A stretch of 64,000 nucleotides of DNA from Owenia fusiformis (GCA_903813345.2 CAIIXF020000001.1:22072001-22136000); one strand, 5' to 3'; counted from the first letter of the stretch, positions 1 through 64,000 are shown. Numbers and translations are program-made. Notes: generated by a model not told the origin, from the letters alone.

Positions 1-851
1 TAGTATATCAAATGAAACATTGGATAAATATCATATTTCAAAATTATACATGATAATGCAACTTTTAATTGGTTTGATATGTTCAATGGAAAATTACATT
101 TTTTGGATATGTCAATTTGAAATTACTTTTTATGACAACATTACAATATTGACCAATGGATCATTTACAAAAACTTTTTCAAAGTTAGAATTTCTAAATC
201 AAGTGTTTTGAACGTAGATATAATGATCGCAAAGTAAGAGAACACAAACTTTTATATGAGTTCCTAACTTGAGGTTTCTGTTAATAGACTCTTAATTGTT
301 CTCAAACTATGACGTCATTATGTCCATGGTTACAACATTAACAATTTATTAATTCAACAAAGTTTCTGTTAATGGTCACTCAAAGTTCTTCAAAAAAGCT
401 TAGCTCCACTAACAAATCCAAATCACATGTATCCAAATCACAGATGTTTGCATATCAAATTACTGTTGTACATCCAATTATTTTAAAAACTTAAACATAT
501 CCATAAAAAACTAAACAGATAGAGTTTGGTTTAAATCCTCATTATATAAAAGTATAACAACTAAAAAATCAAAAATTAATTGATGGTAACACATACAATT
601 AACTTGTAGGGGCCCACGTCCCACGTGTTAATTGCTTATTTAACACAATATGAATTCATGTGTTACATGGTTTTTCTAATTTGGTCATTTTCCAGGGGAG
701 AACTCCATACATTGCCACATTACACTGCATGACCCAAAAGTGAAACATTTTCGAGAACTTAGATACCCTATATAGTCCCTAAGATATCCTATAAAAATAA
801 ATAAATACTACATAGTTCTATATGAGACAAACACATATAAACATTGTACAT

Positions 852-3800
852 CTAGCATATATCGGAAGATATATGTGACAAAATTTTGACTTTGGGCTGA
901 CTTTGTCGACCAGCTGAATTTATCTGAAGACTGGGTTTTTCAACAATTTGAGCGACAGTTACTTCCTTAGAGAATGATACTCGCTTGTTTTTGTTCCTGT
1001 TCTTTTTGGTAGGATTTTGTGACTGAGGACATAGACATTGTGACTGTTGCTGTAATATATGTTGCAAGTTAGTTCCTCCTACAAAACATTCCTCTGGTTT
1101 CTCAGTTATTTGAATAGTATTTTCTGGATCGCCATTTATATTGAGTTGTCCCATGTCAACTGGTGTACTAGATGCCTGAGGGGGAATTACTACACTTGTT
1201 GTCCTTTCACCCCCACAGTTTTCACATAAACTGGTCCCATCTGTGCTGTCTATGGTAATGGTAGAGTCTGAGTCTGAACAAGGGGTGGAAGGACCAGGCA
1301 TTACATAGTCAGTATCTAGGGAGTTTGGCACTGTCATGGGAGATGATCCACTATCAATACCAGAGTCATCAGATCCGAGTATGTCTAGGTTATCATTGGA
1401 ACTCCTGCAAATCAAATAGGTATACACATGTACTGAGGTATATATCAAAAGTTCACTGATTACTTTATTTATATGAATTTACACATATCCGATTCCATGG
1501 TGGGAATGAGGTCTTAATTTCAATAAAGAGTCAACGAAAGAAATCAAGAATTTTGTACAATTTATTTATCAACTTAAAAGCTGCTTTATCTCAGACAATA
1601 TAAACCACCTCAATTGATGGAATTAAAATCATTCTACAGGAATTTTGTTGGAAGCTATTTCTGATTCAAAACAAAGTTAATGAAAATGGAGCAGATGTAT
1701 TATACTCCCAAGTATTTTTTATAACATATACAAAAAAGGTATAGTCTAAATACCGAGTAGAGCATTTACTATTCCAAATTCATATGCCGCCACTTTGTTT
1801 TGTTTTTAAATATTTTTTTTGGGCTGGAGAGCTGGAGCAATAGATTTATATGGGATAATTCAGAATGACAACAATATTCTCACCTCCCGTGTTAGAGTGC
1901 TCAAATTCGGGAACAGATTTTTTAAATCCAGTTTTTTTCCCCATTAAAATACGTATACAAGGTCCGATTTTGAACACATCATTTCAGTTTTACTTGACAT
2001 TCCTCTTCACATATATTCGCACAATCAACAAGGCACAGGACGTGAACGAGATCACACCATCAAATAGGCAGAGACTATGAACCAGGAAAACTGTTCTCCT
2101 ATTATGTTTACAAATTTCAAGAACAAGAAAACAAGATGGCCGCCCAAAAGTTAATCACCTCTAGTACTTGATATCCTCTATCATTTGTGTAAACTTGAAG
2201 GAAATCCGATGAGCGGTTTTCCTGAAATGGCGATGACAAGATTTTTCGAAAAACCTTCAAAATGGCCACCAGAAAACAAGATGGCCGCCCAAAAGTTAAT
2301 CAGCTCTAGTACTTGATATCCTCTATCATGTGTTCAAAATGGCTGCCAGAAAACAAGATGGCCGCCCAAAAGTTAATCAGCTCTAGTACTTGATATCCTC
2401 TATCATTTGTGTAAATTTGAAGGAAATCCAATGAGCGGTTTTCCTGAAATGGCGATGACAAGATTTTTCGAAAAACCTTCAAAATGGCCGCCAGAAAACA
2501 AGATGGCCACCCAAAAGTTTATCAGCTCTAGTACTTCATATGCTCTATCATCTCTGCGAATTTGGAGAAAATCTGATGAGCAGTTTTCCTTAAACGGCGA
2601 TGACAAAAAGCGGGACGATCACGATCACGACCACGACCACGATCACGACCACGACCACGACCACGACCAGTATGACGACTATATCCCACCGATGGTGTGA
2701 TAATAAAAATATAGGTCCTTATGACAATCTGCAAAGCGTTTTCACAAATATTTTTTGAAACTGACGATAATCATGAAATGTTCTACCATGACATCACTGA
2801 CTTAGTTCCCGAAAGCTGAGACAGGATGACTCGATATGAAACAAGAAGCAAGTTCTTGTGTTTATAATGTGGGCTTGATTTCATGTTTATATATGTTTAA
2901 CTTAAATCAATATACTATATGCGAATAGAAATAATCTTGATTTACGTCATTAAATATTCAAAATTCAGTCAAAGTGATGTCATATTTGAAATCTATATGT
3001 AAAAGTACATCTAGAAAAATGGTTTCGAAAATTGTTTATCAACTTTGAAAATTTAATTTTTTTGAAAATGTGATTTCTAGCTCAGGTTGATTCCTCATAG
3101 ACCCCATGTTACAAAATCACAAAAAGTGAAATATCTTTTCTTGTATTGGACAGATAACATTTTCTTTTACTGGACATATCTTAATTTGCATAACTATTAG
3201 ATACATAAGGGTTATATAAAAATTGATCCACTAAAACAGATGTAATTTAAGTTAAAGGGAACTTTCTACCATACCCGCCATGCTATCTGACCCGAACGAG
3301 CCACCTGGTGGCGAAACTTGTGACTACCTACTCGCATCTGCGTTATTGTCAAGGTTGTAACTTGATTAGTATGACCTTTATCATCCCGAAAATATGCAAA
3401 AACATGGTTTTAAGGTTTGGAGAATTTGGTTTAATCAACAGACCAACGGAAATTTGTTCCACTTGAAGTGATGCAGGAGGTATTTATGTTAATGATCATG
3501 TTTTCATCTAACACAAATCAAGTCTATTAATCTGCTCTGGTTAATAACCAATAAATATTTTATGAACTGAAGAACATCTGCGCAGGTTTTCAATTCAATA
3601 ACTTTGTATTGGATCAAACTGGCTTCCGATATAAATTAATTGTGTTACGTTCCCACCATGTAAAATACTTTTGTATATGTAATAATACTTCTTTGGAGTC
3701 ATAAATGTTTATGTTTATCAAAGTTAAATCAGATTGTGAAACGTGTTTGTATTTTCCCTGACTGCCACGTGCCACATTTTTAGGTAGGACTTACCCAGGC

Positions 3801-6800
3801 TGTGAGGAACTATATTTGAGTATTTCTCCTTCAACACCATTTCCCTTATGTCCTTCTACGACAGCGGTGATGTCGCTAGGGGACAGGCAGGTCTGCAGGA
3901 ACAAGTGTACGTAGCTGTCGGAAAGATACTGGGTCACCTCTACAACCCTATAGCAAACAAAACACTCATCAGACATTGAGTATAATTATAATGGGTATTT
4001 TTAGCTAAAAAATGAATAATTGTTATTTACATCAGTAAACTACTATGCTGAAATGTAGTATGTATAAAGTGAACACCTACGGAGTCACAAAAAGTGTTCA
4101 CTGTAGGTAGCTGTTCACTACAGAGGGGATTTTATACAGGAGTCAATGTTTGTTGAAGTGGTGTCCATGAAACACAGGTGTTCACAAGAGAGAGGTGTTC
4201 ACTAAGATTATGTAAAACTCACTTATCTAGAAACTGTTTTAGGCCTGGTATTCTTGAAGAGACCACCTGCTCACTGAATCTGTTGAACCAAACACTTTTA
4301 GGAAGGTTTGGAACAGTCCTGGAAATAATAAAACAGAGCCTTACAAGTCAAATGCAGATTATGACATAACCCCATCATGTAGATAATATTCTAAAATAAA
4401 GAGCAGCAGTAGGTACAAGCTATAGACAAAACAACTGTAGATTTTGACATAACTTTATACAGACTTGCCAACCTCCCGTTTTTTTACGGGAATCTCCCGT
4501 AAATTTTTTGTTTTTCCGTAAAAAATACCAAACTCCCGTACCGTTTTCTCCCGTAAAAACTCCCGTACTGTATTTCTACTAAACTCCCGTACTGTATTTC
4601 TACTAAAATATCCCGTAATTTTTTTGAAAAATATGGCCGTAAAATCTCCCGTATTTTTGCTGAAATCTCCCGTAAAATCTCCCGTATTCTGGTATAACTC
4701 CCGTAAAATCTCCCATATTCTTGGTATAACTCCCGTAAAATCTCCCGTTTTCTGGTATAACTCCTGTAATATCTCCTGTATTCTTGGTATAACTCCCGTA
4801 AAATCTCCGTTTTTTGCTGTCGAAATCTACCGAATTTGACAAATTTGTGACCTTGATTATTGCAGGCACGCTTCTTCATTGTCTTTCTTTTACTCCAAGA
4901 AGGATTGGCTCCCATGGTTCACTATCGATACTTTCATAAATAACTTAAAAGTACTTCATTCCCTTGATTCAAATTGCTTCTCTGCTATCAGTTCGGTATA
5001 AGTTTGCACACCAAATGTCCAAAAACGGGGCCAGTTCATATTCTGTTGTACTTCTGTCAGGAGAATACATTTTGTTTTTATATGGCGCTAAACAAAATAT
5101 TCCCGCAATATAAGGCGCATTATGGGTAGGGACTGCTGTGAAATAATGAACTAGGTGACATCTATCTTAGATTATAAGTTCTAATTAATTTATTAACTGC
5201 GCATGCGTCATAATAATTTCAACCAATCATAAACCTACCGTAAGAACTCCCGTTTTTTTCCGAAATCTACCGTAAAAACTCCTGTTCTTTCAAAATCGAC
5301 CATAAAAACTCCCGTTTTTTCAAAATCTAAAGTAAAAACTCCTGTTTTTTCAGAAATCTACCGTAAAAAACTCCTATTTTTTCAAAATCGACCATAAAAA
5401 CTCCAGTTTTTTCAGAAATCTACCGTAAAAACTCCATTTTTTTTTAAAAATCTACCGCAAAAACTCCTGTTTTTTCAAAACCTACCGTAAAAAACTCCAG
5501 TTTTTCAGAACCTACCGCAAAAACTCCCATTTTTTTCTGAAATCTTCCGTAAAAAAGTCACATTTTTTTAAAATTTACCGCGAAAAATACCTTTTTTAAA
5601 AAATCTCCCGTAAAAACTCCTGTTTTTTTCAAAATCTCCCATAAAAACTCCATTTTTTTTTCAAAATTTACCGCAAAAACTCCAGTTTTTTTAAATCTCC
5701 CGTAAAAACTACTGCTTTTTTCAAAAATCTCCCGTAAAAACTCCCGCTTTTTTCAAAAAACTCCCGCAAAAACTACCGGATTTTGAAAAAAACTCCCGGA
5801 AAAGTACCTCAATTTTTTTTAAATCTCCCGAAAATTTCTCATTTTAGGTTGGAAAGTCTGTTATACAAAGTGGCTGTAGGCTATGATTTGATGAAAAACA
5901 AAGAAACTTTTGATAAATATAAAATAGGGCCAAAATATCAATGTCAAAACCAATTACACTTTGAGGAGGAAAGTGATTCATATTCAAGATTCAATTTCAG
6001 TGTTATTCAGTTTTGTACAGAAAGGGGCATAAATATTTTTGACAGATTTTTGAAACAACGTAGAAAGACAAACCAATTTAAATATATGGTACGTTCATTC
6101 TGTATAAACTGAACAAGACTAAAGTAGATCACACTTTGTTTACAAAAAATTGCCATCTACATGGAGTTCAACATCATTTATCTAATGATGCCAAAGTGGT
6201 TTGCTCAACTCATATTGTTTAAAAATGAGAGGTGAATGAGAAGTTTGTCAGCCTCACAAGAATGTCACAACAACATGTGATAAATGAGCTTTGAGATGAG
6301 ACTTAATATTAGCTCTATGATCTATGAGAGTTTATCTATTAAGAACAATTGTTTTACCTCAAGTGCACTTAAGTGCTTGTTTAGTACCAATTTAACAGAC
6401 AACTATCATGTGATTACCACAAGATGGGAATGCCATCATTAGACCTACACATGATAATATTGAACTTGCATCCATGACTTTTTACACGTTTTTAGGTCTC
6501 CACCTATTTACAAATCATGCGATAATATTTTTCATTTTGAATTCGATTTTGATTTTTGCCATTTTAACAATAAAAGCTAAGATTTTTAGATCATCACATT
6601 TTTTACTTTTTTGAATAATTGTTAAACATATTATTTTTTAGCACCACTGAACATACTGAATAAATGTTACAATAGTACATGTATAACCATTCGATTTCAT
6701 TTTCATTACACAGCTTCAATTTTATAGCAATTAGCTGTTTTCTTATGGCATGATGCCATGACATACATGACATAAGGATGGTGGTTTTGTATTCAGAAAA

Positions 6801-9800
6801 AACCAAATCATTTTCACAACAATTTTTTCTGTGTATGCTTAAGATTCTAAAATGACTCTTGTACATGTGATTATATCACCAAAGTATGCATTGCATTTTA
6901 TTATGAATGGGCTGGATTTCATTTCTACTTTTTAAATCATGGCAAGTGCATCTGATGAGTTCATATCATGAGGTAAACATTAAAAGGTGGATTGGATCGA
7001 GTGGATTGGATTCATGTAAAAGGTGGATTGGATCGGGATTCTTCAAAATATGGATTTTCCTTAAAAAAATTATATTGATCTCCCATCAGACGATTAATGC
7101 TCTTCTCACTTCCACAATGTCAAATAATAGATGATATCATTTTGCTTGGGTAGACTAGAAAGGTGACCTGATACACAATCTTATTCATTCCAAGGGTAAT
7201 TTTAGACATTTCACAAATCATAAGGCAGACTTTTCAAGTCGAAGATCCATATCATCTGTTTTAAATTCAAACAGAACATGGCAGAATGTCTTGGGAACAC
7301 CCACACATCAATTTGAATGACAGCTTTTATCTACCGATCTATGTTTATTATGTCTTACTAATGTTGATTTACAAGGGAGAGCAGTTAAATGCTTTAGAGT
7401 ATCTATCAACTAATTGAAGGCTGTATTTGTCATTGCTTTGTCAATTCCTTAAAGGGACCCAAGTATTACCACAAAATACTTTAGGCCGGAGGAAATTGCT
7501 TAGAGGGAGATCAGCTAAAAAATCCATATTTTGAAGATTCCCAATCCAATCCACCTTTTACATGAATCCAATCCACTCGATCCAATCCACCTTTTAATCT
7601 CTACCTATCATGAAGGTCGAGTACATACTTTTCGATCAAACTGTACTTGAATGATAAACGAGCAATGACCAGCATAAATGACTAGGAACATACACGTACA
7701 TGTATGTACTATTATTAATAAGGGAGATATGAAGCTGACTGGTACAAAGTCTAAGTTAAAAACAATAATGACATATGGTACTAATAATTTTGAGAATTTA
7801 TCCAAATTCTAGTTTTACTACATTTGGAAGCTGTTTACTACAAATAGTTGGAAATCATCCAAATATCGTAAAATCCTAACATTCAAGTATTGTAGTAAAA
7901 TAACTTTTGCTCATATATTTTAGTGAATTATAAATAAACATGTAGATCAAACACACAAATACTTTTAAGGCTGCGTTAAAGGACAAGAAGTGAAATATTG
8001 CACTTGAAAGAAGAGGTCCAAAGTATAAAAATGAATGTTATTAAGTCTTTTTAATGTCACCAAGTACAGATAAGAATTGTTATTTTAGTAAAACTTCAAT
8101 ATGATTTAAAATTCACATGCATTTTTATCATTGTAACTCTATTGTTATTAGTGGTGAACAAATATAAAACACAATGTGATACTATTTAAGATTCTGTAAG
8201 GAATTCTATGTCTTATTGTATAACTAGTTTAGATTAAGAAGTAGGTAAATATTTGCCTTTCACTGTCAGCACATGTTTCAACATGCATTGATTGTATGTG
8301 TTCCAAATGCACATGATTTAACATACATGCACATTCCATAAGGGGTAAGGCAGCAGGCTAACTTTAACAATCATTATTTCCGACTAATGCCTCAGTCACA
8401 TTTGATCTACAGCCACTGTATGGCAGCAATAACTTCTCAAAATCGAACAAAAAGCAATACAATGTAGATTTTTCATATCGATTTTGTGAAGCTACGCCCA
8501 TGAGTTATTATGGTACATTGAAATTAGAAGGTCATGTTAACATAATGAAATGCTGTACCACATGGAACATTGAAATATTGTCAGTCCATACAATAGACAA
8601 TCAAGCCAATGTTTTTGCATACCTTATAGGTGGCATGAAATGATCATAAATTATCCAAATCTCTGAAGGACAACAAAACATTTAAACTCTATCAGACAAC
8701 GCTAGTATTTTTGCATTTTAATGCTGATTATCTGATTTTAAGTACACACCACATTAAAGTGCTGGACATGTATATGAGAAAACAACTTACACATCAAAGT
8801 GTTGGTCATATAGATGTTTTCTGAGCCAAACAAAGTCAGAGTACCTCCGCCTCACTATAGATTCCCCAACTGAGAATGCTCTGTTGCGTGTCTTAAAAGA
8901 AAAGAAAAATCTCATCACTATATGTGAAGGAATGTAATTTGCTCTGTTATAATGTTACCAAGTATGTCTTGAAACAAGAACATGTCATGAAATGCATTTT
9001 GAAAACAAAACAATAAGCTACGAAATCTGACTTGAATTATTTTTCTCACTAAAGGATATCAAGTTATGAGTAATGAGTCCAAGGATTTTAGTTTGGATAT
9101 CTAGGATATCCTAGGTTATACATATTGAGCCAGGCCAAAGGAAAAGGGGTCTTATCACAGATTTTATCAATGTTTTGATTTTTTGTTTTTCATAAAAAGC
9201 GCAAAGAGACCTTTCAAATGAGTCATGGCTTGTGTCTTAACAATTTTTCCTTGCAGGTATAGTCCAAAAAGACTGATTTGAATTTAGCACATTTTCCTCT
9301 ATCTTGGGCACATTTTTGGCTCTGTAGCACAACTTAAATTTTTGTGATAAGACCGGTTTTCCTATGGCGAGGCTCATATACTGAACGGTTCCATAGTTTT
9401 AACAATTTAATCATTACTGTCAATACATTGAATATGATATGAACTTATTTGCACAACTGTTAAGTTCCACCCGATGTGTGAAACCAAACATCCTTCTTGA
9501 AGGAGTTTCTGGGCACTAGGAAACCAATTAAAGGTAAACTACTAAACTTGCATCAATTCATTGTATTGAGATATCTGTTTGAAGTCTAACCTTTATATGA
9601 ATCTCATATGTTGTAAATTTTCCCTGGTCCCAGGTGTTGTGTGTTATAGGATTTCTTACTATTACTGTAATGTCATCTTCTGCCATTCTGGGCTTCATTG
9701 TGTCCCATTCCTATGAAATATGGTAGCATAAAGGTCAAATTGACATAAGTCTGGTCAATATTAAAACATATAAAATCAAAACTGGCATTTTATTGAAATT

Positions 9801-11114
9801 GGTGAAATTTCATGCGCTGCCCTGCTGATGAAGGGCTATGAAGTACCATTATGTTATCCCGAGTTTAACTAATAACTCTGTGACTTAATTGGACAATGAC
9901 ATACACTTTGTATGTCATCTTAGATTACTCACTTTGAGAGCCATGTTAGATTTTGAAACTTATGGCTCTCAAACGGAGAAGTGAACAGCTGATCAATAGT
10001 GACCTTTGAAATTGAATTAAGTCGATCCGCGGCTTACTTTTGGTCTCTCACTGTGTCTTACATCAGTATCATCAATCAGTGTAAGTATTGGAGCGCTGGA
10101 GTACTTCTTTTTCGATCAAGACTTGTAAATTGTTCATCGAGTTAAAGTTTTACAGACCTATTTCCAATATGGCGGTTTGCTAGGTGCGAGATACGCAACG
10201 AACGAAATGAATTTTGAGAATTAGTTAGGTTCGGACAACCTCCGGAGATTTACGAAAATGTCCGAGCAGAAACCGCCATATTGGAATTTGGCAGTAAAAC
10301 GATTCCCTCGACTAACAATTACAAGTCTTGATCGAAAAAGAAGTACTCCAGCGCTCCAATACTTACACGGATTGATGATACTGATGTAAGACACAGTTAG
10401 AGACCAAAAGTAAGCCGCGGATCGACTTAATTCGATTTCAAAGGTCACGATCATTGAGCTGTCCAAATGCTCCGTGGGAAAGCTATTATATCAAAATCCA
10501 AATAGCTTTCGCAGGAAGTAAATCTTAGAGACATCAAATTTTTATACCAGGCCCATTTTCCAGAAAACATTTTTTAAGATTTGTTTCTAATGGTACAAAT
10601 ATGGCTCTTATAAGCTCAGAATCTTCCAGAGAGGGTTTCGATTTAATTCTGAGAGGTCAGACCCCCCTTGCTTGTGGCACTCCATGCCAGCGACGCTTTA
10701 TGTGGACTCCGGAACGTGGACACACATTCTGCTTACCTAGTGTGTCGGCGACACAACTCATCTTAAATTTGTACTCAAAAGTAGTTCCTCCGAGGCACCC
10801 CTGCCAATGAACCCCTGCTCGTGAACAAAAGTTGGAATATGAATCGAAACAAGTGGGTTCTACTTCAAGTATCTAATATAGTAGATCTAAGCTATCTATG
10901 TGAGATTGCATGAACTCAACTATATGTAGATAAGGTAAGCTTACAGGCTAGACGAAATCTAACTTCTAAGGTTGAATTAGGCTATTTGAGAGATTTTTTG
11001 AAAAAAGAGATCCTCCTCTAAAAGCTCAGTCTGCCTACTGCATTGATCAACTACTTGAACTATTCGTTTACTTACGTGTATAGAAAATGAACTTCCGATT
11101 AAGCCTAATACCAT
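852..11114 (-). CDS. SNX10/11: Sorting nexin 10/11-like PX-domain protein (6 coding exons)
   Basis: Exons (minus): 11114-11076 MVLGLIGSSFSIH; 9710-9591 EWDTMKPRMAEDDITVIVRNPITHNTWDQGKFTTYEIHIK; 8891-8791 TRNRAFSVGESIVRRRYSDFVWLRKHLYDQHFD; 4318-4223 TVPNLPKSVWFNRFSEQVVSSRIPGLKQFLD; 3947-3795 VVEVTQYLSDSYVHLFLQTCLSPSDITAVVEG...; 1404-852 Ser-rich tail. All introns are GT-AG with compatible phases. RRRYSDFVWL is the PX motif, and LSDSxxHLFLQ plus the following helices match the extended PX domain of SNX10/11. The first exon is less certain (alternative ATG at 9698). Confidence 0.9.
2027..2705 (-). mobile_element. Helentron-associated non-autonomous element (HINE/Pearl-like) with internal tandem repeats and (GACCAC)n microsatellite
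   Basis: Subterminal inverted repeats ATCACACCATC (2051-2061) and GATGGTGTGAT (2691-2701), the latter within a short hairpin; (CACGAC/T)n microsatellite at ~2615-2670; four copies of AAAACAAGATGGCC(G/A)CCCAAAAGTT (~2128, 2273, 2350, 2495); inserted in A/T runs. Confidence 0.7.
3215..3352 (+). repeat. Interspersed repeat fragment, second copy at ~50018-50158
   Basis: AAATTGATCCACT...AAGGGAACTTT...GCCACCTGGTGG.GAAACT...ACCTACTCGCATCTG occurs at both loci. Confidence 0.65.
4460..5860. mobile_element. Non-autonomous TIR DNA transposon (hAT-like termini, 5-bp TSD) with arrays of CTCCCGTAAAA subterminal repeats
   Basis: TIRs CAGACTTGCCAACCT (4460) and AGGTTGGAAAGTCTG (5860); TTATA flanks both sides (4455-59, 5861-65); dozens of AAATCT(C/A)CCGTAAAAACTCC units in 4480-4830 and 5230-5830. 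Confidence 0.8.
6972..7605. mobile_element. Merlin-like MITE (GGTA termini, 8-bp TSD)
   Basis: ~90-bp TIRs GGTAAACATTAAAAGGTGGATTGGATCGAG... and ...CTCGATCCAATCCACCTTTTAATCTCTACC; TSD TATCATGA at 6964-6971 and 7606-7613. GG-starting termini with an 8-bp TSD fit the Merlin superfamily. Confidence 0.75.
9126..9376. mobile_element. MITE with ~35-bp imperfect TIRs
   Basis: TGAGCCAGGCCAAAGGAAAAGGGGTCTTATCACA and TGTGATAAGACCGGTTTTCCTATGGCGAGGCTCA. Confidence 0.65.
9905..10540. mobile_element. Fold-back (long inverted repeat) element in SNX intron 1
   Basis: ~10000-10178 is the near-perfect reverse complement of ~10270-10448 (e.g. GTCGATCCGCGGCTTACTTTTGGTCTCT / AGAGACCAAAAGTAAGCCGCGGATCGAC); weaker similarity extends outward. 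Confidence 0.75.
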
Positions 11115-11658
11115 GTTGCAGCTCTCTCATTTAGAACGTAGATTTCAATAATGAAAATAAAATTTGCAACAAATGGTTTTGTTGACATTTTGAAATCATA
11201 TGATGAAATTGTATCACGTGACAAATTATAGCGCCATCTATAGTAAAACAAGCAGAGATTAATTGATTGATTGCGCTGCCATCTTTAATTGAAAATTATT
11301 TCTACTGGTCTTTACTGCTTTTATTTTGCCAAGTAATGGAAAATCCCGGTGGGATGTTCTCCATGCTTAAGGGTGCGACCCTTTTACACCCCCAAGGGAA
11401 TGTTTTTCCTTTTTTCATTGACTCATACACTTTGAAAGTACCCAGAAAGCACCAAATGCTGTATTTTCTAGGGGGAGTGGTCCCGGAGTGGTCCACCCCT
11501 CACACCCCAACAAAACAATTGAAAAGTTCTGAAAATTATTTTTTGTATTGTCTCACACTTTTAAAGTGCAGAGACATCATCATATAGCTCCTTGATATAA
11601 CCTACAGGTAGTCATGATATAGTCAATGTTTCTGAGGGACTAACACTTGCTCCCCCTC

Positions 11659-11992
11659 CAGGGGCGGATCCAGGAACCAACAAGGGGGGGGGGGGCTAAA
11701 TTTCAGGTCAGAGAAAAAACGTCCGCGCTTGCGCGGAAAAAAATTTTGGGCCCCTAAAATCCAAAAGTGGGCCCAAATTTTGAAATTTTGAGGCCCATTT
11801 TCTTCAAAATTTGGCCTGAAATTAACAAATAAGGCCTTAAAAGGCCCAGTAATGACCAAAAAGGCCCACTTTTTGGGGCCTGAAGGCCTTGTTTGGCCCA
11901 AAAATTTTTTTGGGCCCAATTTTTTTTTTCTGGGCCCACCCAAGGAGGGGGGGGCCCGGGCCCCTGGCCCCCCCCCCCCTAATCCGCCAGTG
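11659..11992. mobile_element. GC-rich MITE (CAGGGGCGGATCCAG family), 5-bp TSD
   Basis: Termini CAGGGGCGGATC and AATCCGCCAGTG; TSD CCCTC at 11654-58 and 11993-97; the uninterrupted site is seen in a sister repeat unit (12531-12552). Confidence 0.8.
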
Positions 11993-12029
11993 CCCTCTGG
12001 CAACCTCGACCCACCTCCAACTTTGGCAC

Positions 12030-12166
12030 CTTGCCCGTAGCTAGCTGTTACCAGGAGGGGGAGAAAAATTCTCAGAATGGTGAAAAACTGCATGATTTTG
12101 AAAGAATTTCTGGCCAGGGGGGGGGGGGCAGAAGCTCCCCCAGATTCCCCTCTGGCTACGGGCCTG
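12030..12166. mobile_element. MITE (CAGGCCCGTAGCCAG family), inverted relative to the 12205-12403 copy
   Basis: Termini CTTGCCCGTAGC and GCTACGGGCCTG; flanks GGCAC / GGCAA. Confidence 0.7.
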
Positions 12167-12204
12167 GGCAACCCCGCCCTCCTTTAAATTTCTAGGGAAG
12201 TAAT

Positions 12205-12403
12205 CAGGCCCGTAGCCAGAGGGGGAGCTGGGGGAGCGGAAGCTCCCCCCCCCTGGCCAGAAATTCTTTCAAAATCATGCAGTTTTTCACCATTCTGAGA
12301 ATTTTTCGCAATTAATTTCGCAATTAAAATTAGCAAAAATTGTGAAAAAGCCCCCCCCCCTGGAAAAAAGCTCCCCCCTTGGTAAAAGCTGGCTACGGGC
12401 AAG
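12205..12403. mobile_element. MITE (CAGGCCCGTAGCCAG family), 5-bp TSD GTAAT
   Basis: Termini CAGGCCCGTAGCCAG and CTGGCTACGGGCAAG; GTAAT at 12200-04 and 12404-08. A truncated relative starts at 18416. Confidence 0.8.
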
Positions 12404-15400
12404 GTAATGTAGGCCACCACTCACATCCCCCACAAAACAATTTAAATATTCTGAATTTATTTCATGTATTGCCTCGTGCCCAGACTTCATCAAATAGCAC
12501 CTTGACATGGTCAATGTTTACAGAGGGACAAACACTTGCTCGCCCTCTGGCATCCTCATCCCACCTCCCCCTCTGCCCCCATTGGCACCCCCCCTTTTTT
12601 AATTGGCTCATACATTTTGAAAGTGCCCAGAAAGCACAAAATATAAATAGCATCTTAAAATTGTTAAATTTTCTAGGGAAGTAGGCCACCCCGCACATCC
12701 CCCACAAAACGATTGACAAAAATTCTAAATTTATTTCATGTATTATCTCAGACACTTCATCAAATAGCACCTTGATATGGTCAATGATTATTGAGGGACA
12801 AACACTCGCTGACACTGATACCCCGACTCCACCTCCCCCTCTGGCACACCCCTTTGACACCCCCCCCCCCAAAATAGTATTAAAAAAATTATGATTCTTT
12901 CAAAAAAAAAATTATTGACTCATGCACTTTAAAAAATGCCCAGAAAGCACCAAATATCATCTTAAAATTGTAAAATTTTCTAGGAGATTGGGCCACCCCT
13001 CTCATCCCCTCACAAAACAATTGAAGTCTGGATTTCATGTTTTGTCTGACACTTTTAAAGTGACCGGACATCATCAAATAGCGCCTTGATATGGTCAATG
13101 TTTCTGGGGACAACCCTTTGCTCCCCCTCTGGCACAACACCCCACCCCGTCCCCAACCTCTCATCCTCTTTGACACCCCCTCCAAAAAACAAAAAATATT
13201 GGCTCATACACTTTGAAAGTGCCCAGAGAGCACCGATAGCATCTCAAAAGTGTAAAATTGTTTAAGGGTAGTGGAAAAACAATTGAAAAGTTTGGAAATT
13301 ACATTTGTTAATCTAAACACTTTAAGTCACCAGAAAACACTAAGTGACATAATGAAATCATAAAAGTTTCTGGTACTCCACCCCGAAAACTAAAGCATTC
13401 ATTTACTCAAACACACCAAGTACTCAGAATTAACCGGACAGCATTTTGAATTAGTAAAATTTTTCGAAGCTGCCCCCTCGCTCCCCTAAGAAGGAATCTA
13501 AAAAATTCTAATTTTCTTTTAATCGGTTCTATTGATAAAAGTGTCCAGAAATAATTGACTGTGATCTTGAACTAGTAAAAGTTCTTGGGTAAACATTTAT
13601 GCCCTTCTGGCACACCCTCCCCCTATTCCAATGTTTCTCCAAATCCCTCTTACAATATATAGTCTAAATTGTCTATATTGGCAAAGATAACAATTTTATA
13701 TTCTCTTTACTAAAAACCGCACCCCCTTCGGGAGAAAAGTGTCTTACGGGCCTACGTGGGTAAACCGATATGGCGCCACAGGGAGCACCGGTGGATCCAG
13801 AAGCTGACAAGGGGGATGGGGGCTCCTAAATCGAAATATTTGGATGGGTGGGTGACTTAAGCCCCATGGCTTTTTAGCCGAATTATATGCAGGCCTAACA
13901 GGCCCTAAAGTTTAGGGCCTAAACCCAGATGCGAGTAGGCAGTTTTACCACCAGGTAACTAATTCTGGCCAGATGACATGGCAGGGTATTATTTTTTAAA
14001 ATTTAATTTAAAATAGACAAATTCAAAGAAGAAGAAATCTGAATGAAAATCTAAATTCTAAAAAGAAAATTTGCGTCCATTCGTGGATTTCAATTAGTTT
14101 TGATTTGTTATATCATGTCTATATATTGTATATATCATGGAATCGATGGAATCCAGAAGAGTACTACAATTCAAGCACTCCTTGGGTTAATGACGTCAAC
14201 GAGCACTGCAATGTAATTATTTGGATTAGATATTGACTAAACACAATTAAGATGTGGGTGCTGGATAGAATTTCAGATACGATGAATTAATAAATGTCAA
14301 TAAAATAATAAAGTCAAGTTAGAACACCAGTGTTCCTTTTCACCATCTTATTAATGCTTGCTAAATTGCTACTGTTTTATCATATTAAACTGTAAACAAT
14401 ATGCAAAAAGCATCTATTTTTTGTAGGAATATGAACTTATGATAATTCAAGCTCAACAAGTCAACATTAAGATATTTGTAGACCCAATTGACCCCACATC
14501 CTTCGAAAGACACTGAGAAAATGGGCTATACAAGTTGTTATACATAGTTTAATAGTACTCCTTGAGAAGTGGATAACAATATCCCCGGTGTCCTCTAAAG
14601 GTATGATTTCGGGAATTAAGATAATTTGTAAAAGGAGACCAAGTTGTAAGCATATCTGGAAGGTAAGTGTGTCTTATGCCATTCTGTTTAAAAATAAAAT
14701 AAAACAATATAAAACAAAATCTCACAGAGTTCGACGCTGATATTTTTTTGACTACCTATCTCAAAAAGATGATCAGATGGAATACAGCTCGAGCTATGAG
14801 AACAAACCAATGATGAGTTTTCTCTGTTTCACAAGACAAACGAAGATCATGCCAGTTGAAGTAATTGGGCAAATAATATGTGGATTCTCATTCTATTGAT
14901 TCATTTACACAGGTTCGTTAGTTTCTCACTGATTGCCAGAGGCTTTCCTTTAATTCTAATAAACCTCTGACACATTGATGGCATGACTGATTGAGACAAG
15001 GATAAGACAAATCACTGAAAAGAACATTTCTAGCAAAAACTTGTGGCCAAGAGCATTTATAGATAGGTGAGTAACAAAAAATTGAATTAGATTAGAAATT
15101 TTAAGTGGCAATGTTCAGCGTAAGCAAAGTATAAATTGAAATGTACATGTCTTGAAATATGCCAGTGCTACCATTGGAATAATATTTGCATACACTTTTT
15201 AGTGAAAACATCACCAAGCTCGGTAAAATACGCTTTGAATGTTTGAACTTCTAATTTAAGGATTTTAAACGTCTAATATAACGATTTGTTCATCTCAAGC
15301 TGAATGCGCAGAAACCGACCAAATCGGACCTCAATTAACTTAGAGTGTAATCCCTTTGACCATACTGGCACCACTGAAACATTTGGGAAAGATCCGATTG

Positions 15401-15484
15401 GTGAACGGCTAGCACTCATAGCTTTTAAATGCATGTGTATAGCTTAACTATAGCCTAATGATGGACCGGCTTTTTCAGATCAAG

Positions 15485-18400
15485 ATGTCACTCGGCCTCC
15501 TCACCTCATACATGAGGGTGCTAAAGAATCTTAAGGGAACTGAATACTATGATGCAGTCATTAACAACATCATGGCAAAAGAAGGAGACGATTTCGAACA
15601 TATCCACAAGCGAAAAAGTCGATTCCAACTTGCTCGGATAAGCGCAGTTGTGTGTGGGATTGAGTTTTGCTATGCCGCAGAGACAGCCTTTGTTAGCCCA
15701 ATACTACTATCAATCGGGGTGCCAGTGTTATACATGACGCTGGTTTGGTGCTGCAGTCCCCTCCTTGGATTTTTCCTTGCACCGTTGCTTGGTTCCCTTA
15801 GCGATAGATGTTCATTTAGATTAGGTAGACGAAGGCCGTTCATACTGTTACTATCACTTGGAATCGTTCTCGGACTTATTTTAGTTCCCAATGGAAAAGA
15901 TATTGCTGAAAGTTTTGGAGATTCATATAATAATTCGAGGCTGAATGTATCAAACAGCAATGGGAACACTTCCATACAATTGCAAAGTCTTAAAGATAAC
16001 ACAACATTTGATCATGAACTCGTTGAAAAAGAACAATTTTATATAAAGCCCCATGTGCTCAGTATCATCATCACAACCATTGGTGTAGTTCTGTTAGACT
16101 TCAGCTGTGACGCTTGTCAATCGCCTAGCCGGGCCTATATGCTGGATGTTACAGTACCAGAAGATCACTCCGCGGGCCTAACCACATTCACCATCATGGC
16201 CGGACTAGGGGGCTCGCTCGGGTACCTTCTTGGTGGCATTGATTGGTCGAAAATCATGTCTACTAATTCTTTCATCGGTGGCCACGTACGGTTTGTGTTT
16301 ACCTTTGTTCTTGTCATGTATATAGTTTGTCTTCTTGTAACAATATCAAGCTATAAAGAGGTGCCTTTGAACAAAATCAGTGGCATTGCAGAACAACTTC
16401 AGAAGAAAAACAAAAGCAAAAAAGGGGGAACGTATCATAAGTTTACAAACGAAGAATCTCCTGAGAAAGAGTCAAATAGCTTAGTTTCGAATGGAGGGCA
16501 AGGAGAAATGTTTGAGATGACTGAAACTAGAAATACTTTATATAAAACGTTCGATATGAAATCAAATGGGGAACTTAACAGTAACTATGAGGCTAATCAT
16601 GTCACTAATGCAACGGTGGAGGAAACATGTGAATCCCGACAAAGCTTCTCCAAGTCGGAGCCAGTTATCTTGCCAACGGAGGTATCACTAAAAACATATT
16701 TGAAGTCTATAATACAGATGCCAAAATCAATAGGAGTTCTATGCCTAACTAACTTATTTTGTTGGATGTCTCTTGTATGTTACTCTTTGTATTTCACCGA
16801 CTTTGTTGGCCAGAGTGTCTACGGAGGTCATCCTTCTGCTCCACTGGGATCAGAGATGCGACGTAAATACGAAGAGGGGGTACGGATGGGTTCATTCGGG
16901 ATGTCTTTATATTCACTATCGTGCTCCATATACTCTCTTTGCATAGAAACCCTGGTTAGAAAATTCAGTAAGTAGAACATACGGTGATATTGCTTTTATC
17001 TTGAAAATATTTCCTCGGTAAAATACAAGACAATTAGTCGGAATCAACACTTAGTTGTAATGAAAAGGAATCAGCTTATTTTAATCCTCTGAATTTTCCC
17101 ATTTATCAAATACCAATATAGCATTGGTCATGTTTCTATTTTGATTTCGAATGGGAATTAATAAGCCTATTGCTTTAGATGTAATAATGTAGAAACAATA
17201 ACGGGCCCTAATCATTTTACGATGCCTGAAAAGCAGATGTTTCATGTCGACAGTAAAATAATCTAAAAATGCTGTGAACAGAAAATCATTGAAAAAGTCG
17301 GGGTAATGACATTCACTTCCTTCAAATCAATGAGGTTTCCGAGGGATTAGATCCCGGAGTAAAATCTTATTGAAGGCTTGTTTCCGTCCCCGATACTTGA
17401 TCCGATAAGTCTTAATTTTAGAGATCTGTCGAAATTACTTTACGTAATCTGTTTGTATTTTGGTGTTATTCAAATTGTTTATCGATGTTTGCTGCATTAA
17501 TTATTTAAACAATCATTAAATTCTACATTGTGCGCATGTGTAAATTTGATGAGGGGGAGTAAGATTAGACTATTTCAGTTACCTAACCCTAATGTAGACA
17601 ATGTTTTTCATTAGTTTACGAACGTGCACGACAGTCAGATACCACCCCTCGCCAGTTGAAGAATCATCCATGGTAGAAAGCTAAAAATAGCTTAAAGGTC
17701 ACGTGCAAAGTTTGAAAATATAGTTTGATTAATCAAACATTAGTTTTTATGACTTTTTGAAAATGAGACATTTTTGAAAATATGACTTTTGATTAAAAAG
17801 TTGTTCATCTTATAATTTTCAAATATTTCTCGCCATTTTAGAAACAACAATTTAGACTTCAAAACAATTCTAACATACATATTCAACCTTGTTTAAAAAT
17901 CCTTTAAGGCCCCGTGTAAAGTTTGAAAATATAGTTTAATTATTCCAACATTAGTTTTCATGACTTGAGACATTTTTCGAAAAATATGACTTTTGAAAAA
18001 AAGTTGTTCATCTTATTTCAAATATTTGAATTCCTCGCCATTTTAGAAACAACATTCTTGATTTTAAAGCAATCTTAAGATATTTTCAAAAGTAAAAGCC
18101 AAATTCTGCTACTTCAAATTTTGCGTTTTTTTTGTCCGAAAATGATAAATCACCATAACTACTTAATCAATTTCATGTCATTAAGGTATCGTATGCTACG
18201 TATATCATTACTTTTCAGAGGCTAAGCCAGTTTATATACTTAGTCAGTTGGTTTACACGGTTGGAATGGTCATTATGGCCACTGTTCGTCATCCAGTTGT
18301 TGTTGTTCTTCTCTCGCCGACTGCAGGGGTGATGTACGCCACCCTCTTCACGATGCCATACATCATCCTAGCGCACTACCACTCCAATGATACGGTGAGT

Positions 18401-21400
18401 AGTATGCAGTTATTTCAGGCCCGTAGCCAGATCTTGTAATGGGTGGGTCCAATGAACACAGGGGGATAGGTTAAGTTTGTCAATTTTGGCTCTAAATCAC
18501 TAGTTGAAAAGTATTAAAAACGATGAAAACTGCATGATTTTGAAACAAGTTTAGGTCAGAGAAGCCCCAGAGCCCCCTGGGGTCGTTCCCATAAATGTCG
18601 TTTCCAGAAATGTCATAGATTCAATTGTGTTTTCACGATTTTGAAAAAATCCCGTTTCCAGAAATTTGTCGTTAACCTCCTTCGACAAACTACAAACTAC
18701 ATGACGTTTGAAAAAAACTTGTATGATGCAATGTTGACATGCGCGTAGTTTGTCAGTGTTACAAACTGCGTGAATAGTATGCACGCGGTTTGAATGGCGC
18801 GGCGTGAATTTGGCCTACGTTTCTGAATACTTGTCCATATTCGAAAGATTCTCAAATACTTATAACACCCGAGAGGTTGATTCTCCAGGGGTGAAAGGAA
18901 TATTGAAATAGACTTGAACTTGAATGGCAAAACATGATATTTGCGGTATTCAATTCTTGTGGCCATTGAGTGTACAAACGTTTAATTTTTAAATTATTTA
19001 TTGTTCCATTGGTGTCATTCAATGTGAACCCAGTGAATACATAAGTTTTCACAATAAAAAGGGAATATGAGCATCTATAGAAAGAAATGAAAAAACGATC
19101 AATTGATTTACATCCATATAACCTCTATCTAACGGAGCTTTTCTGATAAAATGAATACATTAACTCTATTTATTTTGTAGGAAAGCATAAATTACATTTT
19201 AAAGATGTGCTAAGGGAATTCTAGCCCTTACTAAAAGTGCAAATTAAATAAGTGAAAATGAGTGCGCATAAAAAACAATCCAATGCTCTAATATAAAATG
19301 GCTCTTTCAAAATATGTTCAATTATACACTGTTTTGTCAATGTATGAAAATCAAACGGTAGATTCCAAAAAATGAATTTCAAAATACAAAAACGGTAAAA
19401 AACTTGCGTATACTTTTGAAAGTTAATGCTCTTTATTAAAATGCATAGGTCTAAAAAAATCTTCACAAAAGTTAATTTAGCATCTCTCACTGGGGGGTAT
19501 CGTGATGCAACAACACCGTGTTGTTGCATCAAGATGGCCAGACTTCCGCTGATAGATTTTCGTACGATATTTTGTTTTCCCAATTTAAACCCATTTCTAG
19601 GACGAGTTGCTCAATAATCATACACATGCAGTTAGCTCATGATCTATATTTAAAAAAACTCTCATTAGTATGCATGTACCATCATCAAGAAGCGAGAAAT
19701 TCGCGGTTTTAATTCCTCACTATTGATGCAACAACACCAAACCGAAGATGCAACAACACTCCTCTAGATTTGAGCAATGATGCAACATCACCAATTAATA
19801 GTATTATTTCAGAAGACCATATATCTCGGGAGGAACAGATTTTTAAATGCTACTATTGCAACACCGGGCCAGTACCCATTTGCGTTCTTCTCAGGCATTC
19901 AAAATACACGTCCTGTGGGCAAAGATTCTTTATATGTATTTTCAAAAATTTATACTTATAAATATCATAATGTACTGGAAGTTGTTTTATAACATAGTTC
20001 AATCACCTTTAACATTGCAAGCTATAGTAACCCATCTATTTTCATAAACCCCTGTTCCATAGCTTGATGACCCTGATACCAATTAGTATCATTCAAAATA
20101 GTGGACAAACATCTTTCGTTCTCGGTAAACACGACGAACTTTTGGAAATTTTGCACGGCGCACATGTAGAAGTATTGTTCTCTTTGGATTCGTTCTCCAC
20201 GATTGAGTAAAAAGGTAGGTAATAGGATTTAGGTTCCGAAAAGGTAAATTGATAGGGGTACAGTAATCCCAGATTCCCCCTGGGCCCTCGGGAAATATCA
20301 TAATGTCTCCCGGAATAAAACCAATATTGAATCCCTCTCAGTAAATAACCTCTATATAATAGCATTGTATAACTGCAATATCATTAAACCAACACTCATC
20401 GGAAGTTATGGCGTTTTGAAAACTCAAAATCGCTAAAGGTGCCCCATGTAAAGTCAATGGGAATTTTTTCTTTGAAGTGTAAAATACGACATATATACGA
20501 CCGAGTACAGCTTAATTTAATGAAAGCCTTTAAATGAAGGGTACCTCAAAAGCAATCTAGCTTCAAAATTTGGACACAAAAATGTCTAGGTCAAAATCTA
20601 GGTCAAATTCAAAGTTTTCCTTATTTTTGTGATTCTGACACTACACTTCAATTATATTCTTCGATATTGTGTATACTTGTAGCCAAGAATGTACTAATAG
20701 TGTTAGCCTTTTGCCGTCAGAAAGTATTTTAACCCACTTTTGTCCAAAAAGTAGATCAAAATAAAAAAATTCTCCAAATTTAACGTTTGAGTTATGAATA
20801 AAGAATATAATTTTCTCAGGAATCAGAATCTGCAAACCAAATTTCGATCCGACTTCCGGTTCGGAAGTTATGGCGTTTTGAAATTTCGATAAAAATCGAT
20901 CTGATGGTATCCTGATAGAAAGTCAAGAGTAGCAAAGAAAATGTTGAAAAATCCATCCATCCTTCAATCCATCCTTCCTATCCTATCATACTATTCTATC
21001 CTATCGTTCCTTCTTATTCTATCCTATCCTTCCTATCCCATACCTTTTATCCCTATCCGTTCCTTCCTATCTATCCTTCCCATCCTTTCCTTCCTATCTT
21101 ATCCTTCCTTGCTTTGCTTTGCTATCCTATCTTTCTTCTCTATTCTCTCCTATCGGTACATCCTATTCTGTCCTATCCCTCCTTTCTATTTCATCCATCC
21201 ATCCATCTTTTTCTGGATGACTCGGCTTAAAAAAGTCTAGATCTGGAGTCTGAAATTGAACTTGTTCAATTTCCAAAGTCTAGTTATATTAGTACTTTGT
21301 AAAGAATTTCCATACTATACGGTAAATCAAGGGGATTTAATTTAGAAAATGAATAATCTTTATTTTTCAGATACAATATCAATGAGGTTGGCTCCCGGGG

Positions 21401-23955
21401 ATTCAATACTTAGCCTATGTATTTAGTTTACCTTGTATATCCTTTTAACTTTGATAAAGACAAATACATTAAGGAACCAAACAAAATACGTTTCATTCAT
21501 GAACCACGCACTCACGCGTTTTATTCATTTCCCGACCAACACCTATAAACAGAACATAAAACAGTTTCTCTAGATATTCAATGATACATTATATTGGCGT
21601 TTTTGCATCAGCACATCGGTGTTGTTGCATCATCGATAATAAACAGAGTGGTGTTGTTGCATCAATAGTGAGGAATTAAAACCGCGAATTTCTCGCTTCT
21701 TGATGATGGTACATGCATACTAATGAGAGTTTTTTTAAATATAGATCATGAGCTAACTGCATGTGTATGATTATTGAGCAACTCGTCCTAGAAATGGGTT
21801 TAAATTGGGAAAACAAAATATCGTACGAAAATCTATCAGCGGAAGTCTGGCCATCTTGATGCAACAACACGGTGTTGTTGCATCACGATACCCCCCAGTC
21901 TCCAATTCACATTGATTTTATATAGGCCTGGGGTGGTATTTTTTGGCCTCTGTTCAGGTATCAGGTATCACTGCTCAGTATCAAGAGAAGGTAACGGTCG
22001 TAACCGTCGCATCTAAGATGGCGGACTGTTACGCTATTGGCGATTTCGATATTTTTAGTTTTCATCGAAGTAAACTACTTTATAATTGACGTTATGCTTT
22101 GACTTATATGACATGAGAACTCTGGAGTATGATAATTTGTTCATATATCATGCGTGGGCGCCACAGTTCAACGATATCTTCTACCGCATAAGGAAATGTA
22201 TGATACGTTAAACGGTCATGTTTTCAATACACGGTAACTGGGCATCTTAGCTCTCCATTATAGACTCTCATAACGTTACCGCATCACCGCACCACCGCAT
22301 ATCTGTTATCGTATCATCTGTAAAACCAAAATCCCAGTTACCTTCCCTAAAGCGGTGGAAGATATCATTGAACTGTATTGCCTATGCATGGCATATGAAC
22401 AAATTATCCTACACTTAGTGTACTAAATGTATAATAACTTAAAAAATAAATTTGATATCTATTGGCAAAATAAATAACCGGAGGATATCGCCACGATAAA
22501 CTCCGGCAAACCAATATGCGGAGGATATCGTGGCGCGTCGTGAGTGTCATGATGCAATAATTATTATATTCTTCAAAAATATTTGCTATATAATATTCCA
22601 CTATTGAGTAGCTTACTGTAAGTTCATAAGGTGATCACAATTCAAACACTCCTCTATTCCAAAGTGTTTATTCGAATGAAATACCTATTGTCAAACCGAG
22701 TCAATACTTGAAGAATTGCATGTTTCAGAATTTCATGTTGATTTTTTAAAAGATCCCTAGAATACTATTTAACGATCGGCACCAATATTGCAAAAACCGC
22801 GGCCCTGAGATATGTTGAAAGTCGATAAAATATCATCCATTCAATCAAAGAGGACAGATATGAATTCATAATAATATTTATTTTAAATTATGAAAATGAT
22901 TTTGAAAAATTCAATATTAAACAAGTTGATCAATTGACCAGGACCAGGTATGGTATATCACATGGTTTAAGACAATTCAATGACTTACATGTACTCCTGG
23001 AAAAAATCATGGATTGCCATGCCATGCCACACCATTCCGTGCCGTACCGTACCATGCCGTACCGTACCGTACCATATCATTCCATGCTTCAATACATGTT
23101 TCAAAATACTAGCAGTATAACACAGGAACATTTGAACCAGTATTTAAAGAGTTGCATATGTCTTGATATTTTTTTAGAAAACAAGTTGCTGAAAAAACTT
23201 CACTCAAGATTTATTCACCGTTGGGATCTTTTGTTTTAAAACAGAATCCTCGGTGTTATAAAGTCTTAAACACCGCTTTTCTATTGTTTTTAAAGAATTG
23301 ACACTTGGCAAGCTATCCAAAACCAATGTGGCACAAAATACGACTGACTTAAAATTGGATCATGGGCCATTTACCTTTCATAACTGTGTCACTGTTGGGT
23401 TTAAGTTAAAAAAAGCCATTCGTACTGGGTTTTACGAGAACTAATAGCCTCGAGCCAATGCCCTCGGCTATTCTTGTAATGCCTGGGTCACAAATGCTGC
23501 GATTCATCGGCCGGCGCCCGGCCGATTGAGTATTTTGTTCAAAATTGAATACATTTTTGAACAGAATACTCAATCGGCCGGGCGCCGGCCGATGAATCGC
23601 AGCATTTGTGACCCAGGCATAAGCCCAGTACAGTTTATACATATAACTGAAAGTTTACTTTCGATTTGTTGCAATTTCTACTCGCTTTATTACAATGTAT
23701 TATGTGCTTGCACACTTTGTATTTTAGTTTGACGACATCGTATCTAAAGAACATAGGATAAAGCAGGTACGGGGACTGGGGACCGACATCGCTCTGCTAA
23801 GCAGTATGGTGTTTGTTGCCCAGCTAATCCTTTCTGCAATGATGGGGAGTATAGTTCACTATATTGGAAGTACAGTCGCAGTGATAGTGGCTGCATCCGT
23901 TCTCAGTTTTTGCGGGGCTGTCAGTTCCACACAAGTCATGTATCTAGACTTATAA
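15485..23955 (+). CDS. SLC45: SLC45-family (proton-associated sugar transporter / MATP-like) MFS transporter
   Basis: Exons 15485-16967 (acceptor at 15477-78), 18219-18394 and 23728-23955 (...QVRGLGTDIALLSSMVFVAQLILS...QVMYLDL*); GT-AG introns, phases 1 and 0. Motifs GIEFCYAAETAFVSPILL, GSLSDRCSFRLGRRRPFIL, LDFSCDACQSPSRAYMLD and YFTDFVGQSVYGG are characteristic of SLC45/SUC-type transporters. Confidence 0.93.
17690..18075. repeat. Direct repeat of a ~210-bp unit (two copies), probable transposon remnant
   Basis: TTAAAGG.CACGTG.AAAGTTTGAAAATATAGTTT...AAAGTTGTTCATCTTAT...CTCGCCATTTTAGAAACAAC at ~17692 and ~17904. Confidence 0.6.
19489..21899. mobile_element. 2.4-kb non-autonomous DNA transposon with ~250-bp identical TIRs and 3-bp TSD
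   Basis: 19489-~19738 is the reverse complement of ~21650-21899 (the ORF track gives identical 64-aa ORFs on opposite strands); CTC at 19486-88 and 21900-02; each TIR contains the near-perfect palindrome GATGCAACAACACCGTGTTGTTGCATC. Confidence 0.85.
20951..21212. repeat. Degenerate (ATCCT/TTCC)n pyrimidine-rich low-complexity tract
   Basis: CCATCCTTCCTATCCTATC... repeats within the 2.4-kb element. Confidence 0.8.
22131..22408. mobile_element. Old inverted-repeat element
   Basis: GATAATTTGTTCATATATCATGC...CAGTTCAACGATATCTTCTACCGC versus GCGGTGGAAGATATCATTGAACTG...GCATGGCATATGAACAAATTATC. Confidence 0.55.
23015..23085. repeat. (CCGTA/CCATG)n pentanucleotide microsatellite
   Basis: GCCATGCCATGCCACACCATTCCGTGCCGTACCGTACCATGCCGTACCGTACCGTACC. 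Confidence 0.75.
23480..23619. mobile_element. Palindromic PIF/Harbinger-like MITE (TAA TSD), nested in a smaller palindromic element (23422-23631)
   Basis: 140-bp near-perfect palindrome TGCCTGGGTCACAAATGCTGCG...CGCAGCATTTGTGACCCAGGCA; TAA at 23477-79 and 23620-22; outer arms GTACTGGGTTTTACGAGAA and TTCTTGTAA|GCCCAGTAC. Confidence 0.85.
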
Positions 23956-24087
23956 TTCTTTAAAAGCATATGCTGAGACACATCTACGTTCTACGTGTAT
24001 CCATTTGAGATCTATAGATATTGCTTCATTGGATCTCAGGTTTACCATATAATGAAAAAAAAAACTCAACGTGTACAAGAAGCATAT

Positions 24088-24282
24088 CACGGGGGGATCC
24101 AGAAATTAACAAGGGGGGGGGGGGGGGGGGCAAATTGGGCCCAAATTTTGAAAATATAAGGCCCATATATTGATTATTTGTCCTTCAGAGGCGTTAAAAG
24201 GCCAAATTGTGTCCAAAAAGGCCCATTTTTGAGGCCCTACGAAATTTTTGGGCCCCATAATCCCCCCCTGGATCCGCCAGTG
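24088..24282. mobile_element. GC-rich MITE (same family as 11659-11992) just downstream of the SLC45 stop codon
   Basis: Termini CACGGGGGGATCCAG and CTGGATCCGCCAGTG; TSD CATAT at 24083-87 and 24283-87. Confidence 0.8.
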
Positions 24283-24601
24283 CATATTTAATCCAATATG
24301 AAAGGAATTTAAATTACAAACTTATGGAGATGGTGTTGGAATAACTAGACCTTTGTCATATACGTCATATGTAATTAATCGATAATGGAATAATATACTA
24401 AAATAAAATTTTGTTCTGTCATAGCATTAGTTGCGAAATGAACGAGTAATCTAAATTGTTTTATCAAATCTTCTCAATTTGAAAATCCCGGGACAATTTT
24501 ATCTAAAATTCCAGGTTTTACGGGCAATAGAGGAGTTTCTAAATAGCTTTGAAATCTCGTTAATTCTCCTTTTTTTCATGAGTTTTTAAGAGATTTGAAG
24601 A

Positions 24602-25040
24602 CTTTTTACCTCTCATGACTTACTTCTCTTTATTTTTGATAGCCTATTTGAACTCAGTGACAAATTTTCTCCAATAATAGCTTTATACACGGTGTTTATA
24701 TTTACACAGTTATGTCGTTTAAATTATTTTCCATGACTTTTTAAAAAAAACTTGGGCCAAATCTCCATTGGTACAATGCTAAAATTCATTAAAACCTTGG
24801 CTTATTTGTATGACAACCAACAATTTTCATGTTAATCACAATATGTACATTGACAGGGTCATCCAATAGTATGTCATACGAGTTTAAGACAGATTCAACC
24901 AACACTTTTTGATAAATCATGAAATTAAGTTACTATTGCAAGTTTTTAGCATTGAAATGACCCCAAAAAATCAACTTGAGACAAACAAGGGCGACATCTA
25001 TTATGTCAGCGTTATTCAGCTATTTAGAAACTATCCAATT
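24602..25040 (+). repeat. Interspersed repeat, second copy at ~52633-53058 (PRDM14 intron)
   Basis: Colinear similarity: TTTTTACCTCT.ATGACTT...TTGGGCCAAAT...CATTAAAACCTTGGCTTATT...GACATCTATTATGTCAGCGTTATTCAG. Confidence 0.75.
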
Positions 25041-25166
25041 CTGTAATTAAGTCCGACTGACTTTTAGCGTCTGTTTAGGTTATATTTTCGAATTAAACAT
25101 TATATCCAAAGTCTCACACACAACAGAATGTTTCATTGTAGAAGATGTTTTTTATGAATAACCTCA

Positions 25167-27418
25167 CTACATCAGACAACAGTTGAAAATGGAAATCAAC
25201 GCAACTAAAGAGTGTAGCCATGGTGATAGCCCTAACCACGGACTTGAAGACGGATCACCCGGTACACTGCATGCTGAAACAAAATAAATAAAATAAATAA
25301 ACATTGTCGACATAGAAAACTGGAAGTTTTAAACAGTATCATTTTCCATTTTCATAATCGTTGAAAATGACAAGGCATGGGAGTAACTGACACTTTGTGA
25401 ATCAATACGACATTTTGGGACCTGAAAACCTTTAATTTGCCAATCTACCCTTAGTAAATTATAAGATTCCCATTTCGCCTCGGTTACAATCTTACTTCTA
25501 GTCTCAAGAGACTTTGCTATACATCTTAGGTTTTTGCAGATAAATAGATGGTAACGTGTTTTTCACATGTTATTCTCTCTTTTTATAAACAGGTCTAGCT
25601 AAAACCTTTTTCTTGCGTTAAACTCACGTGTGCCTTGAAAGTTTGATCTAAATTCATCAAGACCGGCGTGGCATATCTTCCTGTTAATGATGTCATATAC
25701 GCGTGTTTCATCAACAGATCTCAAGTTGTTGGTCCTACTCAAGACATGTACGATTGGATCGGGGAGACACGTCCCGTTTGCGTATAATATGTTCTCCCAC
25801 GTACATGTTACGATTAAGGCATAGTTGTAGAAGTCAGTTTCTACCACATAGAACTCTCGGTCCTCTAAAAATTTGCCAACAACAAGTAACTAGATCAGAA
25901 AGTCATAGGCAGCAACATTCGAAAAGAAATACGTACCCAGCATACAATTTATTTGAATGAAGAAAGTGCATGTAGCAACATTAGATAGACTAAGCTACAC
26001 GTTTTTTAGAGAATTTGTCCCGGAACCTCTAGGAATTATTACCATCGTAATATTTACTTACCCAATCGAGTATGAACAAATAAGGAAAAACATCTTGAAA
26101 AAATTGAGAATGAGACAATTATCCATTAGAGTCGCAAATCAGCTCTTGTAAATTTCGCCTAGACCGGTTATATAGTGCAGTTAATTTTTCGTCCAAATCA
26201 GAAGTAAATTTTGACGTTAAATTAAGATAAACTTGCCGCTCATCCCCGTCACCATGAAAACCACACACAGTTTTTACTTTTTTAATCGTTCATCTAAAAA
26301 AATTGGAATGGTGGTACTTGCGCAATTCTTTAAAATTCTGAGGACTTTTCAAGTTAATGTGAACACCCCTGGAATATTTCGAAAAGTGAACCCCCTTGGG
26401 AAAGCTTGCTAAGGGCCCGTAGACTTACCTGATTCGCCACTGGATGTATTTGTGGTTCTTATGGCAAGTCTAGCCGGATGGCTTCCGGTACTCGAAACCA
26501 ATTGCATCTTTAGCCCCGATTCAGGCCATGATTCACAATCAGAACTATATAAGAGAATATATAATACAATGATCAGAATGTGTTTACAGCCAAGACATCT
26601 TACACCCCTTGTCCTTTGAAAGTGAAAGTGAAATAAGTGAAACAATGTGCACACATAGTAAAAGACAAATCATGTAAAGCCATTCAAAGCCATTCATTAC
26701 ATGTTAAACTTTCTGTTGAGATCTGTTGCTCAGTTGAATGGAGAAAACAAACTCTTTTTTATTGTATTTATAGTAATTAATATTTAAACTGAAAAAATGG
26801 AATACTTGAAAACAAGTACAAATCGGAGCATTTTCAAAAATATGTTTAGTTTCCCGAAAATTGCCTAAATCTTAAAATCGGAGCATTTTCAAAAATATGT
26901 TTAGTTTTCCGAAAATTGCCTAAATCTTAAGACGTTAGATATATTGAACTTTGAATGACCTAATGCTTACCCACCTATTTTTCGGTGTACCTGTTTCCAA
27001 TACGTCAGCAACACCAGACGATCGCTTAGTGTATTGAATTGAAAAGTTATCCAACAACCAATCATCATCGATACCAATGTGAAACCACGCCTTCACTTCG
27101 AACCATCTACCCATGAACTAAGGAATGAATACTAGTATATAAGACATATTTTGGAAAATGTTGTGCCATCGTCCTTCTGGCCTTCGTCAAGATTTAGTAT
27201 TTTGTTTAGTTAGGTGTTCTCTTACGTTGAATGTAACCGATTGTGTACGTACGATTTTAAAAGACAGAGCTGGTGTTTCTTACACTTACCTCATCGAAAT
27301 TAAAGTTGCTTTGGAGATCTAAACTTGTCATATTTAAGACACATTTTTCTGCGGTGACAGTTGTTAATATTCCAAGGAATATTACATATAAAATATGCTG
27401 TATCTGATATTTCTGCAT
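25167..27418 (-). CDS. Lipocalin copy A (RBP4/purpurin-like, six Cys, signal peptide, GPI-signal-like C-tail)
   Basis: Exons 27418-27290 MQKYQIQHILYVIFLGILTTVTAEKCVLNMTSLDLQSNFNFDE; 27117-26975 FMGRWFEVKAWFH...; 26544-26429 SDCESWP...HPARLAIR...; 25864-25628 ...YVVETDFYNYALIVTC...NGTCLPDPIVHVLSR...ICH...; 25273-25167 CSVPGDPSSSPWLGLSPWLHSLVALISIFNCCLM*. Lipocalin SCR1 (GxW), SCR2 (TD[F/Y]xNYA) and SCR3 (LSR) are present; intron phases 0,2,1,1. Confidence 0.88.
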
Positions 27419-27567
27419 GTCAACTGTAATGTAGTTACAAATTTGTCAACTTACTTGAACTCGCTTTTCAAAGTACTACTACTGTAAATAAAAAAACTCA
27501 AGAAACGCCAAACACTGAAAAACAACTTCTCAAAAATCTATTTACTTAGCTGTCTGATTATAATATA

Positions 27568-27933
27568 CAGTGAAACCTGAATATCCGAACACCTTGTTTG
27601 ACTCTTGTGTGGGGGAGGGGGTGTTAATTAGAGACCACTTCTTTTCACATTAGATCATGGTTTTCAGAAATATAGGGATACATATTTTTTCTTATGGCAG
27701 GTTTAAAATTAGAGTTTGCTTTTCTTGCTGGGTTTCTTTTAGGTTTTTAATCTCTTCCCTTTGACTCTTGTGCTTCGATATCTCTAATTCGAACATCTCT
27801 AAATTCGAAAGTTTTTCTATTTTTTATATCTCATTGACTCACATGCTTAATAAAAACCTTAAAATGTGAACACCTGCTAATCCGAACACATTTGGCTGAT
27901 CCAAGTGGTGTTCGGACTAGACAGGATCTACTG
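27568..27933. mobile_element. Tc1/mariner-pogo-like MITE (TA TSD) upstream of lipocalin A
   Basis: TA|CAGTGAAACCTGAATATCCGAACACC ... GGTGTTCGGACTAGACAGGATCTACTG|TA. Confidence 0.65.
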
Positions 27934-28529
27934 TACCTTTTTTAATTGAACGAACAGTTAAAGCTCCCATATTCAATAGATTTTTAGACGAAGTAAAAAT
28001 GTTCTGAAAAATAACATTATAAAAATAACATTAAATGAAATTGAATCAATCGAATACTTTCTTTGCCATTGCGAGTTGTATGTTGAAGAAAGGTTAGCAC
28101 TAAACGAAATCTATAAATATAACGATACAATTAGTGTTAAAGATCGCATCAATCTGATCTTAAATTGTACAAACGACGATCTTGCATTGCAAGCTGTCGT
28201 AATAGTTCATTCAATGTATATCAAGAGACAAGCAACGCTCACAACTTCGCTCATTTCATAAACTTGAGCAAATGATTTATCTATTTTGGTAAAATATGCT
28301 TTAATTCTCTGTTATTTGGATCTGTATTGTGAGCGTATAAGCAGGATAATTTAATAGGTTTCTAAAGGTCAACCGGGTTAAATGCAAAATTTCATTTTAA
28401 AATAACAGTTTGTTGTATTGAAGATGTGTCTTCAATCATATGATATGTTTTCACTATCAATTAAAAGCTAGTTGACAATCACTTTGTTAATTTCTAAGAA
28501 TTTCAAATTTTGAAATATGGTCCATCTGA

Positions 28530-31500
28530 TCACATTGCTGTCCAAATATGGGACATAAAAGTAGAAACCAAAGCCATTGACAAGCACAACCAAGACGATA
28601 ACGTTGACGCATCGCCCACGGGCCCTCCACAGGCTGAAAATAAACATTGTCAGTTGTAAAGGTAGGATATATTAATATAAAAATGAATTTTGGAAGACAA
28701 GAGCGTTATTTTGCGCATCAATCATTTTAGTCGCCAAGGTATTTTTGAACTTACGCCGAGAGTGGAAGTTAGGTCTGAATTCCTGAAGATCCGCGTGGCA
28801 TATTGTTTTGTTAATGATATCATCCAGGTATCTTGCATGACCGGGTTGCAATACGGTCGTCCTACTCAGTACGTGTACGATTGGATCAAGAAGGCATGTC
28901 CCATTGGCGTATAACGTTCCTCCATGAGAACATCCTACAGTCAAGGCATAATTGTCGTAATCTGTCACTAATACATACATCGGTATGTTACCTACGAATA
29001 TATAATGAATTAGTCCTTTTTAAAAGAAATTTAGAATAATGTATTACTTGCAAAAACAGGCAAATAGTTCATTCTTTCCACTTATCATCACAACATCATT
29101 CCCTTTGAGTTAAGATTGCAATCAAACCATTTTGCTCGATTTAGATGAATTTATGCTATCTTACTTGGAAGGCTACTACACTTTACGATGGTGAACCATC
29201 AATACTTCCAAAAGTTATTTTATCATGATATTAGGGATATAAAGTCAGCACGTGTCTGCTTTCGCGGCAAAACTGATTTCAGTTTCAGAGCAGAAATTTT
29301 ACGTCGCGTGACATGACGTGCTTGGTTGTAATAATTTGCCGCGAAATACGATTTTGTAAATAAAAATGAAAGCGATATGATTGGGGATTCAAGTACATAA
29401 AACGAATTCTAAAATACTCAGAAATTTATTGAGGTTGTTTTTTAGTGTGGATTTTCTCCCATGCGGTAATCATACAGGTAACAAAATTCGAGGCAGGGCA
29501 CAGATCTATCTCGAAGCGCCTGCGAAGATTCCCTGAGACACCGACACCAGCCTGCACAACCTCCATTTGGTTAGCAGTCCTTACCAGCTAAAAGCCAACG
29601 CTCCTTTGGCATAATATAAACACTACATGTACAGTACCTATCGATATCGATAAAGTAAGATCAAAAGTGCTCTGACTATATTAAACGTAAATTAATGGGT
29701 CATTTTCTCACAAAATGTTGATCTAATAATTACACCTACACATGTACCCAGAGGAGCAAAAAAGAAAAACAATTTTGTGATGTTTTCTTTTGTCGTACCA
29801 AAGGCCATCAAAAAGAACGTCCTTGGCCATTTAAAGAGGAAGAACACTTTTCATGCACCCCTCTTTCAAATGAACGCCCTCTGGCCTATTGATTACGTCG
29901 GTACTAAATTGAAAAACATTCTTAGACTTACCAGCAGAATTATATCCCAAGGTGAGTCTAGCTGGATGAAGTTGACCACCTGCAAACAACTTACGCCCTT
30001 TCATATATATGTCGCAGTCATCGCTAAAAAGAAATATTTTGGTCAATCGATATCCGATTCGAGGGAATCAGGTAAAAAAAAAACTATTATACCATTTCTT
30101 CAAAAATTTTCATTTTGAATCTTTCAAAATTTCTCTCTCGTTCAACAGAGGATTTTCTCTTGACCATGGTATAAGCTCGTTATTCACCCGTCGGGATGAT
30201 ATTGTTAATATCCCTAGGATGATATCAATATTTCCCGACATGTGAGGGAGTGTGCTAAATTCTGTGGCTATGTGGGAATAGAACCCAGACCCTCTTCGAT
30301 ATTTTTAAAATTCTCGAGTATAAAGTATAAAGGTTATATGCTGCAGAATGTATCTCGATATTTTCGATAATTTCAAGTCTAAATATTTCTTAAATCGATA
30401 AGCCCCAACTCCGACCCTGCCTCAACCCTATATTAACCCTGAGCCCAAACCTTACCCCTCACTCTGAATTTTACATTATAAGCCCTAATACCCAACCTTA
30501 AAATCCCCAGCCATAACCATAACCCTAACCCCAATACCCTGCAAACCCTTACTTAAGCTTTTAACCCTAACCTTTACCCTAAATCCTTAGCCCTAACCCC
30601 TAACCCGACCCTATGCCCTTAACTCAAACGCTAACTTTAACCATAAGCCCCAACCCTAACGCTAACCCTATGCACTAAACCTAACCCCTAACCCTAACTT
30701 TAACCCCAACCCCTAATCCGAATTCTAACCTCCCCAAACCCTAGCTTTGACCATGAGCTCCAGCCCTAATCCCTAACCTTAAACCCCCAACCTTAATTTT
30801 AAATCCTCAGCCCTAACCATAACTTTAACCCCCCTAAGCACTAAACTCAACCCTCACCCCAGCTTAAGATAGCTCTATAACATTTTCCAAGCTACCCTAT
30901 ACCCAAAATCTTGAACCAACGGTACCCATTTTGCCAAGTTTGGATGATTTGAAAATAAACTGAACATTGTGACGGTAGATGTTATCAAAAATATCGAAAG
31001 AATCGAAAGAATCGAAACATATTTTTTCGATTAAACTAATGAAATCGAAAATTTCGAAACCTAAAATGTATTTTTTCGATTAAACAAATTAATCGAGAAT
31101 ATAGAAAAATCGAAATTGCCAAGATCCTGGATAAGTATGCATCCTGACCACAGCAATTTTGATTCGCAATATCCGAAAAATAAGAAGAAATGGGTGCACA
31201 ACAACTTAATTGGAGACTCAAATTGATACCAGGTACCTATTTTTGACTCTTCCTGTTTCAAATGCATCAGCTACACCAGGTGATTTCTTGGTGTACACCT
31301 TAAAGTAATCATTCCACGCATCATCATCATTGAATCCTTCGTTACGGTGGAACCACGCCTTCACTTCGAACCATTTACCCATAAACTAATAAAATCATAT
31401 AAGAGACAAAGATGTGAGCTTCAGCAGATGATTTCCACCATAGAGACAGATATATCGTATCATATATCATCATTATTCTATATGTTAAAATTATACAATG

Positions 31501-31705
31501 TTACGTACCTTAATATATCCTAATACACCCCGTATAATATATAGTCATGTTCATTCCCTTTTCGTGTTGTTTTACTTACCTTATCGAAATCAAAGTTGGC
31601 TTGGAGGTCTAAACTTGTCATATTTAAGACACATTTTTCTGCAGTGACAGTTGTTAAGAAGAAGAATATAACATATATCACTCGCTGCATCCTTGCTGCA
31701 TCCAT
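28530..31705 (-). CDS. Lipocalin copy B (RBP-like, GPI-signal-like tail)
   Basis: Exons 31705-31580, 31385-31237 (FMGKWFEVKAWFHRNEGFNDDDAWNDYFKVY...), 30023-29932 (DDCDIYMKGRKLFAGGQLHPARLTLGYNSA), 28991-28755 (...VTDYDNYALTVGCSHGGTLYANGTC...) and 28633-28530 (CGGPVGDASTLSSWLCLSMALVSTFMSHIWTAM*); open frame, GT-AG introns. Confidence 0.88.
30395..30862 (+). repeat. Degenerate (CCCTAA)n telomere-like tract inside an intronic element (copy B intron 2)
   Basis: AACCCTAACCCC, CCCTAACCTTTACCCTAAA etc., flanked by TCGA-rich arms; absent from the homologous intron of copy D. Confidence 0.8.
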
Positions 31706-31755
31706 GTCGTCAGAGTGATTACATACAACTGTTTACTTTCAGACCAAATATATAC

Positions 31756-33008
31756 AGGGTGGTCCAAAAAGTGGAACATTTTCTTTTGCAATATAAGATT
31801 TATACAAGCTGCATCCATTTGCGCCGACCACGTAGCCATTTTAGCGACAAGTTATGGTTTCAATTGCCATTTCTAATCAAGGAATTTCCCTACCCTAGGA
31901 GCAATAAATCTGGTCAAATATTAGCGACCCCCGGGTCCTTCCACCATTTGAAATCTATTTTTAAACATCAGATTTTCTTGTTAGTAGAATGATGCTCGTA
32001 AATGTTGAGGGATATATACACGTGCAGTACTTTGTTTATGTCAATATTTTAATTAGAGACACCATATATGGTCATACGATTCTTCGCGGAAACATACTAC
32101 AATTAATTTATAAATGAAATGTTTGCTTACTATTTACATATAACCAATAGAGAAACAGCTTTTTAAATGACGCAATAACCCGCGAAATTAAAAGAACATG
32201 GTTTTACTCTTGGTTTGTATCTGTTCAACAAAAGTGGAGAACATACTTGTATGAATGATCATTTTTTTGTCGAATGGGCGGGGGGATTGTTGCGTTTGGT
32301 GGGTACAAATCGGGAACAAATCCACATCATAGTAATTTTCGAAAGGTCTCTTGTAATTTATGCAATGACGTATTTTAAGATATTGGCTTTTTACTTTAAT
32401 AGGTTACCTCCCTCCGTTTTATTCAGCTATATCAAAGCGATATTAATCAAATTAAAATTCCTTCGAACGTAACTTTTTTCAAAAAATAATTTCAAATTAA
32501 ATTAATCACCTATATTAAATCAATTAAATTATGACGTGCTCATGAATATAAGTTGAACGCGGAAGTGAATTTTTCCGAAGGGAGGACGAAAACAAGCTTG
32601 ACAAACTAATAATTACTGCTCGATGTGCTCAGTATTCTAGAATTCCTCTCTCCAGCGGTTATTCTCGGCGATTCCACCCCTGAAACTTTTCCCGACATGT
32701 AGATGAGTTATTTTCTTCTGTTCCCGATATGAGCAATCATAAATAAGTTCACTGAATATACCGATCATTTGCAAATTCCGAGAATCCTAAGTGTATACTG
32801 GACGAAACAGATTCAGTCAAATAACCCCATTCCCGGGCACATGTAAATCAAATTCCCCACTCCCGGGACGACAATCTTCGTCAAATTCCTATCCCTGGGG
32901 GCAATATTGTGGATCAAATTCCTTACCCTACCCGCGTGGGGGGTCTCACGCAAACTTTTGAATGGTGCATAAATCGATGTTCTACTTTAATCTTTTGAAC
33001 CAGCCTGT
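31756..33008. mobile_element. Tc1/mariner-like MITE (CAGGGTGGTCCAAAA) whose interior is replaced by ~1.1 kb of unrelated sequence
   Basis: Same ends as the intact copy at 39520-39841; similarity breaks after TCTAATCAAGGAA (~31884) and resumes at ~32972. Confidence 0.65.
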
Positions 33009-33527
33009 ATATTTGTGTTTTGAAATCAAGTTACTGTTTATAAAACGCGAGTTATATTCATCCCGAAAAAACTTTATTGTCAAAACATCTACTAAATATT
33101 TAAAGTTCTATTGAAATACGAAATATACAGATTGTTTAACATAAAAGAATCCATGCAATCCTAATCAAAATAAGCAGCTCTTTATGTATCCATCGTTGAT
33201 TTATCTTTATTACTGACATGCTCCTCGGTACATTTTGGATCTCCATAGAACTATGAAAAAGTTAATATATTTTCCACAGTAGGAATGCTTATTCTTTCTT
33301 AATTCTGTGTCATTTGGATCTGTATTCTGAGCGTATAAGCAGGATAATTTAATAGGTTGCAAAAGGTCAACCGGGTTAAATGCAAAATGTCATCTTAACA
33401 TAACAGTTTGTTGTACTAAAGATGTGTCTTCAATCATATGGTAGCATGTTTTCACTAATTAAAAGCTAGTTGACAATAACAGTGTTAATTTCTAAGAATA
33501 TCAAATTTTGAAATATGGTCCATCTGA

Positions 33528-36500
33528 TCACACTGCTGTCCAAATATGGGACATAAAAGTAGAAACCAAAGCCATTGACAAGCACAACCAAGACGATAAC
33601 GTTGAAGCATCGCCCACGGGCCCTCCACAGGCTGAAAATAAACATTGTCAGTTGTAAAGGTAGGATATATTAATAGAAAAATGAATTTTGGAAGACAAGA
33701 GCGTTATTTTGCCGTATCAATCATTTTAGTCGCCAAGGTATTTTTTAACTTACGCCGAGAGTGAAAGTTAGGTCTGAATTCCTGAAGATCCGCGTGGCAT
33801 ATTGTTTTGTTAATGATATCATCCAGGTATCTTGCATGACTGGGTTGCAATATGGTCGTCCTACTCAGTACGTGTACGATTGGATCAGGAAGGCATGTCC
33901 CATTGTCGTATAACGTTCCTCCGTGAGAACATCCCACTGTCAAGGCATAATTGTCGTAATCGGTCGCTAATACATACGAGTACATCGGTATGTTACCTAC
34001 GAATATATAATGAACTAGTCCTTTTTAAAAGAAATTTAGAATAATGATGACTACTTGCAAAAAGAGGCAAATAGTTCATTCTTTCCACTTATCATCAGCC
34101 TGGCAACCTCCATTTGGTTGGCAGTCCTTACCAGCTAAATAAAAGTGGTCATTAGCAAGCCAATGCTCCTTTGGCATAATATTAGCACTACATGTACAGT
34201 ATCTATAGATATCGATAAAGTGAGATCAAAAGTGCTCTGACTATTGTATGTATGTATATTTATGTATATTTATTTATTTAAGTGCCTCGTATAGAATACC
34301 CAGCCTATTTTAGGCTTATGGGGCACATTGTACAATATATTTGAAAACAATATTATAATAAGATTATCTAAACGAAGCTTGCTCTTTTGATAAGAGCAGC
34401 ATTCAGGAATTTTCCAGTATGGCGCACTAATCTAAAGTCATGTAATAAAAGTTTCAAAAGTTCATCATCAATAATAAGTTCTTGTTTTTGTAAAATACGT
34501 TTAACAGACAAAAATAAGTCTTCTCGTAGATTTTTATATGATGGGCATACTAGTAAAAAGTGGAACTCGTCCTCAATAATGGATATATTATCGTTCTTAC
34601 AATGTAAGCAAAGTCTCTGGTCAACTGGGGTGGATCTATATCTTCCAGTCTCCAGCATTAATGGTAATGTGCCTGATCTTGCTTTTGCAAGCAATGATCT
34701 GAATGTCCTTGGTAAACAGATCTTGACATAGTCTTCTGTTTCAAATGTTGTTTTAAATGTCCTATAAGTCCTTAGTTTTGGCATATTGGCAATCTTAAGT
34801 TTCCATTCTTCGATGTATCGTTGCAGTTCCGCTGTTTTAATAGAATCGAGGATGAGTGAACTATCTCCAAAGTGTCTCGTTTCATATTCACGTTGTAAAT
34901 TAGCAGATATAAATATTTCCCTTACATCCTTGCACCAACATTTGTGTCCTAAGATAGGATTTTCATTATCAAAGTCGAAAATTCTTCTAGTCAGCCTATC
35001 TCTAGGCATTTTGCTTAGTCTAATAAAGAGTCTCACCATCTCCAATCGGTGTCTGATGTTAGGCGGTATCCATCCCATGTCACCGTAAATTGTAAACGTA
35101 AATTAATGGGTCATTTTCTCACAAAATGTTGATCTAATAATTACACCTACACATGTTGAGGGTACCCAGAGCAGCAAAAAAAGAATGAAAATATTGTGAT
35201 GTTTTCTTCTGTCGTACCAAAGGCCATCAAAAAGAACGTCCTTGGCCATTTAAAGAGGAAGAACACTTTTCATGCACCCCTCTTTCAAATGAACGCCCTC
35301 TGGCCTATTGATTTAGTCGGTACTAAGTTGAAAGACATTCTTAGACTTACCAGCAGAATTATATCCTAAGGTGAGTCTAGCTGGATGAAGTTGACCACCT
35401 GCAAACAACTTACGACCTTTCATATATATGTCGCAGTCATCGCTAAAAAGGAATATTTTGGTCAATCGATATCCGATTCGAGGGAATCAGGCAAAGAAAA
35501 ACTAATACAGGGTGTCAATTTTTTTTTATCATCTTTCATATTTATTGTAAGCACAAGTCATTTAGATACAATTACAAGGGGCAAAGCGCTGTAAGCATTA
35601 GATGTCCCCTTATATAAGTAAACAATAAAGTACAATATTCATCTTAACCTGGATGTCACCTGTAAATGGTAGAATGCCTTGCAATGAAACAAAAGATAGG
35701 AGGGCTGCTGATATCCTGGGGGGGGGGGTAGTATGTTGAAAAATGGTAACAGGTCATAGGCAGGAAAATATTTAGATTCTGGTTGTGTTTTCAATGAGAT
35801 AATTCGCAACCAGTGAAAATAGATTATCCATTTCTAATTGGGTTAATGATGGATCCCCAAAAAGAAAAAAGTGAATTTTGTCTTGTTGAGTTCTGAAATG
35901 AGTTAATAAGTCCCCATATATCCCTAAAGTGTCAGTTATTAATTTATTTCTTTGTTGTTCTTTCAGAGGGCATTTGAAAAAGAAGTGGGGAAAAGTTTCA
36001 GGGGAACCACATAAACAATTTGATGACTCAACTGAGCTCCAATTGTGGGCTTTGAGCTGAGCTTTTAAAACTAAATCTACCCTGGCTCTATTCAGATAAA
36101 GTTCTTGTTGACGAGTTAATTTTAAACAAATAGTTGAAACAACACCAGGGAACGAATTTAATTTAAGTGTTCTTTTAAAAGATGCAATAGTTGGCAAGAG
36201 CTTTTGTTCCAAGGGAACAGATCCTGGATCATTCCATAGGTTCATCATTTTGTATATTGGAGACTTATGTGGATAGTGAATAGGGATAGTGAAATCTCGA
36301 GATTTCCTTAACAATCTTGCTTGAGGGTTTATGAATGGCCTAAATATATCTGAGATATAAATAGGTGTTAAATCATTCACGGCTTTGTACATAATTGTTT
36401 TAAAGTGGAGGATCCTCCTCTCAGTTAAGGTGGACCAGTTCAAAAATGTTAAGTACTTTGGAAGTGCTGGAGCCTGGGAGAGCACCAGAGACTATTAGAC

Positions 36501-39470
36501 CAGCTTGGTACTGGAGACTGTCAAGTCTGTTAAGGTCACAAATAGGAGCACAGTCGCAAAGGATATCACAATAATCAAATCAGGACTGAATATAAGCTGT
36601 ATAGAGAATATTTAATTGTTTTGATTTTAGTCTACCCTTAAGTGCTTTTAAGGGGTTAAGAGCTGTTTGGATTTTTGCACAGATAGAATTTATATGTGCT
36701 GACCCACTTAATTTTTTATCAAAAATGAAGCCTAGGTGTTTATGAATGTCAGTTTTTTCAATTTGTTTATCATTTAAGATAACTGGTGGATAGATTGGAT
36801 TATTTTTCTTAGAAAAGGTCATTTCTCTGCTCTTTTCTGGTTTAAAATCTAGTTTCCACTGTTTAGACCAGGCTTCGATTTTTTTAGATCATTTTGAATT
36901 TGTATATGAGATTGCGGATTGTTTTGGGAAGTAGGTACAAAGAGGGAGGTGTCGTCTGCATAAATAAAACACTCTGAGGTCAGGTTGTCAGGTAAGTCGT
37001 TTATATAGAGGAGAAACATCAAAGGTCCGAGAATACTTCCCTGAGGCACAGAACAGTTTATGTAGTTGCTAGGAGAGGTGTCAGAACATTTGCCATTCAC
37101 AGTTACTTTGACACTCCTATCAGTCAAATAAGATTTTAGAAAAACTAATAAGTTTCCTGAAAATCCATACGCTTTCAACTTTTTTAGAAGAAGGTAATGG
37201 GGGACACGGTCAAAAGCGGCCGAAATATCCCAAAAAATTGCACGTGTATCATTGCCGTCGCTAAAATTGCGCCAAATTAGGTTTTTGATGGCTAACAGTT
37301 GTAACTCATTGCTGTGCCCTTTCAAAAAGCCGGACTGGTATTTATACAATAAGTTATTTTCAATTAAATGTTCGTACATCCTAGAGTAGACAATTCGTTC
37401 TAATATTTTGGAAGTAATACTGAGAAGAGATATAGGTCTATACTTTCTTATGTCATTCTTATTATTCTTTTTTAATATTTTGGGGAGATATCCCCTAATT
37501 TCCAGTTCTGGGGAAAATTACCTGTGGTCAAAATTTTATGAAAAAGTAAATTAAGTGGCACAGAAATAGTATTCCTGCATAGCTGGAGCATTTTTATTGT
37601 AACTCGAATAAGTCCCGTCCCCCTGCTACAGCTAAAACCTTAACAGAAGGTACCTAGTGTGATATACCATTGGAACGATCATCCAAAGTTATGTTAACTC
37701 ACCAACTCTCAAGTATTTTGGATGAAATTCACCTATATTTTTATGATGTCTTTTAAAATTAACGTGCCCTCCTTTAAGTAGCTTTTTTGCGTCAAAATGA
37801 CAAGGATATGACCTCAGAAAAACATCAAAAAGTTAATCTTTTTCAAAAATGTTCAATTCTTTCAAAAATTTTCATTTTGAATGTTTCAACATTTTTCTCT
37901 CATTCAACAGAGGATTTTCTCTTTACCATGGTTATTGGTATCAGGTCGTTATTCACCCGTCGGGATGATATTGTTAATATCCCTCGGATGATATCAATAT
38001 TTCCCGACACATGAGGGAGTGTGCTAAATTCTGTGGCTATGTGGGAATCGAACCCAGACCCTCTTCGATATTTTCGAAATTCTCGAGTATAGTATAAAGC
38101 TAGGTTATATGCTGCAGATTGTATCTCGATATTTTCGATAATTTCGAGTCTAAATATTACTTAAATCGATAAGCCCTAACTCCGACCCTGCCTCAACCCT
38201 AATTTTTACCCTTAGCCCAAACCTAACCCCTCACTCTGAATTTTACATTATAAGCCCTAATACCCAACCTTAAATCCCCAGCCATAACCATAACCCTAAC
38301 CCCCACACCCAAACCCTTACTTAAACTTTTAAACCTAACCTTTACCCTAAATCCTTAGCCCTAACCCCTAACCTGAACCCTATATGCCCTAAACTCAAAC
38401 CCTAACTTTAACCATAAGCCCCAACCCTAACGCTAACCCTATGCACTAAACCTAATCCCTAACCCTAATTTTAACCCCAACCCCTAATCTGAATTCTAAG
38501 CTCCCCAAACCCTAACTTTAACCATAAGCTCGAGCCCTAATCCCTTACCTTAAGCCCCCAACCTTAATTCTAAATCCTCAGCCCTAACCATAACTTAACC
38601 CCCCTAACCACTAAACTTAACCCCTCACCCCAGCTTTAGATAGCTCTATAACATTTTCCAAGCTACCCTATACCCAAAATCTTGAACGGTACCCATTTTG
38701 CCAAGTTTGGATGATTTGAAAATAAACTGAACATTGTGACGGTAGATGTTATCGAAAATATCGAAAAAATCGAAAGAATCGAAACATATTTTTTCGATTA
38801 AACTAATGAAATCGAAAATTTCGAAACCTAAAATGTATTTTTTCGCTTAAACAAATTTCATCGATTATATCGAAAAATCGAAATTGCCAAGATCCTGGAT
38901 AAGTATGCATCCTGACCACAGCAATTTTGATTCGCAATATCCGAAAAATAAGAAGAAATGGGTGCACAACAACTTAATTGGAGACTCAAATTGATACCAG
39001 GTACCTATTTTTGACTCTTCCTGTTTCAAATGCATCAGCTACACCAGGTGATTTCTTGGTGTACACCTTAAAGTAATCATTCCACGCATCATCATCATTG
39101 AATCCTTCGTTACGGTGGAACCACGCCTTCACTTCGAACCATTTACCCATAAACTAATAAAATCATATAAGAGACAAAGATGTGAGCTTCAGCAGATGAT
39201 TTCCACCATAGAGACAGATATATCGTATCATATATCATCATTATTCTATATGTTAAAATTATACAATGTTACGTACCTTAATATATCCTAATACACCCCG
39301 TATAATATATAGTCATGTTCATTCCCTTTTCGTGTTGTTTTACTTACCTTATCGAAATCAAAGTTGGCTTGGAGGTCTAAACTTGTCATATTTAAGACAC
39401 ATTTTTCTGCAGTGACAGTTGTTAAGAGGAATATAACATATATCACTCGCTGCATCCTTGCTGCATCCAT
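33528..39470 (-). CDS. Lipocalin copy C (near-identical to B; two LINE insertions in introns)
   Basis: Exons 39470-39348, 39153-39005, 35442-35351, 33996-33754 and 33631-33528 (CGGPVGDASTLSSWLCLSMALVSTFMSHIWTAV*); frame open, splice sites intact. Confidence 0.86.
34249..35088 (-). mobile_element. 5'-truncated non-LTR retrotransposon (3' end of ORF2, CCHC-type C-terminus; RTE-X/L2-like)
   Basis: ORF 34368-35078 with LRTYRTFK...LMLETGRY...RLCLHC...IEDEFHFLLVCPSY; (TACA/TAAA)n 3' tail; ATTGTA TSD at 34243-48 and 35089-94; empty site in copy B (~29675). Confidence 0.9.
35519..37606 (-). mobile_element. 5'-truncated, frameshifted LINE (CR1/L2-like reverse transcriptase) with poly(A) tail
   Basis: ORFs 36849-37379 (YQSGF, DISAAFDRVPH, VPQGSILGPLMFLLYINDLP, YADDT), 36580-36822 (HKHLGFIFD) and 35772-36485 (CLCGSPETFPHFFFKCP); T-run at 35519-27 is the poly(A); absent from copy B. 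Confidence 0.92.
37990..38063 (-). mobile_element. Possible tRNA-derived SINE fragment (B-box); paralogous copy at ~30222-30294
   Basis: The minus strand reads GAGGGTCTGGGTTCGATTCCC, a Pol III B-box-like GGTTCGATTCC. No A-box or cloverleaf is visible. Confidence 0.35.
38165..38633 (+). repeat. Degenerate (CCCTAA)n telomere-like tract (copy C intron 2), paralogue of 30395-30862
   Basis: Colinear with the copy B tract, with scattered substitutions. Confidence 0.8.
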
Positions 39471-39519
39471 GTCGTCAGAGTGATTACATACAACTGTTTA
39501 CTTTCAGACCAAATATATA

Positions 39520-39841
39520 CAGGGTGGTCCAAAAAAGTGGAACATTTCCTTTTGCAATATAAGATTTATACAAGCTGCATCCATTTGTGCCGACCACGTA
39601 GCCATTTTAGCGACAAGTTATGGTTTCAATTGCCATTTCTAATCAAGGAAAGACTGACATTAAAACTGACAATGGAGCAAAGATCTTGAAAAAACTCCCC
39701 CCCTTCATTTGTCCAAACAATTGGATGGCCTCCAAATAACCCCAACATGGCTTCGGGAAATTTTTGGTGTATTTTATAGGAGGAATACAATTTCTGCAAA
39801 TGGTAAATCAATGTTCTATTTAAATCTTTTGGACCAGCCTG
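39520..39841. mobile_element. Tc1/mariner-like MITE (TA TSD) 50 bp upstream of the lipocalin C start codon
   Basis: TA|CAGGGTGGTCCAAAAAAG ... CTTTTGGACCAGCCTG|TA. Confidence 0.8.
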
Positions 39842-40358
39842 TATATTTGTGATTTGAAATCAAGTTACTGTTTATAAAACGCGAGTTATATTCATCCCGA
39901 AAAAACTTTATTGTCAAAACATCTACTAAATATTTAAAGTTCTATTGAAATACGAAATATACAGATCGTTTAACATAAAAGAATCCATGCAATCCTAATC
40001 AAAATAAGCAGCTCTTTATGTATCCATCGTTGATTTATCTTTATTACTGACATGCTCCTCGGTACATTTTGGATCTCCATAGAACTATGAAAAAGTTAAT
40101 ATATTTTCCACAGTAGGAATGTTTATTCTTTCTTAATTCTCTATCATTTGGATCTGTATTCTGAGCGTAAGCAGGATAATCTAATAGGTTGCTAAAGGTC
40201 AACCGGGTTAAATGCAAAATTTCATTTTAACATAACAGTTTGTTGTACTAAAGATGTGTCTTCAATCATATGGTAGCAAATTTCACTAATTAAAAACTAG
40301 TTGACAATAACAGTGTTAATTTCTAAGAATATCAAATTTTGAAATATGGTCCATCTGA

Positions 40359-43300
40359 TCACACTACTGTCCAAATATGGGACATAAAAGTAGAAACCAA
40401 AGCCATTGACAAGCACAACCAAGACGATAACGTTGACGCATCGCCCACGGGCCCTTCACATGCTGAAAATAAACATTGTCAATTGTAAAGGTAGGATATA
40501 TCAATAGAAAAATGAATTTTGGTAGACAAGAGCGTTATTTTGCCGTATCAATCATTTTAGTCGCCAAGGTATTTTTTAACTTACGCCGAGAGTGGAAGTT
40601 AGGTCTGAATTCCTGAAGATCCGCGTGGCATATTGTTTTGTTAATGATATCATCCAGGTATCTTGCATGACCGGGTTGCAATATTGTCGTCCTACTTAGT
40701 ACGTGTACGATTGGATCAGGAAGGCATGTCCCACTGGCGTATAACTTTCCTTCATGAGAACAACCCACAGTCAAGGCATAATTGTCGTAATCGGTCGCTA
40801 CCACATACATCGCCATAGTATCTACGTGTATATGTATTGAATTGGTTATTTTGAAAAGAATCACAATCGCAAGAAGTAGCTTCTAATATTAGCTTATAAC
40901 GTATAAGAAATAGTAAAACTACTAGTCCCTGAGCTGCTCCAAAATTGAGGTGTCGTTGTCTAGTACTCCGCCACAAAAATGAACATACCGTTTAAAAATT
41001 ACTGACTTCCCTTATTAAGAAAATATATTCGTTTTAATTGTAACGGGGGCTTTTGCTTCTAGAATAGGGTCACACAAGGTTGCCTTCTAAAAACTTTATA
41101 ACTGTATATGTTTTTTTAAAAGTTTTTTACCACATAACTGCATTTTAAGTATAATATTAATTTTGATAAAAAGTAAGTACTTTTGATTTACAAGAGAACA
41201 AATTTGGAAAATGATCCACTTCCGTACGGTGACGACTGACGATTACCCCCCTATCACACCAAACTAGTTCTTACTCGTTCTTGTTTCTTGCCAGTCCTAC
41301 GAAAACGTAGTAAAACGGGCTTAATCTGGCTGTGGTCGGGAAATATATCTAAAATAATTATAGCTACTTCGTTCATAAACAGTCTTCAATACGTGGACAT
41401 CTCATTCGCAGTTCGTTCAGGTCGCACCACGTCGGTGTGCAACGTCGTATAACGCGTCCCTTAGTCTAGAAGGTCATCATGACCTGAGTACAGAACGGTA
41501 TGGTCGCCATCGAATTTTGAATCGATTCAAAATTCTAAATCACATTCCCCGTCCGGGAAAGTCCTGAAGTTCGTAAACAGACCGTAGAACGTCCATTCAG
41601 TTCGCACACAGTTTAAAACCAGTTTTGAAGAGCGCAGTGGCAACTTGCTTGGTGTGATAGCTATATTTTTGCTAACTCGTTGATAAATACGTTCTTAATC
41701 AGTTTTAACCCGTTTGCAATTAGTTCTACCTCGTTCTCAATACATCCTAAGACATTTCAACTCGTTGTAAAAACGTCCCTACTAGGATTGAAGTTGTAGG
41801 TTGTCACTCGTTCTTATTGAAGAACGTGACGACCAAGAGAACATTGTGAGCATGTTCTAAGTTCTAGAGGACCTACCCGTTCGAGTACGTTCGATGAAGT
41901 TTGTAAATAGACCACAAATGGTTCTAAGTACGTCCAGTCCGTTCGTACACAGTTGAAGCCCGTAATTATTTTAGACATATTTCCCGACCACAGCCAGATT
42001 GAGCCCGTTTTACGACGTTTTCGTGGGACTGGCAACAACGGGTAAGAACTAGTTTGGTGTGATAGGGGGGTTAGTGCTCTCTTTCGACCAGGTACTTTAA
42101 TTCCAACTCTGTGTGCGACATCAATATCTGAACTAGAAATGTTTGATTCAATCTGCTGGGCAACTTCAAGAATTAATGATTTACAATCTTCATTTTCCGT
42201 CTCCTCAATTCCAGTTATCATAATGTTACTTTTCCGTGAATATTGTTCATTCCTATTTGAAACTGCCCTCGAAAGAACGCCTTCATAAAGAGGAAAAATA
42301 CTTTTCCATACACCCCTCTTTCAAATAAACGCCCATGAGAGCCTATTTGCGAAAAATTACATGTACGGTACTACGTTGAAAACATTCTTAGACTTACAAG
42401 TAGAATTATCATCTCCCAATGTGAGTCTAGCTGGATGAAGACGTCCACCTGCAAACAATATGCGTCCTCTCTGGTTTCTGTTGCAGTTATCGCTAAAACA
42501 AAAAAATGTTTTGGTAAATCGGAACGCGGTAAGAATAATCTTAAAACTGGTGGCACATAATTAAAGCTCCGATTCAAAGGAATACGTTGAGAAATACTAT
42601 TAAACAAAATTATTCATTTCTTAAGAAAATGGAAGAAACATTGTAAAATGTCAGAAATCCCGAATAACATAGAAATAATCTTTTTAATTTTTAAAGGTCA
42701 TAGAAGATCAATCGAAAGTCGAATCTCCATTCTGACCACATATGAAAAATTCTGATTTACGATTTCAGAAAAATAAGAAGAATAGGGGGCAAAACAATAA
42801 CTGGAGACTTATAAAGCGATAACTGATACATGATACCTATTTTTGACTCTTCCTGTTTCAAATACATCAGCTACACCATCTGATTTCTTGGTGTACACCT
42901 TAGAGAAATCATTCCAAGCATCATAATCAGAGAATCCTTCTATACGGTGGAACCACGCCTTCACTTCGAACCATTTACCCATAAACTAATAAAATCATAT
43001 AAGAGATAATCAAAAATGTCAACTTCAGATAATGTCCACCTTAGGGAAAGTGTCGTATCACATATTATCATCATTCTTTAACCCCCCTATCACACCAAAC
43101 TAGTTCTCAACCGTTCTTACAAAAATGTCGTAAGACGGGCTAAATCTGGCTGTGATCGGGGAAAAAACTAGCTATTTCGTTTATAAACAGTCTTCAATAC
43201 GTCCATTTCATTTTCAGGTCGCATTATGTTGGTGTTCACACGTAACCCTACTATCACACCAAACTAGTTCTCACTACTGAAATGGACAGAATGGACAGAA

Positions 43301-44500
43301 TGTTAGTACAAATGCACTCACCTTCGGTTCGTGCTTTGTACAACATTCTGTCCAACTCGTGCAGAATTTCACCATATTGAATGGCCTATCATTATTTATT
43401 CCTTAATTAGACAACGTCGTTAACGCGTCACTAGTCGGGTCGAAGTACGGCAACTACGTTCCTACGTTATCACACGATCTAATCACAAAACGGTATGATA
43501 GTAGGCTGATCTCACTTCATTCTCGAACGTAACCCTACTACCACACCAAACTATTTAACTACGTCCTCGAAAACGGGTCTAAATTGTGTACGAACGGATT
43601 GGACTTACTTAGAACCGTTTGGGGTCTATTTACAAACTTTATGAACTAACTCGAACGAGTAGGTCGCCCAGAACTTAGAGCATTCTCAAAATTTTCTGGT
43701 GGTCACCACTTTCTCTCAATCTGTTTCTGCAATCAGAACGAGTGACGACGTTCTTAATACGAGCTGGACGTACTACGAACGGAACTGTCGTACTTAAATC
43801 GTACTAGGGACGTTTTCAGAACGAGATGAACTGTCTAAGGACGTATTGAGAACGAGGTAGAACTAATTTCAAACGGGTTAAACTGATTCAGGACGTATTA
43901 CAGACTGCTTATGAACGAGTTTGCAAAAATATATATATCATACCAAACTAGTTGACAATGCGTTCCTCAAAACGTTGTCGAACTGGTGTTATTTTCAAAC
44001 TGTGTGCGAACGGAACGAACGTAGCTGTAATGTTCTACTGTCTGTTTACGAACTTTATGAACGTGCTCGGACGGAAAGGAAATTTTGAATCATTTCAAAA
44101 TTTGATGCCGACTATACCGTTCTGTGATTTGATCGTGTAACAACGTATACTTCAAACGGATGACCTACTAGACTAGGAACGTGATTGCCGATTTGCCGTA
44201 CTTCCATCTTTCTAGAGAGACGTGTAAACGACGTTGTGCACGAACTGCGAATGAGATGGACGAATTGAAGACTGTTTATGAACGAAGTATATGATGTTGA
44301 CGGTTGCGTTCCTGAATACATTCCTTGGCCCGTTACAATACAGTTATACTCTTTTCCTTTGATGTTTTACTTACCTTATCGAAATCAAAGTTGGCTTGGA
44401 GGTCTAAACTTGTCATATTTAAGACACATTTTTCTGCAGTGACAGTTGATAAGAAGAAGAATATAATATATTTCAATTGCTGCATCCTTATTACATCCAT
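40359..44500 (-). CDS. Lipocalin copy D (RBP-like, GPI-signal-like tail)
   Basis: Exons 44500-44375 (MDVIRMQQLKYIIFFFLSTVTAEKC...), 42985-42837, 42492-42398 (DNCNRNQRGRILFAGGRLHPARLTLGDDNST), 40821-40585 and 40462-40359 (CEGPVGDASTLSSWLCLSMALVSTFMSHIWTVV*). Confidence 0.88.
41246..42070. mobile_element. PIF/Harbinger-like non-autonomous element (TTA TSD, ~110-bp TIRs)
   Basis: TTA|CCCCCCTATCACACCAAACTAGTTCTTAC ... GTAAGAACTAGTTTGGTGTGATAGGGGGG|TTA. Confidence 0.85.
42074..42266 (-). mobile_element. LINE ORF1 remnant (RRM/Tnp22-like), interrupted by the PIF-like element
   Basis: NEQYSRKSNIMITGIEETENEDC...SSSDIDVAHRVG...KRAL, continuing as IV past the TSD; typical of CR1/L2-type ORF1 proteins. 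Confidence 0.7.
43082..44295. mobile_element. Rearranged and nested copies of the CCCTATCACACCAAACTAGTT PIF-like family in lipocalin D intron 1
   Basis: Terminal motif at 43082, 43246, 43533 and ~43938; internal sequence similar to 41246-42070. Confidence 0.7.
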
Positions 44501-45982
44501 GCTGTCAAATCTAGAGTGATTACATACAACTGTTGACTTGCAGACTGAACTTGTACTACCTGTATGAGCTCTCCCACCAAGTCCACTGTTGATGGAGCTA
44601 TTTTATCCTTCAGAAAAAACTGTATCAAATATATATCGTGACTCGTTGTATGTGATATTGGGATGAACATAATTTAAGTGTGCTTTTATTCAAAATATGT
44701 CAACTTACTTGAATTCGCTTTTCAAAGTAAGTCTACTGTAAATGTATAAACTTTAACGTGAATATACAGGGTGTCAAATGGCGTTGTGCCCCCCCCATCC
44801 AAAGCATAATAATTTGTCAAAACCAATACTTACATTCCTAGTTTTAATATGCCGGTAGAGTATTAAATTCGCCATCCAGTATATTAAATTACTTGGATTA
44901 ATTTTTAGCTATACAATAAAACGGGAAATGTACCCAGTTTGCATCCCCTTGAATGCATGCTCGGATATGGTAGAGATGTAGTAAACAAATCAGATATTTT
45001 TTTTATCGTTTTAGCCTTGATTTTAAACTTCATACTTACATAGTTGTAAGAATGTATTAATACAAAGCTAAAATGTCCATATACCCAATGGCGGACATAA
45101 GGTAGCCTCTTCCTACATCCTTTCACATAATCCGGGCAATTTAGATAACAAACCGATATAACTGGGCATTATCTTTTTTAATTTTATTATTTTTCCAAAC
45201 ACCTAAGTCTCATTGTTTATCCATAACATGAACACTCATATTACTCGTTTGCAGGTATATCGGAAGTACTAGCAATGGAAATACAATCCAACTTGACATA
45301 AATTGCGTCCGGAAATAAACAACAAAAAACAAGTTACAATGCGATATCGAGAATATGCACAATGAATTGTTACAACACCCGGATATTGCAATTTGACACG
45401 GTAATTTAATCAATGTAGTATTTAAATTATTTTCATATAAAGTCTCAATTATATCTAGTTCCTTAGTAAATAGAATGTGTTAAGCATGTGTTGGAGGATA
45501 CAAATCATATGGACATAATAAAGCGTCTTGTTTTTTTTTTGTTTTTTTTATCAACTACTAGTAATATGAATGTGGAGGCATGAGTAACGAACTTCTCGGT
45601 AATATCAAATGCTGATTGAACAACAAGTTTAAATTTAAAATATTGTAATCGTTATTTTTGCACATTTATAGGAGGAACTAGGGATAATACAATACAATAT
45701 TGCAGTAAATACAATAAGCTTACAATATTTTAAATCCTGTTCTTCTCCTATTTTGATGGAGGAACTGAATCCAACCGATTTCGCTCATTTTTACACTTTG
45801 CTGTAGTCGCTCTAAATCTATAAAGACTAGTAAATATTGATTTAAAAAAGGTATATGACTAATATAGTGTATGTAATGTGAGTATTCTAAATTCAGAGAA
45901 ATCCCGACATCATGTTGTCCAGCAAACTTTGCGACTTGAGATAAATCCTTAAAAAGATTGGTCAATCAAAACATCAGTCCGA

Positions 45983-48504
45983 TCACAACATCATCCTTAA
46001 GAGACTGGACACTGAAAACAACGCTATGAACGGACACAGCCGAAGTGAGATCGTTGAAGCACCATTTCCAGGTAATTCACATTCTGAAAAAAAAAAGTAA
46101 TTGGTTTAAGTAATACAAATCTAACAACTAACAGGTGATGACAATAACATTATTGCTACTGAGATTCTTGACAACAAAATTTTTCTTTGAGACTAGTTAC
46201 ACCGTACAAGGCTCTGTGACTCCCCTTCTACTTGACTAAACACCTCACACTTGTTGTAGTGGCGAGGGGGTCACAGGGGCTTGTAGCTAGACTATCTTTC
46301 TTTGAATTTACTATGTATTAACTGTTATTGGGCCCGGAGTACTTATCCTACCCCGAGAATACGTACATACGTACATGACCTTATATCATAAACTCATTTT
46401 CATGAACATAGTTTATGCATTGTGATACAACTTACGTTTGCCGTGGATGTTTGGTCTGTATTCATCGAGGCCAGTATGACATATCTTAGTGTTTATGATG
46501 TCATCTACACGTGCTTCATCAGCAGGATTTAATGCCGTTTTCCTACTTAGAACGTACACATTCGGATCAGGAAGACACGTCCCATTGGCATACAGTGTTG
46601 CTCTATTCATACATTCTACGGTCAATGCGTAGTTGTCATAATCAGTTGCTACCACATACAACGGTTTGTCCACTAAAATGAATTGAAATCGTTTAATATA
46701 ATAGTTTTGTAAAATACAATTAAATCGTTTTTCCATATCCCTTTTTATTAGAAATAAAAATATCAATTTCATGCAACCACATGCTAAAACTACGTTTTGA
46801 AGCACGCAGTGGCAACTAGTTTGGTGTGATACATTTACATGTAGCTATAGTTTTGCTAACTCGCTCATAAGCAGTCTTTGATATGTCCTTGATCAGTTTG
46901 CAATTAGTTCCACCTTATTCTTAATACGTTCTCAGACAGTTCAACTCGTTCGAAAAACGTCCCTAGTAGGACTGAAGTACGAGGTTCAGTCCGTCCAGTT
47001 CGTCTTAAGTACGTTGTCACTAGTTCTGAATGCAGAACCTGGCGACCACTAGACAATTTTGAGCATGTTTTAAGTTCTGGAGGACCTTTCTGTTCGAATA
47101 CCTTCATGAAATTTGTAAAAATACCCCAAACGGTTCTTAGTACTTCCAATCCGTTCGTACACAGTTTAAGCCGGCCCGTTTTCAAGAATGTAATAAGAAC
47201 TAGTTTGGTGTAGGGTAATAGAGGATCTTCCTTTTTAGGAATAAAACCATTTTTACCTTTCCTAAATCTGTAGATTAGGTAATTTGGTCGAAAATGTGAA
47301 AAAATGAAATATCAGTTAAAAAGGAGGGGAGACAAAACACAATCTAGGACCTAAAATATTGAATACATAATTTTTTTTTGCAAAATAAACCTCCTAGAAC
47401 ATACCCCTAGCTACCTAAACATTTTGTGAAAAGAGGAAGACTTCTGACTATGCATAGACCCTTTAATTTGTGATTAGGAAGGTTCCTCTACAGAAGAAAA
47501 CTGTAGAAAGATCTCGAGAAATCTCGCAAGGTTTAACTACAGTAGTTTCAAAACCTAGGGAAAAATCGACGAGAAAGGAATTTTAATTTTGAGATTTAGC
47601 TACAATGCGCGAGTGCTTGCTGAGGGACTGCTGTGTCAAGATACGTGTAATTACAAAACGTACTAAACTTACCAATGGTTCCTCGAGACGTTTTCAATTT
47701 CAACGTGAGTCTAGCTGGGTAAAGTCTTCCACCTAAAACTAACTTGTGCCCAGTCCATTGTGTGCATTCAGTGCTTAAACAGAAAATGCATGTGTCTAGT
47801 ATCATATGATGTCTCCTCAAGGATTTGATAAATTGATTGATTGATTGATTAATTTACATTTTACCCCGATTTTACCCAATTGAGGGTAGAATATGAGAAA
47901 GTGCCGGGTTAAGTGTTAAGACCTTCACCAAGACCCTCTTCCCGGATATCCCATTTAAATTTTGGAGGTTATACGATCGATATAAAAAAATACATGAACG
48001 AAATATTCAGTGCTCATGACCTACCTATTTTTAGGTCGCCCTATAGTTAATACATCAGCCATGCCAGTTGACTTCTCACTGTATTGTCTATAGTAATCAT
48101 TCCACAAAGTATCCACAGATACGCCACTGTGAAACCAGGCCTTCACTTCAAACCACGTGCCCATGAACTATGGAATAGAATGGAATAGGTCATAAAATAC
48201 ATTGTTGTTGTTTTCCATTTCGGTCAGATCATGGCTGACCACCAACTGCCTTTAATTTACTCCATACTTCCCATATCGTCTTGAAATACTTTTATTATCC
48301 AAATAATTGACCATAAAGGGATTTTGAATCCATTTTTCCAAATGTATTAATTTGCTTCAAAATTTATTTTTTGTTTCTTTTACTTACCTTAGAGAAATCA
48401 AAGTTGCCTTGAAGTTCTAAAGTGTCCATATTCAAGACACATTTTTGCGCATTGGCAGTTGTTAATATCCCAATGAATGTAACAAAAATCTTTACGTCCT
48501 TCAT
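45983..48504 (-). CDS. Lipocalin copy E (divergent RBP-like, GPI-signal-like tail)
   Basis: Exons 48504-48388 MKDVKIFVTFIGILTTANAQKCVLNMDTLELQGNFDFSK; 48167-48025 FMGTWFEVKAWFHSG...; 47773-47673 TECTQWTGHKLVLGGRLYPARLTL...; 46672-46436 ...VATDYDNYALTVECMNRATLYANGTC...ICH...; 46083-45983 CELPGNGASTISLRLCPFIALFSVSSLLRMML*. Confidence 0.88.
46790..47215. mobile_element. Fragment of the same PIF-like family in lipocalin E intron 3
   Basis: GTTTTGAAG..CGCAGTGGCAACT.GTTTGGTGTGATA ... AAGAACTAGTTTGGTGTAGGG, matching 41620-42066. Confidence 0.7.
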
Positions 48505-48771
48505 TTCATCGGAGTGTTCAGATCTATCAGTAACTATAAGACTAGTCAACTTGACTGTGGTTTTAAAATCAATCTAAATACTATCATGTTAATATAACAG
48601 GTACTGTATATCTCTAAAGGTATGAGGATGTCTTCAACTACAGGGTGTTACTAAGTTCATCCAGTCTTTATCACGTTTTTACATATGATATATTTTACAT
48701 GTGCCATACAATGGGTACTTGGGTAGACCAGTATTTTGTCGGAAATAATTGTTTATGTGAGTGAAATATTA

Positions 48772-49168
48772 AACAAGACATTAGCATGACAAAACGTCAC
48801 CACCTGCAAATAGTTACAAAAGTGAAACAATATATTATTACAGATGAAAGTCAAATCTAAAGTCAAAATTGAACTTATAAGAACTTGTAGATGATTTTGA
48901 AAAAATGGTCAATTTGACTTCAAGTTGAAAAAAGACCTTTTTGACCTTCAATATGTTGCCATGGTAACAGATTTAGGTTGTGTTGGAACTCAACTCATAA
49001 CACGTTTATATAGGTTAACAGTAAAAACTGAAGGCTATCTAAACAGTACTTGCTCAGTTATTAGAAGTTGTAAAATTTGGTTACAGACGCAAACCGCCGA
49101 ACACCTTCCACAAAAAATTGGAGACTATAACAATATGTCAACACTTTTGGTGGTTGGTGGTGACATAA
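48772..49168 (-). mobile_element. Second Helentron-type (HINE-like) element
   Basis: Begins AACAAG; subterminal inverted repeats GTCACCACC (~48797) and GGTGGTGAC (~49156); same architecture as 2027-2705. Confidence 0.55.
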
Positions 49169-50228
49169 GAATGATCCATAATACCAACACCATGCATACG
49201 TGTAACCTGAGAGGAAGATTGATTTGGAATTGCAGAAAAGGGCACCCCGTATTATAACTGTTTGAACACTCTGTAGTTTCTATTGAGACATTTTACCAAA
49301 ATCATGAAAAGTGTCAAGTGATTGGTAAATATGTCATAGATATTCGATTAGGTAATGCAATAGCTGACAGTAGATTAGTAATCCATTGTTTGTTAATGAA
49401 GATTCGATGTGAATGGGTTCTTAGGTTCATTTTATGACCTCGTGCATATTGTACGAAAGTTAATCGCTTTCTCGGTGAGATTCTTTACTTTTGGTGGATT
49501 TTTAGTGTGAATGTGTTCTTAAGTTCATTTTCTCACAACCTCATGCATGTTTTACGAAAGTTAACCGGAAATCTCAGTGAGATTCTTCACTCTTTACTTA
49601 ATTAAAATCAGTGAATTTCAATAATCGGTACATGTACATTCAGTTTTTTGTGTGACCTCGCATGGACCGCTTCATAAATGCTTATATTTTTAGCTTGATC
49701 AAAAATATTTAAGTTTTTTAGAATTCACAATACGAAAAAATATTCGAAAATATTATCTTGATTTGACCTTTTACCGTTTTTCAAAAAATAAATAAATGTG
49801 ACAAGTAAATTATGCTTCAACGTTACCAGAAACAGTCACCTCTCCGAAAAACCAGACGTAATCTCCCCAAAGAATAAAACTCATGCCAAAATATCTATTG
49901 CTTTCAGCCCAATTTTGGTCACCAACATATGATATCTTCCAAATAAAAACGTCCATCAACACCTTTTGAGGTGCATATTTTCATTTGTAAAATTATTAGA
50001 TACAAAAGGATAGTATGAAAATTGATCCACTTAAACTGATAATATTCAAGTTTAAGGGAACTTTATTGTATACCTGCCATGTTAATTAATCAGAATCAGC
50101 CACCTGGTGGTGAAACTGGTAACTACCTAGTACCTACTCGCATCTGAGTAATTTGTCAATTCTGAGATGTAACCGATCTCTTTCATATTTGTACAACTTG
50201 CTCACGATACCCTGAGGCTACTTTAAAG

Positions 50229-50622
50229 AAAGGACGATTCTCGGTTTGGAGAACAGTCTCCTGGGCTAATAATTTTTTTCATGAAAAATATAGAAATATT
50301 ACCCAAATTAAACTATGAATATTCAAAACAGGACATTTAAATCTCCAAGATGTAAAAATAACAAATTGGTCTGAAGCAGGGATAACGCTCAATTAGACCG
50401 ATTCAATAAAATACAAGTCTCGATTTGGGGAAAGAAGTTCATCAGTGTACTGCGCTAATATTTTTTTGCGAAAAATCTAGAAATATTACCCAAATTAAAT
50501 TATGACTATTCAAAAGAGGACATTCAAATCTATATTATGTAGATAAATCAAATTTGTCCGAAGCAGGGATAATGCTCATTTAGATTGATGAACTTCGTTC
50601 TCCAAACCGAGAATCGTCCTTT
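50229..50622. mobile_element. MITE with 26-bp perfect TIRs and an internal ~185-bp direct repeat
   Basis: AAAGGACGATTCTCGGTTTGGAGAAC and GTTCTCCAAACCGAGAATCGTCCTTT. Confidence 0.75.
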
Positions 50623-50941
50623 TCGCTTGTTGGGACATTCGATATGTATTTGGATGTTTTCAAAATAAACCTACTATACTATACTTTTCAAGATCCCGTG
50701 GCTTCATAACATTTGGATATGATAAATCAAACGTCATTTTCATATTTCGACCTAATATGTACTATCCATTCTCGTATATCTCTCAAAATATAATCAATAA
50801 TATCAATCTTATTTAATTTATTTATTTATTATATACATCAAGTATATCAATCTAAGACTAGTATTTTGTCAACCTTTTTAAGTGACAATAATTTGACTGT
50901 TCATTCCACGTATACATTGATACATAACAATCATTTAGCGC

Positions 50942-53900
50942 CTATGCAACTACATCAATGACAGAGTCTGATACATCCGCTATGTCCCCCTCTGAATACC
51001 CGCTGCTAGAATCACTCCGTACACTGGATCGCCCATGGTCTGAATCTAACCTCTTTGCACAATCGCTAACACCAGCACTCGTTCCTGCTTCTATAATTAT
51101 AAAATATCAACTCAGGTGAAATCCAAAAACTAAAATTAAAAAAACGATGCACTCAGATATAATGGCAAAATCAAAAACACAATTCACATGTAAAAGAAGG
51201 GTGAATTATCATAATATTATACACTGTTAAATACTAGTATGCAATTTCTCTTCAACCAGATTTAAAATGAAAAAAAATCATTTTGTTCCCCTGAAGCATA
51301 TTAAGTATAAGATATTGTTGAATATGAAATTCCTCTGCAACCAGATAAGTATTGTAATTGAAAACAAGTTATAAGAGCCTCTATTGTTTCTTTGAAACAT
51401 ATTTCCCATATGTTCAGTAAGGTGAATGACAGCAATGTCATACCTGCATGGGAGGTCATATGGAATGTCAGCTCATAGTCGAGTGTGAAACTCTTCCCAC
51501 ACTTAGCACACGTAAATGGTTTGTCTTTCGGATGCGTCCTTCTTACATGGCTGTCATGGGCTGCGTGAGACGCAAAGCTTTTGCCGCAGTGCTTACACTG
51601 GAAATGTCAACAACAGACATGTATATTCATTAGAGACAGGTATGCATCGTTTTTTTTGTTTTTCATATTCATTATTTTAAGATTTATTGAAGCAATATTC
51701 AGTTACAGGCCCGGTGTGAAAAAAATTATGGTCCCCCAGGAATTATGGTCCCCTTTCTTAACAGCCCTTTCTGGCCCTGATTGTGTATAAGATAATAAGG
51801 GAAAGATATAAATCAATGAAGAGTAGGACCATAATTTGATAGGACCTCCTACCCTTTTACACCTTTTACAGGTACATTAAATCACAGAGACACGGAGTAT
51901 ATGGAAGCCAAATATTGATCTACCATCTATATCTATTGGTATTATTTAAAATTGTTCTTCAAAAACTCTAGTAGGCTATACGTTAAATGTGCCGTGATCA
52001 TTTTGTTTTGGATTATTATGATGTCTGAATAGTTGGATCATAATTTTGGATATTGGGGGTTTGTTTCACTTTTCACCAATTTTTTCATGAGAGTAAATGC
52101 GATGATGGATCTACCTTGAATGGTCGCTCTCCAGAATGCTGACGTATATGTGTCCGTAGAATACTTGAAGCTGTAAATGCCTTGCTGCAGTATACACATT
52201 TATAGGGACGCTCCCCACTATGAACCTGAAAACAATTTGAAAAATTACGTAAATGCACGACATATGCATATATCTAATAAACACAATACCAAAATGTACA
52301 ACATGATAAAAGGGTATATTTAGAAAAATCATTGGCAAATCTTGCTTTAGTTTTTAAAGCGAATCTTTACAAGTAGTCCCATTAAACCTTATGTGTGCTA
52401 AATACACCTGTACTTACCCGCATGTGTTTGTTGAGACTTGACGACTGACTGAAACATTTTCCGCAAACGGAACATTTATGAGGACGGTGTTTCTCATGGA
52501 CGTGGAGGATGTGTATTCGCAGTCTGTCCCTTTTCTCAAATGACCTATCAAGTGAAAATAATTTCCAATGACACGTGTTGTATGTGTATGCATATATTTA
52601 TTGCCCTTTATATAAAGGTGATACATGTATACCTTTTTTACCTCTAATGACTTTTCTTTATTTTTGATAGCATGTTTGAATTCAGTGACAAGTTTTCTCC
52701 AATAATAAGTTTGATTTACACAGTTATGTCATTTAAATCATCTTCCATGACATTTAAAAAAAACTTGGGCCAAATCCCCATTCGGTGCAATGCTAAGATT
52801 CATTAAAACCTTGGCTTATTCGTGTGACAACCATCATTTTCATGTTTAATCACAATATGTACATCAACAGTATCATCCGATAGTCATTCGAGTTTCAGAT
52901 AGATTCAACCAACACCTTTTGACAAATCATGAAATAAAGTGACTATTGCAAGTTTCTAGCATTGAACTGAATAGAGGTGTGGCCCAAGAAAATCAAAGAC
53001 AAACAAGGGTGACATCTATTATGTCAGCGTTATTCAGTTATTTAGAAACTATACAATTAAACATGTATCGCAACTATAAGAATTAATGGAATGTTGGTTT
53101 CTTATTTTTTAAATTGAAGATAGTGTTGACATGTAGGCGTATGACACGAATATATAACACGAATATAAACAATATATAAGACAGACAAGTGTAATTTTAA
53201 ATCTGTAATAATCATATAAATATTTTTGCTTACCTATTACATAGATGGCATGGAAATTTTCTATCTCCCTTGTCAACGCATCTTGTGTATTTCAAATGCT
53301 TGTCCCGGTAGTACCTGTAGGCAAAAACCTTTCCACATCGCTCACAGGTGTACCCATCTGATGTAGCTGAAAACGAATACCATATTACATTACGCTACAT
53401 GTGACATTAACATCACTTTTTGAGAACGTTAAGATTAATTTTTATTTTTTTAGAAGTCAAAAAATACAAGGGTTAATTAGCATAAAAGAGTGCGTCTGGG
53501 ATATTGTACTTTGGGCATTCTAAAAGTATGCTGCTTAATTACACAAAAATACTATTAACTTCGATTTCCGGCTTATCTGGGTAACTTCATAATAACCGCG
53601 AGGCTAGAGATTAAATATAATCCAATGTACCAAATAAGGCTAAAGGCATTGCTCAAAATGGCATATATTTGAAATGAACACTATAAAAATATTATTACTT
53701 CGATGTCTTTAGATATTCAGAAATGTTATCGAATTGAAGTCTGGGGTTAATGTTATATTAAGATGTAATTCAATAGTTTTCACTGCACTGGGCAACATCA
53801 AATATGAAAATTGCCCACAGTTTTAACTTAGGTTTCGAATGATTCGAAAAAATCAAAATGTTGACATTTTAGGGCTTATAAGGTATGTTAGTCTTTAATC

Positions 53901-56900
53901 ATTATTTAATAATTCTAAATCCGAGTTATGGATGTCCATACCGTCTGATGATTCTTTATTTTCTCCGGCTTCCTGCTCGTCCTTTAAACCAAGTGGTATT
54001 CCCATGAATTGTTGATAGGTGTCACCATACCAAACTAAGAGTTCTGTACCTAAAACAGATATTCACAGATATCCACATCCGACCTTCAAATCATTTTTTG
54101 CAAATTCCTTTGATTATATATATCTTTATTTCCCATTTAGCATGGAGTACAAACATATTAAACATTTAACACAACAGTGAAAATTAACCAAAAACAACGA
54201 CACAAAAACACATCTAAAAATTTAAGACAATAAAAAAAACACACAAAAACAACAAAAACAATCCACATCTAAAATGTCAATGACAAGTAAGACAGTATCT
54301 ATTAAAAAATCACAAACAGTGGTGGAAAGTCACATTTCGCACGTGTGCACAAGAAAGATAAAAACACATTGGAAAACATTTAAAAACACCACAACGAATC
54401 GTGTTTTTAAGTGAACCATATCTAAAATGTTTTATAGATAAAATGTAAAGATACTATAAAGAGAGTTAAAATAAATGCATAAAAATAATTCGAGTAATAC
54501 CTTTAGTTATATCTTTACATGTCTCGTAATGAATATCATCTTCGCTTTGTACAACAACCAGGTTCTGTTCGTGGGCAAATCTGGCACAGTTGATGAACGA
54601 CATCCACTGGTCCCCAGAGCTCTTCCCATCAATGAAATGGCTGAGCTGACCGTCTTTAAAAACCTAAAACGAAGTAGCGGTTGAACATTGTGTTACGGAA
54701 GTGCTGATGCCCGGGAATACAGTGGTATCAAAATGTATTGAAGAAGTTTTTATCATTATTTTATGTCAATCATTCGTCATCTTTTTCAACTTCGACTTAT
54801 ACCCATCTATACACTAAAAATATCCACTACATGAATAACTCAATACATGGCACTTTTTAAATATTCTTTAACTTATTTTATAGCCTTCCCACCTTCATAT
54901 CTTATTGGCTTATGGAAGAACGGTTAGTGTTTCATTTTCACATAATACAACTTCTTTAATATACAAGTTAGAAACCAAGACATTTTTAAAATGTGTTTTT
55001 TAAATCTGTCATGAGACGACTTAAATAAATAAAATAATAAAAAAAACTCGTAGTCAATCACTATCATAAGGATCTTACCTCCCACATTCTTGTATTGTCA
55101 TCTCTGGTCTTTACCTCACTCGTATGCACAGTCTTTCCCTTGAATGGTCCATATAGTGTCCCTTTGGGTATGACATCTGTATAGCAGAAAACACCTTGGT
55201 GTGAGACACCCGCATAGCTTGTCTTAATGATTCTGAGACCTAAAATAAAAATATTGTTTGTTCATACAAGAGTGATAGAATGTTTTTATAAATTAAGCAC
55301 TCGGGTTAAAGATAATATAAAAAAGCATGCACTATAAAGGTCCATTTAGGCAGTAGAACAAGGATTCTTATAAAAGCATAGATAGTGATGTCCATTGTGA
55401 TACTCGGTCAAGTGAATACAAAAATATTTCGGGTCGAAGTTTGTCCGATGAAGACAATAAATAGATAATACATAAATATATAAGATATAGATTATAAATA
55501 ACAGAATAGCATAACCGAGGGCAGAAACGCAGGTTACCTTGTGGGATGTCCAAGTTTGATTCTTTTGACGCTTCGATATTACCACTGTCCATAACGGCAT
55601 CATGTTTCTTTGGAGAATCTATAATAGCAAGTAAAAAGTAGTTTAATATTTGCAATGCATTATCTGGGTCACACCACGATTATTTCAGAAATCGGTGCCC
55701 TATAAGTTGAAAACCTATGGTTGTATTCGATTACAACGCCAATGCTTTCACAGCAATGAATCGTCAAAGTAAACTCAGTCCATTCACAATGTTTGAATAA
55801 AATGTCTAGATTTCATTATTAAAGCAAGTGTTTGCTCAACCATTGTTTTAGGTGTTATATACAACATGGGAACGCCTTCGTAGTTAATGGAAATCAATGG
55901 CCAACTCGTGAACATTATTGAGGACACTTCTCATTTAACATTTACATCAGTTACAAAAGAAAAGTATGACGCAGGAATAAAATCTAAATTATTCAGTTAA
56001 CTTAATTCATGATAATTTATATAAATCATACATTAATCAGTAATATAACGTTCGTTTCTAGTCTTTGTAAGATAATTGTATTTTGATTTTGCAGTCGCAT
56101 ACGATGCATGCTATTTGGATGCCCGTTATCGATGAGAAGGCGCAAAAGGCAACATGTATTTAAAAACACAACGAACACATTTTGTCAAATGACACATTGA
56201 GACGCATGTTATTTATTAATTAGGTCAATCATATTTTGAAACCCTGATCATTTCAGATTGATGTAAGTTCGCAACAAACAAACTACAATTATTTTATCGG
56301 AGATTACTATAACATTTACTCTAAATATTAATAATTATCTGTAATTAAAGGGGAAACTAAAAATATACAGCACTAAGTTTCAATTCGAAATTATAATGTC
56401 TTGCTGCTGAATTATTCGCTTAACTCTGCCTATGAGAATAACAGTGCAATATGTCATCAGCCGAGGGAATTAATTTAGATTATAAAATATGTCAGTCATT
56501 GTTTTGTCTCTCAACAATTTATCTATTTAACAGGGAGCATTAAAATAAGTAGTCTAAGTCAACGTTTGACAAGGTAATGAAAGAATAACAGAAGGATAAC
56601 ATTTTTGTTGAATTTGGCTTGTGATGTATGACTTGAAAATAACTAGTACTCTACGAACATTTACTTTGTGTGGTTTAGTTCCACTGGGCCTCACAGTATA
56701 TAAACATTTATTTGTTCAAGAATAAGGTGACATTTTCTAGGCTATATGGATATTTTGTCGAAAAGAATGCAATATGTTTATAAAGTTGTTACCTGTAGCC
56801 CAGTCAAATAAGCCTTGAAGATGAAACACGCCGAAATAACAGCTGGACCTCCCTAAGGATTAAGCCCTCTTAGTGCTATTTGGTTCCCCTCCCACAAAAT

Positions 56901-59900
56901 GTTGAACAGTAAAATATATCATATCCAAACAATGAACTTTCTGACATATGATGACAGCCTATACGCCACACAGGATGCTGATGTGGGCAATTTGCTTGGT
57001 CCTTTTCAGATTAAACGTGTCAATGTGAAACAAATTAAGAATGATTCACTTAAACAAATACGATGGCAATTCTCAAAGCAATGTCACAACAGTAATTTGG
57101 CCACCATACAGAATATCCAAAGAGTAATCATTGAATTGAAAATTTGTTATTCTTTTTATTGCTAATAAAATACTCCAAGAAATTAATTAATTTTACTTTA
57201 GATTCGACTTGATAAGAATACATAAATTGGATGCATAGATTTCTTAATTGATACTTCGTATATTAAGTTTGGGCAAGTCCCTCTCTTCACTGAAAACTGC
57301 TATATCTATGACATTCTGTAGTTACACATTTCCCAAAACATATTCAGCATATTCTCAATCCCATCCCATTTGCAATCCCAATTCACTCATCAACCATCCT
57401 ACACAAAAACCCAGATCACATAACTTCCTCACTCTTAAACACAGCATACCTATTGCGACATTTTTCTTTTAAACACTTTTGGGGACCAAACTCTGAACAA
57501 ATATGTATTGAAGATTTGAATGCGATTTTAAAGAATTCAAAGACGGGGGTATCATGTTCACTATACCACACCAAATGTATGCGATATCAGTTGATCCATT
57601 ACACATTGGGTTATATTATTCTTTAAACCCATCAAACCAAAAGAAACAAATTTCCAATTCTCACATTTAAACCCCCAGTCTTGTCCAAATAACAGATTAA
57701 ACTCATATTTGCATTAAGTATCATACTAAGAATGGGGTTTTAAATTTCATCCTTATTTGAGTAAATCTTTTGTCAATCCAAAATCGCACATGTGAAGTTA
57801 GCTCCAAGTTTGAAAGATTTTGTAAGGCTTTAGTGAGAAAAATAATATTATTGTTATAGCGGGACAAGACAAACATGTAGAAGCACACACTGAAGCACTT
57901 GAAAGGGGTATGAATATCAAATGAATGAAGAAAGATCCCACTTGAGTGCTGTTCAACAGTAACATATCACCAATTGAGAAAATCCAATTCCTGCCTTCTT
58001 CAATTGCCTAAATCCCATTATGAATTTAATATATAAATGAGTTTCAGGATGTTTTCGCAAGCATTTTTATGATAATATGATTTAGTGTCCAAGCTGTTCA
58101 GTTTTTTATCCTCTGGCGATGAAACTTAGATTACCATCCGTCGCTATTTTTACTTATCCAAGTGCAAATAATCGCATTTATCTAGTCCTATAGGTCTAGT
58201 CATTCATCTAAATAGTATGACTGAATGAAAGATTAAAAAATCTAAAAGAACACACTGTGAAGCCACTTCGGTTAGTTTACTAGTCTTTATAGGTCTCTAT
58301 ATTCGAATCCTGAATCATCCATACGCTTATTGATAGAATGTAATTGGTAATTATAAGAAAAATGATAAATGCATTTGCATAAATGTATGAAAATTGCGAA
58401 AATATGTTTGTTAAAAATTTGGCGTAATTACGTAAGCAAGGTTTAATGCAAAAGGGAAATTACCGAGAATTCAAAGATGAATGTAAATATGAGCCAGTTT
58501 AGCTTTGTCTATAAAGATTTTCATCTTTGGTTTAATGCTTTTGAGATAATGATTTAAAATGACTCCTCAGACACTAAAATGAATGTCTCTCGCAATGTTA
58601 ATGTCATGTCGAGCAATATGAAGATCTAACTTACAGTATAGGCCTATGTTACTAATGACAATGCTGCCATTATCAAAAGGGAAAATACTAAAAAAGTATT
58701 AATTCTTAAAAAGTTCAAGCAATCAACCCAACGCAATTTACTTTTTTTACTTTGGTCATTTTTTACAAATACATATTTTCAGATCATATACAAAACTAAC
58801 TCCTGTCACTATGCCTCAACTGGTTACTTAGACGTGACGTCAAAGTAACCAAATTGAGGAGCTACCTAAGTTTAAGTTCGGGTAAGATTTTTTAATTTCT
58901 CGATTTAAACCTACGTATAAGTCAAGTTGCAGATTATGATTTGGCAAAGATAGTCTAGTTTCAGAATATACACATGGTTGGGGATTTGGTTTTTAGATGA
59001 AACCGCAATTTATGCATTTGGTACCCCCGCTTTATTTGTTACATTGACGTTAGTAAGTCCACGTAAAAGTAACATTTGTAATATTCTAGACTTTCGTCAA
59101 TATAAAAAAGTGAGGGATACGATTTCTTTTAAAACCAAATTCCAAATCGAATGTTCTTTCTTAACAAGACTATATACACGTGTATATATGATCTATAACT
59201 TTACGTCAGACTTTTTGACTTGTTATAAAGGTTTATATCGACAAAACAAAATCTTACCGATCTCGAACTTGGGTAGTTTCTACATTTTGTTACGTTACGG
59301 TTGACGTTACGTCAAAGTAGCCAGTTGGGGAACAGTACCTGTGTATATCATTTCTATATATTCCGTGATTTAATTAATTAGTTCAATGTTCATATTTGAC
59401 TAATCAATTATACATATCTGTGTTAATAGTCATTGTAACGAGTCATAGCAGAACGATCACTGTTCATTCTAATTTTTCGGGAAATGAGCAAAATGTATTT
59501 CTAAAATAATCATTTGACTATCATTATTATTCAATAAAACATTTATTTTTTATTGTGTTTTGGCAAAGAGAATCCGGAATTTTATTCAAAACGAAACAAA
59601 CATAAGAATTACATTTAAAAATTATGATTTTGGTGTTGATTCCACCATTCTAACCTTTTTTTATCAGTCTCATTACTAAATACAATTCAAAAGGTTTATC
59701 CAGGACAGCAATGTATACGGAATATAGATTTTATTTTACACTATTTGGAAAAAGTTTTTACACTCTTTGGAAAAAGTATCTGTAAGGACAATCTCTTTTA
59801 CCCCAAACTCTGAAAAATCTGTGAAACCATTTTATTAATGATACAAATTATGAATGCTGAAAATTTATTTGGATTGTAACTAATAAAATAATAATAAAAT

Positions 59901-62045
59901 ATTTTTTAATTATGTACGACATATTACTCAATCATTACATTTACATGCATACTAGAATTCAAAAAAATAATTTTTGTGAAGCAGACCCAATCTTAAAATC
60001 ATCTTCATCCTAGATCATCCCAGTATATACTCAAAAAGATGAATGTATCGTATTTTGATTCAATTCAATGAATTTCAAACCATTTTTGATATTATTTAAA
60101 TTCTGGACACGCACTGAAATTTTGTCCAGATTATAAACAATTTATTACAAATAAAATATGTAATAATTATTCATTTATTAATACTTAAAAAATGTTTAGA
60201 AATTGAGGATCCAGGAAAAGGTTGCCAATGAAATGTACTGGTCAGTGACTTGGATAAGAGTTTGAAGAATAATACAATTTCCATTTTGTTCCGCGTTAAT
60301 TGTTAAAAAAAGTATTTCTAAATAATTCTTAAAAATAAAAATACTTTTCCTATACATACTTAGTTTCATTATTATGAGTAACTTGAATTATGGATAATAT
60401 ATAATTTGAAGATTATCCTAGATGAAGTTAGAAGTGAAATTAAAACAATTTGAATTAAATTGCGTTATGATGACAGCATGTCGTTTATTAAAAAACATCA
60501 TGAATATTTTATGTTTTCTAATAAATTGTGAGACGCAGAACGTGCGTCCGTCACAACTCTGAGAGGTAATATTGGATTGAATTCAGTTATGGTGATAAAA
60601 ATAAAAATTAATGTGAAACTAAAATAATCTGATTTTCATTTCTTATTTTCTCATTCTTATATGAACATGTTTTTATAAAATTACAATATTCGTTTTAAGC
60701 TAGGCCTAAATCTAATTTAATTGAAAATTTATTCTGTTTGGTTCAATTTCGATAATTTTTACTGGTTTGAAATTTTGTTTTGAGTAGGAAAGCTGTATTT
60801 TAATCTGAATAATATGATTTTATGATGGTAATAATGACATTGGCCTTTATTCATGCTGTATAAGTATTTGAATAATCACTCGAGGTTACTATTTCCAAAA
60901 AATGCAAAATACAGTTAAAGAAAATATATTAAATCCAATGTAAAAAACGTTCACGAACCTTTTTCTGTACTCAATCCTGAAATGGCGTGTCCGACCGCAA
61001 ACTCTGCATTCGTTGGCCTCGTATATCCATAGAGGGATACGTCTAGTTCTTCTCTACTAAACCCATACTTTGCTACGGGGGCATAGATGCGATGCCTTTG
61101 ATCCTTTGGGAGGGATGGAATTGCAAAGTGGGGACCATGATTGGCGTGGTCGGGCGTGGTTGAAAGGTGTGGCAGTTGAATGGTGGGGTGACTAGAATAT
61201 GTAGGTGGGCTATGGTGTTGACCGGTGAAGGGCTGACGATTGGTTATATGGGAGTTTGAGGCGAGTGTAGAGAGGAGGGACGTAGCAGATGAACAGTTGA
61301 GAGACGATAGGGGGGAAAATGGGGGAAGCGAACTCGATGCAGTTGTGATTTTAGGGGAAGTAATGGTAGATTGTCCTGAATTTTGTGTATCTTCTTCATT
61401 TTTATTTTCCACCTCGTTTGAGATTTTAGCATCGGGGGATTTCATTAAATGTTGGTGAATCGTTTGCCTGACGTATAATGATTTAGGCACATATTGCGGA
61501 TATGGTATATTCGATTGTTCTGTATTCATTTCTTCCTTTACTGTGCAATTGTCAATTATATTTTTCTCAGATTGCAATCTAGAACAGTTCAATTCATTGT
61601 TATCCTTCTCGGAGTTATTTTCTTCTGATTTTGGACTTGGTGTACGCAGATCTTTCTGAGCCTTTTCCAAAGATTCTTTTGACATATTCAATTTGTTAAT
61701 ATACATATTATTCCAGTATTGTCGCAATTCTGCCTCTTGGACCATATCCGGGGGAGAATGGTTCATATGCCCAGTGTTCTGTGGAAGAAACATCCGTAGC
61801 TGCGGCTGTAATGCGTCCAAATACTGGACTGGGCTACCCATCTGTGGGCTGATGTATCCGTGGTGAAGGTGGCTGCCTGGAACCATGATCTGCGGTATTA
61901 CGGACATACCTTGAGGAGGCGCCTGGTTGTACACTTGCTGTGTGAATACTGGCGTTTGTTGCGGAAAAGCCGGCGCTTGCTGGGCGATAATATGATGAAA
62001 GGGGTGCTGCATATTTTGGATGGAAATTGGCTGAACATCTGACAT
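50942..62045 (-). CDS. PRDM14: PR/SET domain zinc-finger protein 14 orthologue (10 coding exons)
   Basis: Exons 62045-60959, 55618-55538, 55239-55079 ([21 protein letters not shown]...MWE), 54663-54501 ([13 protein letters not shown]...[16 protein letters not shown]), 54049-53942 (ELLVWYGD), 53366-53234 ([33 protein letters not shown]), 52544-52418 ([24 protein letters not shown]), 52225-52115, 51597-51444 ([15 protein letters not shown]) and 51090-50942. All introns are GT-AG with compatible phases; the zinc-finger array is almost identical to recalled vertebrate PRDM14. Confidence 0.95.
58806..59337. mobile_element. Degenerate MITE in PRDM14 intron
   Basis: CCTCAACTGGTTACTTAGACGTGACGTCAA and TTGACGTTACGTCAAAGTAGCCAGTTGGGG form inverted arms. 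Confidence 0.55.
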
Positions 62046-64000
62046 GTTTCTGTAAAATTACAAAAATAGAAATATTGATATATAGAAAAGGTATGACAAT
62101 GATCCATGCACAATAATAAACTCAACTGATTTTTGACAATTTCCAAGACTACTTTCCTGATCGTGCTTGGCGATAAAATTACAAATAAGCTATGTTTTCA
62201 AAATAATTAAAAACTAATCAGAACAGAAATATTGTTAATGAAGAACTAAAAACTAATACTTATCAGTACCATCCAATCGTCCGTAGTTTATACTATTGTC
62301 GTGAGAATCGCTGTAGTTAATTTGAATAAATTATCTCAATTCCCTATGAGCTTCGCCAATGGAGTGACTCCTTTCTTCTGCTAACCGTATTTCGTCTGCT
62401 CGATGATTTTTTATTTTCCTCACACGCGACGGGAGTGTTGTTCACACATCTGAATTATCATCAATTTGCTCTTGGTTTTTCGTTTTGCTGGGATTAAATG
62501 TATGATTTGTGCCAATGAGGTGGGAGGTCCGAGAGTAGCGCGTTAATCCATCCTTATAAGGTAATTTTGCTGGTACATTGAATTCTAAAGGGGTAGATAC
62601 ATACAAAATGAAATGAATAAATAAAAGTGCCAGTGCTGACGTTTTTTAATAGCAGATATCCATAATTTAGAAATTGTTTAAGATTAAAAACAAGAAACTT
62701 TTTAATAAATTATCATTAGGTGTAGTGAATAATTGTAAAATTTTGTTGTAAAACTTATTTCAACAAAAAATGTCCTAGTCAATTTTCCTATGAATGTGAA
62801 TATCTACATTTATTATTTGAGAGTAGTTACACATTTTCCACTTTGAATCTTAAATATTACATAATTAAATTACAATATTGCTAAAATTGTATAATTCTCT
62901 ATGTTCTATTGAATCTCATTTTGCCCAGCTCCAGGTAAAATGGTCCGCCCTGATTAGAGTAGCACGGGGGCTTATTTACCCGAGGGCTGTACAAACCTTT
63001 ATAATTAGTATTAACATTTATCACATCAAAAGTGCCGCATTGCCTAATGCGCATGCGCACCAATTATATCAATTCAGAAAAGAGTGTTGTGTTTGACTTG
63101 GGTTGATCAATAGTAAGGTATCGAACATTGAATCAATTTTTGTTATTTTTTCTAAAGTCTTTCAGAAGTAGCCATAGATTCACTAAATAAAATAACAAAA
63201 CTTCGTGTAATACTAGAAGGTTGATTTTAAGCAGTAAAACAATTTTGTGTTTTGGTTAAATAAAACAAAAACATGTCCAATTCCAATGCTAATAAACTGT
63301 TTTGAATTATCCTATATTTTTTTATGTATATTCTACGTTTGTTGATATTGGTTGAAAATACAAATTATTGACGCAAAAACTTTCAACAATATTAAAGTCA
63401 TTTCTATTTTCTATTCAAAAAAGGTTTCAAATTCAATGACCCAATTTCAGTATTCCCTGAGACCTTGATAGCAAAGACACTATCATTCATTGCAATAATA
63501 ATTTATGAATTATTGAGGACCCGAAAAACACATTTGCTCCGATCCTAAATCCCCAAAGTTCAAGCGTTTGCACCAAGTAGTATCTAAAAGCCACTTTCGA
63601 TCTGCTGTTGAACTAACAAAAGTACGTGACGATGACAATAACTTCGTCCCCGGGAACAATACCTGGTTATGGCCTACACTAACGCTTCATGGTTTACAAC
63701 CACAGGCGGTAGTAATTGAATCGATCCAACGCTAGACATTTTCTTAGACAAATACAGTCGTTTCCTGAGCATTTGTAACATTTGAGTACAGTATAGGAAA
63801 AATAACATTTATTTTAGAAAGTACTGTTCTCAAGCCCCGGGTGAAGCACAATCAAACAGTTAACGAAATCAAGGGTAGCCTCCATGTACACGGTGGAAAT
63901 ATTACAAAGACCCTGCCTTGAAAAGTTAAGTTCTGTGCTATTATGGTTATGTTAAAAACGAAATGACTGGTTGTATTGTTTTTTATGAACTTCGTTATAC

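Follow-up and report, generated by a model that had tools for sequence, protein, structure and literature searches.

The window analysed here, a stretch of 64,000 nucleotides from the annelid Owenia fusiformis (GCA_903813345.2 CAIIXF020000001.1:22072001-22136000), a marine worm, contains a tandem array of lipocalin genes whose products carry six cysteines and a hydrophobic C-terminus. The locus raises the question of whether these proteins resemble RBP4, the vertebrate vitamin A carrier, or belong with apolipoprotein D (ApoD) and Lazarillo, and whether the C-terminal tail could tether them to the cell surface. Through a cysteine pattern in common, the array bears on the origin of the vertebrate vitamin A carrier.

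Gene structure, motifs and predicted fold

Exactly five lipocalin genes are present in the window, all intact and all in tandem on the minus strand, and the bounds of the array (25167 and 48504) are the stop codon of gene A and the ATG of gene E. Each gene has five coding exons with an open frame of 232-243 codons, a GT donor and AG acceptor at every intron (20 of 20 across the array) and intron phases of 0, 2, 1 and 1. A tblastn search of the complete window with four family proteins as queries found no sixth copy and, together with the open frames and splice sites, bears out the original prediction of five intact genes.

Gene A: 25167..27418, minus strand; 243 aa, exact mapping of database protein P0002; exons 27418-27290, 27117-26975, 26544-26429, 25864-25628 and 25273-25167; GT-AG at 4 of 4 introns, open frame
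Gene B: 28530..31705, minus strand; 235 aa, modelled by homology with A and E, 97.0% identical to C; exons 31705-31580, 31385-31237, 30023-29932, 28991-28755 and 28633-28530; GT-AG at 4 of 4 introns, open frame
Gene C: 33528..39470, minus strand; 236 aa, introns 2 and 3 swollen by retroelement ORFs; exons 39470-39348, 39153-39005, 35442-35351, 33996-33754 and 33631-33528
RVT_1 match: 36849-37517, inside intron 2 of gene C
Gene D: 40359..44500, minus strand; 236 aa, 83.8% identical to B and 84.2% to C, introns holding highly repeated sequence; exons 44500-44375, 42985-42837, 42492-42398, 40821-40585 and 40462-40359
Gene E: 45983..48504, minus strand; 232 aa, exact mapping of database protein P0001; exons 48504-48388, 48167-48025, 47773-47673, 46672-46436 and 46083-45983

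The concern that automated annotation could miss the array does not apply to A and E, which are modelled in full, their translations being letter for letter those of the Owenia fusiformis database proteins P0002 and P0001. It does apply to D, for which the database model P0004 (from a cluster of three member sequences) is partial and wrong, having a different first exon and lacking the fifth. No separate database entry was seen for B or for C.

By inspection, all five translations begin with a signal peptide (19-23 hydrophobic residues with V-T-A or A-N-A at the end, then E/Q-K-C) and continue with FMG(R/K/T)WFEVKAW, the GxW motif at the start of strand A, followed by TD(Y/F)xNYAL and VLSR, which answer to the other two conserved regions of kernel lipocalins, the last with its Arg close to the end of strand H. 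The tryptophan of the first motif (W44) is invariant across a 27-row alignment, and the family alignment shows almost no variation at T130, D131 and R164. Six cysteines, at residues 22, 90, 141, 153, 185 and 201 in gene E, are invariant across the five genes and the paralogue P0003, with the sixth encoded alongside the C-terminal tail by exon 5 in A-E. The signal peptide, the three motifs and the six cysteines are thus all found as predicted, and the C-x(11)-C loop, which had been described as ending in NGTC, does so in four of the genes and ends in SGTC in D. Each protein also has 2-5 sequons for N-glycosylation.

The AlphaFold2 model of E (P0001; mean pLDDT 84.2, pTM 0.77) is an eight-strand barrel, with strands within residues 42-163, and a helix at residues 170-183. 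Alignment of residues 20-204 with VIA-align gave Z-scores of 18.6-20.1 to ApoD, sandercyanin and RBP4, and 17.5-20.1 to 50 solved lipocalin entries; the predicted fold and the motifs together place A-E among the lipocalins. A search with Pfam lipocalin models (PF00061 and PF08212 were considered), which had been put forward as a check, did not recover the Owenia proteins: P0001 falls below the gathering thresholds, with 14.5 bits against a cut-off of 23 for Lipocalin and 18.5 bits against one of 21 for Triabin, and P0002 and P0003 match no Pfam family at E 0.001. PF00061 is matched at E <=0.001 by 16 of 27 relatives, and the Owenia clade, as represented by the three proteins scanned, is by these scores too divergent for the Pfam lipocalin models.

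Cysteine pattern and the relation to RBP4 and ApoD

RBP4 is the closest PDB sequence match of two profiles built at different breadths. A profile of 27 relatives places RBP4 at the top (E 3.5e-33, 118 bits) with a match spanning the full length, about 35 bits ahead of ApoD (ApoD and sandercyanin, 83-85 bits), and in the printed alignment each of the family's six Cys columns falls on an RBP4 cysteine. The Owenia-only profile gives 30.1 bits to RBP4 (positions 25-202) versus 25.7 bits to ApoD (positions 30-145). RBP4 and purpurin share with A-E the lipocalin fold, the six Cys columns, the GTC at the end of the loop between the third and fourth Cys and a TDYDxYA motif. RBP4 differs in being soluble and ending a few residues past the sixth Cys, whereas A-E extend 31-34 residues beyond it as a linker and hydrophobic end. 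Published surveys list rbp4 as absent from the annelid Platynereis (PMC5821490) and report no Rbp4 orthologue in amphioxus (PMC3184775).

ApoD and Lazarillo likewise have one lipocalin domain and a signal peptide. ApoD has four conserved Cys forming two disulfides, one of which ties a Cys early in the barrel to the C-terminal Cys, and, as a chordate consensus, four coding exons (PMC8530192), in contrast to the five coding exons and six Cys of the window genes, none of which falls at the ApoD-specific position. All six Cys are retained in 24 of 30 family rows, and in the six rows of ApoD type only the first, third and sixth are present, each row lacking the same three conserved Cys of the window proteins. 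Between residues 22 and 90, the first and second Cys of the window proteins and presumably the interval that holds the second Cys of ApoD, the window proteins have no Cys. The Cys columns, profiles and row counts support the proposal that A-E are lipocalins with the six-Cys pattern of RBP4 as opposed to the four-Cys pattern of ApoD and Lazarillo.

The disulfides of RBP4 join the first and fifth, second and sixth, and third and fourth Cys. Two Lineus (nemertean) proteins lack both the first and the fifth Cys and keep the other four, a joint loss that may be a single evolutionary event and that is predicted by RBP4-type pairing but not by ApoD-type pairing. Diez-Hermano et al. describe the extra Cys pair as a distinct feature of RBP4 (PMC8420045).

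The likeness to RBP4 could also have arisen by convergence, if A-E were lipocalins of the ApoD/Lazarillo lineage in which three additional Cys positions arose separately from the vertebrate ones and which served in a Lazarillo-like, GPI-linked handling of lipids. Several comparisons point this way: P0001 as a single query matches ApoD (E 7.6e-5) marginally better than RBP4 (E 1.6e-4); Foldseek ranks ApoD first; and ApoD is the nearest structural match in VIA-align (Z 20.1), by a margin over RBP4 (Z 18.6-19.0) that amounts to a tie. Among protein-atlas clusters compared by features, the closest is one from arthropods named Apolipoprotein D (0.96), and the structural rows of the atlas place an apolipoprotein D-like entry first and RBP4 fifth, while the Lingula relatives carry the NCBI name apolipoprotein D. 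The branch between six-Cys and four-Cys rows has support of just 81/56 in a tree that contains no vertebrate RBP4 row and in which the root was placed on that branch. In a published scheme, RBP4 goes back to an ApoD-like ancestor that existed in early chordates (PMC8420045).

Convergence is possible on these grounds, yet it is a doubtful account of an agreement that extends to the position of all six Cys columns, beyond their mere number, and of a profile match that favors RBP4 over the full length of the domain. Identities in structure-based alignments are 21-26% to RBP4 and 21-22% to ApoD, the interval expected to hold the second Cys of ApoD is empty of Cys, and the same six-Cys domain occurs in the hemichordate protein P0010.

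The C-terminal tail

The tail of A-E is encoded by the final exon, for which the translations are laid out as follows.

Exon 5 of gene A: 25167..25273, minus strand; sixth Cys, SSS-bearing linker, 13-residue hydrophobic end (GPI-signal-like)
Exon 5 of gene B: 28530..28633, minus strand; sixth Cys, GGPVGDAS, spacer (4-6), hydrophobic end
Exon 5 of gene C: 33528..33631, minus strand; layout as in B, 98.1% identical to exon 5 of B
Exon 5 of gene D: 40359..40462, minus strand; shares the layout of B and C, with 96.2% identity to either exon
Exon 5 of gene E: 45983..46083, minus strand; sixth Cys, LPGNGAS, spacer, hydrophobic end

All five translations have the small-residue spacer and hydrophobic tail without a cytoplasmic domain that had been noted originally. 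A small-residue cluster is followed by a short spacer and by 13-19 hydrophobic residues running to the end (mean Kyte-Doolittle 1.5-2.5), with 0-4 residues after the stretch, none of them charged or cytoplasmic. GDPSSS... is a further type of linker in the array, besides GGPVGDAS... and PGNGAS.... In B-E the cluster lies 4-7 residues upstream of the hydrophobic stretch, and the stretch begins 13 residues after the sixth Cys, a distance that is 12 in 12 of 16 polycalin-like tails. A home-made rule script, which is crude and not validated against transmembrane anchors, returned omega candidates in 5 of 5 genes with spacers of 4-11 residues (GDA, DAS and AST in B-D; GNG, NGA, GAS and AST in E; SSS and GLS in A, where the maximum 19-residue Kyte-Doolittle mean is 1.59 and nothing follows the hydrophobic stretch).

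The same layout, with a last Cys, about 12-13 residues that include a small-residue cluster, and a hydrophobic end, is found in polycalin-like giants that are among the strongest database matches of P0001. The giants number 19 and comprise between 2 and 19 domains, each domain of the ApoD type (first, third and sixth Cys), unlike the single-domain, six-Cys window genes, and they are presumably polycalins, the only named ones being an 'uncharacterized protein' of Battus philenor and of Diaphorina citri. A four-Cys relative, P0061, also has a tail of this layout, with a PGNGAA-type linker resembling that of gene E. Lepidopteran polycalin has been described as having a predicted GPI-anchoring site (PMC5220377), and the grasshopper Lazarillo as a GPI-linked lipocalin of the cell surface (PMC10746777). 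Analogy with these proteins and the residue layout support the view that the tail of A-E is built like a GPI-attachment signal, and A-E are probably cell-surface proteins held by a lipid anchor.

A different fate of the tail is unlikely, though several features would suit it: the hydrophobic end could persist as a C-terminal membrane-spanning anchor, or as a propeptide that is retained or degraded, making A-E single-pass membrane or plain secreted lipocalins. Residues 218-231 of the E model are helical (after residues 208-214 with pLDDT <50), and the maximum 19-residue hydropathy mean of A-E is moderate (1.41-1.69, versus 1.81-2.46 in polycalin-like tails) and close to the usual threshold for transmembrane segments; the GPI assignment also draws on the home-made omega rule. 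Set against this, the hydrophobic stretch is no longer than 13-19 residues, has Ser, Thr and His among them, reaches the very end of the protein and has no basic stop-transfer residues, and both the upstream small-residue cluster in B-E and the layout in common with polycalin-like tails and P0061 fit a lipid anchor better.

Outside the window, the tail is carried by 15 of 25 single-domain relatives, including proteins from contigs of 910 and 1081 bases that scarcely exceed the reading frame. Members from oyster and Potamilus and one from Lineus are without it. Predicted isoforms in Patella and Liolophura lack the sixth Cys, and that of Patella also lacks the tail, which suggests that soluble forms may exist.

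Relatives and divergence of the copies

The lipocalin family is real, extends beyond this locus and had been seen before. Relatives are known from molluscs, brachiopods, nemerteans and a hemichordate, and those from the first three groups match P0001 at E-values of 1e-16 to 1e-3, some of them already carrying the automatic NCBI names RBP4-like, purpurin-like or apolipoprotein D. The idea of an invertebrate, RBP-like, tethered family is partly supported, for the Cys pattern and the layout of the tail, but overstated the novelty, with relatives already named and two of the genes annotated. The Owenia array forms a separate, species-specific clade (98/99), is 20-28% identical to other relatives and has a nemertean clade as its sister (96/94). 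In oyster, a gene that goes by the name rbp4b, and that may belong here, is reported to mark a secretory epithelial cell type of the mantle (bioRxiv 10.64898/2026.03.09.710468).

The explanation that best accommodates these results, and that seems fairly probable as a whole, is a lineage-specific tandem expansion within a lophotrochozoan lipocalin family, yielding RBP4-like, GPI-anchored, ligand-binding proteins of the cell surface. Each protein would enter the ER by way of a cleaved signal peptide and fold into the eight-strand barrel and C-terminal helix, which three disulfides in the RBP4 arrangement (first-fifth, second-sixth, third-fourth) would lock, and N-glycosylation is probable. The C-terminal hydrophobic peptide would then be exchanged for a GPI anchor at a small residue some 5-9 positions past the sixth Cys, and the putative anchor would display the barrel on the extracellular side of the plasma membrane, for binding of a small hydrophobic ligand. 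Divergence among the copies, B-D above all, is greatest in strand D and in the predicted open-end loops, which suggests that the five could be surface binders that differ in the ligands they prefer.

Comparisons between old pairs gave dN/dS of 0.24-0.30 with dS saturated, a signature of long-term purifying selection. Among the young copies the values are 0.76 (B-D), 0.63 (C-D) and 0.23 (B-C), the two higher of which indicate that these copies may be under relaxed constraint. Exon 5 of B-D is no better kept than intron 4 (95.0-97.5% identical among B, C and D), and its likeness may reflect recent duplication or gene conversion and not selection.

It could be argued from the elevated dN/dS that B, C and D are very young duplicates, intact by chance, unexpressed and riddled with retroelements, leaving A and E as the only working genes. 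The retroelement ORFs in the introns of C, the repeats in those of D, and the database, in which B and C were not seen as separate proteins and D only as a partial model, would agree with this, as would three RNA-seq runs in which the exon-bearing bins of these genes had a depth of ~0. These runs were sampled at just ~6-12%, tissue unspecified, and gave a depth of ~0-2 over exon-bearing bins, including those of the annotated gene E; none of the 15 joints listed, out of 47, lies at a lipocalin intron. Such decay is improbable for genes that all retain open frames, splice sites, six Cys and the motifs, and of which B and C differ with a low dN/dS. The differences between B/C and D are, moreover, not evenly spread: the predicted open-end loops account for 11 differences over 36 positions and the remaining mature domain for 19 over 146 (Fisher p = 0.02), and identity is 75-76% in exon 3 compared with 92-96% in the other exons.

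The gene array and its predicted fold

The window has the composition of eukaryotic DNA, with a G+C content of 33-43% and fragmented ORFs. A search with an ORF piece of the region recovered an 'unnamed protein product' of Owenia fusiformis (P0001, 232 residues, identical to gene E), and every exon of this protein and of a second one (P0002, 243 aa, identical to gene A) maps to the window with exact identity, so that the window is annelid DNA. With the annotated P0001 and P0002 models as guides, genes B, C and D were modelled from the sequence, giving five genes on the minus strand with five coding exons each. The tandem array of five intact lipocalin genes in the original prediction is borne out: the open frames comprise 232-243 codons, all 20 introns are of the GT-AG type (phases 0,2,1,1), and a tblastn search of the entire window with four family proteins found only the five copies. 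Exons 1 to 5 measure 117-129, 143-149, 92-116, 237-243 and 101-107 bases across the genes, and the limits of the array, 25167-48504, are the stop codon of gene A and the ATG of gene E. Genes B and C are 97.0% identical and gene D is 84% identical to either, while pairwise identity among A, E and the B/C/D trio is 51-56%; A shares 73% identity with a paralogue on a different chromosome (P0003).

Genes of the array and other long open frames in the window
25167-27418, minus strand, gene A
28530-31705, minus strand, gene B
33528-39470, minus strand, gene C
40359-44500, minus strand, gene D
45983-48504, minus strand, gene E
15443-16975, plus strand, open frame of 510 residues with a Major Facilitator Superfamily match (MFS_1, E 6.9e-13), likely a transporter gene neighbouring the array or part of such a gene (a large exon)
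60951-62057, minus strand, open frame of 368 residues, no Pfam match at E 0.01
852-1478, minus strand, open frame of 208 residues, no Pfam match at E 0.01
11623-12183, minus strand, open frame of 186 residues, no Pfam match at E 0.01

The three lipocalin signatures claimed for each gene (GxW, TDYxNYA and LSR) were all found in all five. In Pfam, P0001 stays under the thresholds of both Lipocalin (14.5 bits, cut-off 23) and Triabin (18.5 bits, cut-off 21), P0002 and P0003 match no family at E 0.001, and single exons give only sub-threshold matches; among the 27 relatives in the alignment, 16 match PF00061. On this 27-row alignment, AlphaFold2 modelling of P0001 (mean pLDDT 84.2, pTM 0.77) predicts a barrel of eight strands, a helix at residues 170-183, a low-confidence linker at 208-214 and a terminal helix at 218-231. 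The model resembles the solved structures of ApoD and sandercyanin (Z 19.4-20.1, rmsd 2.4-2.8) and of RBP4, the vertebrate plasma retinol-binding protein (Z 18.6-19.0, rmsd 2.9-3.5), with identities in the structural alignments of 21-22% for ApoD and 21-26% for RBP4. As modelled, the fold is a lipocalin on which ApoD and RBP4 tie, the choice of subfamily being beyond its reach, and because of this tie fold comparison was rejected as a discriminator of the two. The protein atlas, taken as a lead only, leads to arthropod ApoD clusters, which counts against the RBP4 reading.

The cysteine pattern and the C-terminal tail

The RBP4-type pattern of six cysteines (numbered here from the N-terminus) was upheld in each test run, by profile scores, cysteine columns and row counts. 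Searched alone against the PDB, P0001 has similar scores with ApoD (E 7.6e-5) and RBP4 (E 1.6e-4), and its alignment with RBP4 spans residues 28-202 and places five cysteines on RBP4 cysteines. With a profile built from 27 single-domain relatives, RBP4 reaches 118 bits (E 3.5e-33), six of six cysteine columns falling on RBP4 cysteines, and ApoD and sandercyanin reach 83-85 bits; RBP4 is also the top match of an Owenia-only profile (30.1 vs 25.7 bits). All six cysteines are present in 24 of the 30 family rows of a joint alignment, in which six ApoD-type rows from a shark, an amphipod and insects have just the first, third and sixth. The disulfides of RBP4 join the first and fifth, second and sixth, and third and fourth cysteines, while ApoD pairs its first cysteine with the third. 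In both Lineus proteins the first and fifth cysteines are jointly missing and the other four present, a loss predicted by the RBP4 pairing and not by that of ApoD, which counts as one event because a single ancestral loss may be common to both proteins. The extra disulfide has been described by Diez-Hermano et al. as a distinct feature of RBP4 that ApoM shares (PMC8420045).

The GPI-signal-like tail predicted for each protein also held throughout, both in its layout and under a rule for omega sites. The sixth cysteine, encoded in exon 5, is followed by a linker with proline and glycine, a small-residue cluster (GDAS, NGAS or SSS), a short spacer and 13-19 moderately hydrophobic residues up to the C-terminus; a simple home-made rule, which is not a validated predictor, places omega-site candidates in all five genes. 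Polycalin-like giants from the same database search match this layout, the distance from the last cysteine to the hydrophobic stretch being 12 residues in 12 of 16 giants and 13 in genes B-E. A GPI-anchoring site has been predicted in lepidopteran polycalin (PMC5220377), and Lazarillo has been reported as a GPI-linked surface lipocalin (PMC10746777).

Outside the window, the tail is present in 15 of 25 single-domain relatives, the other 10 stopping directly past the last cysteine. The contigs that encode two of the tailed relatives, 910 and 1081 bases long, scarcely exceed the reading frame, suggesting that in these two the tail belongs to the mature message. Predicted isoforms differ right around the sixth cysteine in Patella caerulea (P0073 vs P0040/P0074) and in Liolophura sinensis (P0030 vs P0072): a Patella isoform diverges one residue ahead of the sixth cysteine, which is the position of the last intron in the Owenia genes, and has neither this cysteine nor the tail, and a Liolophura isoform has the tail without the sixth cysteine. 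Soluble or alternative forms are thus possible. The reading of the array as GPI-tethered RBP-like proteins therefore stands in part, namely for the cysteine pattern and the GPI-signal-like tail, and we consider it rather probable that genes A-E encode GPI-tethered three-disulfide lipocalins of the cell surface, putatively presenting or capturing small hydrophobic ligands.

Relatives of the array and the origin of the RBP4 type

A HMMER scan against 1.84 billion representatives returned 61 matches at E 0.001 or better, with named matches from Lingula ('apolipoprotein D'); Patella, Nucella and Lottia; Haliotis and Liolophura ('purpurin-like'); Crassostrea/Magallana ('retinol-binding protein 4-like', 'purpurin'); Potamilus; Lineus ('retinol-binding protein 4-B-like') and Tubulanus; and a further Owenia protein (P0018). 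Multi-domain matches include 19, among them one from the butterfly Battus philenor, with the first/third/sixth-cysteine pattern in all near-complete domains except one, and nine with six-cysteine-type domains, a few of which are short of one cysteine, that take in proteins of Saccoglossus, Potamilus and Haliotis and others with thyroglobulin type-1 repeats. The six-cysteine domain is present in four lophotrochozoan phyla and one hemichordate. A protein of the hemichordate Saccoglossus kowalevskii (P0010, 1041 aa) is a mosaic of six-cysteine lipocalin domains and LDL-receptor class A modules, and three others (P0012, P0045 and P0051) combine such domains with thyroglobulin type-1 repeats, P0045 also having an antistasin module.

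A profile search by word index returned 11 proteins, with no RBP4 among them. Maximum-likelihood analysis of 36 rows, run without vertebrate RBP4 and rooted by us at the split between six-cysteine and four-cysteine (ApoD-type) proteins (81/56), places genes A-E and P0003 in a single clade (98/99) with a nemertean clade as its sister (96/94), and P0018 with molluscs and brachiopods in a separate group (92/90). P0018, encoded on another chromosome, is a tailed six-cysteine protein 25% identical to P0001, and its position outside the array clade implies at least two old subfamilies.

In the published scheme, RBP4 derived in early chordates from an ApoD-like ancestor (PMC8420045), and a preprint that follows this scheme treats the closest RBP4 relative of Tritia as 'ApoD-like' (10.64898/2025.12.01.691671). 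RBP4 is reported absent from annelids in a survey of the annelid Platynereis (PMC5821490), and an amphioxus survey reports that an Rbp4 orthologue was not found, describes where Rbp4 came from as unclear and gives phases of 0,2,1,1,1 for the single amphioxus Ptgds/ApoM/Rbp4-like gene, a pattern from which Rbp4 departs (PMC3184775). In a preprint, an oyster gene called rbp4b serves to mark a type of secretory epithelial cell in the mantle (10.64898/2026.03.09.710468). Searches of the main-text literature turned up no description of annelid or molluscan lipocalins with six cysteines or a GPI-type tail. GPI-linked lipocalins (Lazarillo, polycalin) and RBP4-like names on relatives in databases, e.g., on molluscan proteins, are already known, and both temper the novelty. 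New, as far as these searches reach, are the pairing of an RBP4-type barrel and a GPI-type tail and its spread over Lophotrochozoa and into a hemichordate. Such a protein would be a membrane-tethered counterpart of one known only as a plasma carrier.

This pairing and its distribution keep alive, as an idea that can be tested, an origin of the RBP4 type before chordates. Tentatively, and with more doubt than attaches to the tether, the three-disulfide RBP4-type lipocalin may predate the protostome/deuterostome split rather than being a chordate invention, and may persist, largely GPI-tethered, in annelids, nemerteans, molluscs and brachiopods and in hemichordate mosaics, with the soluble RBP4 and purpurin of vertebrates as its descendants or sister. 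If so, the array of Owenia, an early-branching annelid, would hold the first annelid members recognised in the RBP4 lineage, and its genes would be candidate extracellular handlers of retinoids or carotenoids in animals having retinoic acid signalling. The six-cysteine annelid genes put two published claims to the test, the third disulfide as a hallmark of RBP4 within the ApoD-ancestor scheme and the lack of RBP4 in annelids, and open the question of how the vertebrate vitamin A carrier arose to direct testing.

Divergence, RNA reads and repeated elements

The older copies give pairwise dN/dS of 0.24-0.30, a rough figure given dS >1, and within the trio the ratio is 0.23 for B-C, 0.76 for B-D and 0.63 for C-D. 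Judged from these ratios, the family is under long-term constraint and the young trio B/C/D is either relaxed or diversifying. Substitutions separating B/C from D affect 11/36 positions in the predicted open-end loops and 19/146 in the remaining mature domain (Fisher p = 0.02), with another 6/10 differing in strand D. Identity between B/C and D is only 75-76% in exon 3, compared with 92-96% in the other exons.

Exon 3 of the trio
30023-29932, minus strand, gene B
35442-35351, minus strand, gene C
42492-42398, minus strand, gene D

The three genes share 95-98% identity in intron 4 and exon 5, C and D being alike across 300 bases downstream as well, and this likeness at the 3' end suggests gene conversion or a recent or staggered duplication. 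Divergence within the trio is thus a mosaic, low identity in exon 3 lying beside high identity at the 3' end. Conservation of exon 5 was rejected as a signature of selection in the trio, on which it is uninformative because intron 4 is conserved to an equal degree.

Three RNA-seq runs with an Owenia label, each sampled at ~6-12%, and one contig run were compared with 28505-48504. At this sampling, RNA depth is ~0-2 in the three runs across exon-bearing bins, and none of the 15 joints listed (with 32 further joints beyond those listed) lies at a lipocalin intron. RNA reads concentrate on three repeated stretches, with RNA depths of 11-31 per strand and contig word depths of up to ~117,000 in run X1. 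Coverage in run X1 continues through introns and intergenic DNA, so that this run behaves as DNA.

Repeated stretches and retroelement remains
37176-37842, repeated stretch
41178-42511, repeated stretch in a gene D intron
43179-43845, repeated stretch in a gene D intron
34368-37517, minus strand, retroelement remains in introns 2 and 3 of gene C
36849-37517, minus strand, ORF with an RVT_1 match (E 8.6e-29)
35772-36491, minus strand, ORF with a weak zf-RVT match
34368-35102, minus strand, ORF of 244 aa with no Pfam family

The three repeated stretches resemble copies of a transcribed element that is highly repeated and contains inverted parts. Opposite-strand and go-back joints are numerous near 41963 and 43277. 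Gene C spans 5.9 kb, compared with 3.2 kb for gene B, because of the retroelement insertions in its introns.
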